Shown here piece after piece: positions 1 through 64,000 of a stretch of DNA of 64,000 nt. Each line of letters opens with the position of its first letter. Within the stretch, counting starts at the first letter, position 1. The position numbers were made by a program, and so were the translations under genes. This stretch comes from an uncultured Acidobacteriota bacterium (GTDB taxonomy: Bacteria > Acidobacteriota > Blastocatellia > RBC074), in NCBI GenBank assembly GCA_963794955.1, contig CAWCGF010000003.1, positions 125,985-189,984 of the forward strand. The letters run 5' to 3'. Below the pieces are notes generated by a model. The model saw only the letters and a list, made by a program, of their open reading frames with translations. It made no database searches and was not told where the DNA came from.

Positions 1-89
1 CGGGTAAGGCGCTGATCGTGCCAACAATCTCGACAAACGTTGCCCCGGTGTCGCCGGTCGTTGCGCCTTTGATGTCGATTTTGACGGCA

Positions 90-1800
90 TCAATCGAGCC
101 ATCGTCTTTCATGTAACCTTTGATTTCCGCCAAGGCACCGACTGCTGCCAAGGGTGCGATTTGGTTCGATCTGGGTGCGCGTGAAGACGTGGATGGTTTT
201 GTTGCCCACTGTCCAATCACCAAGAAAGCCACGGTTCGCTGGCAGGCTCTTGATCGTGTCGTAGAAGCGCACGAAAGCGATGGCCGCATCTCCTGTGTCC
301 ACATCCTTTTTGACTGTGATGGCCGTAGCATCAATTCCGCCATCAGAGCGGCGGTTGCCTTCCACTTCGACCAATGCGCGCAAGGCGATTTTGCCCTGTT
401 CCTGATTGAGCTTGGTCTCCTGTGCGACGAACACTTTAGCTCCACGCACCGCCCATTCTCCGACAAAATTCTCGGTATTGGGCAACCGCAAAATCATGGT
501 CACGAATTTAATATAACCACCCTGCGAGCTGTCACGGGTTTTGACCGCAATCTTGACCGCTTCCGAGATGCCATCCGCTTTGACGATGGCTACAACTTCG
601 ACGGTTACCCCAGCGGCAAACGCTGCCAATTCATTCCCAAATGCTGTTGTTGCCACGACATTCAATTTGATGCCGCCAACATTCCAGCCGCCAATTTGGC
701 CCCTGGTTCCCGGCAGGCTTTTGATGATGCCGAAGAAGCGGCGATAGCCCGGCGTATCGCGGTCAGGATCAGGCGAACCAACAACAATCTTACTGGCATT
801 TACAGAACGATCCATTTGCACAATGCCTTCGACCGCGACCTGCGAACCCACTTTGACTGGGCCGTAGGGATTGCTCAGGCGGGTCGTTCGGATGACGTGA
901 ACCGTACGCCCGCTGATTTTCCAATCGCCAATTTGATTGGTCGTGTTGGGCAGGCTTTCGACGGTGCCGCGAAACGCGACTTCGGTGGGTTCTGGTTGTG
1001 GGGTCGCAACGGTTTCGATTTCCAGTGCATTGAGCGATTTATCAGACTGGACTACGCCCACGACTTTGACCGTCACACCGATGGCCACTTCGCCGTTGGT
1101 CTGATTGATGCGGGTAGTTGTTGTGACGTGAACAACCCGACCACTGACTTTCCAATCGCCGACGCGTCCGCGTGTGTTTGGCAATTCTTCCACTTTGCCC
1201 AGTATCCTGGTATCAGGAGTCGTGTTCGCCTGGGTTTCGATTTTAACTGCATTGATGGAGCCGTTGCTTTGCAGCAATCCTTCCACCTTGACCGTCACGC
1301 CTACTGCGACCGGACTATTTTCCTGTTGGATTACCGTCGTGGCAGAGACGTGAATAATTCTGCCTCCTACTTTCCAGTCGCCGATGCGTCCGCGCGTGCT
1401 GGGAAGTTCTTCAACATTTCCCGTGACGCTTATTTCGCTACGGCTCGTGGTGCTGGGCGCGAGTTTGACTGTGAGATTTGTCGCACTGATCGTGCGGTCG
1501 CTGTTGACGGCGCCTTTGACCTCGATGTAGGCACCAATGGCGATGGGACTGTTGTTCCGTGTTGACGACCGTCTTGGCCGAAACGCGTATGGTGCGACCA
1601 CCAACTGTCCAGTCGCCCAGGAAATTTGCTGTTGTCGGCAAGGCGCTGATCGTGCCGTTAAATTCCAGTTCACTGCTGGTGATCTGTGCCTGCGCGGGGG
1701 TGGGCAGCATCGGAACCAGTCCGATGAGTAATAGGAAAATGGCGAAAATTGCTTTCAGGGGTTGCCCCTGTGAAGATGTGTGTGGATTTTTCGTATTCAT
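90..1800 (-). CDS. Secreted tandem-repeat protein (DUF5666-like ~55-aa repeats with the GDW-x-VGGR motif), split by a frameshift near 1555-1600
   Basis: ORF 1438..1800 has a signal peptide (LLLIGLVPMLPTPAQA) followed by the first repeat (FLGDWTVGGRTIRVSAKTVVNTEQ). It then runs out of frame. ORF 90..1673 continues the same repeat (NNSPIAIGAYIEVKG...) in another frame, and roughly nine repeats follow. The frame switch maps near ACGGAACAACAGTCCC. Confidence 0.6.
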
Positions 1801-2208
1801 GTTTTACCTCTGGTTGTGTGGTTTGATTGCCGGTCAATGCGAGCGGGCACTCTCCCCTTTACTATACAACCGCTGTGCCGGAACTACGACCGCTTGGAAA
1901 TCATTGTGTAAGTACTTGCGAAAAGACGCCATTACAGTTGAAGGCTCCGAGGCGATTTGGCAGCTTGTTGGTTAGCATTAGTGCGAACAAAGCTTCGCAC
2001 TCTGTGTGCGCACGCGTGTGCATGTTCTGTTTGTGGAAAATAAGTGCTTACGATAGCAGCAAGTTAAGCTATAGTGCGAACTGCCGTTCGCGGTGCGAAT
2101 CCTGCCTCACACCTTTTAGACTAGAGACAGATGATGCCTCCAACGGCGAAGCGTTGCCACCATTACGGTTAGCCGATGGGATGCCGTGTGCAATGCGAAA
2201 ATAAAAGT

Positions 2209-2224
2209 TGGCACATTGGTTGCT
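2209..2224 (+). promoter_or_regulatory. Sigma-54 (-24/-12) promoter upstream of the subtilase gene
   Basis: The sequence TGGCACattggTTGCT has GG at 2210-2211 and GC at 2222-2223, the canonical GG-N10-GC spacing, and a near-perfect TGGCAC-N5-TTGCW match. The predicted TSS is ~2235 and the subtilase signal-peptide ATG is at 2290. Confidence 0.55.
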
Positions 2225-2289
2225 ATCTGCGTTGAAGGGGATGAATGGAAATTCATCCAGGTAGTATTCCTCACAAGGCAAGGGACAAC

Positions 2290-4269
2290 ATGAAACTTAG
2301 CAGATGGTTTTCTCACTCAATTCCTTACGTGCTCCTCACCGCCCTCTGTTGGGGCAACATTGTGTTGCCGGTCGCGCAAGCGCAAGATCACACCAGCCGC
2401 GAGCGTCGCTCCAGTGAGCAGCGCAGCCCACAAAGCCGTACAGCCGTCGAAGCAGAAGGGCGAAAACTTTCCGATGACCTGAAAGTCCGGCTCAGAGATG
2501 GTGCCTCAGCGCGCGTCAAAGTTGTGTTGCAATTCAACGGAACTCTCAGTTCCACGACACAATCGCTACTCAATCAGGCAGGGATTATTAGCCGGGACAA
2601 AGACCGCTTTGAGCGTCTGGCCGCCCGCACTGTAGAAGTTCCCAAAAGCGTGGTAACCCAGCTTGCAGCGCAAAGCGATGTCAATTTTCTTTCGTTGGAT
2701 CAAGAAGTGCGCTCAATGGGGCATCTCTCGGCCACGACGGGCGCGGATGTTGCACGCGGCCTGAGTCGTGGCATCGTGAGCAGTGATCTGGATGGCACGG
2801 GGATCGGCATTGCCATTGTGGATTCCGGCATTGACCGCGCGCACCATTCTTTTCTGGATCGGCGTGGCAACCGTCGCCTTATCGGGGGGCTGGATTTTAC
2901 GGATGTCGAGATCGCCAGGCCGGAAGCGGATTTTTATGGCCACGGCACGCATGTCGCTTCTGTGGCGGCAGGCAATGGCCTCATCGCTGCCAACGCTTAT
3001 CTGGGCATCGCGCCGAATGCCCATTTGCTGAACCTGCGCGTGCTCGATGAGGAAGGGAAGGGCACCGTGACAAATGTGTTACGTGCCTTGGAATGGCTCT
3101 TGACCAATCACCGTGCGTACAACATTCGGGTCGTCAATCTGAGCTTGGGCGCGCCTGCGGTAGATTCTTACCGCAACGATCCGATTTGCCGTGCCGTGCG
3201 CAAATTAGTAGACGCAGGTGTCGTTGTCATCGCTGCCGCAGGCAATAACGGCAAGGATAAAGACGGCAATAAAGTGTATGGCTTGATTCACTCGCCGGGC
3301 AATGAACCCTCGGCGATCACCGTTGGGGCCACCAATACATTCGGCACGGATGCGCGCGCCGATGACAATGTGGCCAGCTTTAGCTCACGTGGCCCTACGC
3401 GCAGTTTTTGGACGGATGCCAACCAGATCAAGCACTACGACAACCTCATCAAACCCGACCTAATTGCCCCCGGCAACAAAGTGATTGCGGCACAAGCCGT
3501 GAATAATGTCCTCGTCAGGCAAAACCCGGAGCTGGATGCGAACGTGACCCGCGACAGCGCGCGCGAGATGATGACGATGAGTGGCACCTCTGTCGCGGCT
3601 CCCGTCGTGGCGGGCGCGGTGGCCTTAATGCTACAAGCCAATCCCACGCTCACGCCCAATTTGGTCAAAGCCATTTTGATGTACACCGCACAACCGCTCG
3701 TGGGCTTCAATCTGCTGGATCAAGGCGCAGGACAACTCAATCTCGAAGGGGCAACACGGTTGGCGAAATTGGTGCGGACGGATTTGAATGCTGCCACACC
3801 GCTCGGTTCTTCGTTGCTGACAAATACGAATAATCTGATTTTGCAATCTACGATCAGTGGCTTCAGCTTCCCCTGGGCGCGCGGCATTTTAGTAGATCAT
3901 ACATTTGCGACGGGCGATGATTTGCTGACGAAATGGCAAAAGACTTATAACCTGGGCGAGTTGCTGACGAGTGGCATCATCTTCAGCGACGGCATTATTT
4001 CCAGTGACCGCTCAGTTTGGACGAGTGGCATTATTTTTAGTGATAACATTTTCGTCAGCAACGGCCTGTCACTCGGAAACGGCAATTTTTTCAGTAGTGC
4101 GGGCATCATTTTTAGTGACGGTATTATCTTCAGCGACGGCATCATTTTTAGTGACGGTATTATCTTCAGCGATATCTTTGTGCAGGCGGAATCCGCGATG
4201 AAAAGTGGTGACGCGACGACAGCAATGGCGGTTGCGCTGGATGATGGAAAGGATAATACGGGTTATTGA
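2290..4269 (+). CDS. Secreted subtilisin-like serine protease (peptidase S8) with C-terminal GIIFSD hexapeptide tandem repeats
   Basis: Catalytic triad motifs are present: IAIVDSGID (Asp), HGTHVAS (His) and GTSVAAPVVAG (Ser). The signal peptide MKLSRWFSHSIPYVLLTALCWGNIVLPVAQAQ starts at the ATG at 2290. The ORF track starts earlier, at 2245. Confidence 0.9.
   Translation: MKLSRWFSHSIPYVLLTALCWGNIVLPVAQAQDHTSRERRSSEQRSPQSRTAVEAEGRKLSDDLKVRLRDGASARVKVVLQFNGTLSSTTQSLLNQAGIISRDKDRFERLAARTVEVPKSVVTQLAAQSDVNFLSLDQEVRSMGHLSATTGADVARGLSRGIVSSDLDGTGIGIAIVDSGIDRAHHSFLDRRGNRRLIGGLDFTDVEIARPEADFYGHGTHVASVAAGNGLIAANAYLGIAPNAHLLNLRVLDEEGKGTVTNVLRALEWLLTNHRAYNIRVVNLSLGAPAVDSYRNDPICRAVRKLVDAGVVVIAAAGNNGKDKDGNKVYGLIHSPGNEPSAITVGATNTFGTDARADDNVASFSSRGPTRSFWTDANQIKHYDNLIKPDLIAPGNKVIAAQAVNNVLVRQNPELDANVTRDSAREMMTMSGTSVAAPVVAGAVALMLQANPTLTPNLVKAILMYTAQPLVGFNLLDQGAGQLNLEGATRLAKLVRTDLNAATPLGSSLLTNTNNLILQSTISGFSFPWARGILVDHTFATGDDLLTKWQKTYNLGELLTSGIIFSDGIISSDRSVWTSGIIFSDNIFVSNGLSLGNGNFFSSAGIIFSDGIIFSDGIIFSDGIIFSDIFVQAESAMKSGDATTAMAVALDDGKDNTGY
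3970..4185. repeat. 18-bp tandem repeats encoding GIIFSD/GIISSD hexapeptides (at least 7 units, partly interrupted)
   Basis: The unit ggcatcatcttcagcgac / ggcattatttttagtgac recurs in the DNA. The protein reads SGIIFSDGIISSD...SGIIFSDNIF...AGIIFSDGIIFSDGIIFSDGIIFSD. Confidence 0.7.
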
Positions 4270-4297
4270 TTGGTCATTGGTTATTGGTCATTGGTTA
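4270..4297. repeat. Heptamer microsatellite (TTGGTCA/TTGGTTA) x4 immediately after the subtilase stop
   Basis: The repeat reads ttggtcattggttattggtcattggtta. The same heptamer array (x5) occurs at 25276-25312, and a shared downstream motif (aatgac...caagtgaca) is present at both loci. Confidence 0.6.
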
Positions 4298-4354
4298 GCG
4301 CGTATCCTAATGCTCGGCTAATGACTACTGACCAATGGCAAGTGACATTTCCTC

Positions 4355-7300
4355 ATGAACAATCGTTCCCTCAAACCTCACTCTGAACTACCCAAACGCA
4401 AGACAAAATTAAGTCTGGTCAGTTTTCAACCACTCGCTGCAACTGCGGCGGAACGAAAGTTGGAAGTGGTTCGCCTGCTACTGGATCAAGGCCGCGCAAA
4501 AGAAGCGCAACAACAACTAGCCACCTTGCTTAAGCCCGGCAAAAACGTTCGCCATGGTGATTCGACGCTGGTCAATGCGCGTTGTGCGTTGTCGCTCTCG
4601 CTGGAAATGCAGGGGCGTTACCGGGAATCGCTCGAAGCTGTTGCCGCTTACGAAGCGAACGAAGCGCGTGAAGGGCTGGACGCCGAGGCCTTGGCGTGCG
4701 TACGTGTGCATCTGGGACTCGCCTATCAATACACGGGCGATCATCCGAAAGCCGTAGCGATTCTCAACACTGCCTTGCGCGAGGCGATAGAGAATCAATC
4801 CGATGCGCAATGCGGCAGTGTCTACGTTGCCCTCGCCCGCGTCTATCGCAGCATCAACGAATACACGATTGCGCGCGGTCACGCGAATCAGGCCTTGGAG
4901 CATTTTCGCGCGATTGGCGATTGGCGCGGAATGGCCGAAGCCTATTTCGGACTCGCCCTCGCCAATGTTTTTGCCGGCCAATGGGAAGCAGGGCTGGAAA
5001 ACCTGGAGCAGGCGCGTTCGTTGATTGGCGAGCATCCCGCCACGTATTTGCTCGGCAAAATTCACACGAATATGGCCGGCGCATGCTGGTTCCTGAAGCG
5101 ACCGCAAGAAGGCATCAGCTACCTGGAAAAGGCCGTAGATTATTACGACCGCACCGAACACAAAGCCAACGCAATGGATGGCTATAACAACCTGGGCGAA
5201 ACGTTGATGCTGGTGGGCGAATGGGATCGTGCGCAAAAGGCGCTTGAACGTGCCCTTGCCTTGGCGCAGGAGATTGATAATCGCCCTGCGGCGGTGGCAG
5301 CGGTGCTGGATTCACTCGGCAAATTGCAAATGTTGCGTGGCAACTTATCCGAGGCGCAGGCATTGCTTGAGCAAGCCGTCGCTACTGCAACGAATCACGG
5401 CAATAAATGGTACGAAGGACAGGCAATTCGCACGCTGAGTCAATGTTTATTGGCCAATGGTGAGATTGCGTTGGCGTTGGAGAAGGCCCGGCAAGCCTTC
5501 ACACTCGGCGAAAAGATTGGTGATCGGCAGGCCATTTGCGAGTCGCGGTTGTTGTTGGGCGAGGCCTTTCTATGCGAAGGACAACTAGATAAAAGCGCGG
5601 CAGAATTGCAGATCGTTTTTGCAGAAACGAAAGATTCCTCGGATGATTTAGCGATTGCTGGCAATGCCCATCGGTTGAATGGGATGCTGGCGTTGGCGCA
5701 GCAAGACAATGCGCGCGCGGTGAATTATTTCGGGCGCTGCATCTCGGTGTTTGAAATGCTCGGCGATGTGTATCGGTCGGCACGGGCGCATTATTGGCAA
5801 GGCCGTGCTTACGCGCAAACGCAACCGCAACGCGCGCGGGAGCATCTGCAGCAAGCCATCAGTGCTTTCCAAAAACTGGGCGCAACCTTGGCGCTGGCGG
5901 AGACGGAAGCCGCCCTGGCAGCGCTCAATCAAACTCCTGCCTTACGACAAGATGAAGTTGCTTCGCTGATTCAGATGCTCACGTTGCGCTTGTCAGAGGC
6001 GACGGCGTCCCGCGAATTATTGCTGCGCGAATTAGGCGCAGTGATTCGTGAAGAAACAGCGGCGCAGCAGCTTTTGATCTTTGAGCCAGCCGCGAATGCC
6101 AGTCAGAAAATTGTTGTGGCCAGTGGTTGGACAGAAGAGGAAAGTCATAATTTGCTGGCTGTCATTCATGAGGCGGCGGATGAAGATGAGCAGGAAATTG
6201 TGACACGCAAACTTGCTTTGACAATGATTCGGCTCAGCCCGACAAAAGCGGCGGCGGCGACGATCCTGCTTGCGCCACCTGATTCTGCGATTTTGCCGTT
6301 TGGGCTTTCGCTCGAATCCCTGTTGCGCGTCGTGGAATTGGGGCTGAACACCTGTGCCTTACACGAAAAAGTGGCGGACGGGTCGGATACACAAGTAGCT
6401 TCAGCGGCAGCCAAGCAAAGTCTGATGCCGGGCTTTATTCATTCGAGTCCGGCGATGTTGCGCCTGGTGGATGAAATCTACAAAATACGCTCTTCGGATG
6501 TGACGGCGCTGGTAACAGGCGAATCCGGCACGGGGAAGGAACTCGTTGCGCGGGCGATTCACGCGCATTCCTCACGCCGCGCCAAAGTGTTCGTGCCGTT
6601 CAATTGCACGGCGGTGCCAAAAGAGCTTTCAGACGCGTTTTTATTTGGCTACAAACGCGGCGCGTTTACCGGAGCGGTGGCGGATTCGGCAGGTGTGATT
6701 CGGGCGGCGACAGGCGGAACTTTGTTTTTGGATGAAGTCGGAGATTTACCGTTGGAGATTCAGCCCAAGCTGTTACGCTTTTTGCAGGAAGGCGAAATCC
6801 AACCGCTCGGCGAACAGCGTCCGATCAAAGTGGATGTGCGCGTGATTGCGGCGACGAATTCTGAGCTGGAAGAAATGGTAGCAGCGGGACGATTCCGCGA
6901 AGATTTATATTACCGGTTGAATGTGATTCGTTTGCGGGTTCCCCCCTTGCGCGAACGGCGTTCAGAGGTGCCGGCCATCGTGAATTACTACGTCAAACAT
7001 TACTCCGACAAGTTCGGACGACGCGATATTCAAATCAGCCCACAAGCCTTGGATTTGCTGATGGTGTATGACTGGCCGGGCAATGTGCGACAACTCACCA
7101 ATGAAATTCAGCGCCTCATCGCGCGCACCGAAGATGGCAGCTTGATTTCGCCCGAACTGCTTTCGCCTGAACTGCGCCGCAACAATGCCTTTGCTGCAAC
7201 TTCCTCGTCGTTGACCACTGGCACAACCCTCTCTCCACAGTTCTGGGAAAACATGACGATGAACGATGCCGTGGAGCAGTTCAAGCAATATGTCCTGAGC

Positions 7301-7414
7301 GAAACCTTACGGAAAAACGGCGGCAACGTTTCGCGCACGGCGCGTGAATTGGGGATGACGCGGCGCGGCTTGCAATTGATGCTGGTGCGTTATCGGCTGA
7401 ATAGTGTGGGATAA
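4355..7414 (+). CDS. Sigma-54-dependent transcriptional regulator (bacterial enhancer-binding protein) with a ~650-aa N-terminal TPR-repeat region and a C-terminal Fis-type HTH
   Basis: The AAA+ sigma-54 interaction domain shows the motifs GESGTGKELVARAIH and GAFTGA and an arginine-finger region. The C-terminus carries an HTH (VSRTARELGMTRRGLQLML). TPR-like repeats run through the N-terminal two thirds. Confidence 0.85.
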   Translation: MNNRSLKPHSELPKRKTKLSLVSFQPLAATAAERKLEVVRLLLDQGRAKEAQQQLATLLKPGKNVRHGDSTLVNARCALSLSLEMQGRYRESLEAVAAYEANEAREGLDAEALACVRVHLGLAYQYTGDHPKAVAILNTALREAIENQSDAQCGSVYVALARVYRSINEYTIARGHANQALEHFRAIGDWRGMAEAYFGLALANVFAGQWEAGLENLEQARSLIGEHPATYLLGKIHTNMAGACWFLKRPQEGISYLEKAVDYYDRTEHKANAMDGYNNLGETLMLVGEWDRAQKALERALALAQEIDNRPAAVAAVLDSLGKLQMLRGNLSEAQALLEQAVATATNHGNKWYEGQAIRTLSQCLLANGEIALALEKARQAFTLGEKIGDRQAICESRLLLGEAFLCEGQLDKSAAELQIVFAETKDSSDDLAIAGNAHRLNGMLALAQQDNARAVNYFGRCISVFEMLGDVYRSARAHYWQGRAYAQTQPQRAREHLQQAISAFQKLGATLALAETEAALAALNQTPALRQDEVASLIQMLTLRLSEATASRELLLRELGAVIREETAAQQLLIFEPAANASQKIVVASGWTEEESHNLLAVIHEAADEDEQEIVTRKLALTMIRLSPTKAAAATILLAPPDSAILPFGLSLESLLRVVELGLNTCALHEKVADGSDTQVASAAAKQSLMPGFIHSSPAMLRLVDEIYKIRSSDVTALVTGESGTGKELVARAIHAHSSRRAKVFVPFNCTAVPKELSDAFLFGYKRGAFTGAVADSAGVIRAATGGTLFLDEVGDLPLEIQPKLLRFLQEGEIQPLGEQRPIKVDVRVIAATNSELEEMVAAGRFREDLYYRLNVIRLRVPPLRERRSEVPAIVNYYVKHYSDKFGRRDIQISPQALDLLMVYDWPGNVRQLTNEIQRLIARTEDGSLISPELLSPELRRNNAFAATSSSLTTGTTLSPQFWENMTMNDAVEQFKQYVLSETLRKNGGNVSRTARELGMTRRGLQLMLVRYRLNSVG

Positions 7415-7477
7415 GGTTGCCCTCTCTTTCCTCTCTGCGCTTCCTTCAGTTACTATGGCAAGCGAAAGGCTCGCCCT

Positions 7478-8737
7478 ATGAAACTTATTCGCAACGATAT
7501 TTTTGAGAATCTCAAAATGGCGATGGACACCTTATGGTCGAATCGCCTGCGCTCGTTTTTGACCGTGATCGGCGTGGTGATTGGGGTCTGGACAGTGATG
7601 GCCATTGCTTCGATTATCAGCGGGATTGATTATGCGGTAACCAGTCAAATCGAATCTTTTGGGACGAACTCCATCTTTCTCTACAAGTTCGATCCGGGCG
7701 TTCGGATGGGACGTCCTTCGCGCGAAGAGCGAATGCGCAAGAACTTGACTTATGACGATGCCGTGGCGCTTTCTCAATTATCGGCTATCGAACTTGCAGT
7801 GCCGACGCTCAATGTTTCCAACGATTTTTTTGGACGAAGAATTTCCGTCAAAGGTGGCGGCAAGGAATCAAATGCTGTTGTGTTGCAAGGGACAACCGCC
7901 GATTACGAACGCGCCGGGATTTGGGTGCTGCAAGGCGGACGATTTTTCACCAAAGAGGAAAATGATCGGCGCGCAGAGGTTTGCGTCATTGGTGCCTCGG
8001 TCGCGGAAAATTTCTTTCCGTTTATGCCCTCGCTCGACAAAACAATTGAAATTGGCGGAACGGATTTTCGGGTAGTAGGTATCCTGGAAAAACGCGAGCA
8101 GCTTTTTGGGGGCGGCGATGGGCAAAACGATCAAAACAACGTCATCTTCATGCCCTTTGCCGTGGCGCATAAACTCAAACCACGCGCGGAAGACCTCTCC
8201 ATTCTGGCGATTGCGAAGCCGGGGATGTTGCGCACTGGCATGGATCAAGTGACCGATCTGTTGCGCATTCGCCGCAAGGTTCCCTTTGGCGCGCCCAATA
8301 ATTTTGGAGTTTCGACGGCGGATTCGATCATTGAAACTTTTCGCTCAATTACTTTGGGGGTGGCGATTGCTATGGTGGCGATCTCTTCGGTGGGTTTGAT
8401 GGTCGGCGGCATCGGCGTGATGAATATTATGCTGGTCAGCGTCACCGAGCGCACCCGCGAAATTGGTATCCGCAAGGCGATTGGCGGGCGGCGGCGCGAT
8501 ATTATGTGGCAATTCCTGATTGAAGCGATGACGCTGACCGGAATGGGCGGGCTAATCGGCTTGCTGATTGGTTGGGCGACGACTTTGTTGATTCGGCTGA
8601 TCGTGCCGTCTTATGTACCAGTTTGGGCACCGGTCGTGGGCTTAGTCTCTAGCGTTGGGATTGGTTTGATCTTCGGTTTATGGCCCGCCTGGAAAGCGGC
8701 GCGGCTTGATCCGATTGAGGCGCTGCGGTATGAGTAG
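7478..8737 (+). CDS. ABC transporter permease, FtsX/MacB-like (MacB periplasmic core domain plus four C-terminal TM helices)
   Basis: An N-terminal TM segment (NRLRSFLTVIGVVIGV) is followed by a large periplasmic domain and a C-terminal FtsX-like region (ERTREIGIRKAIGGRRRDIMWQFL...). No ATPase gene lies adjacent. Confidence 0.8.
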   Translation: MKLIRNDIFENLKMAMDTLWSNRLRSFLTVIGVVIGVWTVMAIASIISGIDYAVTSQIESFGTNSIFLYKFDPGVRMGRPSREERMRKNLTYDDAVALSQLSAIELAVPTLNVSNDFFGRRISVKGGGKESNAVVLQGTTADYERAGIWVLQGGRFFTKEENDRRAEVCVIGASVAENFFPFMPSLDKTIEIGGTDFRVVGILEKREQLFGGGDGQNDQNNVIFMPFAVAHKLKPRAEDLSILAIAKPGMLRTGMDQVTDLLRIRRKVPFGAPNNFGVSTADSIIETFRSITLGVAIAMVAISSVGLMVGGIGVMNIMLVSVTERTREIGIRKAIGGRRRDIMWQFLIEAMTLTGMGGLIGLLIGWATTLLIRLIVPSYVPVWAPVVGLVSSVGIGLIFGLWPAWKAARLDPIEALRYE

Positions 8738-8790
8738 TGATTGGACACAGAGCCTTTGTCATTGAGTGCCCCGTGTCCAATGATTACTGA

Positions 8791-9546
8791 CTATCTCCCC
8801 AACACCGTTACCTTCGCAGTGAAAGAACCGTTATTATCTCTTAAATTCCCTTCATTCACGCTTAAAAACAAAACGCCGTCACGCTCCGCAACAAATTCCA
8901 CCTGACCGCCGATGTGAATGAAATCGTCATTGTCATCGCCCACCACGGCGATTAAGGAACCAGTCGGACTGGTGAGAATCAGTCGCTTTGGATCCGTCAA
9001 CGGAATCCCATTCGGACCGGCCATCCGATTGCTGCCGAGGTCAACCTGTCCGGTCGCCGAGATCGCAATCCGCTGTCCTTTTTTTACCCGGATTTCTGTA
9101 CTCGTCCAATCTGCGGCAGCAGCCACGATGACAGCTTTTTCGATTGCTGCGGCCTCGCTTACTGTCGGTTTGGCAGGCGCAGGCGCATTGGAAAAGTTTG
9201 GCTGGTGGATCGGTTGAGAGGTTGGAGGAACTTCTCTCGCAACGGGTTCTTTGGCTATTAGCCGTTCACCATTTTCTGTCGAAGAAGAAGTTCCGGCGTT
9301 CGCCAGCTCGCCCGTGTCGAACTGAATGCTTTCAATATCTTCCACTGCAATTACCATCCGCGAAGATGTTCGTTTGCTGGCCGACCCCAAATCCAAGAGC
9401 ACTGTAAATTCGCGGTCGTTGTACGTCGTCACTTGGCCTTTGATGACGCTGCCATTTTTCAATTTGATCGTGTCAGTCAAGGCCACCGTCGTGAAGAGGA
9501 ATACGCAACCGAGCAGCAAGCAAGAGCGAAAAAGCGTTGTCTTCAT
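8791..9546 (-). CDS. Secreted protein with a C-terminal PA-IL (LecA)-like galactophilic lectin domain
   Basis: The signal peptide is MKTTLFRSCLLLGCVFLFTTVALT. The C-terminal ~110 aa (GQRIAISATGQVDLG...GSLIAVVGDD...NEGNLRDNNGSFTAKVTVLG) parallel motifs of Pseudomonas LecA (GDVITIVAAGWASYG...GALVMKIG...[20 protein letters not shown]). Confidence 0.55.
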   Translation of the reverse strand: MKTTLFRSCLLLGCVFLFTTVALTDTIKLKNGSVIKGQVTTYNDREFTVLLDLGSASKRTSSRMVIAVEDIESIQFDTGELANAGTSSSTENGERLIAKEPVAREVPPTSQPIHQPNFSNAPAPAKPTVSEAAAIEKAVIVAAAADWTSTEIRVKKGQRIAISATGQVDLGSNRMAGPNGIPLTDPKRLILTSPTGSLIAVVGDDNDDFIHIGGQVEFVAERDGVLFLSVNEGNLRDNNGSFTAKVTVLGR

Positions 9547-9752
9547 ATTCAATCTACCTTCCGAAAACGTTAGGGGAAACCACATATTTAGGGGAACGAC
9601 CATAGCTTATCACAAGTGCTTGCGCATGCCACACCGAAGCGGCGCGAAGTTTATCGTGTGAAACAATTCTTGACGCTTTGAAGTGTGTTAAATATAATGC
9701 CCAAGCATTTTTGGCCCACAGATGACAATTAACGCGGTAGGAGGTAGTAATT

Positions 9753-10661
9753 TTGCACCGCATTCTTGCAATCGTGGCGCACTTGGCTCTTTTCAATTTG
9801 TTCGTGACCCTCTCAGTGGCGCAATCGCCACAACGTCAGCTTGAGCAAAATGAAGAAAAGCCTAACGCCAAAAATGTTGTTTCCCTCACGACCACAGACC
9901 TGCTGAATACACAGGATTTCGCTCCGCAAGTTATGGAACCTGCCAAGCGCAGCAGATTGGTAAATCCGGTTAAGGGGGCAAAAGATTCTGCCAGTTCTAC
10001 GCCCTCGGAGATAAGTGCAGGGCGAGGGAAAAAAGGCTTGAAGGCAATCAGTGATAATCAGGATAGTACTGTTGCAGCAATGGCGGACGTGATGCGTCCT
10101 GCGGCGCTCTCCCCCACTACACTCAATGCTGAAGTGTCGGTTAATAGGCCGCCGCTTACGATTAGAACCGGCAATGTGAGCGTGGATGAATTAGTGAGGC
10201 AGTCGGCCCAACGTAATGGTGTAGATCAACGCTTGATTTTGGCCGTGATGCAGCAGGAATCCAGCTTCAATCCGCGGGCTCTTTCTTATAAAGGCGCACG
10301 TGGATTGATGCAATTAATGCCGGGCACAGCGAGTCGCTTTGGCGTGACAGATATTTATGATCCGGCCCAAAATATTGAAGGTGGGACGCGGTATTTAAGA
10401 TTTTTACTCGACACCTTCAATGGTGATGTCGAGTTGGCTTTAGCGGGTTACAATGCCGGCGAGCACGCGGTGTACCGGTACGGCAATCGCATCCCACCGT
10501 ACCGGGAAACACAGGATTATGTGCGCAAGATTTCCGCGCACTATACGCGGCTAACGAATGGAGAAACGGCGCGCCGTTCTGTCGTGCCAGTTGCGGCGAC
10601 GACTACGAAGAAACCGGAAATAGGGTTTATTACCGTCGGCCCCACCATGACCCAGTATTAG
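9753..10661 (+). CDS. Lytic transglycosylase (SLT domain), secreted
   Basis: The SLT catalytic motif MQQESSFNPRALSYKGARGLMQLMPGTA...AGYNAGEHAV is present, with an N-terminal signal peptide. Confidence 0.85.
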   Translation: MHRILAIVAHLALFNLFVTLSVAQSPQRQLEQNEEKPNAKNVVSLTTTDLLNTQDFAPQVMEPAKRSRLVNPVKGAKDSASSTPSEISAGRGKKGLKAISDNQDSTVAAMADVMRPAALSPTTLNAEVSVNRPPLTIRTGNVSVDELVRQSAQRNGVDQRLILAVMQQESSFNPRALSYKGARGLMQLMPGTASRFGVTDIYDPAQNIEGGTRYLRFLLDTFNGDVELALAGYNAGEHAVYRYGNRIPPYRETQDYVRKISAHYTRLTNGETARRSVVPVAATTTKKPEIGFITVGPTMTQY

Positions 10662-10675
10662 GCATAAGTTTTCGA

Positions 10676-10741
<66 letters not shown>

Positions 10742-10750
10742 CGAGCAATT

Positions 10751-10801
10751 AGCCCATAGCTTTTAGCCAGAAACGCAAGGCGTTGCTAAAAGCTATGGGC
10801 T
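10751..10801. repeat. Perfect 17-bp-arm inverted repeat (AGCCCATAGCTTTTAGC ... GCTAAAAGCTATGGGCT) between convergent genes
   Basis: It lies 15 bp downstream of the stop of the minus-strand DnaC-like gene. It is probably a transcription-terminating hairpin without a U-tract, or a protein-binding site. Confidence 0.4.
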
Positions 10802-10816
10802 AGTTGCTCTTCAGAC

Positions 10817-11593
10817 CTAAAACTTCCGACCGCGATTGTTGTTGATTTTGAGGCGATGGTCATCACCGGTGATTTTGATAACTTTGCACATTTCGTGCAG
10901 GCGAGAACGCAAGCGAACGCCGACGCGATCCGTGAGCGTTTCTTCATTGGGTGAGGTGACTTCGTCAAGATAATTCGTCGTGAAGATGGTGAGCTTTTTG
11001 TCGTTGTAGCGTTTGTTGATAATCTGCGTCATCGTGTCGCGTACCCAATCGGTGGGCTTCGAGGCACCTAATTCATCCAGCACTAACACTTCGGCTTCGT
11101 AGACAGGGGCTAAAACCCGCAGTTCGGAATTTTGTGAAATGGGGTTGTAGCTATCCTGGATTTCCTTGAGCAAATCACGGAAATCATAAAACACACTGGC
11201 AATGCCTTTCCGCTGAATTAGCGAAGCGACGATAGCCGAGGCCAGATGCGTTTTGCCGACGCCACAAGGCCCAATAAAAAGTAAGCCAATTTCCAAATTG
11301 GGATATTCGTCCACTAATCCTTGGGACATTCCCAGCGCGGCTCTTTGTGAGGCTGCATGGGCTGAATTCGGATTGCCTTGGGGATAGTAATTATGAAACG
11401 AACAGCCTTCATAACGTTTGGGAATGCGCGCCGCTTCCAGCAATTGCGAACGCCGATCTGTTGAGCGACAACGGCACGGGCGTACACCTTTCCCTTCTAC
11501 GGATTCCCAGCCCAGGCCACGGCAATATTCACAAGGCTTACGCTCTTCGGCAGGTTGTACTGGGGCGAGGTGAATATTCATCTGTTGTTGCAT
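10817..11593 (-). CDS. DnaC/IstB-like AAA+ ATPase (putative helicase loader) with an N-terminal Cys-rich zinc-ribbon-like segment
   Basis: Walker A is [12 protein letters not shown] and Walker B is VLVLDELGA. The N-terminus carries CEYCRGLGW...RPCRC. There is no adjacent IstA transposase, so it is not called an IS21 element. Confidence 0.7.
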
Positions 11594-11806
11594 GGTTACT
11601 TGCGGTTTAGCGCGCTATAGCACCAGGATCGAGGCGGATTATAAGGAAGCCTCTGCGTCAATTCAAGGTGGCAGCGCGGCAAATAGAATGGTCTTGGCCA
11701 GAATAATTGGCGTGCCATGGATAAAGCATTCTGATTGCCGGAATTGCGCGTTTTCGTTAGAATCCAACTGCCTCGTTTTCCATTCATTGAGATGAAGGTT
11801 GTGTTT

Positions 11807-12067
11807 ATGAAAGATCGTATTTTTTGCTTATTCCTCACTGCTTTATTTTCGACTCTGGTCAGTTCGATAGCAATTGCGCAGCAACGTCCAAGTCCTCAAC
11901 CACAGACATCAGAAGTGGCCGTTTCGGCTACGACAGGCAAAGAAGCTGTTTGCGAAGGGGGCGCAGAAATTATTCCGAGTGGGCAGCAATCCTTTGCGCG
12001 CAAGCGATATGTCGCAATCAAACCAATTTCCAAAACAAAGTTGACGAAGTCTCGTGCCCGAAAATAA
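11807..12067 (+). CDS. Small secreted hypothetical protein (~87 aa)
   Basis: The signal peptide is MKDRIFCLFLTALFSTLVSSIAIAQQ. It ends 5 bp before moaE. There is no recognisable domain. Confidence 0.3.
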   Translation: MKDRIFCLFLTALFSTLVSSIAIAQQRPSPQPQTSEVAVSATTGKEAVCEGGAEIIPSGQQSFARKRYVAIKPISKTKLTKSRARK

Positions 12068-12072
12068 AAACT

Positions 12073-12531
12073 ATGCCGGAAGATATTTATGAAGTTACGC
12101 GCACGCCTATTGATAAAGTCGCACTGGAACAACGCCTGCTGACCGGAGCCGCCGGAGCGATAGTAACCTTTGATGGCGTCGTGCGCGAACAAACCAAAGG
12201 CCGTCCGGTAGTGAGCTTGCAGTATGAAGCATATGAACCGATGGCAGTTAAAGAAATGCGCAAGGTAGGGGAAGAAATTCGCGTGCGGTGGCCCGCAGTC
12301 CTCCACATTGGTATCATTCATCGCTTTGGCGAACTCAGCATTACGGAATCAAGCATTGCTATCGTCATTACCTCACCACATCGCCGCATCGCCTTTGAAG
12401 CCTGTCATTATGCGATTGATCGTGTAAAGCAGACCGTCCCGATTTGGAAAAAAGAAATCTTTGCTGATGGCGAAGCCTGGGTCGAAGGTCAAAGACCGGG
12501 CGAAGGAGAGAAGGGGAGAACCGGAGAGTGA
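12073..12531 (+). CDS. moaE: Molybdopterin synthase catalytic subunit MoaE
   Basis: The MoaE fold is recognisable from MPEDIYEVTRTPID...GAIVTFDGVVRE...ITSPHRRIAFEACHYAIDRVKQTVPIWKKE. The lysine-rich C-terminal tail is GC-rich and low-complexity. Confidence 0.85.
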   Translation: MPEDIYEVTRTPIDKVALEQRLLTGAAGAIVTFDGVVREQTKGRPVVSLQYEAYEPMAVKEMRKVGEEIRVRWPAVLHIGIIHRFGELSITESSIAIVITSPHRRIAFEACHYAIDRVKQTVPIWKKEIFADGEAWVEGQRPGEGEKGRTGE

Positions 12532-12642
12532 GGGAAAAGGAGACAGAGGGAATGAGCGACGGAGAAGCTTCTCTCCCACGCTCCATCGCTCTGTCTCTCT
12601 TCCTCCTGCTCACCCCCTTCTCTCCTTCGCCCGGTCTATGTT

Positions 12643-13656
12643 TTAACAGCCGGGGGGGATAAGGATTGGCATACGCAACTTCGTAGAAGTCGCGTTTATC
12701 AGGCGATGCAAATTATGCCCCTGATTAAAGCCTTGGCCCGTAGTTTGTGCATTGGGATTGAGGTTGATCATTGCTCCCAGGATCGCGCGCGCATCGCTGG
12801 CTCCGCCTTGCGGCGTATTATCTACTTTTTCAATCGTGAACAGTCTGATCCAGCCTGATGAACCAACGCCAATGACTTTTGACAATGGTGGTGCGGTACG
12901 AAGAAACGTGTCACTCAAAGTGGCGCGCAACTGGCAGCCGCTCGTGCGAATGTTGAAGCTGAAACTTTTCTCCACATCGTTGTAAAGCAATCCGCCTAGT
13001 ATGCCAATCTCACTGACCTGTCCATCTAAACTGCCGCCGATGCGATTGAGTATCAGCAATGTATCGTTGTTATCTGCGCGACTGGGAAGATTATCCAAGG
13101 CCAGATCGTACGGCAGTCGTTCGTATCCCGCATCATCAAAAACCAAGTCCACCAAGGTTCCGCCTGAATCGGGAACTGGAACGGCGGCATTGGCTAGATT
13201 GACCAACACCAATGACTCGGCGGGAAGACTGGATTGATGCCCGCTGGCGAATTTTACATATTCTGTCCCGATCAGAAAGTCGAAGTCCCTGGGCATGCCT
13301 TGTGCTGTGACGGCGACGGCAATGGCGTATCCTGTAACCCCAGGGTCGTAGTCTGAGGACAAAAAGCTAAAGGTCTGGTTCCCTGTCAAACAGGTGAATG
13401 TATCGGCTACAGCGCAGGTACCACTATCCACAAAAAACCAATGCATGATCACCGGATCATTCGAGGTATTGGTGATGTTGAGACGGGTGTTTTGTTGTTC
13501 AGGGGAACCGACACTGGACGTATAGATGTTGTAGAAAAGGATCGAACCCTGTTTATTGCCATTGCCGCCTAGTGCTTGCGCCGTGATTGCCTCGGCGCTT
13601 AGCAACAGGCACGAGAGCGTAATGAGTATTTGGATCAAATGGCGTAATGTTTTCAT
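12643..13656 (-). CDS. Secreted hypothetical protein (~338 aa)
   Basis: The signal peptide MKTLRHLIQILITLSCLLLSAEAITAQA starts at the internal ATG at 13656. No domain was recognised. The C-terminus ends IPPGC. Confidence 0.6.
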   Translation of the reverse strand: MKTLRHLIQILITLSCLLLSAEAITAQALGGNGNKQGSILFYNIYTSSVGSPEQQNTRLNITNTSNDPVIMHWFFVDSGTCAVADTFTCLTGNQTFSFLSSDYDPGVTGYAIAVAVTAQGMPRDFDFLIGTEYVKFASGHQSSLPAESLVLVNLANAAVPVPDSGGTLVDLVFDDAGYERLPYDLALDNLPSRADNNDTLLILNRIGGSLDGQVSEIGILGGLLYNDVEKSFSFNIRTSGCQLRATLSDTFLRTAPPLSKVIGVGSSGWIRLFTIEKVDNTPQGGASDARAILGAMINLNPNAQTTGQGFNQGHNLHRLINATSTKLRMPILIPPGC

Positions 13657-14313
13657 AACTATGTTCCTCGATAATCGCTGTTGTGCGAAAAAATATCCCT
13701 GGAAGCACGAGTGCTCCCAGGGATTTCTAGCAGGGGAAATGAGAGCGATGGGCTTGATCTGAAAAGCGCGAGTAGCACCGCCTGTAAGGACTTGCCTAGA
13801 GGTGTTTCGTGGTGTGATAAGTGAATAGGCGCGCGCCAAAAAGCCCGTAGCTGCCACTGGCGCGCAAGGGAAAACGTCAACTATGTGCAATGTAGCAACT
13901 TGGATTTTTCGCAGACCTATGCCTGGACGAACCAGTGCCTCGCGTTTCTTCATGATAAGCCTCTGCTTACGTGGGGGCGTAGTTTGAGGTTAGTTGTTGA
14001 GGAAAATCACCCGCACAACGTGTACTCATTCCTGCGCGCAAGTGACCCGTGACAAGGAGGCGTAATACTTGCGCCAGGGAACCGAGGTAGCGTCAATGTA
14101 CAACATCCAGTGAATCGTTAGTCGTCTGAATTGTAGTGAGCATCTTCTGAGGATTGCCGGAAACGAAAAGCCCTCACTACATATTGACGATTAGGAGTTA
14201 TCCGTATTAGCAACGGCATAGTAACAGGCTGATAAAGCTTTTTCAACAGTGTTTATCGGAAAAATTGTAGGAAAGTTCACTGCGCTGCGATTCTGCGCAA
14301 CAGTGGCTGAGAA

Positions 14314-15537
14314 TCAAAGATGTTGTGCCAGCAACGTCAGGAAGGTTCCGACATCGGTGACGACGCCAACAGTTTGGGCTGAACCGCGATCAGAGAGCTT
14401 CGTAACTACCGCCGGGTTAATATCCACACACACCATCCGCACCCACGACGGCGTCATATTGCCAACGCCAATCGAATGCAGCATCGAGGAAAGGCAGATC
14501 ACCATCTTGGCACCGACCAATTGTTCGGCATATTTTTCCTGGGCTTTGAGCAAATCCATTTCGGTGTCTGGCAGCGGCCCATCATCGCGGATTGAGCCTG
14601 CCAATACGAAGGGCACGCCGCGCTTGACGCATTCATACATTACGCCATGTTGCAGCATCCCGGCGGCAACCGCGCCCGCAATGGAACCGTGGCGATTGAT
14701 GGCATTGATCGCGCGCATGTGATTTTTATGCCCTTCTTCCAGTGGGACGCCGTGTTCCAAATCCACGCCGAGCGAGGTTCCGTACAACGTATGCTCAATG
14801 TCATGCACGGCGATGGCATTGCCCGCGAGCAACGCATCCACATAGCCTTTGCGGATGATTTCGCTGAATGGTTTTGTCCCACCGGTATGAATGACAACTG
14901 GCCCGGCGACGAACACAATTCTGCCATTCTCCTGGGCTTTGACCTGCTTCATCAGTTCGGCGATTTTGCGTACAGCGGTTTCAGTGCGACGCTCCGACGA
15001 GATGTCATTCGCCATAAACGCGAAGCCGAGGCGGTCACGCTCTTTGAATTCCGGTTGAATCCTGACGCCGTGCGCGCCACACACAATCCTCTCGCCTTGC
15101 TGCACCTCGCGCAACTTGCGACATTCAGCGTACGCCTGGCCGTCTTTTTCCGAGAGTATAATCACCGCATCCATACGCTGCTTAGCCACTTCGAGCCATT
15201 GGTTTTGATAGCGCACAAACGTGCGGTGATTCGTCGTCGAATAAAAATCATCCGGCACCACACAATCCGCTTCTGCCGCGTGGGTGGTGACATTGGCGAT
15301 CTCATCTTCGTAGCAGCCTAGCTCAATTAACTCTGCCAGGGTTTTTTCGAGGAGGTCTTGCGTCTCAGCATTGATGCGCATCTTAAGCCGTGAGATTTCC
15401 TCGTTCGTACGTCCGAGATGAAAATCCAGGACTTCATACGCCGCGCCGCATTCAATGACACGATCCATGATCTTGGAGAGAATTTGTGAATCAACTAAGT
15501 GACCTTCTGCTTGGACAATTTCAGAAAACATAAGCAA
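14314..15537 (-). CDS. TIGR00300 / LOR-SDH conserved-region family protein (archaeal-type ornithine cyclodeaminase-like)
   Basis: The ~407-aa architecture matches the LOR/SDH 'conserved region' family through the Gly-rich Rossmann-like segments (IVFVAGPVVIHTGG, GSIRDDGPLPDT). The specific function is not assignable. Confidence 0.55.
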   Translation of the reverse strand: MLMFSEIVQAEGHLVDSQILSKIMDRVIECGAAYEVLDFHLGRTNEEISRLKMRINAETQDLLEKTLAELIELGCYEDEIANVTTHAAEADCVVPDDFYSTTNHRTFVRYQNQWLEVAKQRMDAVIILSEKDGQAYAECRKLREVQQGERIVCGAHGVRIQPEFKERDRLGFAFMANDISSERRTETAVRKIAELMKQVKAQENGRIVFVAGPVVIHTGGTKPFSEIIRKGYVDALLAGNAIAVHDIEHTLYGTSLGVDLEHGVPLEEGHKNHMRAINAINRHGSIAGAVAAGMLQHGVMYECVKRGVPFVLAGSIRDDGPLPDTEMDLLKAQEKYAEQLVGAKMVICLSSMLHSIGVGNMTPSWVRMVCVDINPAVVTKLSDRGSAQTVGVVTDVGTFLTLLAQHL

Positions 15538-15644
15538 CCATCAATAGAGTGTTCATAGTGAAAGGGCATACTGTAGGACATGCGCTGTGATCCTCCAACT
15601 GAAAATCTCCGCGTGCCTAATTTTTCCTCGGCATGGGGCGGCGA

Positions 15645-15681
15645 TCAAAAAAAGTCAGCCTCCTACAACAGAAGGCTGACT
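15645..15681 (-). terminator. Rho-independent terminator of the 1234-aa secreted protein gene
   Basis: On the minus strand the hairpin GTCAGCCTTCTGTTGTAGGAGGCTGAC is followed by TTTTTTTGATC. It sits right after the stop at 15709. Confidence 0.6.
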
Positions 15682-15708
15682 GCCTCAAATTAGCGATGGC
15701 GCGCAACC

Positions 15709-18700
15709 TTACTTAATATTAACGCGCACGGTGTTAGCCACTTGACCGTCCACTGCCAAGACCACATCCACTTCACCGCGTCCCAACAAGGTGCGGGGCA
15801 ACAAAATATTGACCTGATCCAGGCCAATATAATCGGTTTGGGTTCCGGCATAGACGACATTGACCACCACGCCGCCTACCGTCGCCTTAACCGCAGTGAG
15901 CGCCGTGCGAAAGCGCAGCCCTGTGCCATACAACACCAAATACACTTGATCTGTCACTGGTCCTAGATCAATCGGCAGACTAATGAATTTGTTTTGCATG
16001 GGATCGAAACGTACCATCTGCTCAAAGGTAGAAACCATGTTGCGCACGCGTTGTACCTGACCGGCGGCAATTCCTTTGCCACTGGCGTCGGCAGCAAAGA
16101 TGCCGGGCATGACACGACCGATTTGCATAGTTCCGCTGGAGAAAGCGCCCGCGCTGTTATTGATCGTGATTGTAGCTGTCCCGGTCGTTGTGCCGGGGGG
16201 GATTTGATAATTGATCTGTGTTGGCGAGACAAAGAATAACGGCGCGAGGCGTTCTGTGCCTGCGCTGTCTTTAACGATGATACTGGTTCCGGCCAATGTG
16301 GTTGGGAGCGGCAACGAAGCTGCGGCCAGTGCTCCGCTGGCCAAATTGATGCCAAAGGCGGAAACAATCGCTTCGGTGGCAACGGGCGCTTCGGGTGCAT
16401 AGCTGGCCGCCGAAACGCTCACAGCTTTGGCCGTATGGCGTGAGTAGGTGCGCAAAATGCGGGTGGTATGTCCGGCTTGATCACGGATTTCCACGGCGAT
16501 GGTGAGGGGGCCTGTGAACAAATCAAGCGGTGTCGGCAAATCAATCACCACTGTATTGCCATTGCTGATCCTGGCGCTTGCGGCCAGATTAGTGCCCGCC
16601 GGGACATTGCCCACGGCGCGATCCAGCGTGACGGAAAGCGTAGCGGAATTGATGCCACTTTCCAAATCGTAAGCGCCAATCACCAGGCGCGAGAGGGTGC
16701 GCTCTTTCGTTGCTTGCTCGACCGAGGGCACAAGGGTTAATGTGGGGCGCAGATCATCTTCCAGATAACCCGCATACGTTTTCCAGCCCACAGAAAAGTT
16801 GATGGTGGTCAAATCAATCGGGCAGCCGAGGTCAATCCAACGCACAATTTTCAGGCGCTCATCCCACGTCATTGTGAGGCCCGAATTGGGCGGCGGCATT
16901 TGTTCGCCGGTGTAATCCAGGTCGCAATCGTAAAAGTTAAAGCCGGGCGGAATCGTTGCCGGATTGCTTGGATCGCTGGGCGAAGGACGATCCGCGTTAG
17001 TGCGTCCGTCCAACCTGCGCCCAAAAATCTTCCACGCCAATAAGCTCTGGCGCGCTTGTCCGGCGCGAATGTATTTCGTGACTTGTGGCCAATACCAATC
17101 GCCGAGCGGTGAGAACGAACGCGGCACCGGATTGGCCAGCGGGTCTTTGTGAATGGCTAAGGCGGCATACGTTGCCGGGTAATAGCCATCGGGAATTTGC
17201 TCGCTGGCGCGTCGCATTTCGACCAATTTGTTGTCCCCCAGATCAAGCCCGCCAGCGGGAATGGTGATGCCGTTCGACGAATGGCACGACGCGCATTTCG
17301 CCTGCAAAATTGGGCGAATGTCGCGGAAGTATTCGACGGTTGAGAATCGTTCAGAAGATTCGATGACGCCGGGATGCGCTGAGCCATCCACGCGCAGCAG
17401 CGGTGTCGTTTGCGACAAATCGCGGACTTGATAATCAGGCTTGGCGGCGGCGGTTTGGCTGAACTCCATGGCCGACTTGGCATGCGCGTGACAACCACCA
17501 CAATTAATGCGCTTTTCGCCGGGCGGCAAGCTGTGCCACGTCTGCGCCGTATTCAGCACCAGGCCGTTGCGATCCAATGTTTGAAACGTGAACGGCGTGT
17601 CGGCGGGAATACGAGCTAGAAAGGAGGTGTCGGTATTGCCTTGCAGGTCAAGCACGCCTTCTTTGCGTACCGGGATTTCGCCGAGGATGCGAATGCGTTC
17701 ATTGAAATTGGATGTGAAGCCGCGATAGTTGTCCGGGTAGCGCAAATCACTGGTAGGCTGCATTGCAATCAAGCGCACGGCGTAAATATCGTTGTCGGTG
17801 TAAACGCCTGCATCAGCACCTTGAAACGTCCAGTTGCGATTGCCGTTGTTCCAATGCTGAAAAAATGGGTCACCGTAAAATGGTCGCGTATCGCGCGAAA
17901 TCAGTGATGACGAGCCAACGAGAGCGAGCGGCGTGCCTTCGGGCAAGCGGGCATCGTGCGTGCCATCATTGGCTAACTTCGGCAAATCAACCGGTGCGGC
18001 GACGCCATAAATTTGCTGATACGGCACGACGACGCGCGGCCAAAGCTCGTGATAACGCGGATCGTTTTTGATCAGCACTAATTCAGACGGCGCGTTCATC
18101 ACTTGATCGCCACGCATGCGATAGATTCCGGCGTCGTAATATGGCTGGGTTAAGCCCAAACGGTTGTAATAAATCTTGTGATTGGCCGAACCGGGCGCGT
18201 AGGTCACGAGTAGTTCGTTATTCGGCCCGGCAGACGGTAAAGTAAATTTGCCGACGCGCGAAGCATTGCCGTTCGGACATGGGTCTTGCGACACCAGCGC
18301 ACCGGGAAAGCAGGGGGCAGGATAATCATCTGCTGTCGTGAAAGGCGTGATACGCGTATAGCCGACGCGCTTCAACGGGATTTCTTCATCTGGCATTTTG
18401 TCATCAGGAATCGGCTGAAACAGCGGTGCCGTGCTGTTCGTGTTCACGGGGAAGCGATACAGTTCGCCAAAGCCGTTGTTGTTGAGGTTGTAGTACCGAT
18501 TGACGACAATATCGCCATTGGATATTTGCGTCATAAAGTGATGCGCAATGTCGGCATCGCCAAAACCGGAAAACGTGTCGAAGTTCGTGCCATCCGGCCA
18601 AATTGACCAGAGCATAAAACTGCGATCATCGCGCGATCCCATATTTTCCCACGTCGAAAACACAATGCGCCCATCCTTCAGCACAAACGGGTGCATGGCC

Positions 18701-19413
18701 GAAGCCAGATTGAAATGCCCAATCGTGTGTGCGTTTTTGCCATCGCCATCCATGACCCAAAGCTGCATCGTGCGCAGCCCCGTATGGACTTTCGGCTTGT
18801 TCGGAATGTAGTTGTCGCGCGTCGAGGTATAGACCACGCGGCCATCGGGCAGAAACGCCGGGCCGGTATTGAAGACCCCGACTTCGGGGCAGTTTGATTG
18901 AAATTGCTTCGAGCAATCGTAAATCGCGCCGTTGCCCGTGTTCGGCGAAAACTCTTGATTTGTCAGTCGTGTAGTTTTGCGTGTGAGCAAATCAATGCGG
19001 TAAATGTCTGCGCCATCGCGTGAGAGTTGAATGGCACTGTAATCGGCGCGCCGTTGCGAATTAGAATTTCTGACGTTGGGGAAATACGCGAAAATAACTG
19101 ACCGCCCGTCGAAGGACAGCGAAGGGTCCATCACCGCGCCATTCGCGCCCGCCGCGAATAAGACTTCTTCCGTGCCATTTGGGTGGAGCAGCATCAAGTC
19201 CGCGCCAGGTTCGGGCAGCAACGGCGTCAATGCTTCGGGCAAATAGTTAATCTGGTTGTCACCAGAGCGCAGCGCCCGCACATACACGATGTCATAATTC
19301 ACGGGCGGCAAGGCTTGCGCCGATGTGGTGAAAGCTGTTTGGGGAAAAGAAGCAGGAAGAAAGAACAGCGCATTTGCTGCGCAGAAAAAGACCAAGAACA
19401 ATTTTTTCAACAT
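15709..19413 (-). CDS. Large secreted protein: N-terminal TolB/PD40-like beta-propeller, central region with two CxxCH haem-binding motifs, and a C-terminal ~230-aa domain (TIGR03437-like 'Solibacter C-terminal' domain)
   Basis: It has a signal peptide. The CxxCH motifs read INCGGCHAHAKS and AKCASCHSSNG. The C-terminal domain (VSAFGINLASG...LPLPTTLAGTSIIVKDSAG...PTQINYQIP...LDQVNILLPR...VDGQVANTV) is shared with the adjacent gene. Confidence 0.8.
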   Translation of the reverse strand: MLKKLFLVFFCAANALFFLPASFPQTAFTTSAQALPPVNYDIVYVRALRSGDNQINYLPEALTPLLPEPGADLMLLHPNGTEEVLFAAGANGAVMDPSLSFDGRSVIFAYFPNVRNSNSQRRADYSAIQLSRDGADIYRIDLLTRKTTRLTNQEFSPNTGNGAIYDCSKQFQSNCPEVGVFNTGPAFLPDGRVVYTSTRDNYIPNKPKVHTGLRTMQLWVMDGDGKNAHTIGHFNLASAMHPFVLKDGRIVFSTWENMGSRDDRSFMLWSIWPDGTNFDTFSGFGDADIAHHFMTQISNGDIVVNRYYNLNNNGFGELYRFPVNTNSTAPLFQPIPDDKMPDEEIPLKRVGYTRITPFTTADDYPAPCFPGALVSQDPCPNGNASRVGKFTLPSAGPNNELLVTYAPGSANHKIYYNRLGLTQPYYDAGIYRMRGDQVMNAPSELVLIKNDPRYHELWPRVVVPYQQIYGVAAPVDLPKLANDGTHDARLPEGTPLALVGSSSLISRDTRPFYGDPFFQHWNNGNRNWTFQGADAGVYTDNDIYAVRLIAMQPTSDLRYPDNYRGFTSNFNERIRILGEIPVRKEGVLDLQGNTDTSFLARIPADTPFTFQTLDRNGLVLNTAQTWHSLPPGEKRINCGGCHAHAKSAMEFSQTAAAKPDYQVRDLSQTTPLLRVDGSAHPGVIESSERFSTVEYFRDIRPILQAKCASCHSSNGITIPAGGLDLGDNKLVEMRRASEQIPDGYYPATYAALAIHKDPLANPVPRSFSPLGDWYWPQVTKYIRAGQARQSLLAWKIFGRRLDGRTNADRPSPSDPSNPATIPPGFNFYDCDLDYTGEQMPPPNSGLTMTWDERLKIVRWIDLGCPIDLTTINFSVGWKTYAGYLEDDLRPTLTLVPSVEQATKERTLSRLVIGAYDLESGINSATLSVTLDRAVGNVPAGTNLAASARISNGNTVVIDLPTPLDLFTGPLTIAVEIRDQAGHTTRILRTYSRHTAKAVSVSAASYAPEAPVATEAIVSAFGINLASGALAAASLPLPTTLAGTSIIVKDSAGTERLAPLFFVSPTQINYQIPPGTTTGTATITINNSAGAFSSGTMQIGRVMPGIFAADASGKGIAAGQVQRVRNMVSTFEQMVRFDPMQNKFISLPIDLGPVTDQVYLVLYGTGLRFRTALTAVKATVGGVVVNVVYAGTQTDYIGLDQVNILLPRTLLGRGEVDVVLAVDGQVANTVRVNIK

Positions 19414-19707
19414 ACAAATAATCTCTAACTCACCCAGCCGGCCCCTGGGGGGGAAATCTCGTTCAATTGACGCACCGCGATCTCAAGGAGAAATAAGTCG
19501 CTCTATAAAGTAGGTAAGCGGCGTGAAGGGGTACAGCACGGGCGATTACGGTTATTAGTTACATCACCGGTGCTGCAAAGCGGGGAGCTTGTAGGTACAA
19601 CCCAGTTATGAAGACGCGGGGGATTGTGAAAGAGGCGAGAAACAGAGTCAAGCCGGATGACGGCTGTTTGTCGCCTCTTCACAATTTCCCGTGCGGACTA
19701 AGGATAA

Positions 19708-21759
19708 TCATCGAAAGGACGCACGAACTGTATTGGCAATTTGTCCATCTACGCGCAGTTCCACGTCTACTTCGCCGCGCCCCGCCAGGCTGCGAGGCAC
19801 AAGAAGGTTGACTTGATCCAGCCCGACAAAATTGCCTTGCGATCCGGCAAAGACCACACGAGCCGGAACGCCGCCAATCGTGGCCGAGATGTTCGACAAA
19901 TCGCTGCGATAACGCACCCCGGTGGTATAAAGCATTAGATACACTTCATCCGTAGGTTGGCGGAGATCAATGGGAACCGCGACAATCTGCCCCTGGTTGA
20001 CCGTAGCGGCTTGCTCATAGGCCGACACACCATTGCGCACGCGTTGTACGACTGCGGCGGCGATGCCTTTGCCATTGGCAGTGGCTGAAAATGATCCTGG
20101 CATTACGCTGGTAATAATGACCGTGCCTTTCGCTACGACCGCGCCATTGTGGCTCACCAACACTTCGGCCAGGCCATTCGCGGTTCCAGCAGGAATTTGA
20201 TAATTGATCTGGGTGGGCGAAACGTAAAAGAGGGCTGAGAGGCGTTCTGCGCCCGCACTATCACGGACTTTTACGTTTGTGCCCGCCAGCGTGGTGGGTA
20301 AGGGGAGGGTTGTCGCGACTTGTGAGGCGGTCGAGAAGTTGGTGCCGAAGGCTGACACGATGGATTCACGCGCCACTTCAGCACCGCGATAGCTGGCCGC
20401 AGAAACCGTAGTGATGGGGTTAGGAGGACTTGCCAGAGAATTGACGAGGAGCGCGGCTGTGCCTGCTGCGAGGGTAACAGAATTTGTTGCTTGATAACTG
20501 ATCGTTCCGGTAGGAACACCATCGGCGGGCAGATAGCCTCCACCAGTGGCTTGTGCCAGGTAATAGGTTTTGCCCAGATTCATTGTGCGCGTCGTATTCG
20601 TTGGGTTCACGATGACCATTCCATTGCTGTACGAACGGCGATATAAGCCAGTCGCCGAATCGCGCCACCCGTCTACGTTTACCGGTAAACTATCCGTGGG
20701 CGAGCCAATCGGAATATCATATTCAGGGAACCATTCCGGCTCTTGACCAAGCTCCAAATTGACGAAGGTGCGCGTGCCTTTGACGAGCAGATAATTCGCT
20801 ATGTAAAAATTTCTCGCCGTTAAATCATTCGGACTGTCGAGGTAGCTTTGCGCAATGATGACTTTGTTCTGCCGCTCCAAATTCAGGATGCGATTCATCT
20901 GCAATTGCCAGTCAACCAGTTCAAGCAGTGTGTACTGATTCCATTTGGCAAAACCTTCGATCATTACGCCATCTGCTGGGCTGTAATCCGTCACATCACG
21001 GGTTGTCACCCAATGACCGGCATTTGGAATAATCAAATAGCGGCTGCCAAATTGTTGTTTGGTGGTGACCAGCCAGCGCCTGATTTTCTCTGACCACTGT
21101 TTTTCAAACGTCGCATCTACTGCCGGGAAGGCTGGATTGAACCGACCCAAATAATTTGGTACGGACAGCGAATCCATAAACACGCCATCGTCGTCATTCG
21201 CAGCGAGTTGGCGCGCCACTTCACCGAACCAATAACCGCGCCAGCCTGCATCATCGGTGTCCATCAAATAGGAACCCCAATCGCAGAAGAACACGCGATT
21301 CGATCCTGCATAATGATAAAACCAATTATTTTTTACGACCTGCTCGCCGGGATATTCCGGCACCCATTGATTGCCTTCGATCACGCTGATGATTTCGCCC
21401 ATCGGTTGGCAATTGCCCTGCGGGATGCGGTAGCCCAGCGCTTGCCCCAGACGATAATGAAGTATCAAAAAATTAGGATTGTAGGACCGGAATTTATCCG
21501 CATACGAGCGTAGGATTTTTTGCGTCCCGTCATAGTGCGTGGCCGCAAATTTCATCTGTTGCTCGGTCATCGCGCGGGCAATCAATTGATCATTCCAAAT
21601 GTGAATACCCTTCGTCGTATCCGGCACGGAACGCGGCGTAGACGATTGCGCAAACGTGGCGATGGGCATTGTCGTCAGGGAGTTAATCAGCAAAAACAAG
21701 CATAGATAGAATGAGCGACACGTAGACCGCTGCGGGAGAGAACAACGTTCGAAAATCAT
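19708..21759 (-). CDS. Secreted protein: putative TIM-barrel glycoside-hydrolase-like N-terminal domain fused to the same C-terminal (TIGR03437-like) domain
   Basis: The signal peptide starts at MIFERCSL. The ORF track extends to 21876. The C-terminal 230 aa are ~50% identical to the C-terminus of the 15709..19413 product. The family of the N-terminal domain is uncertain. Confidence 0.7.
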   Translation of the reverse strand: MIFERCSLPQRSTCRSFYLCLFLLINSLTTMPIATFAQSSTPRSVPDTTKGIHIWNDQLIARAMTEQQMKFAATHYDGTQKILRSYADKFRSYNPNFLILHYRLGQALGYRIPQGNCQPMGEIISVIEGNQWVPEYPGEQVVKNNWFYHYAGSNRVFFCDWGSYLMDTDDAGWRGYWFGEVARQLAANDDDGVFMDSLSVPNYLGRFNPAFPAVDATFEKQWSEKIRRWLVTTKQQFGSRYLIIPNAGHWVTTRDVTDYSPADGVMIEGFAKWNQYTLLELVDWQLQMNRILNLERQNKVIIAQSYLDSPNDLTARNFYIANYLLVKGTRTFVNLELGQEPEWFPEYDIPIGSPTDSLPVNVDGWRDSATGLYRRSYSNGMVIVNPTNTTRTMNLGKTYYLAQATGGGYLPADGVPTGTISYQATNSVTLAAGTAALLVNSLASPPNPITTVSAASYRGAEVARESIVSAFGTNFSTASQVATTLPLPTTLAGTNVKVRDSAGAERLSALFYVSPTQINYQIPAGTANGLAEVLVSHNGAVVAKGTVIITSVMPGSFSATANGKGIAAAVVQRVRNGVSAYEQAATVNQGQIVAVPIDLRQPTDEVYLMLYTTGVRYRSDLSNISATIGGVPARVVFAGSQGNFVGLDQVNLLVPRSLAGRGEVDVELRVDGQIANTVRASFR

Positions 21760-22611
21760 GAAACAAGACTCCTGGGATTTTGAGAGAAAACACAGAAGGC
21801 CTGCAGCGCCAATGTGAGGCGGGGGATGAGCCTTTACATGGGCAAGGAAGGTGAACGAGCAATGAGGCGAATCCACAAGTTCGCCTCACCGCTCAATCTG
21901 TAGCCATATCAAAGAGGAGGAAATTCGGCTGGGAAACGACTCCACACCAGTCCTGAAACTCTCTTCGGGGACCAATGGCCACAGTGGGGGATAAACCTTC
22001 AGTGCCAGTTACTTATTGTTGATGAGAGAGCGGTTCGACCTCGCATGCCAGAGGGGCTGGGAGGAGGCCGTTTGGTCGCCAAATGGTTGGGCCGTAATCT
22101 GAGCTGGTAGTAACGAAATAGACTGGGGGACAGTAAGAGTGTGAGAATCAACGTACTTTTCATAATTGGTTATCTTTCTGGAAAGCTCCATAGGTGTAGG
22201 TGAGAACCTTGCTTACACTTGCCAGTAGTAAATCCAGCAAATAAAACATACTAGAATTTCACTTTCCTGACTTGGCTCAATGAAAGCTGGGACCTGGTCG
22301 CAAAAGCCTAAACGAGGACTTTCGTTGAGCGCAAATGATTAAGCTTTCAGATCGGGTGTGAGAATGCAGGACATAGGGCTTACCCGGAAATGTTTGTTCG
22401 CAGTGTAGGATGTAAGTAAGCCTGGAAAGAACATCAAAACCCGATGTCGCTTGGGGATGACAGTAGTTGAGATTGCAACTAGGATGCCAAAAGTTGAATT
22501 GTTTTAAACCCACATAGTTACACAAGGCAGGATCAGGGCAGGGTGAAAAAAATACTCAGTTTTCTGGATTGCAATAGGAAAAATTTACCCGCTAAGGCAA
22601 CGGTTAGATCG

Positions 22612-23898
22612 CTATTTTGCTCGCCAAAGCAGACGGCCTGCCACGATGGTAGCACTTGGAGCGCCCGTTAATTCCCATGTATCGAACGGCGTGTTGCGGC
22701 TCTTGGATTGGAAGTTGGCCGCCGCAATTTTAGTTTGTTGGTTTGGCGCAAAAATTGTGAGGTCGGCAATGGCACCGATTTGCAATGTGCCGCGCTCTAA
22801 TTTGAAAATGCGCGCGGGGTTCGTGGCGAGCAATTCAATCATCCGCGTCAGCGAAATGACTTTGCGCTGCACCAAACGATCCAGTGTCAAACTCACGGCT
22901 GTTTCTAAGCCCACAATGCCATTGGCTGCTTGATCGAATTCGAGTGCCTTTTCGTTGGCGTGATGCGGCGCGTGATCGGTTGCAATGGCGTCAATCGTGC
23001 CGTCTGCCAAGCCTTCTAAACAAGCTTCGAGATCGGCTTGTGAGCGCAGCGGCGGCGCCATTTTGCAATTTGTGTCATAGCCGCGCTCATACACCGTAGC
23101 ATCGGTCAGGGTGAAATGATGCGGCGTAATTTCGCACGTCACGGGCAAGCCGCGCTGTTTGGCCTGGCGCACGAAATCCACCGACCGGGCAGTGGAAATA
23201 TGCGCAATGTGAATGCGCGCGCCCGTGATTTCAGCGAGTTGAATATCGCGCGAAACCTGCAAATCTTCCGCTGCGCCGCTCAAGCCTTTCAAACCGAGCC
23301 GCGCCGAATATACTCCTTCGTGCATTGCCCAACCCGGCGAGATGCAACAGTCTTCGCAGTGATCAATCACGGGCAAATCAAAGTCTTTGGCATATTCCAG
23401 CGCGCGCCGCATCATTTCCGCGCTGCAAACCGGCTTGCCGTCGTCGCTGATGCCGACAATGCCTGCCCGCTTCATTTCGCCGATTTCCGCGAGTTGCTCG
23501 CCTTTTGAGCCGTTGGTGATCGCGCCGATGGGAAAGACGTTGGCCAAATTCGCGGCTCTCGCTTTTTCCAGAATGAAGCTGGTGACCGCCGAATTGTCAT
23601 TGATTGGCTTCGTGTTCGGCATGCAGCAAACAGAAGTGAACCCCCCTGCTACCGCTGCACGCGCGCCCGTTTCAATCGTTTCCTTGTATTCCAACCCCGG
23701 CTCGCGCAAATGCACGTGCAGGTCAATAAAACCGGGCGCGACGATGAGGTCAGTTGCGTCAAAGACTTCGACGTCTTCGGTCTTGAGCGATGCGCTGATA
23801 GCTTCGATTTTGCCGTCACGAATGAGCAAGTCGCTTTTGGCTTCGAGCGCTTGCGAGGGGTCAATGATTGTGCCGTTGCGAATGAGTAATAAGGACAT
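22612..23898 (-). CDS. pyrC: Dihydroorotase
   Basis: The [10 protein letters not shown] metal-binding motif is present. The length and conservation fit the multimeric DHOase type. The start was chosen at MSLLLIRNG. Confidence 0.9.
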
Positions 23899-23920
23899 AA
23901 AATAACAATTAAGACTTTGC

Positions 23921-24280
23921 TCAAAACATCTCAATTCTGATGTGCGGCTCTATCCATATCCGAACGCCCATTGGAATTACTGACTCCCCGTCGTACCGAC
24001 TTCCGAATACTTTTGCCGCGGCAAACTCAAGGTAATCAGGATTGTTAATATTTTTCACGCGTCTAGCTCCAGGACAATTCGTGACTCGCGCTTTAAAAAC
24101 GGAAGCTTCAATGCCGTTGCGATAAAGGTCAACGTATAAATCACCAGCGTCTTGGAAGATTGTGATTTCCAACCGAAGATCATCTTTCTCAATTGTGAAC
24201 GAGTGAGAGGTTTCGTACTCTTCGACTTCTGGAAGCACCCCTAGACACTCAATAAACTCGTACTGATCCCAAACTAGCAC
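23921..24280 (-). CDS. Hypothetical protein (119 aa) inserted between pyrB and pyrC, lower GC than its neighbours
   Basis: The intact ORF is co-oriented in the pyr operon. A hand count on part of it gives ~45-49% GC, below that of the flanking genes. No domain was recognised. Confidence 0.5.
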
Positions 24281-24335
24281 AGTTACTATCCTCTCAGCTT
24301 AATTGCTGCCTCAGGCCTTCCCTTACCTACAAAAC

Positions 24336-25289
24336 TTATTCTCCTCCAGCCAGCAAATACAACACTGCCATGCGCACAGCAACGCCGTTGGCCACTTGAT
24401 TGAGGATTACAGAATACGGCCCATCCACGACATCCGATTCGATTTCGACGCCGCGATTGATGGGGCCGGGATGCAAGACGATGGCGTCCGGCTTGGCTAA
24501 TGACAGCCGCTTCAAGTTCAAGCCGTAATGAATCGAATATTCTTTGAGGCTGGGAAAGAAGCCGCCTGCCTGACGTTCCAGTTGAATGCGCAGCATCATC
24601 ACGACATCGGCATCGGCAATCGCTTCGTTGACGTTGGGCGCGAATTGCACAGAGCCTTCGGTGTCGGCAAATTGTTTCTCAAAGCCGTGCGGCAAGAGCG
24701 TGTTCGGCCCGGCGAAATAAACGTGCGCGCCGAGTTTGCTAAGCAAGTAGGCATTGGAGCGTGCGACGCGGCTGTGCAGCACATCGCCGACGATGGCAAC
24801 CTTCAATTCTGCAAGCTTGCTTTTGTTGTGGCGAATCGTGAGTGCGTCGAGCAAGGCTTGGGTTGGATGTTCGTGCGCGCCATCACCAGCATTGATGACA
24901 GCGGATTGCACATATTTCGCAATTTGATGCGGCGCGCCGGAAGACGAATGGCGAATGACAATCGCGTCAGGTGCCATGGCTTCCAGGTTCTGTGCCGTAT
25001 CAATCAGCGTTTCGCCTTTGACCACGCTGGAGGTCGAAGCGGAAATGTTAATGGTGTCGGCAGACAACCGTTTGCCCGCGATTTCAAAGCTCGTGCGGGT
25101 GCGCGTCGAAGCCTCATAGAATAAGTTGATGATGGTCTTGCCGCGGAGCGTAGGCACCTTTTTGATGCGGCGCTGATTGATGTCCCGAAAGGTTTCGGCG
25201 GTGTCGAGGATTAAGTTGATTTCTTCGACTGAAAGTTCTTCGATTCCGAGGAGGTCTTTTCTTGTAAGAGGCATTTGGTCATTGGTCAT
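24336..25289 (-). CDS. pyrB: Aspartate carbamoyltransferase catalytic subunit
   Basis: The STRTR carbamoyl-phosphate binding motif, HPTQ and the HPGP/LP motifs are present. The likely true start is the second Met (MPLTRKDLL). Confidence 0.9.
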
Positions 25290-25312
25290 TGGTCATTGGT
25301 CATTGGTCATTT
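25276..25312. repeat. Heptamer microsatellite (TTGGTCA)x5 overlapping the pyrB start region
   Basis: The array reads ggtcattggtcattggtcattggtcattggtcat. On the coding strand this is ATGACCA x5, so each unit carries an ATG. Confidence 0.7.
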
Positions 25313-25388
25313 ATTTTTTCCCCTAAGAGGTTGCATCAACCTGAAAGCTTGTGTCCCAAACAAATGACAAGTGACAAGTAACCAATAA

Positions 25389-25934
25389 CTATTTGGTTTC
25401 CACCACGACGACTTTTTCATCGTCATCAAATTCCGGCAACATGACTTTGATGATCTCGTGTTCCGTCGTGTAGACATACTTGCCGATATAATCTGCCTGA
25501 ATCGGCAATTCGCGCCAACCGCGATCAACCAGCACAGCCAGTTGCACGCGATGCGGACGGCCAAAATCAATCAACTCATCCAAAGCCGCGCGCACGGTGC
25601 GGCCCGTGTAGAGCACATCGTCCACCAGGATAATCGTCTTGCCTGTGATGTTGGCGGGTAGTTGCGTGCTGTTGACGACGGGTTGTTCGGCGACCGTACT
25701 AAGATCATCACGATAGAGCGTGATGTCGAGCGTGCCGGTAGCGACTTCGACCTCATCCATCTCTCTGATTTTGGCGGCCAATTTTTCCGCCAACGGAACG
25801 CCGCGCCGATGAATCCCGACGAGCAATACGACCGATAAATCAGGGTTGTTTTCGACGATTTGCGAGGCCATCCGCGCCATCACGCGGTTCATATCGGCGG
25901 CGGTCATTACGACGGCTTTTTCTTTGAAGTCCAT
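25389..25934 (-). CDS. pyrR: Bifunctional pyrimidine operon regulator / uracil phosphoribosyltransferase PyrR
   Basis: The PRTase motif [13 protein letters not shown] is present. The length is 181 aa and the gene sits upstream of pyrB. Confidence 0.9.
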
Positions 25935-25943
25935 GGGTTCGCC

Positions 25944-26222
25944 TCAAAAATGTTTGGAAGGAAGCACGATGTCCTTCTGGTCCCCCCGAAAATGTTCCGA
26001 GTGCAATAATGCTTCTTCAACCTCGCCCAGGCTGGGCAGGACAGTTGTTAACGAGCCACAATTACTCAACGTATCCATCACGACAATTTCAATGCACACG
26101 TCAACACATTGATTGCAAATATACACTTGCGGGCCAGCGATGAGTTTCTCCACCTCATGCTTGTCTTTGCCGCAAAAGCTACAGCGCAAGGAGCCAGCGA
26201 GCGTGTCTTTATAGTATCCCAT
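25944..26222 (-). CDS. Stand-alone ClpX-type C4 zinc-ribbon (ClpX ZBD-like) protein, 92 aa
   Basis: [35 protein letters not shown] matches the ClpX N-terminal zinc-binding domain (CSFCGK...L.AG..V.IC..CV..C). No AAA+ module follows. Confidence 0.6.
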
Positions 26223-26294
26223 CTCCAATGACCTCCGGTTTTCAACTACCACTGATTGCTTCTTTAATGTGTGTGGCAGGCAATATAACACTGC

Positions 26295-26726
26295 TCACAA
26301 TCGTTTCGCCAGTTCCGCCTGGAAGCGCAGAATCCGGCGCGCATTTGTCCCAAAATCGCCTTTACCGACACGGGAGCTCGAATGCACATACACGGTGCAA
26401 TTCTCGCCGATGCCAGGTTTGATCGTAATCGTCACGTCATCCTTGAAGCGAAAGATCCGCGTCGTAGCGACCACCTCGATCTCGCCTGCCTCCCGATCTT
26501 CGCGCGTAATTTCCCAGCCAAACTCTTGCACCGTTGCCAATGTCGCATCGAACGCACGGTAGGCTGGCACCATGAAATGTTGCGGTTGCAACTCAGGATA
26601 TTCTGGCGTCTCGCCCGTTTTGACATCATTAGTGCGCGGCCAGAGCAGGCTGGAAATCAACACGCCGCCCAGCAGCACTGCGAACAGTAGCCCACCCGTG
26701 AGAAGTATTTTCCTGGCGTTTCGCAT
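26295..26726 (-). CDS. DUF1499 family membrane-anchored protein
   Basis: An N-terminal TM helix is followed by a conserved DUF1499-like region (FDATLATVQEFGWEI...VVATTRIFRFKDDVTI). Confidence 0.55.
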   Translation of the reverse strand: MRNARKILLTGGLLFAVLLGGVLISSLLWPRTNDVKTGETPEYPELQPQHFMVPAYRAFDATLATVQEFGWEITREDREAGEIEVVATTRIFRFKDDVTITIKPGIGENCTVYVHSSSRVGKGDFGTNARRILRFQAELAKRL

Positions 26727-27080
26727 GAAGAATTCGCATCTGCAACTAAGGTTGATGTGAAAGAGCCATCAAGATACACAATGCCGTGCTGATTGTAAAA
26801 GCTTCTCACCCTGCACGTAGTGGCAATTTGGGTGGGATGATTGAAAACTTACGAGCAATCCCGTTATCTTCAATGAGATCATGGTTGTTGGTTCTTTGGC
26901 TGCGAGTCATTATCTGTTGGCAGTGGCCTCGTACTGGCAATGGGCTTAGGCGTATTACACGTCGCTGGGCAGGCAGAAAGTATGCGCGTATCTATGCGCC
27001 CGCCATTCTTGTCTGATCTTCAAAGCGTCTGTTACACTGCCGGTTGCAACCCTAACCCATAAACTTCGGAGTCCAAGATA

Positions 27081-27944
27081 TTGTCCAAAGAAAGTCTGTC
27101 CAGAGAAAAGGTTATTGATGCGATTGCTATAGTTGAGTGCAACGACTTGTTCGCCTCGATACCTCAAGATCAAGGCCGAAGCCGCCACTATGGCTTTTTG
27201 CGACTGCGCCTTGACCAACCGCAAACGATCCTGCCCGGTCAATTTGCGATGCTGAAAAAGCGCGGCATTTACGAACCGCTGCTGCGCCGCGCGATGGCGT
27301 ATTATCGCGTCGAGTTGCACCGTGACAGCGTCAGCGTCGAATTCATTTATCAGATTCTGGGACGCGGCACCGATGCGCTTTCGACAATGCGTGTAGGCGA
27401 TGAAGTGGACTACCTCGGCGCGCTCGGCAACACCTACGACATCGCTGCGGCACAAGGCAAGGAAGCCTTGTTGGTCGTAGGCGGCGTCGGTTCGGCGGCA
27501 GTGTTTATGCTGGCAGAAGAATTACGAAAAGAAAAAATCCCAACGCGGGTGTTCATTGGCGGTGCAAGCCGTGGCGATTTGCTGGGGCTGGACGATTTTG
27601 TGGAATTGCTGGGCAAAGAAAATATCTTCAGCGCCACGGTTGACGGCAGCGAAGGCGAAGCCGGTTTCGTGACGGCCCCACTCGAACGGCATTTGAAAGC
27701 GAATGCAGGCAAGTCAATGTTAATTTATTCCTGTGGCCCGGATGTGATGTTGCATCGCGTGGCGATGATTGCGGAAGCGCAGCATGTTCCCGCGCAACTT
27801 TCGCTTGAAGCGCCGATGGCTTGCGGCATTGGGATATGTGTGGGCTGTGCCGTTGCGGTCAAAGCCGATGTGCCGGAAGGCTTCATTTACAAAAAAGTCT
27901 GCACCGATGGCCCAATATTTTGGGGGCAGCATTTACACTGGTGA
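27081..27944 (+). CDS. pyrK: Dihydroorotate dehydrogenase electron-transfer subunit
   Basis: An FAD/NAD-binding ferredoxin-reductase fold is followed by a C-terminal 2Fe-2S cluster motif ([11 protein letters not shown]). Confidence 0.85.
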
Positions 27945-27947
27945 TTT

Positions 27948-28967
27948 ATGCGACGAAGGGAGTTTATTCAATCAACCGCGTTTTCGTTGGGCGGAGTAGC
28001 AGCGGCTTTCAGCTTCTCGCCAAAGCCGCAACCCGTCGTTATGACGGTGCGCGGGCCGATCAATCCCAATCGGCTCGGCACAACGCTGATGCACGAACAT
28101 GTGATGGTTGATTTTGTTGGCGCGGATAAAGCCAGCAAAGAACGTTACAACAGCGCCGAAGTTTTCAGCGTCGCGCTGCCTTACTTGAAGAAGGTTGCTG
28201 CCCTTGGTTGCCAGACTTTGGTTGAATGCACTCCGTCGTACATCGGCAAAGATGCTACGCTGCTGAAAAAACTATCTGAAGCGGTTGGCCTCAACATCAT
28301 CACTAATACGGGCTATTACGGTGCAGCGAATGACAAGTTTGTTCCCGCCCACGCCTACCAGGAAACCGCAGAACAACTGGCCGCCCGTTGGAGCAGGGAA
28401 TTTGAGCAGGGCATTGAAGATACGGGCATCAAACCAGGCATTATCAAAATAGGAGTTGATGCCGGACCGTTGTCGGAGATTGATGCCAAGCTGGTCAAAG
28501 CCGCAGCCCTGACACATTTACAAACCGGGCTGACAATCGGTTCGCATACGGGCAACGGTGTTGCCGCGCTTCAGCAATTAGACTTGCTCGAAAGCCTTGG
28601 GATCAGCCCCCGTGCGTTTATCTGGATTCACGCCCAGAATGAAAAGGATCAAACAGTTCATCGGCGCGCCGCAGAACGCGGGTGCTGGGTGGAATTCGAT
28701 GGCATCAATCCCAAAAGCGCGGCGCAACACGCCGAGTTCGTAATGAATCTGTCGACGCACGGCTATTTATCGCGCGTGTTGGTTTCAATGGATGCCGGCT
28801 GGTATCACGTGGGCGAACCGCAAGGCGGCAATTATCGCAGTTACGAAAGTTTATTCACAGACTTTTTACCGATCCTCAGAAAGCACTTAAGCACCCGCCA
28901 GATCAATCAATTGCTGAAGGAAAATCCACCAAAGGCCCTGAGCTTGGAGATCAAACGCGCAAAATGA
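27948..28967 (+). CDS. Phosphotriesterase-family (PTE/Php, phosphotriesterase-like lactonase-type) protein with a Tat signal peptide
   Basis: The twin-arginine motif is [23 protein letters not shown]. The metal-binding motifs are [12 protein letters not shown] and WIHAQNEKD. The gene starts 3 nt after the pyrK stop, and its stop overlaps the pyrD start (ATGA). Confidence 0.8.
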
Positions 28968-29884
28968 TGACTAACGCACTGTTAACAACTGAAATCGCAG
29001 GCGTGACCTTCCCGAATCCCGTTGGCACGGCCAGCGGTACGTGTGGGTATGGCCTGGACTTAAAAGAGTTGATTGATCTCAACAAGCTCGGCGCTGTATT
29101 TACGAAAGGTTTGTCCGCACAGCCAATGCGTGGCAACGCGCCGTGGCGCATCGTCGAAACGCACGGCGGCATGCTCAATGCCATCGGCTTGCAGAACATC
29201 GGCGCGAAAACGTTTGTCGAAGAGAAACTGCCGGAACTGCGGCAATACGCGACACGCATCATTCCCAATGTGTTCGGCTATTCGATTGACGAATACAGCG
29301 AGGCGATTCGCATTTTGGAAGACGGCGACGGTATTCACGCATACGAACTGAACATCTCCTGCCCGAATGTCAAAGAAGGCGGCAAATCGTTTGCAAATGA
29401 TGCTTGCCAGGCGGCGGAAGTGACGGCGGCGGTCAAGAAAGCTTCGTCGCGCCCGGTGATCGTCAAGCTGTCGCCCAACGTGACAGACATCGCCGAAATC
29501 GCGCGGGCAGTGGAAGATGCCGGAGCCGATGCGCTCTCGCTCATCAACACGGCGGTTGGGATGTCCATTGATATTCATACCCGCAAGCCGCGTATTGCGA
29601 ATGTAACGGGCGGCTTGTCCGGCCCCGCGATCAAACCGATTGCCGTGCGTTGTGTCTTTCAAGCCTATCGCGCGGTGAAGATACCGCTTATTGGCATTGG
29701 CGGCATTGCGACAACTGAAGACGCCTTGGAGTTCATCATAGCGGGCGCGCGATTGGTGCAAGTCGGCACGGCGAATTTTTATGATCCAAGTGCTTCGATG
29801 AAAATAATTGACGGTTTGGCCGAATATTGCCGACAACATAAACGACAAAACATCGGCGAACTGGTCGGCACGGTAGAGATATAA
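28964..29884 (+). CDS. pyrD: Dihydroorotate dehydrogenase catalytic subunit (class 1B)
   Basis: The motifs [24 protein letters not shown] and GIGGI are present. The start at MMTNALL overlaps the PTE stop. The 400-aa ORF in the track is an N-terminal over-extension. Confidence 0.9.
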
Positions 29885-29885
29885 A

Positions 29886-30806
29886 ATGCAAAGCAAAAGG
29901 CAAAGAGCAAAAGGCAAGTATCAAAAGGGCGGAAGATTATTTTTCGTTTTTGTCGGATTGGTCTATTTTCTTGGAATGTTAGGCACCAATGCGTTTGCGC
30001 AGGCGGCGACTAACATCTCTTGGGTACCGGAAAAACTTATCAACGGCGCGCCTTGCGTGTTTCACCACAAGCCTGCTGCGGCGCTTAAGTCTTTGAGCGG
30101 AAGTTTTTTGGGGAGGCGCGTTTTTTTTAGCTTCGATCAGACGAATGGGATTTGGTACGCTTTGGCGGGCATTGATTATGATACGAAACCAGGCAATTAC
30201 GATTTAGCGCTCAACGGTGTTGCGGCAGATGGGCAGAAACTTTCCTTCGCGCAAAGCGTGCCGATTGCTAAAGGGTTTTACCGGACTTCGGCCTTGAGCG
30301 TGCCGAAAAAATATGTGGAGCCTGATCCGGCGGATGTCCCGCGCATTTTGCAGGAGCGCGATTTGAAAAATGAATTGTTCGGCAAAGTTTCTGCGACGCG
30401 GTTGTGGACAGGAAACTTTCTTACGCCTGCTGGCACGAACACTTCATCAGAATTCGGTTCGCAACGCACCTACAATGGCAAACGGCAAAGCGTGCATCAG
30501 GGGTTGGATTACAACGCCGCGACCGGCACGGCGATTCACGCGATCAATAGTGGCAAGGTGATTCTGGCGCGCGAGCTATATTTTGAAGGCAATTGCGTTG
30601 TCATAGATCACGGACAAGGTTTGCTTTCGCTGTACTTGCATCTGTCGCAATTCAAAGTTAAAGAAGGCGACACGGTGAACAAGCGCCAATTGATTGCGCT
30701 CAGCGGTAGCACCGGACGTGTCACTGGCCCGCATTTGCATTTAGCCGTGCGTTGGCAAGGAAGTTATGTGAATCCGGCCACCTTGTTGGGAATCAAACTG
30801 CCGTGA
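29886..30806 (+). CDS. M23 family metallopeptidase (LytM-like)
   Basis: The motif HQGLDYNA...GTAIHAINSG...GSTGRVTGPHLHLAV is present, with an N-terminal signal/TM segment. Confidence 0.8.
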   Translation: MQSKRQRAKGKYQKGGRLFFVFVGLVYFLGMLGTNAFAQAATNISWVPEKLINGAPCVFHHKPAAALKSLSGSFLGRRVFFSFDQTNGIWYALAGIDYDTKPGNYDLALNGVAADGQKLSFAQSVPIAKGFYRTSALSVPKKYVEPDPADVPRILQERDLKNELFGKVSATRLWTGNFLTPAGTNTSSEFGSQRTYNGKRQSVHQGLDYNAATGTAIHAINSGKVILARELYFEGNCVVIDHGQGLLSLYLHLSQFKVKEGDTVNKRQLIALSGSTGRVTGPHLHLAVRWQGSYVNPATLLGIKLP

Positions 30807-30813
30807 TGGGATT

Positions 30814-31302
30814 ATGCAAGTACGACTCGCCACAACCGATGATGCTGCCGCGATGGCCGACATTTACAATGAAGGCATCGCAGATCGCGTTGCTACGTTT
30901 GAGACGAAACCTAGAACGGAGGCAGAGGTGCGGGCGTGGTTTGATGGTGTGCATCCGCTGGTTGTAGTTGAAGACGCGAATCAGGTCATTGCCTTTGCCT
31001 CGACCTCGACATATCGCCCGCGTGGATGTTATGACGGCATCGCAGAAACTTCTGTTTATGTGGCGCGCGCTGCCAGAGGGCGCGGGGCAGGGAAGCTGGC
31101 GCTTCAGAAATTACTTGAACTTGCCGAAGAAGCTGGATACTGGAAATTGGTGTCCCGCATTTTTCCGGCGAACCAAAACAGCCGCAAGCTCGTTCGATCT
31201 CTTGGCTTTCGAGAAGTCGGAGTTTACGAGAAACACAGTCAATTAGACGGAATCTGGCGCGATGTCGTGATTGTCGAGCGACTGCTGCCAAAAAATCTGT
31301 AG
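30814..31302 (+). CDS. GNAT N-acetyltransferase (phosphinothricin-acetyltransferase-like)
   Basis: The sequence MQVRLATTDDAAAMADIYNEGIADRVATFETKPRT...ARGRGAGKLAL shows the PAT/GNAT acetyl-CoA binding motif. Confidence 0.8.
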   Translation: MQVRLATTDDAAAMADIYNEGIADRVATFETKPRTEAEVRAWFDGVHPLVVVEDANQVIAFASTSTYRPRGCYDGIAETSVYVARAARGRGAGKLALQKLLELAEEAGYWKLVSRIFPANQNSRKLVRSLGFREVGVYEKHSQLDGIWRDVVIVERLLPKNL

Positions 31303-31311
31303 CAAGAATCC

Positions 31312-32058
31312 ATGAGTTCAATACAACCCATAATACCTGCAAAAGATCGCATCGTTGTTGCCTTGGATGTTGAAACGTCGGCCCAGGCCCTGGCGTTAGT
31401 CGAAAAGCTGCGCGGACTGGTTGGCATGTTCAAGATCGGGAAGCAGCTTTTTACTGCCGCCGGGCCGGACATCGTGCGGCAAGTCGTCGGACTGGGCGAA
31501 AAAGTTTTTCTTGATCTCAAATTTCACGATATTCCGAATACAGTGGCAAGCGCAGGGGTGGAAGCGGCGCGGCTTGGCGTCAGTATTTTTAATGTACATG
31601 CACTGGGCGGATCGGCTATGATGCGGGCGACGGTTGATGCCATTAACGCTGCCGCAGAGCGCGAGAATTTAGCCAAGCCATTGATTTTAGCGGTCACGAT
31701 TTTGACAAGCCACGACCAGTTGTCCCTGCGCGAAATCGGTCTCGAACGATCCATCCAGGAACAGGTGCTTCGTTTGGCACAGCTTGCCGCTACTTCAGGA
31801 ATTAACGGCGTGGTTGCTTCGCCGCTGGAAATTGCGCCACTCCGAGCTACTCTTGAAAATCCGAATTTTGTGATTTTGACGCCAGGCGTACGGCCTACAG
31901 GCGCGGTGCTGAACGATCAGAAACGCGTGATGACGCCGGGCGATGCCGTCAAGGCGGGCGCAGATTATCTGGTGATCGGACGGCCTATCACGGGGGCGGA
32001 GAACCCGGTAGCCGCCGCGCAAAAAATTAGCGAAGAAATCGAACAAGCCGTCGCCTGA
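31312..32058 (+). CDS. pyrF: Orotidine 5'-phosphate decarboxylase
   Basis: IVVALDV...DLKFHDIPNTV...VIGRPI are conserved OMPdecase motifs. Confidence 0.9.
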   Translation: MSSIQPIIPAKDRIVVALDVETSAQALALVEKLRGLVGMFKIGKQLFTAAGPDIVRQVVGLGEKVFLDLKFHDIPNTVASAGVEAARLGVSIFNVHALGGSAMMRATVDAINAAAERENLAKPLILAVTILTSHDQLSLREIGLERSIQEQVLRLAQLAATSGINGVVASPLEIAPLRATLENPNFVILTPGVRPTGAVLNDQKRVMTPGDAVKAGADYLVIGRPITGAENPVAAAQKISEEIEQAVA

Positions 32059-32153
32059 TGCGTGTAAGAACGGCATCGGTCGTACGTGCGACTTTCAGCA
32101 GCCCTTAATGACGGTCGCGTAACTTCTGAAAATAAAGAGAAAGCACTAATCTC

Positions 32154-33782
32154 ATGATTGATAAAAAAGTTGTTCGCCTGGCTACGGGATTGCTGGTGCT
32201 CAGTTCGCTTAGTTGGATTTGTGCCACCCAGCCCAGCAAAACAGTTTTCGCCGCACTGTCCGCGCGTCCTGGCACACAACAGCCCACTGGCAAGTTAACG
32301 CCGCCGTCGAAAACAGAACCTGCCGTAACAACGGCAACTCCGCCGCTTTCCGCGCGTCCATTTCAAGTTGGCGAAAAATTGAGCTTCAATGTTTCCTGGG
32401 CCAACTTTGTTACTGCTGCTCGCCTGGAAATGGAAGTCACCGGGCAAGGCGCATTTTTCGGGCAGCAAGGCTATCAACTACGCACCCGGGTCGAAACCCT
32501 CGGTTATGTTCGTACGCTTTTCACCGAGGTTGATAACCAATACACGTCTTACATTGATGGCAAAACGATGTTGCCATATCGCGCCGACAATACCACTCGG
32601 CAAGGGAAAACCAACGAAGACCAGACCATCAGCCTTGACCAACAGCGGCGCATTGCGCGCTATGGCGACAGTTCTGAATTGGCGCTTTCGTCGGACACGT
32701 TTGATTTACCTTCGCTCGTCTATGCGCTGCGTTTAGGTGAACTGAAGGCGGAGAATAAACCGACGAAGTTTTCCGCTTTGTTTGGTAAGCATCTGGTAGA
32801 CATCGAGGCACAATTCAAAGCGCGTGAGCGTATCAATACACAAGCCGGAAGTTACGACACGATTCGCATTGATCTCAAAGCACGCACTAAAGACAAAACC
32901 GAATATAACGTGCGTGTCTGGTTTTCTGACGATAAGCAGCGTTTGCCAGTGTTGATGGTGTCCAAGCTGCCGTTCGGCGAAGTCCGCGCCGAGCTAGCGC
33001 AAGTTAGTATCAACACGCAGCCCAAAGTGAATATGGTTGCGGTGGTGAATGCGCCGCCGGAAATTGCTTCGACCGATCCGCGCATTGTCCTGGGCGCAGC
33101 GGAGGACACGCTATCTGCCTTTGAGAACAGGCTGCCATTTACCGTCGGCGAACGGCTGAACTACGACGTTTCGTGGCTCAACCTGGGTTCGATTGGGAAG
33201 GTTAATCTGGCGATTCAGCGGCGCGGGAGTTTGGATAACAAAACAGTATTTGAAATGGTGGGAGAGCTTTCAACCTTTGGGGCAGCGCGCTCAATCATTG
33301 ATTTGGATGATGCCTTCAAAAGTTATGCGCACGTTAATTCTTTAGTGCCGGTCAAGACCGAAACCAACATTCAGGAAGGGAAGCGCCGCAAACACATCAT
33401 TGCGACGTACAAGGACAATTCCGTGCGATTGGATAACGGCACACATTTCAATGTGCAGCCTGGCACGTTGGATTTGGTGTCGCTGTTTTATTCGGTGCGT
33501 GCGGCGCAGTTGAAAGTCGGCTTCAATCAAACATTTTATTTTGTGGATGCGAATCACCGTCCCCGCGCGTTGACCATCAAAGGCATCAAACAAGAAAGCA
33601 TCAATAGCGCAATTGGAGCACGCGATACGTTGCAACTGGATATTGTCAGTCAGGAAAATAATCAACTGATCGCGCAGGCATGGGTCACAAACGATGCGCG
33701 TCACCTGCCACTTTATATTGTTGTTCGCCTCAGCTTTGGCGAAATCCGCTTACATCTCAAAAACGCCGTTAACGGCAAGTAA
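32154..33782 (+). CDS. Secreted protein with two DUF3108-like domains
   Basis: A signal peptide is followed by two repeated ~230-aa regions with the DUF3108-like pattern (FQVGEKLSFNVSW... / FTVGERLNYDVSW...). The C-terminus ends ...GEIRLHLKNAV. Confidence 0.6.
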   Translation: MIDKKVVRLATGLLVLSSLSWICATQPSKTVFAALSARPGTQQPTGKLTPPSKTEPAVTTATPPLSARPFQVGEKLSFNVSWANFVTAARLEMEVTGQGAFFGQQGYQLRTRVETLGYVRTLFTEVDNQYTSYIDGKTMLPYRADNTTRQGKTNEDQTISLDQQRRIARYGDSSELALSSDTFDLPSLVYALRLGELKAENKPTKFSALFGKHLVDIEAQFKARERINTQAGSYDTIRIDLKARTKDKTEYNVRVWFSDDKQRLPVLMVSKLPFGEVRAELAQVSINTQPKVNMVAVVNAPPEIASTDPRIVLGAAEDTLSAFENRLPFTVGERLNYDVSWLNLGSIGKVNLAIQRRGSLDNKTVFEMVGELSTFGAARSIIDLDDAFKSYAHVNSLVPVKTETNIQEGKRRKHIIATYKDNSVRLDNGTHFNVQPGTLDLVSLFYSVRAAQLKVGFNQTFYFVDANHRPRALTIKGIKQESINSAIGARDTLQLDIVSQENNQLIAQAWVTNDARHLPLYIVVRLSFGEIRLHLKNAVNGK

Positions 33783-34096
33783 AAAAAGAGAGGACAAAAT
33801 AACACGATGGAATTACTTCTTCGTGTCAGCTTGTCCCCTCTTTTCGGACACGCAGGGGAGCGTAAGGGATAATTGCATTACTACCGCCAGCACCGGAATA
33901 ATTGTTGCGCAAGCATTGGATCACATAATGCTTAAAGCTCGCGCTATCATGGGCGGTGGGCTTTTGTCGTAGTAGTTTCTTCTCTGTCGGTTATGTTACA
34001 AGACGGCTGCCGGCGGTCTTCCCTGTACGGGTATGGTGATGAATAGTAACTGCACTGTCACTATAAACATTTTGTTTTTTTCGTCAAGCCCCAAAA

Positions 34097-34180
34097 TGTA
34101 TAGCAAACTTTCCAGTTTGCTGCCAATTCCCGCCGCAGCTCGCTGATAAACACATCAGCAAACTGGAAGTTTGCTGTACA
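34097..34180. repeat. 84-bp palindromic element: two GCAAACT-N(3-4)-AGTTTGC palindromes with outward TGTA(C/T)A extensions, 86 bp upstream of the M28 peptidase start
   Basis: The left site is tgtatAGCAAACTttccAGTTTGCTg and the right site is cAGCAAACTggaAGTTTGCTgtaca. A second 84-bp copy with the same architecture lies at 61155-61238, and a related inverted pair at 35983-36118. Confidence 0.6.
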
Positions 34181-34265
34181 TTTCAGAAGTTTGACTTGCT
34201 CATCTCTATCTGTCAGAGGCATACTCCGTTTTCTCTTATCTTTTATAATTTACCCGGAGAAACCT

Positions 34266-35987
34266 ATGCAGAAACGACTTGTTTTGCTCTTCCTTGCTTT
34301 TACTTCTTTGTTGCAGGCTTGTAGTCCGCCGCCACAGACTGCAACAACCAGTCCTACGCCCGCTCCCCTACCAATGGCCAACATGCCGGCTGAACTCAAG
34401 CCTGCGCTTGATAGCCTCAGCGCGGACGAGCTGCTGCAACATATCAAGACACTGGCGTCGGACGAATACGAAGGTCGCGCACCGGGTACGAAAGGCGAAG
34501 AGCTAACGGCCAATTACCTCACTGAACAATTCAAGCAGCTTGGCCTCAAGCCTGGTAATCCTGATGGCACGTACATTCAGAAAGTCCCGCTCGTTGGTTA
34601 CACGCCGGAACCCTCAGTCTCCTTCAACGTCGGCGGCAAGAAGTTGGATTTAGCGACGGAAGAGTATTTGATGATTGCTGGTCGTTACGTCCCGATGACC
34701 AAGATTGACAGCTCGGATGTTGTGTTCGTCGGCTATGGTGTCGTCGCGCCGGAATATGGTTGGGACGATTTCAAGGATGTGAACGTCAAAGGCAAAACGA
34801 TTGTGATGTTGGTCAACGACCCCCAGGTTCCTGATCCGGGCGATGCGAAAAAACTGGATGACAAACTCTTCAAGGGCAAAGCGATGACGTATTACGGACG
34901 CTGGACGTACAAATACGAAATTGCGGCGGAGAAAGGCGCGGCGGCAGCGATCATAGTGCATGAAACCGCGACCGCAGGCTACCCGTTTGAAGCGTTGCAA
35001 AGCATTCGACAGGAAAACTTTGGCCTCAAAGGATCGCGACAAAATCGTGCCGCTGTCGAATCGTGGATCACGGTAGATGCCGCGAAAAAGCTGTTTGCTT
35101 CCGCCGGGCAAGACTACGATGCATTGAAAAAGGCGGCGCTCAGCAAAGACTTCAAACCCGTCACGCTCAATGCCAAAGCCAACTTCCAAATCAAAACCAC
35201 GCTGCGCGAAGTAGATTCCAAAAACGTCATCGCCAAGCTCGAAGGCTCTGATCCGAAGCTCAAAGACGAATACGTGATTTACACCGCGCATTGGGATCAC
35301 ATGGGACGCAACGAAAAGTTGTCGGGCGATCAAATCTTCAATGGCGCGATTGATAACGCGTCAGGTGTGGCCTGTTTGCTCGAATGGGCAAAGGCGTTCA
35401 CGAAACTCCCGACGCCGCCGCAGCGTTCGATTCTGTTTTTGGCTGTGACCGCCGAAGAGAAAGGCTTGCTCGGTGCCAAGTATTACGCCGAACATCCGTT
35501 GTATCCGCTCGACAAAACGCTGGCGAACATCAATATGGATGGCATCAATCAATGGGGGCGCACGAAAGACATCACGGTCGTCGGGCTAGGCAATTCGACG
35601 CTGGACGATGTGTTAGCCGAAGCCTGTAAGACGCAAAATCGCGTTATCGTGCCTGATTCTGAACCGGAGAAAGGCTACTTCTATCGCTCGGATCATTTTG
35701 AATTCGCCAAGCAAGGCGTGCCTGCGCTCGACCCGGATGGCGGGAATGATTACATTGGCAAGCCCGCGGACTACGGCCAGAAGACGCGGGATGAATACAC
35801 CGAAAAGGACTACCACAAGGTTTCTGATGAAGTGAAACCAAATTGGGATTTGTCAGGCGCAGTCGAGGATTTGCAATTGCTGCTGCTGGTCGGCTACAAC
35901 GTTGCCAACGGCAACAAATGGCCGGAATGGAAACCCGGCACTGAATTCAAAGCCAAACGCGAAGCGATGCTGAAGAAAGTAAAGTAA
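34266..35987 (+). CDS. M28 family peptidase (aminopeptidase with PA domain), lipoprotein
   Basis: The lipoprotein signal is [13 protein letters not shown]. The M28 zinc-ligand regions are HWDHMG, DNASG, EE and DG. The start at MQKRLVLLF was chosen inside the longer ORF. Confidence 0.8.
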
Positions 35988-36118
35988 CGCAAACTTGTCA
36001 GTTTGCATGGCCTCATAGACCGTCACTTTTGTCCTAACCGATTCGCCTCCAGAAGAGGCTTTCGGTTTTTCATGAGGATTGGGCCCATCAGCCATGCAAG
36101 CTGACAAATTGCGTTACG
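35983..36118. repeat. ~135-bp inverted repeat between convergent genes (arms GTAACGCAAACTTGTCAGTTTGCATGGC and its complement), sharing the GCAAACT-N4-AGTTTGC core
   Basis: Each arm is itself palindromic, and the spacer also contains the palindrome GCCTCcagaaGAGGC. The position suggests a bidirectional terminator-like structure. Confidence 0.55.
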
Positions 36119-36121
36119 TGC

Positions 36122-39100
36122 CTAGAACCTCGTCCCCCTTGGCTGCGCCAGCATTACTTGCGTGGTGCCGCCTGTTTCATCTGCCCACATGGTAGCCAGA
36201 TTTCCATTCCAATCTGTCACTGTAATAGCGAAGAAAAGCTGCACGCCAATGTTGTTCGAGGCATTGATGAACGACGAGAAATTCGCGCCGCCATCGGATG
36301 ACGTAACAAAGATTACGTCTCGGCCTCCCGGAAAGATTAACCCTGGGCCTAAGCCACCCGCAGAAATCCCAATGTTGCCTCGGCGATCAACGCCGATGTT
36401 CGGCACGAAAGAACGGGTGCCAAGCGCCATCGTGCGGGTGACATTGCGGGCCGCAGAAAAGCTCGTGCCATTGTTGGTCGAACGGGAGAAGTAGATTTCC
36501 TGTTCATTGCGGGTGAGGTCGCGGCGCGAGAATGCGACGTTGATATTCCCCGCGCCATCTATCGCCAGGGAAGGGCTGTCGGCTACCACGTTCGTTGAAG
36601 TACTCAAAATGCCGGAGAGATTCAAGGGGGTCGAGAAGGTCGTTCCGTTGGTTGAGCGAGTAAAGAAAATATCTCTTTGCCCCGAACTATTAAACCCATC
36701 GAAGGCAATGCTGACGGCTCCGGCGGTATCAACCGCGATGCTCGGATTAATTCCTTGAATCGTGGTAGGTGATTTTGACGTGACATTGATGGGTGCCGAA
36801 ATAGTGGCTCCGCCGTCGGTTGAGCGCAGAAAGAAGACTTGCGCCCCGGTCTCGACAGCCACGTTAATTGAACCATTCCTGCTGACAGCCAAATCATTGC
36901 TGATGAAGGCCACGCTGGTACTCGTATTTCGGGTCACGTTAATTGCTGCCGAAAAAGTTTGCCCACCATCGGTGGAGCGCCTCATAAAGATATTCTCCGG
37001 CACACCTGCCTCGCCCCAGCGAATCCAACTGATAGTGATATTTCCCGTGTCGTCCACGCCGATGCGGGCATCTTCTAATCTAATGTTAGGATTGCTTACG
37101 CTGGCAATCGGCGTCGTTTGCACCACGGAGCCCTTGCGGAAGCGGGTGTAGACCAAACCGCCGAAGGTGCCAAGCCCCCGCCGCGTATCAACTCCCGTCA
37201 CTACGTGCAAATCGTTTTGCGCGTCAGGTGCAGCATCAGGAACGTAGTGCGATTCGCGCAAACTGGTGAGCGCTTGCGGCGCTTGTGCGAGTTCAAAAGG
37301 TGAAGACACATTCAACCGGATAGTCGTCCAATGCTCGACTCCCCCGATGGTCACTTTGGCGGTAATTGGGTAGGTGCCTGGCGCTGTATTGCTATTGGCT
37401 GTCACCCGCAGATTCAGCGTTTGCGCATCCGTCCGACTAAAGCTGTAACTTAACCCTTCCGTGCCCTCAACCGTGGAGACGGCTGCCGCCGTAGGATTGG
37501 CAGGCAAGGCGAACGCGCTATCGAACGCATCTATTTTCAGATGAAAGTCCGTAGCAAATCCGGCCTGTACGTTTTGTGCCGGTTCGAGCGGGAACAGGTT
37601 GAATTCTTCGTTGTTCGTGGCGGCATCTTCCGGTTTGATGATATGTGCGTAGACATCCGGGTTGAGGCCATTGCGTTCATCGCCCCAGCCCAGCACAAAA
37701 CCATTATCGCCCGCGACGATTTGGTTGTAATCGCCGTGATAGCCGGCACGCGTGCCAAACGGCGTGGGGGCCAACAGCCAATTGCCAGGCGTAATGCGAT
37801 GCCCTGGCGTGAAGCTACGCCCACCATCGTTCGAGGTGGTGATGTAAATGTCGTGCAGCACGTTGTTGATGGGGTCGTTGCGGCGATCATAGTACATCAC
37901 GCCCAGCACACCATTCGACGTCACCGCTGCGGCAGGCATAAATTGATCGGTATCGAACGGATCATCTGCCGCAATAACGGGGGCGCTCCACGTCGCGCCG
38001 CCGTTGGTGGAGCGGACGACGACAACATCACTTTCATCGCGGCGCGCCACCAACGCGGTCGGCTTGACGTCGGTCGTGATGTACACCGTCCCGCGATATG
38101 GGCTATTGGAGGTGTCCACCGTAATGCTGGGGAAGGGGGGTAATTCAAAACTGCCGTTGTAATGTCGCCCAAAGCGCAGTGAATCATCCCTCAGTGCGGT
38201 CACAGGCGCGCTGAAAGTTTCTCCGCCATCCATGGACTTGATGACTGCGAGTCCTGGAATGCGACTGTCGAAATAGGTGACATAAAGTTCCCCATTCGGC
38301 CCCACTGCGGGCATCGAGCCTTGCGTGAATCCCGCCGCACTGTGCGCCACGCCAATCGCTTTAGGGGTGGCCCAGTTCTTCCCGCCATCCGTAGATTTGA
38401 CAAAGTAAAGACTGGGTGTGACCTGATTGGAAAAGCGCGTCCAGGTGATGTAAATGCTGCCGCGAGCTGGGCTGTTGGAGTTGTCAACGGTCATCCATGG
38501 TTTGTCGTGACTGTTGCTGGGATTCGTGATGGTAGGAATCGCATTCACAGGCGTTGACCAGCGCGAACCGCCATCGGTAGATTTAGTGACCGCCAGGAAC
38601 CAGTTCCCCAAACTATTGAAGCCCATTTGGAGAAAGTAAAACACGCCGCCCGGGCCAGCCGCCATCACTGGATCGCCAATCCCACTGCCAAAGGCTGCGA
38701 TGGGCGGTACGGTTTGCTTCCAGGTTTTGCCGCCGTCCTTGGAATAACTGATACCCGATCCATAACCAGCGATGCTTGCATCGTTGTACCCGACCACGAT
38801 GTTATTGCCTGCCGCCGCCACGCTCACCTCGCTCTGCAAGCCGGAACGAAGGTCAAAATCAGGATCATTGACTTGTACATTGCCGCTGCCTAAAACTCGT
38901 TCTGGTGCCGCTTCGAGTTTGGCTTTAGCCCCTTCCCGGTCATCTGTGGCTGCTTCTGCTCGGGCGGCTGACGAACTGCCTTTGGTGAAGAGGATGTCTT
39001 CCGTCAAGCCATACTTCCGTAACAGCATGGATTGTGCGTTGCCCGAAAGCTGATCAAAGGCTGGATCGTAGAGCAACCACAGATCACCGTCATTGCCATA

Positions 39101-39292
39101 GCCGGATTGCAGTGCCGGCACATCCTCGGCATTCGTGGTGCGCAGTAAATTGTTTGCATATTGGAGTGCCCTTTTCTGCACGGGCGTTGGTTCATCCGCT
39201 TGCCCATAGGCCACATTCGTGGCAACGGGCAAACTTAAGATGGGCGCGATAATCAATAGGTAGCTGAGTAAATAACGAGAGATCGTTTTCAT
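36122..39292 (-). CDS. Large secreted BNR/Asp-box repeat protein (sialidase/sortilin-like beta-propellers)
   Basis: A signal peptide is followed by at least 9 Asp-box motifs (S-x-D-x-G-x-T-W/F), for example YSKDGGKTW, STDGGSRWS, STDGGKNWA, SMDGGETFS, STNGGATWS, SNDGGRSFT, STDGGQTFS, STDGGATIS and SSDGGANFS. Confidence 0.8.
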   Translation of the reverse strand: MKTISRYLLSYLLIIAPILSLPVATNVAYGQADEPTPVQKRALQYANNLLRTTNAEDVPALQSGYGNDGDLWLLYDPAFDQLSGNAQSMLLRKYGLTEDILFTKGSSSAARAEAATDDREGAKAKLEAAPERVLGSGNVQVNDPDFDLRSGLQSEVSVAAAGNNIVVGYNDASIAGYGSGISYSKDGGKTWKQTVPPIAAFGSGIGDPVMAAGPGGVFYFLQMGFNSLGNWFLAVTKSTDGGSRWSTPVNAIPTITNPSNSHDKPWMTVDNSNSPARGSIYITWTRFSNQVTPSLYFVKSTDGGKNWATPKAIGVAHSAAGFTQGSMPAVGPNGELYVTYFDSRIPGLAVIKSMDGGETFSAPVTALRDDSLRFGRHYNGSFELPPFPSITVDTSNSPYRGTVYITTDVKPTALVARRDESDVVVVRSTNGGATWSAPVIAADDPFDTDQFMPAAAVTSNGVLGVMYYDRRNDPINNVLHDIYITTSNDGGRSFTPGHRITPGNWLLAPTPFGTRAGYHGDYNQIVAGDNGFVLGWGDERNGLNPDVYAHIIKPEDAATNNEEFNLFPLEPAQNVQAGFATDFHLKIDAFDSAFALPANPTAAAVSTVEGTEGLSYSFSRTDAQTLNLRVTANSNTAPGTYPITAKVTIGGVEHWTTIRLNVSSPFELAQAPQALTSLRESHYVPDAAPDAQNDLHVVTGVDTRRGLGTFGGLVYTRFRKGSVVQTTPIASVSNPNIRLEDARIGVDDTGNITISWIRWGEAGVPENIFMRRSTDGGQTFSAAINVTRNTSTSVAFISNDLAVSRNGSINVAVETGAQVFFLRSTDGGATISAPINVTSKSPTTIQGINPSIAVDTAGAVSIAFDGFNSSGQRDIFFTRSTNGTTFSTPLNLSGILSTSTNVVADSPSLAIDGAGNINVAFSRRDLTRNEQEIYFSRSTNNGTSFSAARNVTRTMALGTRSFVPNIGVDRRGNIGISAGGLGPGLIFPGGRDVIFVTSSDGGANFSSFINASNNIGVQLFFAITVTDWNGNLATMWADETGGTTQVMLAQPRGTRF

Positions 39293-39735
39293 ATTTGACT
39301 CCTTCATTAAGATGGAAACGCAACTGGAATTTTGCGCTTCGAGAATTGCGGTGCGAGATCGCTGCCGGATGATCTCTTGCGAATGGAACGCAGGCACGAT
39401 TTGCTTGCGTTGGCTGAAAGCACACGGTGTGAGTTATGGCTGAAGCGCATCGCCTATCAACAGCACGACGAGTTCGGCTGTCGGATGAGACCAATACCCA
39501 CAGGAATGCAAGTACAACTCTTTTGATGAGGATGTCGTGAGGGGAGGAACCACTTGCATTGATTGCGCCAGGCACAGCCAAAATCCAGCGGGCGATTTTC
39601 GCCGGTAGACTTTCAATGCCACGATAGTTGTGGCCACAAACTCTCGTTGTTCCTGAAATAACACGGTCGGCTGACGCGCGTATAATAGTCCCGCGCTAAC
39701 CACAATTCAAGGGAGGGCTGAGACGAATTGACAGG

Positions 39736-40866
39736 TTATTTGATAGTCAGTGTTTCACGCGCTTGCCGCACCAGACGTTCGGCTTCTGCTGCACTTGTGG
39801 CCAAGGCCGTGAGGTGTCCCATCTTCCGGCCTTTGCGCGGTGCAAGCTTGCCGTAAAGATGAACTTTGACGTTGGGAAACGCACAGGCTGCGGCCCAATT
39901 CGGTTCGCCCGCCTGCCACAAATCGCCCAGTAAATTTGCCATCGCTGCGGGGCACAATAATTCTGTCGAGCCAAGTGGCAAGCCGCATACTGCCCGCAGT
40001 TGTTGCTCGAATTGACTTGTCACGCAAGCATCAAAGGTGAAATGACCGGAATTATGTGGACGGGGCGCGGTTTCGTTGATGATCAATTGGCCTTCGCGCG
40101 TGAGGAAGAATTCAACGCACATCACGCCGACGACGTCCAACGCTTCCAGCACGCCGCGCGTAATCTCTACGGCTTCTTTCACTACTTCTGGCGCAATCGG
40201 AGCAGGCGCAACCGTAACGTCGAGGATGTGATTGGAATGCTCATTGGCGACTACGCCATAATGCACGAACGCCCCGTCTATACTCCGCGCGGCGACAACG
40301 GAGACTTCGCGCTCAAAATTGATAAAGGCTTCAAGAACGGCTTCGTGGTTGCCGACCGCATTGAGAGCCTCCTGCGCTTGTGCGGGCGAGGTGATTTTAC
40401 TTTGGCCTTTGCCATCATAACCAAAGCCCGCTGTTTTCAGCACCGCCGGGCAGCCGATTTCTTCCAGCGCTACGAGCAAGTCTTCTAACGAATTGATGCG
40501 TTTGAAAGGCGCTACGGGAAAGCCGTTGTTGGCCAGGAAGGTCTTTTCGCGCAGCCGATGTTGCGCGGTGTGCAAAACGTGACCGCCCGGACGGACGGGC
40601 GCAAATTCAGAAGCCGCTTCGACCGCAGCAGAGGACACGTTTTCAAACTCAAACGTGACGACGCTGACGTTGCGGGCAAACGCGCGCACCGCGTCCAGAT
40701 CATCGTACGAAGCAATAATTTCTTCGTCGGCAATTTGCCCGGTCGGCGTGTCCTGATCGGGCGAAAATGTATGCACGCGATAGCCCATGCGTCGCGCTGC
40801 AATAGCAAACATGCGACCGAGTTGGCCGCTCCCAAGAACGCCGATAGTGGAGCCGGGAAGAATCAT
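39736..40866 (-). CDS. purK: N5-carboxyaminoimidazole ribonucleotide synthase
   Basis: An ATP-grasp fold is present, with an N-terminal GSGQLGRM and motifs conserved across PurK. Confidence 0.9.
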   Translation of the reverse strand: MILPGSTIGVLGSGQLGRMFAIAARRMGYRVHTFSPDQDTPTGQIADEEIIASYDDLDAVRAFARNVSVVTFEFENVSSAAVEAASEFAPVRPGGHVLHTAQHRLREKTFLANNGFPVAPFKRINSLEDLLVALEEIGCPAVLKTAGFGYDGKGQSKITSPAQAQEALNAVGNHEAVLEAFINFEREVSVVAARSIDGAFVHYGVVANEHSNHILDVTVAPAPIAPEVVKEAVEITRGVLEALDVVGVMCVEFFLTREGQLIINETAPRPHNSGHFTFDACVTSQFEQQLRAVCGLPLGSTELLCPAAMANLLGDLWQAGEPNWAAACAFPNVKVHLYGKLAPRKGRKMGHLTALATSAAEAERLVRQARETLTIK

Positions 40867-41447
40867 AAAAACATGAAGCGGTAAGAAAAATCATCAACGG
40901 TTAGACTCGAATTTAATAGCGCCGCAGACATCTCAAGCACTGTTAATCGAGCATCTGGGCGACCAAATTCATTAAGCTTATAAAGTTGAATCGTTATAGT
41001 TGCTCTATATTGGTCTTCGGGTGTGGCTTGATAGTTAGGTTTCAATTCGCCTGTTAGGGCATCAAAGAAAAAGTAGCGGTTAAATTCGTATTCGATTTCA
41101 TCCGGCTTAAGCAGCGCTTCATCAAATCTTTTGCCTTTCGCGCTTTGACACCTATCACAACAAGCAAAAAGATTTTCCCACTGATAGACCAAGCACGGGT
41201 ATGATTCTTTCGGACGAAAGTGTTCGATCGTTTCTCTGATCTGCGAACGCATTGGACAACTATCACAAAAAGAGCAGTGCTTCTTGGTCATTACTAGCAA
41301 TAACTCAATCAAGGGTGAATAAACCTTCTTACGCCATTGAAACTCATGTTTTGGGTTTTGCAATCTCTTCTGCTCATATTCTAGTCCCCAGTCTTCCCAG
41401 TTTTGAATAAGAACGGCTGGAGGCTCAGGGCGCTGGAGTTTCATCAT
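40863..41447 (-). CDS. HNH (His-Me finger) endonuclease, PtuB-like (194 aa)
   Basis: Treble-clef cysteines CSFCDSC ... ACCDRC flank H (IEHFRPKE) and N (YQWENL). The gene is low GC. Its stop overlaps the purK start (ATGA), and its start overlaps the ATPase stop (ATGA). Confidence 0.65.
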   Translation of the reverse strand: MMKLQRPEPPAVLIQNWEDWGLEYEQKRLQNPKHEFQWRKKVYSPLIELLLVMTKKHCSFCDSCPMRSQIRETIEHFRPKESYPCLVYQWENLFACCDRCQSAKGKRFDEALLKPDEIEYEFNRYFFFDALTGELKPNYQATPEDQYRATITIQLYKLNEFGRPDARLTVLEMSAALLNSSLTVDDFSYRFMFL

Positions 41448-42751
41448 AGCTCGTAGTTTGTGCCTTTGATTTTATTTATTTGCTTAATCTCAAGAGAAAT
41501 GATGCTAAGTAATTCTTCGCTTTGCTGGGCCAATTTCTTGCCTCGTTGAATGAATTGTTTTTTATTAATAGGTTTGCCCCGTAAGATGTGGTCACGTTGT
41601 TGTTGGAATTTGTCTAGCTCATCTTGTGTCTCGCCGCCAAAAGACTTTTCAATATCAAATACCTCACGCAATACGGAACGATAACTTGCCGAAGATTTTG
41701 ATTCAGTTACTTCGCCAAGATAGGCTTTCCCCTCTTTTATCTTTAGCTCATAGATTGCTGCGCCATCTACGGAATTAACAACAAATGGAGAATGGGTCGT
41801 AAGAAAGATTTGTGCACTGGGAAAAAGCTTTTGCACTGCTGGCAAAATTTTTCGCTGCCAAGCTGGATGTAAATGCACTTCAATCTCATCGAGAAATAGG
41901 ATGAGATTGAGCGGCTCACCATATTCCCAGGGTACTAAATCTAACCTCATTAATAAATCGCCAATCCAGCTAATGGAGGAGCGTAAGCCATCAGGAAGCA
42001 CATCGAAATCAAGTTCGGTATTGTTGGCAAGTAGAACTAACGTAAGCGGAGATGTTTTTAGAGCAAATTCAACTTTATAGCCTGCGATTTCAGAGATGGC
42101 AGTTTCTAATCTGGCAATCAAGGTGGCGAATTTTTCCGCTAGGGGCTGATTACGCTTTTCCTTCTCTAAAGCTCGCTTAGAAATATTATTAGCGATCCAT
42201 TGATTAATAGTAAATGAACTGTTTGCTTCTTTAATAAAATCTAGCGCATCACTGAAAGGGCTGTATTTAATCTCTTGGATTGCATTTACATTTGCAGCTC
42301 GTATTAACCTATATCCAGAATATGCCGCAACAAAAAACTCAGTATGGGGGGGCCAGCTAGCACGCTGACGGTAAGCTTCAATTGAACTGTTGGAACTAAA
42401 CTCGCTCAAGTCAATGGATCTTGTAAGCATTTGTGAGGTTTCCTCAACGGAGTCGTAAACATTTACTTTTACGTCAGCTCCTTCATCAAATACACTGCAA
42501 AGCTTAGGTTGTTTTCTCTCTACATCCAACTTTCGAAATCTTTTTATAAAAGCATTATTAGCGTTAGGATTTGTAAAGTCATCAGCCTTGCTGAAAATGC
42601 TAGCTAGGGCGTGCAGCACTGTGGTCTTCCCACTTCCATTAGGCCCCGTCAGAATATGAATTTCAGCCTTACCGCTTTCTTGTGGCTTAAATTCAAATTC
42701 AACCTCATCAAAGGGCCCAATATCTTTTAGGTAGAGTTTTCGTATGCGCAT
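41444..42751 (-). CDS. ABC-type (AAA_15/AAA_21-like) ATPase, PtuA-like (435 aa)
   Basis: Walker A is LTGPNGSGKTTVL. Walker B/D-loop is LILFLDEIEVHLHP. The H-loop is LTTHSP. A long coiled-coil-like insert lies between Walker A and Walker B. The gene is low GC and starts 8 nt after the purE stop. Confidence 0.7.
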   Translation of the reverse strand: MRIRKLYLKDIGPFDEVEFEFKPQESGKAEIHILTGPNGSGKTTVLHALASIFSKADDFTNPNANNAFIKRFRKLDVERKQPKLCSVFDEGADVKVNVYDSVEETSQMLTRSIDLSEFSSNSSIEAYRQRASWPPHTEFFVAAYSGYRLIRAANVNAIQEIKYSPFSDALDFIKEANSSFTINQWIANNISKRALEKEKRNQPLAEKFATLIARLETAISEIAGYKVEFALKTSPLTLVLLANNTELDFDVLPDGLRSSISWIGDLLMRLDLVPWEYGEPLNLILFLDEIEVHLHPAWQRKILPAVQKLFPSAQIFLTTHSPFVVNSVDGAAIYELKIKEGKAYLGEVTESKSSASYRSVLREVFDIEKSFGGETQDELDKFQQQRDHILRGKPINKKQFIQRGKKLAQQSEELLSIISLEIKQINKIKGTNYEL

Positions 42752-42759
42752 AAGCCAAT

Positions 42760-43257
42760 CTAGCTAAGTGTATCACTTAAAACTTTATTCGTTTGTTCAT
42801 GGCGAAATTGGTTTAGCTTTTCACGCAACTCAGGACGCGTGTTGGAAAGAATGGCTACGGCTAACAATGCCGCATTCGTCGCACCCGCTTGTCCGATAGC
42901 CACTGTGCCGACCGGAATTCCCGCGGGCATTTGCACGATAGACAAGAGCGAATCCAGCCCGCTCAAGGCTTTGCTTTGCACCGGAACACCGAGCACCGGC
43001 ACGGGTGTTTGCGCCGCGACCATGCCGGGCAAATGAGCCGCGCCGCCTGCGCCGGCAATGATGACTTCGAGGCCGCGTGCTTCGGCTTGGGCGGCGAATT
43101 CGGCCAAGCGCAACGGCGTGCGATGCGCGGAAACGATTTTGCATTCGTGCGGCACATCGAATTTGGTCAGCATTTCTGACGCCAGCCTCATCGTTTCCCA
43201 ATCGGATTTGCTGCCCATGATCACAGCGACGAGCGGGTTTTCAGTTTCGGTAGTCAT
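42760..43257 (-). CDS. purE: N5-CAIR mutase
   Basis: The motifs [14 protein letters not shown] and [12 protein letters not shown] are conserved. Confidence 0.9.
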
Positions 43258-43289
43258 CTGAAAGAAACAGGAGATTACGAAACAACGGA

Positions 43290-43375
43290 AAAAATCGAAA
43301 CATCTCGGAAGATGGAAGGCAATCTACATATTTTCTGTTTATTCCATTTATTCCGAGATGTTCCGTAATCTCGTC
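43290..43375 (-). terminator. Long imperfect hairpin with U-tract downstream of icd (minus strand)
   Basis: The minus strand reads GAGATTACGGAACATCTCGGAA-loop-TTCCGAGATGTTTCG followed by ATTTTTTCC. The structure also lies upstream of purE. Confidence 0.45.
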
Positions 43376-43383
43376 TTTGATCT

Positions 43384-44809
43384 CTAAGCGGAATATCCAG
43401 CTTTGCCGTCGAAGTTGTACAGGTTTTCGGTCTTGATGTAATCAAGCCCTGCGCCCGACACGCGATTCAACAGGCTGGCGATTTGTTCGTGCTTGACGTT
43501 GCCTTCGCCCGTGAAGCGGCAGCGCCAGTGATCGGAGCAGAACGTTTCCGGCGAGCCATCCGGCCAGACTTTCGTGCCGCGATTGTTCAGCGTAGCGAGC
43601 TTCAATCCTTCGCCGCTGAGCGCAGAAAGAATCGTGCTCAAATCGTTGGCGGAACCCGCTGTCCAATCCAGGTACACGTCCACACCGACCAGTTCTTTTT
43701 TCTCCGGCGTCGGCGTGCTGATTTGACCGAGCTTCGATAAATCCGCCGCTTTGTATTCTGCCGCTTTGAGCGTTCTCAGGCTTTTGACCGAGACGCGCAA
43801 CAACGGCTTCAGCGAATTCTTTGGTGCCGACTTTTTGTTTGCTCACGCCTTCGGTGTAAATGTCGTAGGTATGAATGCCGTCTTCGAGCGTCTTCATCCA
43901 GGCGTTGTGCGCAAGCGCGGCTACGTCGGGTTGTCCGATGTGAACAAGCATCAGGATTGCGCCGAGGAACAAGCCGGACGGGTTCGCCAAATTTTGCCCG
44001 GCACGCCGTGGAGCCGAGCCGTGAATGGCTTCAAACATCGCTACGTTTTCGCCGATGTTCGCGGAACCAGCGAGGCCAACCGAACCGGCGATTTGCGCGG
44101 CTACGTCAGAAAGTATGTCGCCATACAGATTCGGCATTACGACAACATCAAACGCTTCGGGCGTGTCGGCGAGCTTGGCTGCGCCGATGTCTACGATCCA
44201 GTGATCGGCTTCGATGTCTGGATATTCGGGCGCGATTTCATCAAACACGCGATGGAATAGGCCGTCGGTCTGTTTCATGATGTTGTCTTTCATGAAGCAG
44301 GTGACTTTCTTGCGGTTGTAATTGCGCGCGTACTCAAACGCATAACGCACGATCTTTTCGGAACCGGGACGCGAAATCAGCTTCAGGCACGCTTCGACTT
44401 GTTGCGTTTGGCGATACTCAATGCCCGCGTATGTGTCTTCTTCGTTTTCGCGGACGATGACAACATCCATGCCAGGATGTTTGGTATCAACGAAGGGATG
44501 ATAGGCGACGCACGGGCGGATATTGGCGAATTGTCCGAACGTTTTGCGCACCGTTACGTTCAGTGATTTGTAGCCGCCACCTTGCGGAGTCGTGATCGGC
44601 GCTTTCAAAAACACTTTCGTGCGGCGCAGCGATTCGTACGCTTCCGGCGCAATGCCAGCGGTGTTGCCGGAAAGGTACACTTTCTCACCGATTTCAATGG
44701 TTTCAATGTCAATGCGCGCGCCTGCGGCCTGAATTATATGGAGCGTCGCCGCCATAATTTCCGGGCCGATGCCGTCGCCATGCGCTACGGTAATGGGTAC
44801 GTTTGCCAT
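43384..44809 (-). CDS. icd: NADP-dependent isocitrate dehydrogenase with a C-terminal extension; apparent frameshift near 43790-43810
   Basis: ORF 43442..44809 is a clear dimeric IDH up to ...EFAEAVVARLGQK, then reads as nonsense. ORF 43384..43803 continues in another frame with a plausible C-terminal domain (KAAEYKAADLSKLGQ...DHWRCRFTGEG...). The switch is at an A4 run (caaaag). Confidence 0.75.
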
Positions 44810-45068
44810 AATGATTTTAGTAATCCCTTTCTCTCAAAAGTGAACAGTAAAGTGCAGTTGTTTGGAAATCCTGAAGGATTGCAAAGGCGAGATTTCACCA
44901 CAAAGTCACGAATTGCACAAATGATTGGGCGGCGGCAGCATCGCTGACGTTCTATCGCACAATCGGTAGCGCAGCATTTGTGAGATTTTTCGGGTTCGCC
45001 ACCGCATATTTTACAGTATGCACAGCACCTATAAGGTGAGAGTCGTTATGCTATAATCCGCCGCCACT

Positions 45069-48000
45069 ATGGTTCGGATCTCTCCTTCGTCCCAGTTCTG
45101 CTTGCGGCAGAGCAACTTGTTACTCATCCTCATTTGGCTGGCACTGCCTGTCTGGGCGCAGTCATATCATTTCGATCATTGGACAACCGACAATGGCTTA
45201 CCACAAAACACCATCCGTAATATCGTACAAACACGCGATGGATATTTATGGATGACAACTTTTGATGGCTTAGTACGTTTTGACGGCGTCCGCTTTACGG
45301 TATTCGGTCATGACAACACACCAGGTATCGTTAACAATCGCTTCTTTTTCATCCATGAAGGCTCCGACGGTACGATTTATGCGGGGTTCGAAATGAACGG
45401 AATAACGGTATATCGCAACGGGCGTTTCAAGTCCTACACGCCAGCGAATGGCTTTCCCGCCGGAGAGATTGGGGGGTTGTCAGAAGATGTCAATGGCGAA
45501 ACACTTATCCGAGTCAACCGTGATCTACGCAGTCATTTCTATTATCTACGCAACGATCAGTTTATTCCGGCTCCACCCGAATATCAGTTCAGCTCCGATA
45601 AAAAATTTGCTGGGTCCAAGGGGCGTTTTTGGGTAGCAGATCGCAACGGCATCATCTTACAAGAAGGCGGCAAAACGTCTCGATATCCACTTCGTTTTCA
45701 GGCCAAATCCATTGATGCTGAGGTCAACTTATACGAAGACCGCGCGGGCGGTCTATGGATCGGCGATTTAGCTCAGCTTTATTATTTGCAGAATGGCCGT
45801 CTAACGCGTTACGGGGAAAAAGAGGGATTCCGCTCTAAGTTGTCAACCTCTGCTCACTCCCTGATCGCGACGGAGTCAATTCGTAATTTCTGTGAAGACG
45901 CCGAAGGAACTCTCTGGTTTATCTTAGGTTGGCACCGCCGAGAGGACAATCGGCTGGCTTACATGAAAGATGGTCGCGTGACAGTCTTCAGTCCAGAAGA
46001 TGGCTTCCCCTTAACGGATATTGGAACAGTGGTCGCAGATCAGGAAGGTGCCGTCTGGGTTGGCACCTCCGTCGGGCTATTCAGAGTACGCAGGCAAATC
46101 ATCACAGCGTATTCAACCGAACAAGGGTTAGCGGGCAAAGAAACGTATCCGCTCTTGCAACGGCGGAATGGGGACATTTTGATCGGGACAATGCAAGGCC
46201 TCAGTCGCTTCCGTGAGGGCAAATTCAAAACCATCCTGCCTGCCCCTCTGCCCCAATGGAATATAGGGGCAGCGCAAGCGTTATGGGAAGATGCCAACGA
46301 TAATATTTGGCTGGGTGTACTCGGCGGTTTGGTGCGCTTCGAAAATGGAAAAATCAAAGAACAGCTATTATCCGGGTTCAGTACCACTAACGCTATTGTC
46401 CCGGATCACACCGGGAATCTTTGGGTCGGGGCGCAAAACGGTTTGTATCGTCTCGTCAATAATAAAATTGTCCAACATTACACAATCTCTGATGGGTTAC
46501 CGAATGACGACATAAAAGTTATCCGTGAAACTCGCGATGGGACGCTTTGGATTGGCACCTATGGCGGATTGGCGCGGCTCAAAGATGGCGCCTTTACAAA
46601 GTGGGATATCGCTGATGGTTTGCCGAGTGACCGTATTCGTGCCTTGTACGAAGACGCTGATGGAGTGCTTTGGATCGGCACCTATGATGGCGGATTAAGT
46701 CGCTTTCATAATGGCAAAATTTTTAACTACACAACAGAAACGGGATTATTCAACAATGGTGTCTTTGCCATCTTGGAAGACCTGCACGGCAATTTTTGGA
46801 TCAGTTGCAATCGTGGCATTTATCGCGTCAATCGCCATGAATTAAATGAGGTTGCTGCCGGAAAAAGCGCGCGCGTCAACAGCATCACGTATGACAAATC
46901 GGATGGCATGCTGAACGTAGAGTGTAACGGTGGACGCCAACCCTCTGCACTGATTGCTCGCGATGGAAAGTTTTGGTTCCCTACCCAAGATGGTGTAGTC
47001 GTGGTTGATCCATCAACAATTCCTGCTAATTCACTGCCGCCTCCCATCCAAATCGAAGCGGTTTCGATTGATCGGACAGTTCTCGGCCTGGATGTCTTGC
47101 AAACCATTTTGCGTGATCCTTCCGCCGCCATCACGATTCAGCCTGGCCAAACCACCCTTGACATCAGTTATACCGCACTGAGTCTAACCAAATCTGACCT
47201 TATTCGCTTTCGGTACAAACTGGCAGGATTAAGTGACGAATGGGAAGATGCCGGATCACGGCGCGTAGCTTATTTCTCTTATTTGCCGCCAGGGGATTAC
47301 ACCTTTCACGTCATCGCCGCCAATGCGGATGGGGTTTGGAATGAAATTGGCAAAACGTTAAAAATAAAAGTTATCCCTCCCGTCTATCGTCGTTGGTGGT
47401 TTTTGGCGCTGACCGCTGGCACAATCCTGGGATTGTTTATCTGGGGTTACAAATATCGCATCAAACAATTAGAGCGTGAACGCGACCTACACCAGAGATA
47501 TGCCCGACAACTTGTGGATGCTCACGAAGGTGAACGCAAACGCATCGCGGTTGAATTACACGACGGTCTAAGTCAAAGCCTGGTCATTATTCGTCAACGT
47601 GCGACGATTTGCTTACAAGCAAAAGACGATCCGCTACGCCAACAAGAGCAACTGGAAGCCATTTCTGAGGCCGCCACTGCGGTCATTGATGAAGTGCGCG
47701 GAATCGTTTATGACCTTCGTCCGATACAGCTTGATTTGCTCGGCTTAACCAATTCACTGCACGAGTTACTTGATAAAATCAGTCGGACGCATCAGTTACC
47801 CATTGAGCGGGATTTGACAGAACTCGCAGAGCAGCTATCCCCGGAAATCGAAAATAATTTATACCGCATCGTGCAGGAAGCACTGAACAATATCGTACGT
47901 CATGCACACGCCACTCGTGCGAGTATTGCCTTACATCGTAATGAAGATAAACTACTGTTGACTATCGCAGATAATGGCTGTGGCTTTACTCTTGATACTT

Positions 48001-48158
48001 CACGCGATTTAATACGCAGTACAGGATTAGGTTTGACCAGCATGCGTGACCGCGTCCGTGTCCTGAATGGTGATTTACAAATTGAATCAAGCCCAAACAA
48101 TGGAACAACTATAACGATACAAGTCCCGTTACTGAACCAACAGCCTCAAGCTATATGA
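45069..48158 (+). CDS. Sensor histidine kinase with periplasmic two-component-regulator beta-propeller repeats and Y_Y_Y domain, HisKA_3 dimerisation domain and HATPase
   Basis: The signal/TM is followed by a repeated propeller motif (LWIGT..GL.R). After a TM helix come HisKA_3 (HEGERKRIAVELHDGLSQSL) and the HATPase_c N/G boxes (RIVQEALNNIVRHA, DNGCGF, GLGLTSMRDR). Confidence 0.85.
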   Translation: MVRISPSSQFCLRQSNLLLILIWLALPVWAQSYHFDHWTTDNGLPQNTIRNIVQTRDGYLWMTTFDGLVRFDGVRFTVFGHDNTPGIVNNRFFFIHEGSDGTIYAGFEMNGITVYRNGRFKSYTPANGFPAGEIGGLSEDVNGETLIRVNRDLRSHFYYLRNDQFIPAPPEYQFSSDKKFAGSKGRFWVADRNGIILQEGGKTSRYPLRFQAKSIDAEVNLYEDRAGGLWIGDLAQLYYLQNGRLTRYGEKEGFRSKLSTSAHSLIATESIRNFCEDAEGTLWFILGWHRREDNRLAYMKDGRVTVFSPEDGFPLTDIGTVVADQEGAVWVGTSVGLFRVRRQIITAYSTEQGLAGKETYPLLQRRNGDILIGTMQGLSRFREGKFKTILPAPLPQWNIGAAQALWEDANDNIWLGVLGGLVRFENGKIKEQLLSGFSTTNAIVPDHTGNLWVGAQNGLYRLVNNKIVQHYTISDGLPNDDIKVIRETRDGTLWIGTYGGLARLKDGAFTKWDIADGLPSDRIRALYEDADGVLWIGTYDGGLSRFHNGKIFNYTTETGLFNNGVFAILEDLHGNFWISCNRGIYRVNRHELNEVAAGKSARVNSITYDKSDGMLNVECNGGRQPSALIARDGKFWFPTQDGVVVVDPSTIPANSLPPPIQIEAVSIDRTVLGLDVLQTILRDPSAAITIQPGQTTLDISYTALSLTKSDLIRFRYKLAGLSDEWEDAGSRRVAYFSYLPPGDYTFHVIAANADGVWNEIGKTLKIKVIPPVYRRWWFLALTAGTILGLFIWGYKYRIKQLERERDLHQRYARQLVDAHEGERKRIAVELHDGLSQSLVIIRQRATICLQAKDDPLRQQEQLEAISEAATAVIDEVRGIVYDLRPIQLDLLGLTNSLHELLDKISRTHQLPIERDLTELAEQLSPEIENNLYRIVQEALNNIVRHAHATRASIALHRNEDKLLLTIADNGCGFTLDTSRDLIRSTGLGLTSMRDRVRVLNGDLQIESSPNNGTTITIQVPLLNQQPQAI

Positions 48159-48793
48159 TAGAAGTACTGATTGCTGACGATCACCCGCTCTTGCGACAAG
48201 GATTACGTCAAACCCTCGAAGCCGATGACTTTCGCGTTATTGCTGAAGCCAGCGACGGACAAGAGGCGCTTGACTGGCTGGAGCAAAGACAACTATCCAT
48301 CGCAATACTTGATGTAGACATGCCGAAGTTGAATGGGTTCGCCGTTGCACGCGCCATCCGCGAGCGCCAATGGGAGATGAAAATAGTTTTCCTCACGGTG
48401 CATCGTGAAAAGGCATATGTACAACAAGCACTCAAATTAGGGGCGAGCGGGTACGTGCTGAAAGACAGTGCGATCACCGATATTGCAACTTGCCTGCACA
48501 CGATATTAGCAGGCGGAACATTTTTCAGCCCACTGCTAACCAAATACCTGAATGATGATTTCGCAGGGAGCGCACCAGTCGCACAACAAGATCTGTCACA
48601 GTTGACCGTCAGTGAGTTGCAAGTGCTGAGGTTGATCGCTGATTACAAGTCCACGCGGGAAGTTGCGGAAGTGCTATTTATCAGCCCCTCCACGGTTGAA
48701 ACCCATCGCAAGAATATCTGCCGCAAACTCGGATTACGAGGCAGCCATGCCCTGATTAAGTTTGCGCTGACTCACCTTGACAAGCTGTCCTGA
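48155..48793 (+). CDS. NarL/FixJ-family response regulator (REC + LuxR-type HTH)
   Basis: The REC motifs are IADDHPLLRQGL and D55 at ILDVDMPKLNG. The C-terminal HTH is LTVSELQVLRLIADYKSTREVAEVLFISPSTVETHRKNI. The gene overlaps the kinase stop by 4 bp. Confidence 0.9.
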   Translation: MIEVLIADDHPLLRQGLRQTLEADDFRVIAEASDGQEALDWLEQRQLSIAILDVDMPKLNGFAVARAIRERQWEMKIVFLTVHREKAYVQQALKLGASGYVLKDSAITDIATCLHTILAGGTFFSPLLTKYLNDDFAGSAPVAQQDLSQLTVSELQVLRLIADYKSTREVAEVLFISPSTVETHRKNICRKLGLRGSHALIKFALTHLDKLS

Positions 48794-48812
48794 TTCTCAC
48801 TATAAAATTCTA

Positions 48813-48834
48813 AAATACCCAGTACTGGGTATTT
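48813..48834. other. Perfect 22-bp palindrome AAATACCCAGTACTGGGTATTT just after the response-regulator stop, at the left edge of the AT-rich island
   Basis: Terminator-like stem without a U-tract; alternatively a protein-binding site. Confidence 0.4.
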
Positions 48835-49183
48835 ACCCCAAAAAGCGTTTTCGATAGAGTGTCGTTGTCTTTTGATGTTCGTGAATCAGTAACAGCTTGC
48901 ATTTTTTCTGTTACCGATTCACCTGGAAGATAAGTATGCTTTGGCACTGCCTCTTTTGCCAGGCGATCACTCGGATGGGCTTCACCACTACTACCCCATT
49001 CTTGAGTAACATCCAAATTAATACGTAAGAGCCTTTATGGTTTGCGTAAGGGACGCACCACCAAAAGCGCTCAGCACGACGACAGAGGTACTCGTCTGTC
49101 TGAGCATTTGTGACTAAGGTTCCTAAAACTTTAAGAGCGTAGATAACGGCTTCCATGGTCGTTATCACAAGGAAAATTTCGGC

Positions 49184-49912
49184 ATGCAGTTCGTTCCGAA
49201 TAAGCTGATTGTAGGTCAGACCTGGACGCTAGTTATAAGCGGACTGATTAGCCTGTTTTTCATCCCCGTCACGCAGGCTGGCAATAAACAGAGCAATGGA
49301 TTGATAAAATTTGATTATGCAATAACAGAGGATGCCGACAGCTTATATCTTTCCGCTACGATTCATTCGGCGAATGCCAAGGCCTTTGCCACATCGGCGA
49401 TGATTGAAATTCTCGTCCCCAACGGAACAGGCATTAAGGTGGCTGATGCGGCTCCTATTAATATTAATCCAAATGATGCGACAAGTAGCAAACTTGTCTG
49501 GAGCAGCAAGTTGCCAAAGGACACAAAGATTCCTGCCAATTCATTGGTGAAAATTACAACCAATGTGGCCACAGTTGCGACCATCGCGCTGAAATACCAA
49601 GCCGCCTGCCGCTGGAGCGAAATGGAAGCAGGGTGGAAGGGGGAATGGCGGCGGCGGTTTCAAGACCCCGATACTTTTGATGCGATTTGGACCACCGCAG
49701 GTCAAAAACCGATTACTGCTGAACTAATCATTACGCGTAATGGCAATCAAATCAGCGTCAGTAAAAAAGAAGCTTCAGACGGATCTAACTGTGAATACAG
49801 CGGTGTTATACGCAACGGTGGCAGGACCGTAAAAGGAACCTACACCTGCAAACAAGGGAATCTTGGGCGGGAAACTGAATGGACGGCAACGATTGGTGTT
49901 CACTGCCAATAA
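49184..49912 (+). CDS. Secreted protein with a conserved ~105-aa four-cysteine C-terminal domain (copy A)
   Basis: A signal peptide is followed by the C-terminal domain CRWSEMEAGWKGEWRRRF...DAIWTTAGQKPITAELIITRNGNQISVSKKEASDGSNCEYSGVIRNGGRTVKGTYTCKQGN...EWTATIGVHCQ. The domain is shared with 50301..50816 and 52867..54444. Confidence 0.6.
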   Translation: MQFVPNKLIVGQTWTLVISGLISLFFIPVTQAGNKQSNGLIKFDYAITEDADSLYLSATIHSANAKAFATSAMIEILVPNGTGIKVADAAPININPNDATSSKLVWSSKLPKDTKIPANSLVKITTNVATVATIALKYQAACRWSEMEAGWKGEWRRRFQDPDTFDAIWTTAGQKPITAELIITRNGNQISVSKKEASDGSNCEYSGVIRNGGRTVKGTYTCKQGNLGRETEWTATIGVHCQ

Positions 49913-49928
49913 GAGCCAGGAGACATTT

Positions 49929-50150
49929 ATGATTAAAAATATGATGGTTAGGATTTTCGCCGGATTAGTGGCGGTTTCATTATTAGGCGTTGTTTCGTTT
50001 GCCCAGACTCAGCATATTTTCTATCGCGGAACCGACGGCAACATTAACCACATTTGGTATGACGGCACTATCCATCGTGACCAATGGACAGTAGCCGCCA
50101 AAGCGCCCCTTACCGCAGGTGATCCGGCAACGAAGGCGATGGGACATTAA
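49929..50150 (+). CDS. Small secreted protein (73 aa), paralog of 54538..54747
   Basis: The signal peptide is MIKNMMVRIFAGLVAVSLLGVVSFAQT. The mature part is QHIFYRGTDGNINHIWYDGTIHRDQWTVAAKAPLTAGDPATKAMGH, about 70% identical to the paralog. Confidence 0.5.
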   Translation: MIKNMMVRIFAGLVAVSLLGVVSFAQTQHIFYRGTDGNINHIWYDGTIHRDQWTVAAKAPLTAGDPATKAMGH

Positions 50151-50300
50151 CAGCAAAAATTCCGTAGCACCGAAAGAAGAAATCGTAAGGCCATTAGAGT
50201 AATTATTAGCTTGGCAGTTGCAATTACTGCTCACAACTTAACCTCACGGGTGCAGGCCGATCCCTACGATCTGCTCCGTTATACCAAAGGAAACCTCACA

Positions 50301-50816
50301 ATGCTTACAGTATCAAAACCATTTATTACACGTGTGCTGGACCTCTTACTGCTGGCAGGGATCGTATCCGCAAGTTTCATCAGCAGTGACGCACGAGTCC
50401 GTCCCGCTTCATTGATAGCCAAATCTCCTCTGAGTCTCACCACAGCTCTTCCTTTAGAGGGTGATTGTGAGTGGAAAGAATCCGAACTGGGATGGACGGG
50501 GCAATGGGTTCGCTATGACTCAGACTGGAAGCAGGGGGTACACTTATATACTGCTAGTTGGACGAAAGATGGTCAGCAAGATGTTTATGCTGTCCTTACC
50601 ATTACCATCACCGGGAGTTCAGTCAAAATCCATAGAGAAAATAAAGACCTTACCACCTGTGCTTATACCGGTACGTTAAGTGCTGACCGTAAGTCCGTCT
50701 CTGGCAACTATTCTTGTAGTAATAATGCAGGTCAGTCCTACAGTTGGTCTGCGACCATCAAGGGTGGCTGCTTTGAACTACCTCAAAAGCCAAAAAGACA
50801 ACCAAAAAGTGAATGA
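50301..50816 (+). CDS. Secreted protein consisting essentially of the four-cysteine domain (copy B)
   Basis: A signal/TM (MLTVSKPFITRVLDLLLLAGIVSASF) is followed by CEWKESELGWTGQWVRYDSDW...SWTKDGQQDVYAVLTITITGSSVKIHRENKDLTTCAYTGTLSADRKSVSGNYSCSNNAGQSYSWSATIKGGC. Confidence 0.55.
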   Translation: MLTVSKPFITRVLDLLLLAGIVSASFISSDARVRPASLIAKSPLSLTTALPLEGDCEWKESELGWTGQWVRYDSDWKQGVHLYTASWTKDGQQDVYAVLTITITGSSVKIHRENKDLTTCAYTGTLSADRKSVSGNYSCSNNAGQSYSWSATIKGGCFELPQKPKRQPKSE

Positions 50817-58728: not shown

Positions 58729-60099
58729 CTAAGCCAATGTCACTCGGTTTGTCGCTTTCTCGCGCGCGCGATCAAAGTACATCACTTGTCCGCTGCGATA
58801 GGCGTCCACGCCGAGGCGAATCGCGACCATTGCCTTGTAGCCCAACTCCACATCGAAATGCACCGCTTCTTTGCCGCGTATGGCATTGATGAAATTGCCC
58901 TGATGGTCGGATGTCCAGGGTTTGCCTTGATATTCGCCTTTGCTATCAACTTCAACAATCAATTCGTCAACGTTGTATTTCTTCTTGAATTCCTCGCGGT
59001 ACGGGCGTTCGGGCACAATGCGGAGTTTCGAGTTTTCCAGATACAACGTACCTTTTGTGCCGCGAATGAGTTGCGGCTGTCCTTGCGCAAAGCCAGTGGC
59101 ATTAAGCATCGAAGAGCCGATCAGAATGGCGAATTTGCTGGGGAATTCAATCGAAGTAAAGTAGGTGTCAGGCACGTCGCGGACATCGCCGTCTACCGGC
59201 GAATAAATGCCGCCGCCTGCCATCACGCGCGTCGGAAATTCAGGACTGCCAATCGCAAACATAATTGGCGACAGACGATGATAGAACAGGTCCGTCGCAA
59301 TGCCGCCCGAATAATCCCAATACTTGCGCCAGCGGAAGTAGCGATCTTTGTCGAACGGACGCTTTTTCGCATAACCGAGGAAGGCTTTCCAATCAATCGT
59401 CTTCTCGTTTGCTTCAGTGTCGGGATCAATTGTGTAGTAATTCCATTCTCCAATTGGCGTTTGACGAGCGTAGCTGGTCGAAGCCCACAAGACTTTGCCA
59501 ATTGTCCCTTCGGCAATCACGTCGCGCGCTTTCCAATACTGCAAATCCGACAGATGCTGGCTGCCGACCTGAAGCTGCAATTTGGTTTCCGCGACCTTGC
59601 GCGATAGCTCGCGCGCTTCGTCAATCGTGTAGGTCATCGGTTTTTCAAGGTAGACGTGCTTGCTTTGATTGAGGGCTTCCATCGCGTGGCGTGTATGCCA
59701 ATGATCCGGTGAGGCAATTACGACCGCGTCAATGTCTTTGCGCGCGCACAAGTCCTGATAGTTGTGATGAATGTTTTTGTCTTCGACACCGGTTTGTTTT
59801 TGCCCGCGTTGTTTGTGCTTGTCGTAAATATCGCAGATCGCCACGCATTGCACATCGCCCTGAGCATTCTGGCGCTTGAACAGGTTGTTAGTGTGTGCAC
59901 CCATGCGTCCACCCATTCCGATGAAGCCGAAGTTGATGCGATCATTCGCGCCGATGACGCGACGTTTTGATGTATCAATGGTGGGCGCTTCGGTAGTGAA
60001 TTCGGATTCGGCTTTGACAAGCGTGGAGCCTGCGGTTAACGCGGCAGCGCCGATGGTGGATTGCGAAATGAATTTACGGCGAGAAGATTTTTGAGACAT
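58729..60099 (-). CDS. Gfo/Idh/MocA-family oxidoreductase with a Tat signal peptide
   Basis: The Tat signal is MSQKSSRRKFISQSTIGAAALTAGS. The Rossmann motif is INFGFIGMGGRMG. The fold is Gfo/Idh/MocA, with both N- and C-terminal domains. Confidence 0.8.
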   Translation of the reverse strand: MSQKSSRRKFISQSTIGAAALTAGSTLVKAESEFTTEAPTIDTSKRRVIGANDRINFGFIGMGGRMGAHTNNLFKRQNAQGDVQCVAICDIYDKHKQRGQKQTGVEDKNIHHNYQDLCARKDIDAVVIASPDHWHTRHAMEALNQSKHVYLEKPMTYTIDEARELSRKVAETKLQLQVGSQHLSDLQYWKARDVIAEGTIGKVLWASTSYARQTPIGEWNYYTIDPDTEANEKTIDWKAFLGYAKKRPFDKDRYFRWRKYWDYSGGIATDLFYHRLSPIMFAIGSPEFPTRVMAGGGIYSPVDGDVRDVPDTYFTSIEFPSKFAILIGSSMLNATGFAQGQPQLIRGTKGTLYLENSKLRIVPERPYREEFKKKYNVDELIVEVDSKGEYQGKPWTSDHQGNFINAIRGKEAVHFDVELGYKAMVAIRLGVDAYRSGQVMYFDRAREKATNRVTLA

Positions 60100-60124
60100 A
60101 GCGATTCTCCCTGCGAAAGGTTTT

Positions 60125-61135
60125 TTACTCACAATTCAGAACAATTTTGCCGAATTGCCCGGCCTCTTCCATTCGTTCGTGCGACGCGGCGGCATCAGCG
60201 AGTGGAAAGACTTTGTCTACGACGGGTTTGGTGCTGCCGTCTTCGTAGAGCTTTAACATTGCGGCGAATTCTTCTTGTGTGCCCATTGTGGAGCCGCAAA
60301 TATCCAACTGTTTCCAGAAGATGCGACGCAAATCTACAGTTTTTGGCAAGCCGGTAGTTGCTCCATACAGGGCAATGCGTCCGCCGGGTTTAATGATTTC
60401 GACGCATTTGGCCAGTGTTTCGCCACCTACACTGTCAATGACTACGTCTGGGCCGTCGCCGTCGGTCATCCCGACGACCATTTGCGCCCAATCCATGAGC
60501 TTATAATTCGCGCCACCATCTGCGCCGATTTCTTTGGCGCGTTCGATTTTCTCTTCACTGCCGGAGGTCACAAACACATTTGCGCCGAGCTTCTTGGCAA
60601 TTTGTAGCGCGAATGCAGAAACGCCGCCGCCGATGCCTGTTACTAACACGTTATCGCCAGCTTTGACGCGGGCGCGAGTGACGACAGCACGATAAGCAGT
60701 GAGACCTGCAAGCGGGAGCGCCGCCGCTTCTTCCCACGTCAATCCGGTAGGCTTCGCGTGACAATACTCAAACGGCACTTTGACGAATTGCGCATAGGTT
60801 CCATCATCAGGCAAGCCAAGAATATGGAAAGACTTGTGCTGTACACGCGGATCATTGCCCCAACCCATGCCGGGATTAATAACAACGGCTTGGCCGAGCA
60901 ACTCTTTCGGTGCTTCAGCGCCAAGGGCAGCCACTTCGCCCGCGCCGTCCGAGCCGAGGATAATGGGAAATTTTAAGCCTGCGTACATACCTTTGCGAAT
61001 CCACACATCGCGGTGATTAAGCGCGGCAGCTTTAAGTTTGACGACGACTTCGCCCGGTTTTGGTTCGGGATCAGGCCAGTCTTCAAGCTTGAGATTTTCC
61101 GGGTCCCCTTTTTCGTGTAAGACGATTGCTTTCAT
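60125..61135 (-). CDS. Zinc-type alcohol dehydrogenase / quinone oxidoreductase (MDR superfamily)
   Basis: The N-terminus reads MKAIVLHEKGDPENLKLEDWPDPEPKPGEVVVKLKAAALNHRD. The NAD(P) motif is GIGGGVSAFALQIAKKLGA. A GGAGA Shine-Dalgarno sequence sits 8 nt upstream of the ATG. Confidence 0.8.
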   Translation of the reverse strand: MKAIVLHEKGDPENLKLEDWPDPEPKPGEVVVKLKAAALNHRDVWIRKGMYAGLKFPIILGSDGAGEVAALGAEAPKELLGQAVVINPGMGWGNDPRVQHKSFHILGLPDDGTYAQFVKVPFEYCHAKPTGLTWEEAAALPLAGLTAYRAVVTRARVKAGDNVLVTGIGGGVSAFALQIAKKLGANVFVTSGSEEKIERAKEIGADGGANYKLMDWAQMVVGMTDGDGPDVVIDSVGGETLAKCVEIIKPGGRIALYGATTGLPKTVDLRRIFWKQLDICGSTMGTQEEFAAMLKLYEDGSTKPVVDKVFPLADAAASHERMEEAGQFGKIVLNCE

Positions 61136-61154
61136 GAAGTTTCTCCTCAAAAAA

Positions 61155-61238
61155 TGTACAGCAAACGTGACAGTTTGCTGCTGCTTGCATAAATTGTAGA
61201 TGCATCAGTCACCAGCAAACTGGAAAGTTTGCTGTACA
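61155..61238. repeat. 84-bp palindromic element (second copy): tgtacAGCAAACgtgacAGTTTGCTg ... cAGCAAACTggaaAGTTTGCTgtaca
   Basis: It has the same architecture and length as 34097-34180 but a different inner spacer. It lies 20 bp upstream of the MDR oxidoreductase start and right after the thioesterase stop. Confidence 0.6.
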
Positions 61239-61240
61239 TT

Positions 61241-61630
61241 TTAATCTGTTAATGCTGCACGCAATGCTTCTGGCATTTCTGCTGGTTGCCCGTCTTTGGT
61301 GGCGACGACCGTCATCGTGCCTTCGGCGGCAAGTTCATTGTTTTCGTCAAAAAACTGATAGTCATAACGAATGGAACTGCGCCCTAGTTTGCCGACCGTA
61401 ACGCGCAACGTAAATTCAGCGTCCAGTGCCAGCGTGCGTTTGAAGGTGCATTCGGCGTGGATGCGCGGGAAGCCATAGTCGCGTTGCTGGTACAAATGCG
61501 AATAACCGCGCGAGCGCAGCAATTCGGCTTCGCCCTCTTCAAAATAATCAAAATAACGCGGGAAGTTGATGCGAAACGCCGGGTCAGCATCCGCCCAACG
61601 AACGCGGCGCTTTAAGTCAATCGTCGGCAT
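61241..61630 (-). CDS. Acyl-CoA thioesterase (hotdog fold, 4HBT/YbgC-like)
   Basis: The sequence VRWADADPAFRINFPRYFDYFEEGEAELLRSRGYSHLYQQRDYGFPRIHAEC is typical of 4HBT-type thioesterases. Confidence 0.75.
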   Translation of the reverse strand: MPTIDLKRRVRWADADPAFRINFPRYFDYFEEGEAELLRSRGYSHLYQQRDYGFPRIHAECTFKRTLALDAEFTLRVTVGKLGRSSIRYDYQFFDENNELAAEGTMTVVATKDGQPAEMPEALRAALTD

Positions 61631-62083
61631 TTAGTTTTCCTTTTTCTTGAGCATCCCCGGCGAGTTCCATTTGAAAACGTGATAGATCGCTGGTGTATCC
61701 CCAACGTTGCGGATGCTGTGCAATTGATTCGCAGCCTGGAAAATGATCGAGCCGGGGCCGACGCGTTTCAGTTGCCCGTTCACCAGCGATTCGACGGTGC
61801 CTTCTTTGATAATGATGATTTCTTCGTCCGGGTGTTTGTGCGGTTCGTGCGGCGTTGCCCCCGGATTGAGCGTCGTGATATGGCACTCTAATTCGTCCAG
61901 TGTGGCGGTAGGCGCTTGGAAAACCTTGCGGGTGAAGCCAATTTTCGAGGGCTTCACTTCAAAGCTATTCCAATCAAAGATGGATGATCCCATCACCGTA
62001 GGAGCAGTGCGTGCGAAGGCGACGACGGCAAGGGTGGCCGTAATCGCGAGTAGGGCAACGATAAAGTCTCTTTTTTTGAGCAT
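61631..62083 (-). CDS. Secreted cupin-domain protein
   Basis: A signal/TM (MLKKRDFIVALLAITATLAVVAFA) is followed by the cupin motifs HKHPDEEIIIIKEGT...GPGSIIFQAANQLHSIRNVGD. Its stop abuts the thioesterase start. Confidence 0.6.
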   Translation of the reverse strand: MLKKRDFIVALLAITATLAVVAFARTAPTVMGSSIFDWNSFEVKPSKIGFTRKVFQAPTATLDELECHITTLNPGATPHEPHKHPDEEIIIIKEGTVESLVNGQLKRVGPGSIIFQAANQLHSIRNVGDTPAIYHVFKWNSPGMLKKKEN

Positions 62084-62217
62084 AAACAAACCTCGATAAA
62101 AGCACAGCACCTACGCTGCGCGTGGGTTGAGCGTGGTTTGGAAAGAGAGCAATTCCAAAAGAATGATCTTCGTTGCCAGACTCTAATCTATCCAGGTCAT
62201 TCGCGCAACAGGCAGGA

Positions 62218-62907
62218 TTATTTGGCTTTTTTGATCTCTTTCAGCAGGCGCTCGGCATGGTTGCGGGCAATGAGGGGGACACTTTCATCCAGCCTGAGGT
62301 CTTGCAACAAGGCGATAAAGCGTTCGGGATCAGCAATGCTTTTTGACTTCAACTCGCTATCGAGATAGCGCAATTGGGCGGGAGTTGAGATGGGATCACT
62401 CTGACGCACGGCTTCGATTTCGAAAATACGATTTTCCTGGGTGGCCAGATTGCGAAACAGGTTTGCCAATTTGCTCAGGGCTGAATTGTCAGTGTAGTTA
62501 AAGCTGACTTTGCGCTGCTTACCCTCTCGCGTGATTTCAATCGTGATGGTGCCGAGATGAGAGAAATCTTTCTTGTGTTGATAGCTTTCACTGCTGTTCA
62601 GAAAGTCGAGTTCGGCCAGTAAGGCGTTGATCTGCACGATTAGAGCGGAAGAGACAGCGAGCTTATTGATGGTTGGCTCCCGCAACTGCCCGTCCTCTTT
62701 TTTGCGGAAGCGAAACTCGCCTTTGCCATCCGCGCCGAATTCGATTTCGATCCACGGCACAGTGAACTTGTCATTCTCGAACAAATAATGAAATTTTGTT
62801 TCCCCAGAGGCTTCGGGTTTTGAAGAATTGGAGAAGATAAGCTGTGGTTGTGCTTGCAGTGGGAAAATGAATGCCAGGAGGAAGAGGGTGATAACCAAAA
62901 AACGCAT
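62218..62907 (-). CDS. Hypothetical secreted protein (229 aa)
   Basis: The signal peptide is MRFLVITLFLLAFIFPLQAQ. No domain was recognised. Confidence 0.5.
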   Translation of the reverse strand: MRFLVITLFLLAFIFPLQAQPQLIFSNSSKPEASGETKFHYLFENDKFTVPWIEIEFGADGKGEFRFRKKEDGQLREPTINKLAVSSALIVQINALLAELDFLNSSESYQHKKDFSHLGTITIEITREGKQRKVSFNYTDNSALSKLANLFRNLATQENRIFEIEAVRQSDPISTPAQLRYLDSELKSKSIADPERFIALLQDLRLDESVPLIARNHAERLLKEIKKAK

Positions 62908-62985
62908 AGGTTGATTTAACCACGGAGGACACGGAGAGCTTGCTGATCCAGCTTACTCTCCGTGTCCACTATGGCAATAATAAAT

Positions 62986-64000
62986 TTAGTTGCTCGCAAT
63001 TGATTTCTGATTTTTGGGGTCGAACTTTTGCTCAATAAATTTCTGCGCTACAGCTTGTGCGTTATCATAGTTGTTTCCGTTGCTAATCGCTTTGTTGTAC
63101 TCGGCAATAGCACGCTCGCGCTGATCAATGGCATCCCACGCATTGCCGCGATAAATATAACACCAAACTTCAATCCAATCCGGTCGCAAGCTGCCATTCA
63201 AGGCCTGATCGAAGGAATCCAGCGCCTTTTGATAATTGCGCTGTAGCATACACAGAACGCCAAGATTATACCAAGCCCAGGAATTGCCACGATTGAGCTT
63301 GATGGCCGCGTTGAATTGCTGTTCGGCTTCCAGATATTCCTGTTCTTTGACGTGTTCGATGCCGCGCCGCACAACAACGGATTGCCGCAATTCTTCGGAA
63401 CTGCGCATGATCTTGGAATCCGGGTCTATGATGACGTCGAGCGGTTTACTTTTCGTAATGATGTCAAAATCGGCAGAGGTACCCTTCATCACCAAAAGCT
63501 GTTTCTCCGCACCCGCCTCCGTTTTCAGCACAACTTCGACAGGCATTTCAAAAGCTTCGATTTCCTGCTTGACTGTGCCGGGCACGCGGAAGCCATCTTT
63601 CAAGCGCATCATTCGCCAATCGGCATGAAATTCCGGCACGCCCGTCGAATCTACCCATTGCCCGAAGAAGGAACGCAAATTCCGTCCGGCGGCGGTTGAG
63701 GCAATCGTCTCGAACTGGTCAATGCTCACATTTTTCCCCGCTTGTTGCGTGTAATAGTTTTTGAGAAACGCATCGAATTTCTGCTCGCCGAGTAATTGCC
63801 GCAGCATATTGAAAACCACTGCGCCTTTGTAATAAACCACGGAGCGATAGGCGGAAGTCTGATCGTCGAGTTGCTTTGGCGCGTTACGAATCGAAGCCGA
63901 TTGCTCAAAGGCCAGGGCTTTTTCCAGTTCGGCCTGAATTGCCTGCTGGAATTGAGTTTCGTTTTCGGCATCACGGATATAGAGCAACCCGCTGTATTGC
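62986..64000 (-). CDS. C-terminal part of an M1-family (aminopeptidase N-like) metallopeptidase with C-terminal TPR repeats; the 5' end lies beyond the window
   Basis: [23 protein letters not shown] matches the M1 catalytic-Tyr region (Y-x-KGA-x-V-L-HML). The C-terminal ~130 aa are TPR-like ([26 protein letters not shown]...). The ORF is open at 64000. Confidence 0.55.

Follow-up and report, generated by a model that had tools for sequence, protein, structure and literature searches.

A conserved, predicted sigma-54 promoter, putative enhancer sites and a TPR-GAF enhancer-binding protein at a predicted secreted-subtilase locus of an uncultured soil Acidobacterium

The gene of a probable extracellular protease is followed, in an uncultured soil Acidobacterium of the class Blastocatellia (Acidobacteriota), by the gene of a sigma-54-type enhancer-binding protein (EBP), which raises the question of whether the second controls the first and what it may sense. 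Acidobacteria are among the most abundant soil phyla, and the sigma-54 regulons and sensors of this phylum are, to our knowledge, almost unstudied. Proteinaceous substrates are believed to make up most of the diet of Blastocatellia and Pyrinomonadaceae. The window, a chromosomal stretch of 64 kb, probably contains a self-contained sigma-54 module, in which the adjacent EBP drives the subtilase promoter via TGCGAA sites (Table 1). Such a circuit is well supported and of an ordinary kind; its regulator is unusual.

Table 1. Features of the subtilase-EBP locus, with positions in the 64 kb window
Feature	Position	Strand	Remarks
DUF5666-repeat secreted protein gene	90..1800	-	divergently transcribed; context only
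Distal TGCGAA half-site of the putative UAS cluster	1917..1922	+	member of the densest cluster
Putative UAS site 1, AGTGCGAA-N6-TTCGCACT	1980..2001	.	perfect palindrome, 8+8 nt, 100% complementary
Putative UAS site 2, AGTGCGAA-N6-TTCGCGG-TGCGAA	2073..2099	.	composite of three half-sites
Promoter-proximal TGCGAA half-site	2194..2199	+	10 nt ahead of the -24 element
Sigma-54 -24/-12 element, TGGCACattggTTGCT	2209..2224	+	exact consensus match; conserved upstream of orthologous subtilases
5'-UTR stem-loop, GGATGAAT-ggaa-ATTCATCC	2239..2258	+	near the predicted mRNA 5' end; weak feature
Secreted subtilase (predicted export), 659 aa	2290..4269	+	Peptidase_S8 PF00082, E 7e-50
Subtilase signal peptide	2290-2385	+	predicted
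Subtilase S8 catalytic domain	2794-3714	+	
Subtilase GIIFSD hexapeptide repeats	3973-4173	+	C-terminal
Intergenic hairpin, (TTGGTCA)n repeats and inverted copy	4270..4340	+	without U-tract; -37.8 kcal/mol, z -4.5
EBP, 1019 aa	4355..7414	+	Sigma54_activat, AAA_lid_14, HTH_8, five TPR_12 stretches
EBP TPR superhelix, aa 31-524, 13 repeats	4445-5926	+	AlphaFold model
EBP cryptic GAF domain (predicted), aa 533-674	5951-6376	+	AlphaFold model
EBP AAA+ sigma-54 interaction domain	6437-6934	+	GAFTGA at 6659-6676
EBP lid	6950-7201	+	
EBP Fis-type HTH	7271-7375	+	

The first of the two genes had been described in the earlier note as that of a secreted subtilase, and this description holds, with export as a prediction. 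The catalytic triad is present in the Asp-His-Ser order (D177 in VDSGI, H218 in HGTHV and S431 in SGTSV), and the closest solved structure is that of Tk-SP (3afg, E 6e-44). The start codon at 2290 is preceded by an AAGGGA ribosome-binding site and opens MKLSRWFSHSIPYVLLTALCWGNIVLPVAQAQ, a typical Sec signal sequence, in which inspection and a hydropathy plot revealed basic residues, a hydrophobic core (aa 9-22) and an AQA-Q motif. The start at 2245 listed for this open reading frame was rejected as the true one, because the orthologs align from the MKLS methionine. Pfam searches with the N- and C-terminal regions returned nothing at E up to 5. The tail consists of hexapeptides that are identical inside one protein and lineage-specific between proteins (GIIFSD, GVLASD, GVIISD, GILISD), and a recent perfect 36-bp duplication was noted. 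Faint Hexapep/LbH Pfam matches in some homologs fit a structural left-handed beta-helix, which the tail probably forms.

Upstream of this gene, TGGCACATTGGTTGCT (2209-2224, + strand) is the sole exact match to TGGCAC-N5-TTGCW in the 64 kb window. The element had been called near-consensus and placed about 65 bp before the subtilase ATG; it is an exact match whose final base lies 65 nt ahead of that codon, in non-coding DNA and on the coding strand. Its GG and GC doublets (the latter at 2222-2223) are exactly 10 nt apart, and transcription is predicted to start near 2235. When the loci of related bacteria, all from uncultured metagenome-assembled genomes (MAGs), were scanned with TGGCAY-N5-TTGC at one mismatch or fewer (about 0.003 matches expected per locus, i.e. 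per 400 nt), the element was found upstream of the orthologous subtilase in 13/13 informative genome loci and in the additional locus L081; this 14/14, counted over loci with a subtilase ortholog upstream of the EBP gene, overstates independence because the loci are phylogenetically related and do not amount to 14 independent events. The conserved elements (consensus gcTGGCAyr-N4-TTGCwcT) are situated 56-290 nt ahead of the start codon, within otherwise unconserved DNA, and the background amounts to only 17 matches in 2 x 1.2 Mb. Between the two basal EBP clades, A and B, nothing in the intergenic sequence is alignable except the sigma-54 element and the TGCGAA motifs. This comparative evidence makes the predicted promoter convincing. 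The stem-loop in the presumed 5'-UTR occurs in the equivalent position in L007, L001 and L008 and is absent from more distant loci; it was rejected as a general feature, being confined to the nearest relatives.

The 489-bp region that holds the promoter is shared with a divergently transcribed DUF5666 gene, broken by a 1-nt frameshift near 1550 and syntenic in the nearest relatives; no sigma-54 element oriented toward it was found. Within the 64 kb window, Rfam and tRNA scans gave no match, and a search for rpoN did not find the gene.

A second conserved signal lies 100-300 bp upstream, where GTGCGAA/TTCGCAC half-sites are grouped between 1917 and 2099, as part of the densest TGCGAA/TTCGCA cluster of the window (6 per 300 bp against 0.26 expected). 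Putative sites 1 and 2 have their centres about 244 and 150 bp, respectively, ahead of the predicted transcription start, 93 bp from each other. The GTGCGAA-N5/6-TTCGCAC palindrome of site 1 is also present in L008 and L007, the composite of site 2 recurs in L007, L002 and L081, with its TTCGCAcTGCGAA core in L003, L004 and L012, and proximal half-sites are also found in L007 (-25, -40) and L004 (-19). TGCGAA is the top-enriched hexamer between -350 and -60 across 15/15 loci (54 observed against 3.0 expected, p ~1e-47), and, with 1.27 Mb scanned, 12 of the 14 clusters that reach a density of 3 or more sites per 120 bp fall at these subtilase promoters. Another cluster in the window (26679-26733), which overlaps the start of a minus-strand open reading frame and has no sigma-54 element nearby, was judged to be due to chance. 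The upstream cluster is a likely enhancer, and its tie to the HTH of the adjacent EBP (HTH_8, aa 973-1007), for which the conserved palindromes at enhancer distance are putative binding sites, is correlative. No IHF-like site (WATCAR-N4-TTR) was found at 1900-2210, between enhancer and promoter. The GTGCGAA motif may be used for mapping the EBP regulon in MAGs.

The regulator itself is, as had been proposed, a 1019-aa EBP with an AAA+ domain and an HTH: the Sigma54_activat domain (PF00158, E 4e-66) has intact Walker A (GESGTGKE, aa 722), Walker B (LFLDEV, aa 790) and GAFTGA (aa 769) motifs, and the closest solved AAA+ domains are those of ZraR, NtrC1 and NifA, the best being ZraR (1ojl, E 5e-72). 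The further statement, that TPR-like repeats fill the ~650 aa ahead of these modules and take the place of a receiver or GAF domain, had to be amended. The TPRs are there and a receiver is missing, but in the AlphaFold model (pLDDT 87) the TPR superhelix stops at aa 524 and is followed by a separate alpha/beta domain, aa 533-674, modelled as a cryptic GAF domain directly N-terminal to the AAA+ domain. This middle domain had no Pfam match at E up to 5, and searching the PDB with phmmer yielded nothing meaningful. GAF-type EBPs, in which the GAF domain gates the ATPase, are already known. The N-terminal TPR-GAF region marks out a family of considerable size, with 111 clusters at 50% identity, all named members of which belong to Acidobacteriota, and it extends the range of input architectures among EBP sensors. 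No description of it was found in the searchable literature, nor any relevant paper on TPR-containing EBPs, sigma-54-dependent subtilases or sigma-54 in Acidobacteria; one apparent match concerned the antibiotic marker 'Tp^r' and was dismissed.

The strongest competing explanation accepts the promoter as real and assigns it to another EBP encoded elsewhere, leaving other targets to the TPR-GAF EBP and the TGCGAA sites to another factor. In other Acidobacteria, homologous subtilase-GNAT pairs (L082, L086) are flanked by a histidine kinase and an NtrC-type response-regulator EBP, which marks the two kinds of regulator as alternatives; since the NtrC-type EBP replaces the TPR-GAF EBP there, activators are exchangeable and adjacency is not proof. 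This apparent swap between a TPR-GAF EBP and an NtrC-type two-component system also illustrates the rewiring of sigma-54 modules at homologous loci. Moreover, a sigma-54 target is missing from the vicinity of many paralogs of the TPR-GAF EBP, which are thus orphans (L080, L087, L088). Against this, the order subtilase-then-EBP is found in all members of clades A and B, and was also recovered in a search from the subtilase side (L081). Promoter, TGCGAA cluster and EBP gene occur together in every one of these loci, and the cluster is missing from all those with a paralogous EBP or one of another type. Paralog subtilases downstream of paralog EBPs have neither a sigma-54 nor a TGCGAA element, even at 3 mismatches, so the EBP-subtilase link is not general in the large Pyrinomonadaceae paralog clade. 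Likewise, clades A and B have one recognition helix in common, and the paralogs have another (TRRGLYL against TRRGLQL). Control by an unlinked activator is therefore unlikely, and the local circuit put forward in the earlier note is upheld as far as the link between the adjacent EBP and the sigma-54 subtilase promoter is concerned, by the conserved element, the gene order, the GTGCGAA cluster and the paralog controls.

In the preferred reading, which makes the locus a concrete and testable module of promoter, predicted enhancer motif, dedicated activator and secreted protease output, sigma-54 RNA polymerase would bind the element at 2209-2224 and be held in a closed complex, in which the holoenzyme generally stays at sigma-54 promoters. 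The cytoplasmic TPR-GAF-AAA+-HTH protein would attach via its Fis-type HTH to the GTGCGAA half-sites at 1980-2001 and 2073-2099 and form an AAA+ ring, whose GAFTGA loop would reach sigma-54 by DNA looping, with ATP used for opening the promoter. The transcript would yield a Sec-exported S8 subtilase with its C-terminal hexapeptide-repeat tail, and extracellular proteolysis would be the output. Read-through into the EBP gene is probable, because there is no U-tract terminator between the two genes, and it would probably raise EBP expression as well, giving positive feedback that the intergenic hairpin might dampen. That hairpin is possibly a partial barrier to transcription or a stabiliser of the mRNA 3' end, and strong unrelated hairpins occupy the equivalent intergenic position in L007 and L001; it may also be a simple, functionally neutral REP-like element, since the TTGGTCA heptamer array recurs at 25275-25310. 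If NifA, NorR and Nlh1 are taken as models, the adjoining GAF domain most likely keeps the ATPase off until a small-molecule signal arrives, and the 13-repeat TPR superhelix might present another surface through which a protein or peptide could act as a second input.

The earlier note had gone further and called the activator protein- or peptide-sensing, a part of the claim that is an analogy. Peptide sensing by the TPR domain is speculation: the fold search relates this domain to the peptide-binding TPRs of LGN/Pins, a match that is generic for long TPR arrays, and it is unsupported because of this and because the analysis turned up neither a ligand nor a partner nor a peptide gene. A full peptide loop would have peptides made by the subtilase, or its own GIIFSD units, re-imported and bound in the TPR groove so as to activate the EBP, as a sigma-54 analogue of the RRNPP systems. 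The similarity of the superhelix to TPRs that clamp peptides, the repeats that are uniform per protein and different per lineage, the recent duplication and a gene order that permits positive feedback speak for such a loop; yet paralog subtilases without a linked sigma-54 promoter carry more of these repeats (16-27), the module has no linked oligopeptide permease, and the Hexapep/LbH matches fit a structural tail, which leaves the loop very improbable. A product-sensing version, in which peptides released by the subtilase or shed GIIFSD-type hexapeptides are taken up, clamped by the TPR domain and lift the GAF inhibition of the AAA+ domain, is highly doubtful; if true, it would represent a sigma-54-based Gram-negative counterpart of RRNPP, by which a proteolytic oligotroph detects protein substrates or kin.

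Finally, a chance -24/-12 match, with the subtilase gene served by an unrecognised housekeeping-type promoter, hardly deserves credence and is effectively refuted already because the element is conserved throughout the orthologous loci far above expectation, next to the EBP gene and with the enhancer-like repeats at canonical distance, even though 12 of 100 shuffled windows contain at least one exact match on either strand (0.12 expected) and the failure of a scan of the intergenic + strand to reveal a sigma-70-type promoter is weak evidence, since acidobacterial promoters of this type are poorly defined.

The subtilase, called 'AprX' in the source annotations, shares with Tk-SP/AprX-like enzymes an S8 domain bearing the D-H-S triad, as well as a propeptide region at the N-terminus and an extra domain at the C-terminus, and differs from them in a tail of G-[IV]-[ILV]-x-[SG]-D hexapeptides, which match no Pfam model, and in its predicted sigma-54-dependent transcription. 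The regulator resembles the RRNPP receptors (Rap, NprR, PlcR, PrgX) as a cytoplasmic TPR and HTH protein encoded beside the gene of an exported product, but it belongs to a diderm host, and its TPR and HTH parts are separated by a GAF domain plus an AAA+ motor. Its identity as an RRNPP-type receptor was not borne out: no small pro-peptide open reading frame was found at the locus, and RRNPP proteins are absent from the top 50 fold matches of its TPR domain. Like MalT/STAND and SARP (AfsR) regulators, it combines an ATPase and a DNA-binding domain with a sensor in the form of a long TPR superhelix, and it matches the profiles TPR_MalT (40.7 bits, cut-off 45) and AfsR weakly. A STAND/MalT-type identity was rejected on the sub-threshold TPR_MalT score and on the ATPase, which is a sigma-54-type AAA+ domain with GAFTGA (PF00158) rather than a STAND NTPase; the order of domains is also reversed, with the sensor N-terminal, and the partner would be sigma-54, not sigma-70.

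The AAA+ and HTH_8 modules are those of NtrC/ZraR-type activators, which also have two copies of an 18-bp inverted repeat 100-250 bp upstream (TGCACC-N5-GGTGCA for NtrC, TGCGAA-N6-TTCGCA here), whereas the present EBP lacks both a receiver domain and a partner kinase. In architecture it also resembles the GAF-type EBPs (NifA, NorR, FhlA and Aquifex Nlh1/Nlh2), with GAF, then AAA+ with GAFTGA, then a Fis-type HTH, and with the regulator gene adjoining its cognate sigma-54 promoter and upstream palindromic sites, as predicted here. In contrast to these, the GAF domain of the present protein is recognised by no sequence profile, a 13-repeat TPR superhelix of about 500 aa stands ahead of it, and the predicted target is a secreted protease rather than nitrogen, NO or formate metabolism.

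The -24/-12 element in front of the subtilase gene, described in the earlier note as near-consensus and about 65 bp before the subtilase ATG, matches TGGCAC-N5-TTGCW exactly, lies in non-coding DNA on the coding strand and ends 65 nt 5' of ATG 2290, the Shine-Dalgarno sequence of which is AAGGGA. The scan for further sites proposed in the same note, performed for the window, gave no second exact match; dinucleotide-preserving shuffles yielded 0.12 exact matches per window, with at least one in 12 of 100 shuffles. When one mismatch was allowed, three matches were found versus 3.6 expected, so the motif alone is not significant and the argument rests on its position and conservation. A second sigma-54-like element with one mismatch (TGGCATcctagTTGCA, 22474-22489 (-)) is intergenic, downstream of an amidohydrolase gene (22612..23934(-)), and precedes a GHL15 glycosyl-hydrolase-like gene (21876..19708(-)) by about 600 nt; a 52-aa ORF begins at 22163(-), and no cluster of TGCGAA sites was found nearby. 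A stem-loop (2239-2258) is located a few nucleotides past the predicted transcription start, and its position, not its sequence, is kept in the closest relatives only (L007, L001 and L008).

The regulator encoded after the subtilase (EBP, a sigma-54 enhancer-binding protein) has more than 100 full-length homologues of about 1020 aa with 60-86% identity, and all named ones belong to Acidobacteriota (class Blastocatellia or family Pyrinomonadaceae). A genome scan revealed 79 loci, all in MAGs of Blastocatellia or Pyrinomonadaceae, with which the window proteins were compared by tblastn. In group A (L001, L002, L003, L004, L005, L007, L008, L012; 55-77% identity) the EBP gene is directly preceded on the same strand by a subtilase orthologue, and most of these loci also have the divergent DUF5666 gene; in group B (L024, L026, L033, L045, L068, L077; 48-53% identity) the subtilase is upstream of the EBP with a GNAT acetyltransferase gene between. 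Both groups fall in basal clades of a neighbour-joining tree of EBPs. The large sister clade, of about 60 loci, consists of paralogues, since both EBP types are present in three MAGs; paralogue EBPs have no subtilase upstream, and one adjoins ffh-rpsP-rimM-trmD-rplS. The best database homologue in a search from the subtilase side, P0121 of locus L081, lies between a DUF5666 gene and a TPR-EBP gene, as in the window. The window also bears pyrimidine biosynthesis and other housekeeping genes and is therefore chromosomal; rpoN was not found within its 64 kb.

All loci were scanned for TGGCAC-N5-TTGCW with at most one mismatch, the GG and GC doublets being required. Among 31 matches in 1.2 Mb (both strands), 14, in 13 loci, were located 56-290 nt upstream of an orthologous subtilase start, while the background rate predicts 0.003 matches per 400-nt single-strand region. 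The element is present in every group A and B locus but L005, the contig of which stops 172 bp before the subtilase ATG; L077 carries a tandem pair, and L081 is a further case. The aligned elements share the consensus gcTGGCAyr-N4-TTGCwcT, and their flanks show no conservation. No sigma-54-like site, even at three mismatches, precedes the 13 paralogue subtilases downstream of paralogue EBPs, which served as a negative control. The subtilase orthogroup is very likely sigma-54 dependent. Group B genes have a long 5' UTR (about 200-290 nt) with a conserved box, GTAGCAACGTTTCGA, about 100-130 nt past the -12 element, which is absent from the window. In L083, downstream of two tandem paralogue subtilase genes, another sigma-54-like element (TGGCACgttgtTCGCT, 8197-8212) precedes a PAS-GGDEF-EAL gene by 66 nt.

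The 1019-aa length and the AAA+ and HTH domains claimed for the EBP were borne out: it carries five TPR_12 stretches, Sigma54_activat (E 4e-66), AAA_lid_14 and HTH_8, with the motifs GESGTGKE, LFLDEV and GAFTGA all intact. The claim that TPRs stand in place of a GAF sensor was incorrect. An AlphaFold model of aa 1-695, based on a 54-sequence alignment (pLDDT 87), is disordered at aa 1-27, followed by an unbroken TPR superhelix (aa 31-524, about 13 helix pairs) and a compact alpha/beta domain (aa 533-674). This last domain was undetected by Pfam and PDB sequence searches; its structural matches were KdpD (8.3) and the GAF domains of two sigma-54 regulators, the Aquifex activator Nlh1 (4g3k, 7.4) and 3k2n (6.8). 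According to the model, the architecture is TPR-GAF-AAA+-lid-HTH. In a Foldseek search of PDB, the TPR domains of LGN/Pins, which clamp peptides, matched best (E about 1e-9 to 1e-10), ahead of generic TPR proteins, for example OGT and APC/C subunits. In NifA, NorR and Nlh1 the GAF domain acts as an ATPase gate; by analogy, the GAF domain most likely gates the ATPase of the EBP, and the TPR array would provide an additional docking surface. A product- or peptide-sensing feedback loop operating via the TPR domain is improbable. At 50% identity, the family defined by the N-terminal TPR-GAF region comprises 111 clusters (E 1e-30 or better), all named members being Acidobacteriota; many are about 1000-1060 aa long, some have N-terminal extensions, and two distant members are orphans with no subtilase adjoining.

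Two putative enhancer (UAS) sites precede the promoter in the window, with centres about 244 and 150 bp 5' of the predicted start (~2235). They are 93 bp apart, about nine helical turns, and this spacing is typical EBP enhancer geometry.

Coordinates of the promoter, genes and putative regulatory sites in the window and of the exchanged-regulator loci
Feature	Sequence	Position	Remarks
-24/-12 element	window	2209-2224 (+)	aaaagtTGGCACattggTTGCTatc; TGGCAC 2209-2214, TTGCT 2220-2224
Subtilase gene	window	2290-4269 (+)	
EBP gene	window	4355-7414 (+)	
Putative UAS site 1	window	1980-2001	AGTGCGAA-N6-TTCGCACT; perfect 8+8 palindrome
Putative UAS site 2	window	2073-2099	AGTGCGAA-N6-TTCGCGG-TGCGAA
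Kinase/EBP/subtilase/GNAT region	L082	2570-8980	
Kinase/EBP/subtilase/GNAT region	L086	2345-9010	

Within 600 bp 5' of the -24 element, TGCGAA/TTCGCA occurs 2-9 times per region versus 0.2-0.9 expected in 14 of 14 loci. The arrangement TGCGAA-N6-TTCGCr-N-TGCGAA is common to the window, L007, L002 and L081; TTCGCAcTGCGAA was found in L003, L004 and L012, GTGCGAA-N5-TTCGCAC in L008, and, in group B, TTCGCAC (-279) together with TGCGAA-N12-TGCGAA (-208 and -190). The sites are densest in the window at the subtilase promoter (6 in 300 bp versus 0.26 expected), and 12 of 14 clusters with at least three sites per 120 bp in 1.27 Mb are at the orthologous subtilase promoters. The other two are three half-sites within 70 bp directly 5' of a paralogue TPR-GAF EBP gene (L018 7819-7889), which may reflect autoregulation, and a cluster at 26679-26733 of the window, judged to be chance. 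Unbiased 6-mer enrichment (-350 to -60, 15 loci) put TGCGAA at the top, with 54 occurrences versus 3.0 expected and presence in 15 of 15 loci (p about 1e-47); next came GTGCGA and AGTGCG, which overlap it. Clades linked to the subtilase have the HTH recognition helix TRRGLQL, and most of the paralogue clade has TRRGLYL, a difference that fits a clade-specific binding site. We infer that the EBP binds the TGCGAA sites.

In L082 and L086, which come from other Acidobacteria, the place of the TPR-GAF EBP is taken by a histidine kinase (GAF-PAS) and a response-regulator EBP of the NtrC type, both encoded directly upstream of the homologous subtilase-GNAT pair. L082 has TGGCACtccgtTCGCA at 5722, about 280 bp ahead of the subtilase, and lacks a TGCGAA cluster; L084, L085 and L086 have only weak sigma-54 candidates with two mismatches. 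The activator appears to have been replaced at a conserved sigma-54 target, which suggests that, for this protease group, control by sigma-54 predates any single activator. The exchange is also a warning that adjacency is no proof of regulation.

The 85-bp spacer between the subtilase and EBP genes forms a long hairpin that lacks a U-tract (-37.8 kcal/mol, z -4.5). Unrelated strong hairpins occupy the equivalent position in L007 and L001, the L003 spacer is 8 bp, and that of L012 has no structure. Since the U-tract is missing and the spacers vary among relatives, read-through of the sigma-54 transcript into the EBP gene is plausible; it would result in positive autoregulation, and the hairpin would possibly set the protease-to-regulator ratio. 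The hairpin is composed of TTGGTCA heptamer repeats, which recur at 25275-25310. At both 4270-4340 and 25275-25395, three to five copies and the inverted copy after them make up long intergenic hairpins, and these arrays look like a REP-like repeated palindromic element; 10 matches were found versus 1.5 expected.

The subtilase is a Peptidase_S8 protein (E 7e-50) with the triad D177, H218 and S431, and its N-terminus (MKLSRWFSHSIPYVLLTALCWGNIVLPVAQAQ-D) is predicted to be a classical Sec signal. The mechanical ORF start at 2245 was rejected, because orthologues align from the MKLS methionine. Among solved structures, that of the Thermococcus subtilase Tk-SP (3afg) is nearest to the catalytic domain (E 6e-44). 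The C-terminal 100 residues, covered by no Pfam model, contain seven G-I-I-x-S-D hexapeptides (3973-4173), the last four derived from a perfect 36-bp tandem duplication (4102-4172). Orthologue tails have similar lineage-specific repeats (GVLASD, GVLAAD, GVIISD, GILISD), and paralogues terminate in 16-27 copies. The tail hexapeptides, of the form G-[IV]-[ILV]-x-[SG]-D (window, L014, L034, L049, L071 and others), are homogenised inside each protein and differ from lineage to lineage. Given this repeat pattern and faint Hexapep/LbH Pfam matches in some homologues, the tail is probably a left-handed beta-helix rather than a peptide precursor.

An apparent 1-nt frameshift in 'GAACAACAGTCCC' (near 1545-1556) divides the DUF5666-repeat gene (90-1800 (-)) into an N-terminal ORF with a signal peptide (1800..1438) and the remainder in ORF 1673..90; the L007 orthologue is intact (935 aa), and the break marks either a pseudogene or an error in the assembly. 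An IstB-like ATPase gene (IS21 helper, 10817-11593 (-)), just beyond an SLT transglycosylase gene and with no evident IstA transposase ORF adjoining, may be an insertion-sequence remnant. For a 1234-aa protein (15709-19413 (-)), the sole Pfam match is to the middle domain of hydrazine synthase alpha (E 7e-11).

Sequence and structure place the module among sigma-54 promoters, bacterial EBPs and S8 subtilases, and outside the RRNPP and STAND/MalT systems. Its mechanism is the standard sigma-54/EBP one, the nearest known regulators being GAF-type EBPs. New are the TPR-GAF sensor architecture, for which no publication was found in the literature searched, the predicted GTGCGAA enhancer motif and, as the compared loci indicate, a conserved sigma-54 target in Blastocatellia that is a secreted subtilase.

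Follow-up and report, generated by a model that had tools for sequence, protein, structure and literature searches.

We conclude, with a probability of roughly 0.85, that the three palindromic loci found in the window, i.e., the 64-kb stretch of DNA analyzed here, represent REPIN-type REP doublets, a kind of non-autonomous dispersed repeat. REPINs are inverted pairs of REP sequences that form hairpins and enclose a less conserved spacer (PMC3116915). The first-pass annotation had proposed either paired operator sites for a dimeric repressor or a small REP/MITE-like dispersed element; of the latter, the dispersed REP stands and the MITE part does not, and because the elements show no target-site duplication and are associated with a RAYT-type Y1 (HUH) enzyme, REP doublet or REPIN, not MITE-like, is the accurate label. 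Elements of this kind are already known and have hardly been described in Blastocatellia.

Table 1. Coordinates of the proposed REP doublets, their arms, and the adjacent genes in the window
Feature	Position	Strand	Remarks
Family-1 REP doublet (REPIN), copy 1	34093..34184	.	84-bp core at 34097-34180
Copy 1, left arm	34097-34122		Head GTAT
Copy 1, right arm	34156-34180		1-nt deletion in the loop
Family-1 REP doublet (REPIN), copy 2	61151..61242	.	84-bp core at 61155-61238
Copy 2, first arm	61155-61180		Loop GTGACA versus TTTCCA
Copy 2, second arm	61213-61238		Exactly the master sequence
Decayed family-2 REP doublet (third locus)	35984..36117	.	~135-bp inverted pair
Third locus, left arm	35984-36011		GTAACGCAAACTTGTCAGTTTGCATGGC
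Third locus, right arm	36091-36117		GCCATGCAAGCTGACAAATTGCGTTAC
M28 family peptidase gene	34266..35987	+	Context, outside the element; Pfam PF04389, E = 3e-48
MDR zinc-type quinone oxidoreductase-like dehydrogenase gene (qor)	60125..61135	-	Downstream of copy 2; Pfam ADH_zinc_N, ADH_N
4HBT-type thioesterase gene	61241..61630	-	Stop codon abutting copy 2; Pfam 4HBT_2, E = 9e-15

The palindromes were found as first described in position, sequence, and exact 84-bp length, and they lie well above chance. The pattern GCAAAC-N2-8-GTTTGC gave 5 matches in the 64-kb window versus 0.07 expected, a number reached in none of 100 shuffles, and GCAAACTNNNNAGTTTGC, allowing up to one mismatch, gave 4 versus 0.01 expected; a chance origin of the window palindromes is excluded. 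All three loci carry GCAAAC-N5/6-GTTTGC hairpins. The arms of copy 1 (left, TGTATAGCAAACTTTCCAGTTTGCTG; right, CAGCAAACTGGAAGTTTGCTGTACA) matched the arm profile with E values of 3.7e-10 and 8.7e-10 and are separated by a spacer of ~32 to 33 nt, while those of copy 2 (TGTACAGCAAACGTGACAGTTTGCTG and CAGCAAACTGGAAAGTTTGCTGTACA; profile match, E = 3.6e-12) are separated by 32 nt; compared with the master sequence, both copies show slight decay. The 84 bp represent only the core, the palindrome being 4 nt longer on each side (flanking AAAA/TTTC in copy 1 and AAAA...TTTT in copy 2). At the third locus, the inverted arms are present, but the right one complements the left imperfectly (25/28 positions, one indel), and this locus is a member of a second family, related to the first, with a GTAA/GTAG head and a length of ~125 to 142 bp, so that the single family initially proposed comprises the two 84-bp copies only. 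Searching the 64 kb with the arm profile revealed no additional family-1 arm, giving two family-1 copies and one family-2 copy in total.

We then considered the structures that these sequences could adopt. Copy 1 was predicted to fold as single-stranded DNA with -27.8 kcal/mol (z = -8.8), copy 2 with -30.8 kcal/mol (z = -8.6), and the third locus with -37.1 kcal/mol (z = -8.6). Each of the six elements tested gave a single long hairpin, with z values from -7.6 to -13.4 and none of 200 shuffles being equally stable; as in REPINs, the whole element is thus predicted to form a hairpin in single-stranded DNA or RNA. When the whole window was scanned against Rfam (gathering cutoffs) and for tRNAs, no match was returned, showing that no described RNA family accounts for these hairpins.

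All three loci are intergenic. The distances to the gene starts initially given were correct, with 86 bp from copy 1 to the ATG of the M28 gene (34266) and 20 bp between copy 2 and that of qor (61135, minus strand), but placement at promoters did not hold as a rule. Copy 1 sits in a 480-bp gap between the end of a DUF3108 gene (33782) and the M28 gene. Copy 2 occupies the intercistronic gap on the minus strand that extends from the thioesterase stop codon (61241-61243) to the ribosome-binding site of qor, and the third locus separates the convergent M28 and BNR-repeat (36122-39397, minus strand) genes, the M28 stop codon (35985-35987) falling inside the GTAA head of its left arm. No regulator gene was found among the neighbors (DUF3108, M28, BNR, thioesterase, cupin, and qor), and tblastn with a RAYT query detected no RAYT gene in the 64-kb window. 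A 73%-identical RAYT (P0003) is encoded on a 1-kb contig from a sequencing run that also contains the exact M28 protein, which is a circumstantial hint of a RAYT in the window's organism.

We searched for further copies, as had been suggested, with the pattern TGTAYAGCAAACNNNNNNGTTTGCTG in a species-representative genome set, which excludes the window's own genome. The search returned 39 loci, of which 35 were in the Blastocatellia metagenome-assembled genome (MAG) GFS_6523, two in other Blastocatellia MAGs, and two on one Cloacimonadaceae contig. Dozens of copies dispersed irrespective of gene starts had been named in the first-pass annotation as evidence against an operator, and GFS_6523 shows just this, with at least 35 doublets in unrelated contexts. 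Within the 158 kb of GFS_6523 covered by the counts, we counted 35 doublets arranged head to head (30 measuring 84 bp, three 85 bp, and two longer) and at most six unpaired arms, some of these at contig ends or representing self-overlap artifacts. Doublets are therefore overrepresented over singlets (35 versus ≤6), and the arms face each other at a fixed length (33/35 at 84 to 85 bp, the window copies measuring 84 bp), both being features of REPINs. An 84-bp doublet was also present in another MAG (L010). Since many GFS_6523 copies of one subfamily occupy a fixed position within a larger, ~230-bp repeat, part of the copy number in this MAG may result from hitch-hiking rather than from independent transposition of doublets. 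GFS_6523, the richest MAG, is assembled in 1- to 17-kb pieces with repeats at the contig ends.

The family-1 arm can be written as (T)GTAC-AGCAAAC-TTTCCA-GTTTGCT(G), the 26-nt master arm being TGTACAGCAAACTTTCCAGTTTGCTG, and consists of a four-base head, an 8- to 9-bp stem (CAGCAAAC/GTTTGCTG), and a 4- to 6-nt loop, within the 20 to 40 nt of a REP palindrome. Across 79 arms, chosen at ≤3 mismatches, each of the 26 positions was 90 to 100% conserved, and the head was GTAC in 70 of them; the four window heads are GTAT, GTAC, GTAC, and GTAC. Family 1 does not carry the classical GT(A/G)G head of REPs (Nunvar 2010) but GTAC at the same position, which leaves it outside the GTAG superfamily (Di Nocera et al. 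2013); it nevertheless appears to behave like a member with a variant head. In family 2, the head reads GTAG in GFS_6523 but GTAA in both the window and L059, the stem is CGCAAAC..GTTTGCG, and the spacer is longer. The 32-nt spacer of family 1 varies in sequence, forms subfamilies, and occurs in both orientations; those of the two window copies bear no relation to one another and matched none of the loci compared. None of the 84-bp elements was bordered by a direct target-site duplication, the 4-nt flanks instead covarying as inverted complements (GAAA/TTTC, GGAA/TTCC, GGGA/TCCC, and AGCA/TGCT). As is typical of REPs, the doublets show an extragenic bias: 20 of 34 in related loci lie outside any open reading frame (ORF) of ≥110 amino acids even though such ORFs cover 83% of the loci, and this enrichment is a lower bound, since the greedy ORF caller overcalls (83% coding, with spurious ORFs running through repeat clusters and open contig ends).

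Comparison of orthologous sites, also proposed by the first-pass annotation, showed that the elements are missing at the corresponding positions of close relatives, which argues against an operator. The spacer between the thioesterase gene and qor measures 105 bp in the window versus 30 bp in L066/L067, whose qor is 92% identical and where the site of copy 2 is empty, and in L044 (88%) this spacer harbors an unrelated inverted repeat. Upstream of the M28 orthologs (92%, 89%, and 80% identical), the element was absent. Downstream of them, we found a single REP of another kind, a tandem pair of intact family-2 doublets (L059), with which the third locus aligns including parts of its spacer, or an ordinary terminator hairpin (L060). 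This pattern of presence and absence suggests, indirectly, that the elements are mobile, by insertion or excision.

The same sites bear on the question of whether the elements, however they spread, are kept as RNA or DNA structures selected by the host, namely, bidirectional terminators, attenuators, or mRNA stabilizers. Such a role is compatible with a REPIN origin, and the arms indeed score as terminator-like on both strands; the hairpin of copy 2, read in the direction of transcription from thioesterase to qor, is followed by TTTTTT, and the third locus is enclosed by convergent genes, where L060 has its ordinary terminator. Passages in two sources also report effects of Escherichia coli REPs on termination and mRNA decay (PMC3733652, PMC3479197). 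However, copy 1 is located upstream of a gene and not at a 3' end, and the presence and absence of elements, together with their replacement by unrelated palindromes, indicate that no specific element is required at orthologous sites. We thus consider host selection unlikely. Most likely, the window copies are neutral or mildly consequential REPIN insertions, whose hairpins and T-runs may stop transcription or attenuate it, especially between the thioesterase gene and qor, as a predicted side effect and not as the reason for the elements.

We next turn to the enzyme associated with the repeats. Locus L003 contains a gene (1868-2575), interrupted by an in-frame stop codon, that encodes HVH and Y..NP motifs and is bordered by an 84-bp doublet on one side and a degenerate doublet on the other. 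The L003 protein matched the NCBIfam model REP_Tyr_transpos (E = 8.6e-15), while Pfam Y1_Tnp matched the fragment with an E value of 0.008 only. The transposases scored 55 to 74 bits (E = 1e-15 to 1e-20) against NCBIfam NF047646, below its equivalog cutoff of 80 bits, and represent a divergent clade of the family. The L003 protein has more than 3,100 homologs, many of which bear the name RayT or REP-associated tyrosine transposase in their sources. A profile of 28 homologs had a sole match in the PDB, E. coli TnpA-REP (4ER8; E = 5.5e-7); a PRP8 match obtained by phmmer with a single RAYT fragment was spurious, and the homolog profile was needed instead. Invariant among the 28 were N-H-V-H and Y...NP, which aligned to HMH and YIYINPVKHG of 4ER8, as well as the N-terminal threonine T43 (in FVTFRL) and N230-P231-V-K233-A234-G235. 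An N-terminal threonine and the NP(L/V)(R/K)xG motif past the tyrosine are specific to RAYTs (PMC2817692), and the homologs match both, in addition to the HUH motif and the putative catalytic tyrosine, suggesting that they are RAYTs.

The flanks of further homologs pointed in the same direction. A 72%-identical homolog (P0002, locus L040) from an independent metagenome carries the exact same arm on both flanks. Three more homologs are flanked by repeats that keep the GTAC head but have different stems, arranged as head-to-head doublets or tandem arrays (P0004, GTACCGCAACCTGTCAGGTTGCGG; P0019, GTACCGTAGGTTGTCCAACCTGCGG; P0021, GTACCGCAGACTGTCTAGTCTGCGG). RAYT genes are thus flanked by inverted, covarying, and apparently cognate REPs in L003, L040, L041, L062, and L064/L065.

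These genes also weigh on the possibility that the elements are classical MITEs, that is, deletion derivatives of insertion sequences moved in trans by a DDE transposase, with the 26-nt arms as terminal inverted repeats. The many dispersed copies are short, with conserved inverted ends and a variable interior, and other repeats of GFS_6523 do look MITE-like, with a 6- to 7-bp duplication. However, a DDE transposase between such arms was found in none of the loci examined, the sole gene that the arms bracket, in two independent sources, being the Y1/HUH RAYT homolog. Moreover, every arm constitutes a hairpin of its own that bears a conserved 5' head, like REPs and the ends of IS200/IS605, and the flanks are the covarying inverted complements described above instead of a direct duplication, which makes the MITE reading very improbable.

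The least tenable proposal, already largely refuted, is that each GCAAAC-N6-GTTTGC binds a dimeric repressor or activator and that two such sites, bridged by a tetramer, control the M28 gene and qor: although every arm makes a good inverted repeat of 8 bp, both copies lie less than 90 bp from a start codon, and the hairpin centers are 54 to 54.5 bp apart (about five helical turns) in both copies despite their unrelated spacers, the sites are not conserved in relatives with 88 to 92% identical proteins, at least 35 doublets occur in one related MAG beside unrelated genes, in both orientations and often nested in repeats, no regulator gene is adjacent, the third locus separates two convergent gene ends, and a transposase gene is flanked by the same arms. 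The orthologous sites and the copy number also led us to reject a PsrA- or TetR-like operator (GAAAC-N-GTTTC type). Integron attC sites, which also have conserved ends and a variable middle, were rejected, since the RYYYAAC/GTTRRRY core sites do not match the arms, which also lack an associated integrase.

In the REPIN reading, each unit contains a short tagged hairpin, the REP, twice, placed head to head around a spacer. E. coli TnpA-REP and IS200/IS605 suggest a mechanism by analogy. The transposase would recognize the hairpin and its head on single-stranded DNA, cut beside the hairpin, and move or copy the doublet, while the spacer would travel as a passenger whose length is kept and whose sequence is free. 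Simple copy-and-paste of one master element leaves the unrelated spacers of the two window copies unexplained.

We compared the elements with described systems. Those of Pseudomonas fluorescens SBW25 (Bertels & Rainey 2011, PMC3116915) are alike in having inverted REPs with a less conserved spacer and a fixed inter-REP distance, doublets far outnumbering singlets, a predicted long hairpin, an extragenic location, and a cognate RAYT flanked by its own REPs. In contrast to SBW25, the host here is from another phylum (Acidobacteriota, class Blastocatellia), GTAC replaces GTGG or GTAG as the head, the arm is an AT-richer 26-mer, and the transposase, of ~240 amino acids, has ~100 residues between the N-terminal threonine strand and the HUH motif. 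The REP/BIME system of E. coli with TnpA-REP (RayT/YafM; PDB 4ER8; PMC3479197, PMC2817692) shares the tagged hairpins, the REPs flanking the gene, and an enzyme with HUH and tyrosine, the NP(L/V)(R/K)xG motif, and the N-terminal threonine, but its REPs have GTAG heads and form BIME mosaics with defined linker motifs, and the similarity in sequence to TnpA-REP (32 bits) covers the catalytic C-terminal part only.

Acidobacterial RAYT-like tyrosine transposases have been described as the TIRYT/TIRtron group, a sharply defined subgroup of longer proteins whose genes are flanked by inverted repeats and not by GTAG REPs, some of these repeats being self-complementary and forming moderately abundant dimer families (Di Nocera et al. 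2013, PMC3733652). That study covered Terriglobus, Koribacter, Acidobacterium, and Granulicella but not Blastocatellia, and our comparison follows its description; the Blastocatellia repeats differ in being REP-like tagged hairpins in head-to-head doublets, with a GTAG-headed sister family. Finally, IS200/IS605 elements (IS608, ISDra2) have a Y1 HUH transposase, subterminal hairpins recognized on single-stranded DNA, and no target-site duplication, but each encodes the transposase itself and its left and right ends are asymmetric, whereas the dispersed units here are short, symmetric, and noncoding.

For annotation, these data imply that the palindromes should not be taken as regulatory sites of the M28 gene or qor. 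For repeat biology, they provide a concrete REP family, 84-bp doublets of GTAC-headed hairpins, that is linked with a RAYT clade of the poorly studied and mostly uncultured Blastocatellia, and the five cognate RAYT/REP pairs, with a common head and differing stems, are handy material for studying how the enzyme reads its substrate. Such repeats fragment metagenome assemblies and could also be used as strain-typing markers. Tentatively, the GTAC REP doublets and the ~240-amino-acid RAYT homologs might make up a REPIN-RAYT lineage of Acidobacteriota that is distinct, old, and passed on largely by vertical inheritance, and in which the head is fixed, the stems coevolve with the enzyme, and the 32-nt spacer length reflects a geometric constraint imposed by a transposase dimer engaging both hairpins. 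The points cited for such a lineage are the size of the protein family and the location of the RAYT gene at the same site, between PSCyt2/PSD1 and DUF1501 genes, in two genomes (L003 and L041). If true, it would represent an independent long-term REPIN-RAYT association outside Proteobacteria and Cyanobacteria.

The three palindromic loci noted in the window are REP doublets (REPINs) of a system of the REP-associated tyrosine transposase (RAYT) type. They are pairs of tagged hairpins or arms, each a 4-base head plus a stem-loop, set head-to-head around a spacer, and they fit the published description of REPINs (PMC3116915). The coordinates and sequences of the first-pass annotation held, as did the common 84-bp length of copies 1 and 2 (family 1). 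In both copies the symmetry extends four bases further outward on each side, namely, AAAA..TTTC for copy 1 (34093-34184) and AAAA..TTTT for copy 2 (61151-61242). The third locus, a ~135-bp inverted pair downstream of the M28 peptidase gene, does have the two inverted arms ascribed to it, but the right one is only 25/28 complementary. Searching the window for GCAAAC-N2-8-GTTTGC returned 5 matches (0.07 expected), and the exact core initially proposed returned 4 with at most one mismatch (0.01 expected); this recurrence is far beyond chance. A profile built from related arms found no additional copies in the window.

The statement that the 84-bp copies lie immediately upstream of gene starts was correct as to distances, but a promoter position is possible for copy 1 only. 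Copy 1 sits in a 480-bp gap, 86 bp ahead of the M28 ATG (34266), and copy 2 spans the gap from the stop of a 4HBT thioesterase gene (61241-61243) to the ribosome-binding site of qor, an MDR quinone oxidoreductase-like dehydrogenase gene (ATG 61135), both genes being on the minus strand. The third locus occupies the 134 bp separating the M28 stop from that of a convergent BNR-repeat gene, and the M28 TAA falls within the GTAA head of its left arm. Judging from sequence, a secondary role of the elements as terminators or attenuators is plausible: the arms are terminator-like by score on either strand, and a T6 run follows copy 2 in the direction of transcription.

The window also holds other repeats, including an inverted repeat that may belong to another hairpin family, two strong intergenic hairpins that are probably terminators or other repeats, duplicated gene blocks forming tandem paralogous clusters, and heptamer runs at two distant places.

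Features of the window and of retrieved loci (L numbers), with folding as single-stranded DNA
Feature	Location	Coordinates	Sequence or structure	Fold (kcal/mol)	z
Copy 1	window	34097-34180	TGTATAGCAAACTTTCCAGTTTGCTG + ~32 nt + CAGCAAACTGGAAGTTTGCTGTACA; 84 bp	-27.8	-8.8
Copy 2	window	61155-61238	TGTACAGCAAACGTGACAGTTTGCTG + 32 nt + CAGCAAACTGGAAAGTTTGCTGTACA; 84 bp	-30.8	-8.6
Third locus (whole)	window			-37.1	-8.6
Third locus, left arm	window	35984-36011	GTAACGCAAACTTGTCAGTTTGCATGGC		
Third locus, right arm	window	36091-36117	imperfect		
Family-1 doublet	L011 (GFS_6523)			-41.0	-13.4
Family-1 doublet	L037 (GFS_6523)			-36.4	-11.8
Intact relative of third locus	L059		GTAACGCAAAGCTGTCAGTTTGCGTGGC ... 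GCCACGCAAACTAACAGGTTTGCGTTAC	-40.1	-7.6
RAYT gene	L003	1868-2575, minus	236 codons, one in-frame TAA at codon 36		
RAYT flank, doublet	L003	1725-1808	84 bp		
RAYT flank, degenerate doublet	L003	2583-2609 + 2673-2699	begins 8 bp from ATG		
Arm flanking P0004 gene	L041		GTACCGCAACCTGTCAGGTTGCGG		
Arm flanking P0019 gene	L062		GTACCGTAGGTTGTCCAACCTGCGG		
Arm flanking P0021 gene	L064/L065		GTACCGCAGACTGTCTAGTCTGCGG		
Nested repeats with ~230-bp element, examples	L007; L011; L038 (L001-L039, GFS_6523)	2340-2900; 3560-3900; 3200-3700	ends CCTGAATCCACGGCTAAGAAAT / ATTTCTTAGCCGTGGATTCAGG		
Inverted repeat at copy 2 site	L044 (WBZS01000043.1)	2352-2500	GGACTTTGGGCTTGGGTCTTTG ... CAAAGACCCAAGTCCAAAGCCC		
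GTAG-headed palindrome	L058	4247-4303, minus	GTAGCGCAAAGCTGTTGGCTGGCACTAACAGCTTTGCGCC		
Cloacimonadaceae site 1	L012 (CALOBL010000003.1)	1412-1440	TCAGCAAACAGGAAAGTTTGCTGTACA		
Cloacimonadaceae site 2	L032 (CALOBL010000003.1)	7936-7964	TCAGCAAACAGAAAAGTTTGCTGTACA		
Inverted repeat	window	12490-12640	27-nt arms, 96% complementary, 97 nt apart; purine-rich (GGCGAAGGAGAGAAGGGG)		
Hairpin	window	10743-10809	25-nt arms, 96% complementarity, 17-nt loop		
Hairpin	window	62920-62974	26-nt arms, 77% complementarity, 3-nt loop		
Duplicated gene blocks	window	49959-52650 vs 54556-58550	DNA identity 71-80% (families D1-D3, D6, D9, D12); internal ~225/330-bp periodic motifs		
ATTGGTC runs	window	4269-4295; 25267-25321	ATTGGTCATTGGTCATTGGT (family D8)		

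A pattern search with TGTAYAGCAAACNNNNNNGTTTGCTG was run on one genome per bacterial or archaeal species, a set that does not include the window's genome, since the window's copies did not come up, and gave 39 loci, 35 of them in one fragmented Blastocatellia MAG, GFS_6523. Two other Blastocatellia MAGs contributed one locus each, and the remaining two loci lay on a single Cloacimonadaceae contig. In the 158 kb of GFS_6523 examined, we counted 35 head-to-head doublets versus at most 6 unpaired arms; 30 doublets measured 84 bp, 3 measured 85 bp and 2 were longer, and the doublet of MAG SMAG_U13319 (L010) was likewise 84 bp. Among 79 arms chosen at up to 3 mismatches, each position of the 26-mer was 90 to 100% conserved, including the asymmetric loop TTTCCA, and the head was GTAC in 70. 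The 32-nt spacer was far more variable than the arms and formed subfamilies found in both orientations; the spacers of copies 1 and 2 resembled neither each other nor any spacer of the collected loci. At least 20 of 34 doublets of related loci lay outside ORFs of 110 aa or more, such ORFs making up 83% of the loci according to a crude caller prone to overcalling. The two single Cloacimonadaceae sites match the Blastocatellia arm at 25/26 and 24/26 positions, respectively, and also agree at most loop positions left free by the search; their presence in an unrelated phylum could be due to mis-binning of the contig, to horizontal transfer or to chance.

All six elements tested folded into a single long hairpin as single-stranded DNA, and no shuffled sequence was equally stable. 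Comparison of the flanks revealed no direct target-site duplication around the doublets; instead, the four bases on the two sides vary in concert and remain inverted complements (GAAA/TTTC, GGAA/TTCC, GGGA/TCCC and AGCA/TGCT). Since neither such a duplication nor a DDE-type transposase between such arms was found in the collected loci, it is unlikely that the elements are MITEs mobilized by an enzyme of that type. Dispersal, dominance of doublets, the hairpin fold and the lack of a target-site duplication are shown directly. In GFS_6523, one spacer subfamily occurs at a fixed GAAA|TTTC position within a ~230-bp inverted-repeat element, and because of this fixed position some of the doublets in this MAG may have spread as passengers of the larger repeat. 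The latter, in turn, sits within the loops of further palindromes (GCAAACTGTTAG|..|CTGTTAGTTTGC, CACAGACTGAAG|..|CTGAAGTCTGTG and GACAAGCTGGCAG|..|CTGGCAGCTTGTC), and its insertions show an apparent 6- to 7-bp duplication, CTGNNAG.

A search of all ORFs of the collected loci for the HUH...Y..NP motif identified one protein, encoded in L003 between an 84-bp doublet and a degenerate one. Unless its in-frame stop is an assembly error, the gene is a pseudogene, and the NCBI annotation covers only the downstream 186-aa part (P0001). The protein matched NCBIfam REP_Tyr_transpos with an E value of 8.6e-15, under the equivalog cut-off, and enzymes of this RAYT clade score below that curated cut-off. 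Its homologues number more than 3,100, and many of them bear the name "REP element-mobilizing transposase RayT" or the name [quoted passage not shown] in their source records. A profile of 28 homologues had a sole match in the PDB, Escherichia coli TnpA-REP (4ER8; E = 5.5e-7), with the HUH and Tyr/NPVK motifs aligned, and among its invariant columns are the N-terminal Thr and the NPxK(A)G motif, which are RAYT specific according to Nunvar et al. (PMC2817692). The nearest intact homologue with available DNA (P0002, 72% identical), from an independent metagenome (L040), has exactly the same arm, TGTACAGCAAACTTTCCAGTTTGCTG, on both sides of its gene. Three more distant homologues (P0004, P0019 and P0021), aligning with P0002 at ~59 to 63% identity, have on their flanks head-to-head doublets or tandem arrays that keep the GTAC head and differ in their stems; such co-variation of REP and RAYT is the defining feature of these systems. 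In L003 and L041, whose RAYTs are 59% identical, the gene lies between PSCyt2/PSD1 (DUF1549/DUF1553) and DUF1501 genes in like order and orientation, suggesting a conserved chromosomal site and hinting at vertical inheritance. No RAYT gene was found in the 64-kb window; a 73% identical RAYT (P0003) is on a 1-kb contig from sequencing run ERR12037361, which also holds the exact M28 protein.

Comparison of orthologous sites showed that copies 1 and 2 are not conserved. From the thioesterase stop to the qor ATG there are 105 bp in the window and 30 bp in L066 and L067 (qor 92% identical), and in L044 (88%) the site holds an unrelated ~135-bp inverted repeat; different palindromic elements have colonized this site independently. 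No such element preceded the M28 orthologues of L058, L059 and L060 (92, 89 and 80% identity), two of which have a different upstream gene just 29 bp away. None of the genes neighboring the three window loci encodes a DNA-binding regulator. Of the two readings offered in the first pass, that of paired operator sites thus fails on its own terms, and that of a REP/MITE-like dispersed element stands, refined to a REPIN. In L059, the third-locus site is occupied by a tandem pair of intact ~142-bp doublets that align with the window locus, parts of the spacer included, and two more such doublets lie 1 kb away; in GFS_6523 the same family forms GTAG-headed doublets of 123 to 125 bp. Because of these relatives, the third locus, previously grouped with the 84-bp copies, belongs in decayed form to a second, related REPIN family and is not an aberrant family-1 copy. 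At the same site, L060 has an ordinary terminator hairpin and L058 a single GTAG-headed palindrome that represents still another type, so that several REP families are present side by side in the clade. Gain and loss at orthologous sites, together with the flanking of transposase genes and the co-variation of stem and enzyme, are likewise shown here.

Both Proteobacteria and Cyanobacteria are well-documented hosts of REP/REPIN-RAYT systems. The family-1 head is GTAC, in contrast to the GT(A/G)G of classical REPs, and our literature searches turned up neither this Blastocatellia family nor any REP with a GTAC head. Di Nocera et al. reported a distinct group of acidobacterial RAYT-like genes with inverted repeats on their flanks (PMC3733652). 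If it acts like TnpA-REP and the enzymes of IS200/IS605, the RAYT enzyme would recognize the head and hairpin on single-stranded DNA and would mobilize the doublet.

Follow-up and report, generated by a model that had tools for sequence, protein, structure and literature searches.

Introduction

Most descriptions of defence systems place them in islands, prophages or intergenic hotspots, under promoters of their own. Stand-alone (type I) Septu, comprising PtuA and PtuB, was reportedly described by Doron et al. in 2018, while the structures of E. coli Septu (8EE4, 8EE7, 8EEA and 8SUX) are said to be those of Li et al. 2024. PMC12819146 and PMC12640716 describe Septu as a PtuA6:PtuB2 complex with an ATP-inhibited nuclease, the inhibition of PtuAB being ascribed to ATP binding (PMC12640716 citing Li 2024; PMC12819146). 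The Walker and HNH residues of Septu are essential and the phenotype is abortive-infection-like (PMC12819146, PMC13096335, PMC12640716), and over-expression of PtuAB is toxic in E. coli (PMC12640716). Here we describe a system of this established kind whose setting, between purE and purK of an uncultured Acidobacteriota bacterium, is unusual and conserved; all coordinates refer to the window, the whole stretch of 64,000 nt that was analysed.

Results

Organisation of the purE-ptuAB-purK locus

All genes of the locus are on the minus strand, in the order purE, 8-nt spacer, ptuA, ATGA, ptuB, ATGA, purK. The identity of both flanking genes is firm, purE (42760..43257) encoding an N5-CAIR mutase of 165 aa (TIGR01162, 1.9e-65; PF00731, 8.3e-65) with 83-92% identity to relatives, and purK (39736..40866) an N5-CAIR synthetase of 376 aa (NF004676, 3.9e-137; NF004676/TIGR01161, approximately 1e-137 to 1e-119). 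The spacer between purE and ptuA, ATTGGCTT (42752..42759), is too short to hold a promoter or terminator. ptuA (41444..42751, 435 aa) specifies the ABC-type ATPase of Septu, and its stop overlaps the start of the co-oriented ptuB (40863..41447, 194 aa), which follows directly and specifies the HNH nuclease, in a 4-nt ATGA at 41444..41447; a second ATGA, at 40863..40866, joins the ptuB stop to the purK start, the start codon of purK thus coming from the cassette. ATGA overlaps are also frequent elsewhere in the 64-kb window. Neighbouring genes include icd and those for a BNR-repeat protein, an M28 peptidase and a two-component system; neither an integrase nor flanking repeats are present at the locus, which is not an island. 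The recomputed coordinates, overlaps and spacer coincide exactly with those of the first-pass annotation, both cassette genes are intact rather than frameshifted remnants, and the Walker A, Walker B/D-loop, H-loop and HNH core that it had read from the letters were all recovered by translation.

Assignment to Septu

That annotation had taken the two genes for a PtuA/PtuB pair with overlapping start and stop codons within purE-purK, and defence HMMs, TIGR02646, PDB sequence matches and fold search are all in agreement with it. PtuA matches PADLOC profile PDLC00281 at 3.7e-128, with residues 1-430 aligned to positions 4-443 of 448, and PF13304 (AAA_21) and PF13175 (AAA_15) above cut-off, while PtuB matches PDLC00351 at 7e-68 over its full length (residues 1-193) and TIGR02646 with 53.3 bits against a cut-off of 52.15; because these defence-profile matches span the full length, the pair lies far beyond chance. 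PDB sequence matches of the pair are PtuA and PtuB chains, plus weaker matches to AriA, those of PtuB being to PtuB chains only. The locus is therefore identified as an intact stand-alone (type I) Septu. Housekeeping ATPases of the RecF/SbcC/SMC type, for which PtuA might have been mistaken, match at the P-loop only (approximately 25-50 residues) and far under cut-off (RecF 26.7 bits against 172; SbcC 21.4 against 478.5), and were rejected.

In PtuA, Walker A (GPNGSGKTT, aa 36-44 with K42; 42620..42646), Walker B with the D-loop (LFLDEIE, aa 285-291; 41879..41899) and the H-loop (THSP, aa 319-322; 41786..41797) are invariant among 26 homologues (alignment A1), as are L252, P253, D254 and G255 of the signature-like motif LPDGLR (aa 252-257; 41981..41998). 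Walker A, Walker B and the H-loop are necessary for defence by E. coli Septu (PMC13096335), and the Leu that replaces the Gln of retron PtuA in the signature-like motif is a trait of stand-alone Septu PtuA (PMC12819146). An AF2 model of PtuA (pLDDT 80) retrieved PtuA chains as all 50 of the top 50 PDB matches, and superposed on E. coli Septu PtuA 8EE4/8EEA with TM-scores of 0.62-0.67 (for 8ee4_E, TMq 0.62, TMt 0.67, rmsd 5.7), at a sequence identity to the characterised E. coli PtuA of only approximately 20%. The His-Me finger core of PtuB (C58 to C100; 41148..41276) has the pattern C58-x2-C61 ... H76 ... N92 ... C96-C97-x2-C100, in which IEHFRP, containing the catalytic H76 (41220-41222), and NLF, containing N92 (41172-41174), align with retron Ec78 PtuB; the equivalents of H76 and N92 in E. 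coli Septu, H75 and N91, are essential (PMC13096335).

Residues 53-141 of PtuA (42329..42595) form a hypervariable segment, defined by a pairwise identity, smoothed over 15 aa, that falls below 0.45 among 12 embedded alleles, with an omega of 0.22-0.55 as compared to 0.03-0.10 in the remainder of the protein. The segment has the lowest pLDDT of the AF2 model and is shuffled independently of the remaining PtuA; positive selection on it is not demonstrable, as omega is below 1 throughout and dS is saturated. We regard it as a candidate specificity determinant, possibly a phage-sensing module.

Base composition and expression

The cassette has a GC content of 40.8% (ptuA 40.3%, ptuB 41.7%), as against 56% for purE and purK and 50.8% for the whole window. 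The first-pass estimate of less than 40% GC was right in that the cassette is AT-rich relative to its flanks but does not hold uniformly, since 400-nt windows within it range from 37.8 to 43.5%. Among 67 loci of the same Septu subfamily in other contexts, 57 are more AT-rich than their own flanks, and the purE-purK cassettes of relatives are AT-rich too, where host-like GC would have spoken for an ancestral part of the operon. Because the subfamily is habitually AT-rich, the low GC is no evidence of recent acquisition, and annotators should be cautious in reading a low GC segment within an operon as such a signal.

As there is no promoter space at either cassette junction, ptuAB is most likely co-transcribed with purE and purK, and most likely translated by coupling through the 8-nt spacer and the two ATGA overlaps. 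The cassette supplies the start codon of purK, whose translation is hence probably now contingent on that of ptuB. Sigma-70-like matches lie inside the AT-rich ptuA and ptuB, so internal promoters are possible. A clear Shine-Dalgarno sequence precedes none of the four starts, for which reason its absence is no proof of coupling. Directly upstream of purE, the icd-purE leader carries a long hairpin with a U-run (43286..43372, minus strand), a probable icd terminator or attenuator that is relevant to transcription of the purE-ptuAB-purK unit; no Rfam family was found for this hairpin, and the region upstream of purE yielded neither a purine-responsive riboswitch nor another regulator.

Occupied and empty junctions in Blastocatellia

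The arrangement is common to at least 15 Blastocatellia lineages (the window, L001, L004, L006, L008, L010, L011, L016-L022 and L184), with near-identical junctions wherever these are covered by the contig: the purE-ptuA spacer measures 6-9 nt in 13/13 occupied loci with a readable junction, and ptuA and ptuB overlap by ATGA in all 13 examined. Four equally close relatives (L173-L175 and L185) are empty at the same position, the purE TGA overlapping the purK GTG as GTGA and PurK having four extra N-terminal residues; these sites are intact ancestral alleles free of deletion scars, and are sister to occupied loci with bootstrap values of 94-100. In outgroups, purE and purK overlap by NTGA in 33/58 adjacent loci, the overlap of the purE stop with the purK start being the ancestral state of the junction. 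When the PurK N-terminus was used as a proxy for occupancy (blind test passed in 2/2 cases), 13 of 32 close PurK clusters were of the occupied type and 16 of the empty type, frequencies that are subject to ascertainment and for most clusters proxy-based, all genomes being MAGs or metagenome contigs. The cassette is thus present or absent as a polymorphism of the purE-purK junction, and only Septu alleles were found at it within the clade. The synteny comparison bears out only part of the acquired-module view of the first-pass annotation: a Septu pair does sit in purE-purK, but not as a private or recent insertion, given at least 15 lineages and alleles that predate the host splits.

The PtuA proteins of the 14 other occupied lineages are 48-82% identical to that of the window, and cassette alleles among the in-clade occupied loci are 47-85% identical. 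Divergence of the cassette is uncoupled from that of its host, with a Spearman rho of -0.02 for PurK versus PtuA, 0.06 for PurK versus PtuB and 0.39 for PtuA versus PtuB. Cassette dS ranges from 1.4 to infinity where the flanks give 0.44-0.78, and is saturated even in the closest allele pair; the alleles are older than the host splits. Sliding-window identities place breakpoints inside ptuA and approximately 150 nt into purK, showing that alleles move by homologous recombination, the first approximately 150 nt of purK travelling with the cassette in some exchanges. L174 and L021 share purK stretches of up to 100% identity and differ in occupancy. Embedded PtuA alleles are monophyletic in 200/200 bootstraps, which points to a single ancient capture of ptuA behind all of them, whereas PtuB monophyly is recovered in just 15/200, and repeated import of part of the cassette is hence possible. 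All embedded ptuB alleles stop at the identical codon, while the ends of non-embedded ptuB vary. Omega values of 0.02-0.19 for ptuA and ptuB indicate purifying selection on both genes, the hypervariable PtuA segment excepted, with function retained.

Other junctions and other cargo

Neither purE nor purK occurs within 5 kb of any of the 67 other loci of the subfamily. Sister cassettes in Pyrinomonadaceae sit at a CP-ATP-grasp/carboxyltransferase junction and at a modA-like junction, likewise with stop/start overlaps, and in distant Acidobacteria the purE-purK junction itself holds toxin-antitoxin pairs (UPF0175 with DUF3368, and Unstab_antitox with ParE), an AlkD-like gene with a TonB_C gene, or unknown ORFs. 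The suggestion that the module is tied to purine demand is weakened on both counts: sister cassettes use non-purine core-gene junctions in the same coupled manner, and toxin-antitoxin pairs occupy purE-purK in other Acidobacteria.

Discussion

We consider it likely that the locus is an intact type I Septu at a one-slot defence locus between purE and purK, with alleles that are exchanged and co-expressed with purEK. The cassette lies at the exact point of the ancestral purE stop/purK start overlap in one Blastocatellia clade, and there the junction acts as a slot that is empty (GTGA) in approximately half of the lineages and occupied in the rest by deeply diverged ptuA/ptuB alleles stemming from one ancient ptuA capture. 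These alleles are swapped among lineages of related soil Acidobacteria, with the upstream flank purE, the downstream flank purK and the conserved cassette ends serving as homology arms. By homology to characterised Septu, PtuA oligomers would hold PtuB and bound ATP would keep the nuclease off, until a phage cue freed PtuB to nick DNA or cut tRNA, thereby halting infection; purifying selection together with the hypervariable, shuffled segment indirectly supports phage resistance by the cassette.

That the genes instead serve a type I-A retron (type II Septu) as its effectors, with reverse transcriptase and ncRNA located elsewhere, is improbable in the extreme. Although PtuA and PtuB of retrons Ec83/Ec78 have the best E-values among PDB matches by sequence and by fold, and NCBIfam ranks its retron models for the two proteins first, those equivalog models (NF041760 and NF041761) stay far below cut-off (127 against 500 bits and 65.7 against 150 bits), and PtuA, at 435 aa as compared to 542-552 aa, aligns to the retron chains from approximately residue 60 on and thus lacks their N-terminal extension. 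It has the Leu of stand-alone Septu in its signature motif and, by TM-score, superposes best on PtuA of the stand-alone Septu of E. coli; moreover, no reverse transcriptase lies beside the pair, whose flanking genes abut or overlap it, no Rfam family, and hence no retron ncRNA, reached the gathering threshold in the 64-kb window, and purE and purK are the immediate neighbours in 15/15 occupied loci. A single, recent horizontal insertion confined to this genome, which the dip in GC from 56% to approximately 40% might suggest, is refuted by the 14 other lineages with near-identical junctions and by the saturated dS, the AT-richness being in any case that of the subfamily, and we hold it to be exceedingly unlikely. 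It is very unlikely, too, that the genes are a vertically inherited, domesticated part of purEK with a purine-related housekeeping role rather than a defensive one. Such a role would fit the constancy of position and junctions, the strong purifying selection and the lack of mobile-element hallmarks, but the four equally close relatives without a cassette keep the ancestral overlap, roughly half of the PurK clusters in the clade are of the empty type, the cassette phylogeny does not follow that of the host, defence HMMs recognise a full-length Septu and the subfamily occurs at non-purine junctions elsewhere.

Other readings would add a layer to the preferred one, an intact Septu in an exchangeable slot, rather than displace it. 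If low purines or ATP raised expression of the pur operon, PtuAB dosage would rise when ATP inhibition was weakest, making Septu a purine- or ATP-sensitised trigger. The reported inhibition of Septu by ATP (PMC12640716 citing Li 2024; PMC12819146), the chaining of the cassette between two de novo purine genes and the persistence of the arrangement through long divergence speak for this adaptive coupling; the lack of a purine-responsive element upstream of purE, the equally coupled sister cassettes at other junctions, the 0/67 count for purE or purK nearby and the toxin-antitoxin and AlkD-like cargo of outgroups, which bespeaks a permissive site rather than purine logic, make it doubtful. There is a somewhat better, if still modest, chance that the cassette is kept mainly since its imprecise loss is costly, with defence as a secondary benefit, as it is a link in a translational relay and deletions, frameshifts or nonsense mutations within it would harm PurE or PurK expression. 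The purK ATG provided by the cassette, the fixed ends of embedded ptuB, the empty sites that are ancestral alleles and not scars, the toxin-antitoxin modules at the same junction in outgroups and the toxicity of over-expressed PtuAB (PMC12640716) agree with such selfish anchoring, yet decay would be expected of a pure hitch-hiker, whereas the strong purifying selection on the catalytic motifs of PtuA and PtuB and the hypervariable, shuffled segment are both features of a defence gene in active use. Rather unlikely, but worth stating, is a broader proposal that the cassette belongs to a promoter-less 'operon hitch-hiker' lineage of Septu, inserted precisely at stop/start overlaps of core operons (purE|purK in Blastocatellia; CP-ATP-grasp|carboxyltransferase or modA in Pyrinomonadaceae). 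Such a lineage would borrow the transcription and translational re-initiation of the host operon and, by making the downstream essential gene dependent on translation of the cassette, would be anchored by polarity; in the purEK slot, purine status would in addition bear on the dosage of an ATP-inhibited nuclease, and the empty and many occupied alleles would constitute a long-lived recombining polymorphism under phage-driven balancing selection.

At this locus a putatively toxic pair of ATPase and nuclease has been fitted with single-nucleotide precision into the junction for translational coupling in an operon of an essential pathway. The pair has stayed there through extensive host divergence, and the locus behaves as highly polymorphic, with empty alleles beside many occupied ones. 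It illustrates how, in nature, a defence gene may be expressed and retained without mobile-element machinery, and it offers a clean system in which to map Septu specificity, with the same flanks, different alleles and one hypervariable PtuA segment, and a concrete test of whether an ATP-inhibited Septu is wired to purine metabolism.

Among described systems, type I Septu is the closest, sharing the two-gene operon with ptuA followed by ptuB, similar protein sizes (435 and 194 aa) and the Walker A, Walker B, H-loop and signature-motif Leu of PtuA. The resemblance to E. coli Septu extends to the TIGR02646-type HNH nuclease of EcB88 (PMC13096335), where H76/N92 and H75/N91 have near-equal numbering, and to the fold, with the best TM-scores to 8EE4/8EEA; unlike E. 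coli Septu, the pair belongs to a separate acidobacterial subfamily (PADLOC PDLC00281 and PDLC00351; PtuA identity approximately 20%) and lies outside defence islands and mobile elements, chained into a core biosynthetic operon. Type I-A retrons (Ec78/Eco7 and Ec83/Eco4; 'type II Septu') have a homologous ATPase and HNH nuclease and give the best PDB sequence E-values, but the cassette is without their reverse transcriptase, ncRNA, msDNA and PtuA N-terminal extension. OLD, Gabija GajA and PARIS AriA share the ABC-type ATPase core, as the AriA and AAA_21 matches reflect, but match much more weakly (AriA 6.9e-23 versus PtuA 3.7e-128), and the cassette has its nuclease as an HNH protein of its own in place of a Toprim domain. 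As in the core defence hotspots (cDHS) of Pseudomonas aeruginosa (PMC10250203), the position between core genes is fixed, the cargo varies among close relatives and turnover proceeds by homologous recombination in the flanks. The slot differs from such hotspots in being a single codon-overlap junction within an operon and not an intergenic island, in holding within the clade one type of system as allelic variants, and in that the insert, having no promoter space, recreates the translational coupling that its insertion broke.

Results

Profile matches identify purE (42760-43257, minus strand; TIGR01162, 1.9e-65) and purK (39736-40866, minus strand; NF004676, 3.9e-137) unambiguously, and between them, on the same strand, lie ptuA, an ORF of 435 aa (41444-42751), and ptuB, an ORF of 194 aa (40863-41447). 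An 8-nt spacer, ATTGGCTT, separates purE from ptuA, while ATGA stop/start overlaps join ptuA to ptuB (41444-41447) and ptuB to purK (40863-40866). The four ORFs and their junctions match exactly the coordinates of the first-pass annotation, and the Walker A, Walker B, H-loop and His-Me-finger motifs it quoted are all present. The AT-rich insert that it described is also real, as GC content is 40.8% in the cassette, 56% in purE and purK and 50.8% across the window as a whole, although its estimate of below 40% was slightly too low. Downstream of purK (36122-39397, minus strand) synteny is lost: the window and one relative (L011) carry a BNR-repeat protein of ~1060-1090 aa, most relatives a Peptidase_S8 protein of ~960-980 aa and, after it, an M28 peptidase; the M28 peptidase of the window is located at 34191-35987.

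Each protein has a full-length match to a single PADLOC Septu model (PtuA, PDLC00281, 3.7e-128; PtuB, PDLC00351, 7e-68), PtuB scores above the curated TIGR02646 cut-off, and sequence searches of the PDB returned solely PtuA or PtuB chains plus weaker matches to AriA. For an AlphaFold model of PtuA built from 26 homologues (pLDDT 80, pTM 0.74), the best 50 fold matches in the PDB were all PtuA chains, with the top TM-scores (0.62-0.67) obtained for the stand-alone E. coli Septu PtuA (8EE4/8EEA). The assignment to Septu (PtuA/PtuB) made from sequence is thus supported. The ATPase lies outside RecF/SbcC: matches to RecF, SbcC and SMC were limited to the P-loop and far under cut-off, and the housekeeping ATPase that had been named as grounds for rejecting Septu therefore does not apply. 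The effector pair of type I-A retrons, which is likewise composed of PtuA and PtuB, was set apart by five features. Neither a reverse transcriptase nor an ncRNA was found beside the pair, the neighbours of which abut or overlap it and which has no Rfam match; PtuA is 435 aa as compared to 542-552 aa in retrons; and both proteins fall far under the threshold of the retron-specific NCBIfam equivalogs. In addition, the signature motif LPDGLR has Leu at the position of Gln in retron PtuA, a Leu reported for stand-alone Septu PtuA (PMC12819146), and H76 and N92 of PtuB are the counterparts of two essential residues of E. coli Septu PtuB, H75 and N91 (PMC13096335). The system is a divergent, new Septu of a kind already known.

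The genomic contexts of the closest PtuA homologues, together with a scan of species-representative genomes, established the order purE-ptuA-ptuB-purK in 14 further Blastocatellia lineages, with the same junction geometry wherever contigs cover it: the purE stop lies 6-9 nt from the ptuA start (ATG-CGN-ATH-CGN-AA), the ptuA/ptuB junction reads ATGATGAAA, and the ptuB/purK junction reads ...TTYATGTTYTT-ATGA. The same embedded cassette occurs on contig CAZWAK010000200.1 (L015/L012), labelled 'uncultured Heliobacteriaceae bacterium', the icd, purE and purK of which share 89-96% identity with the Blastocatellia loci; the taxonomic label of this MAG is probably wrong. The cassette is AT-rich in every lineage (GC 0.37-0.46 compared to 0.51-0.59 for the flanks), as are 57 of the 67 homologous cassettes that lie in unrelated contexts (mean difference -0.077), and low GC is therefore a standing trait of this Septu subfamily; it is uninformative on when the cassette arrived.

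Whether purE and purK are normally adjacent, a question raised by the first-pass annotation, could be answered at two depths. A PurK scan of the metagenome collection returned outgroups only (≤75% identity) and gave the ancestral junction, not the in-clade state, which was obtained by PurK protein search and context look-ups. Of 74 outgroup loci that were informative (PurK 58-75% identical), 58 have the two genes directly adjacent, and in 33 of these 58 the purE stop and purK start overlap as NTGA. Four loci of the close clade, in which PurK is 85-91% identical, are empty (L173, L174, L175 and L185) and keep the ancestral junction ...GTC-GTGA-..., their PurK beginning at the overlapping GTG and having four additional N-terminal residues; the cassette therefore occupies the interval from the purE stop to roughly purK codon 5 and provides the purK ATG. 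Three of the empty loci are sisters to occupied ones in the PurK tree (L174/L021, bootstrap 100; L175/L010, 96; L173/L017, 94), and stretches of purK are up to 100% identical between L174 and L021. Employing the PurK N-terminus as a proxy (MI[LF]PG when occupied, M-x-x-Q-P-ILPG when empty), which was correct for two of two loci in a blind test, 32 close PurK clusters comprised 13 of the occupied type, 16 of the empty type and three truncated gene calls. The purE-purK junction is a conserved slot inside the operon that recombines and is polymorphic for presence or absence of the cassette.

Cassettes have not diverged in step with their hosts. Across 13 lineages, PurK divergence was uncorrelated with that of PtuA (Spearman's rho -0.02) or PtuB (0.06), and PtuA and PtuB were themselves only weakly coupled (0.39). 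The sister hosts L001, L004 and L006 (PurK 91-96%) carry PtuA alleles that are 61-71% and PtuB alleles that are 47-83% identical, while the cassettes of the window and L001, from distant hosts (PurK 79%), are the most similar (PtuA 82%, PtuB 80%). In the cassette, dS reaches saturation (1.4 to infinity) even in comparisons with a flank dS of 0.44-0.78, and the alleles therefore predate the host splits. They are exchanged by homologous recombination: sliding-window nucleotide identity between L001 and L006 drops from ~90% to 36-66% in the cassette and returns to 93-96% from the first bases of purK, and L004 and L010 have the 3′ third of ptuA, the whole of ptuB and ~150 nt of purK in common at 78-94%, with 60-75% identity in the remainder of purK. 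The flanks are mosaic, as L174 and L021 are 92.5% identical in purK (windows to 100%) but 78.7% in purE, and the first ~135-180 nt of purK go with the cassette allele and not with the remainder of the gene (L174 against L021; L001 against the window); recombination tracts therefore reach into both housekeeping genes. In neighbour-joining trees embedded PtuA forms one clade against 68 other homologues in 200 of 200 bootstraps, indicating a single ancient capture of ptuA, after which the alleles diversified and were shuffled in place; PtuB, which is too short and divergent for such resolution, was monophyletic in 15 of 200.

Both genes are under purifying selection (omega 0.02-0.19 for ptuA, 0.04-0.12 for ptuB) and the catalytic motifs are conserved throughout. 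Variability in PtuA is concentrated at residues 53-141, where omega is 0.22-0.55 compared to 0.03-0.10 elsewhere; positive selection on this segment is not demonstrable because dS is saturated. The segment is exchanged independently of the remaining PtuA, as L010 and L018 are 82% identical outside it and 31% inside, compared to 73% and 76%, respectively, for L018 and L021, a pattern that would fit a module for specificity or sensing under arms-race evolution.

The neighbourhood of the cassette is not a defence island. Around the cassette, only short, chance-level direct or inverted repeats were found and no integrase or transposase, PADLOC found nothing relevant among six neighbouring proteins, and a scan of viral contigs for phage carriage returned only relatives of ≤35% identity. 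The literature, searched for defence genes at the purE-purK junction, likewise yielded nothing relevant.

Promoter or terminator space is absent at all three junctions, so the simplest reading of this geometry is that the cassette would be co-transcribed with purE and purK and translationally coupled to them. A promoter and terminator scan gave counts no higher than in shuffled sequence; its sigma-70-like matches within the AT-rich cassette genes may be regarded as candidate internal promoters. The icd-purE leader (43258-43383, minus strand), which has no obvious space for a purE promoter, contains a long near-perfect hairpin (43370 to 43293) followed by UUUUUU, and its outer pairing (GAGAUUACGGAACA with UGUUUCGUAAUCUC) ends right before the purE ATG. 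The same design occurs in L010 and L016, and other long hairpins occupy this place in L011 and L017. Rfam searches for a riboswitch upstream of purE, over the whole window at gathering threshold and over 43150-43550 at E up to 10, found nothing credible; the leader of the window looks more like an icd terminator or an attenuator. Upstream of the leader, icd (isocitrate dehydrogenase; 43384-44809, minus strand), a single 474-aa protein in relatives, is broken over two frames near 43770-43800: the Iso_dh domain is in ORF 43442-44809, which continues into an Arg-rich out-of-frame tail, and the Isocitrate_DH_C_bact domain is in ORF 43384-43803. The split probably represents an assembly frameshift or a pseudogene.

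Discussion

By homology to characterised Septu, a PtuA oligomer would hold PtuB, and a phage cue would lead to DNA nicking or tRNA cleavage and to a growth arrest resembling abortive infection. Passages in PMC12640716 (citing Li et al. 2024) and PMC12819146 report that the Septu nuclease is inhibited by ATP binding, which makes a link to purine supply attractive; the comparative data, however, argue for a more general habit. Embedding of this style is also seen at another junction in a sister family, the Pyrinomonadaceae, where the sister cassettes (loci L023-L068, e.g. L060:3647-8565 and L062:3646-7713) are flanked by genes for a circularly permuted ATP-grasp protein and an acyl-CoA carboxyltransferase (540 aa) and overlap one or both of their neighbours by stop/start codons (-4 or -1). 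At least five of these loci have the stop of the upstream gene overlapping the ptuA start, and at least ten have the ptuB stop overlapping the downstream start; in L062 the downstream gene belongs to an ABC transporter operon and encodes a modA-like substrate-binding protein. The purE-purK junction of more distant Acidobacteria holds other inserts, mostly of lower GC than their flanks, in 10 of 74 informative loci (e.g. L125:729-1581, L170:3379-4001, L106:3428-4001, L133:2358-4001 and L120:949-4001). These include co-oriented toxin-antitoxin pairs (UPF0175 with DUF3368, Unstab_antitox with ParE), an ORF with weak similarity to HicB, a TonB_C gene accompanied by an AlkD-like gene for DNA-alkylation repair and, on the opposite strand, a 936-aa repeat protein. 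The better-supported explanation is that core operons in constitutive use tolerate small selfish or defence modules at their stop/start-overlap junctions, sites from which such modules are not easily lost, with purine coupling a possible added benefit.

The in-operon context is unusual and experimentally tractable. Hotspots flanked by core genes, with exchange of their contents through recombination in the flanks, are already known, and the purE-purK slot extends rather than overturns these ideas.
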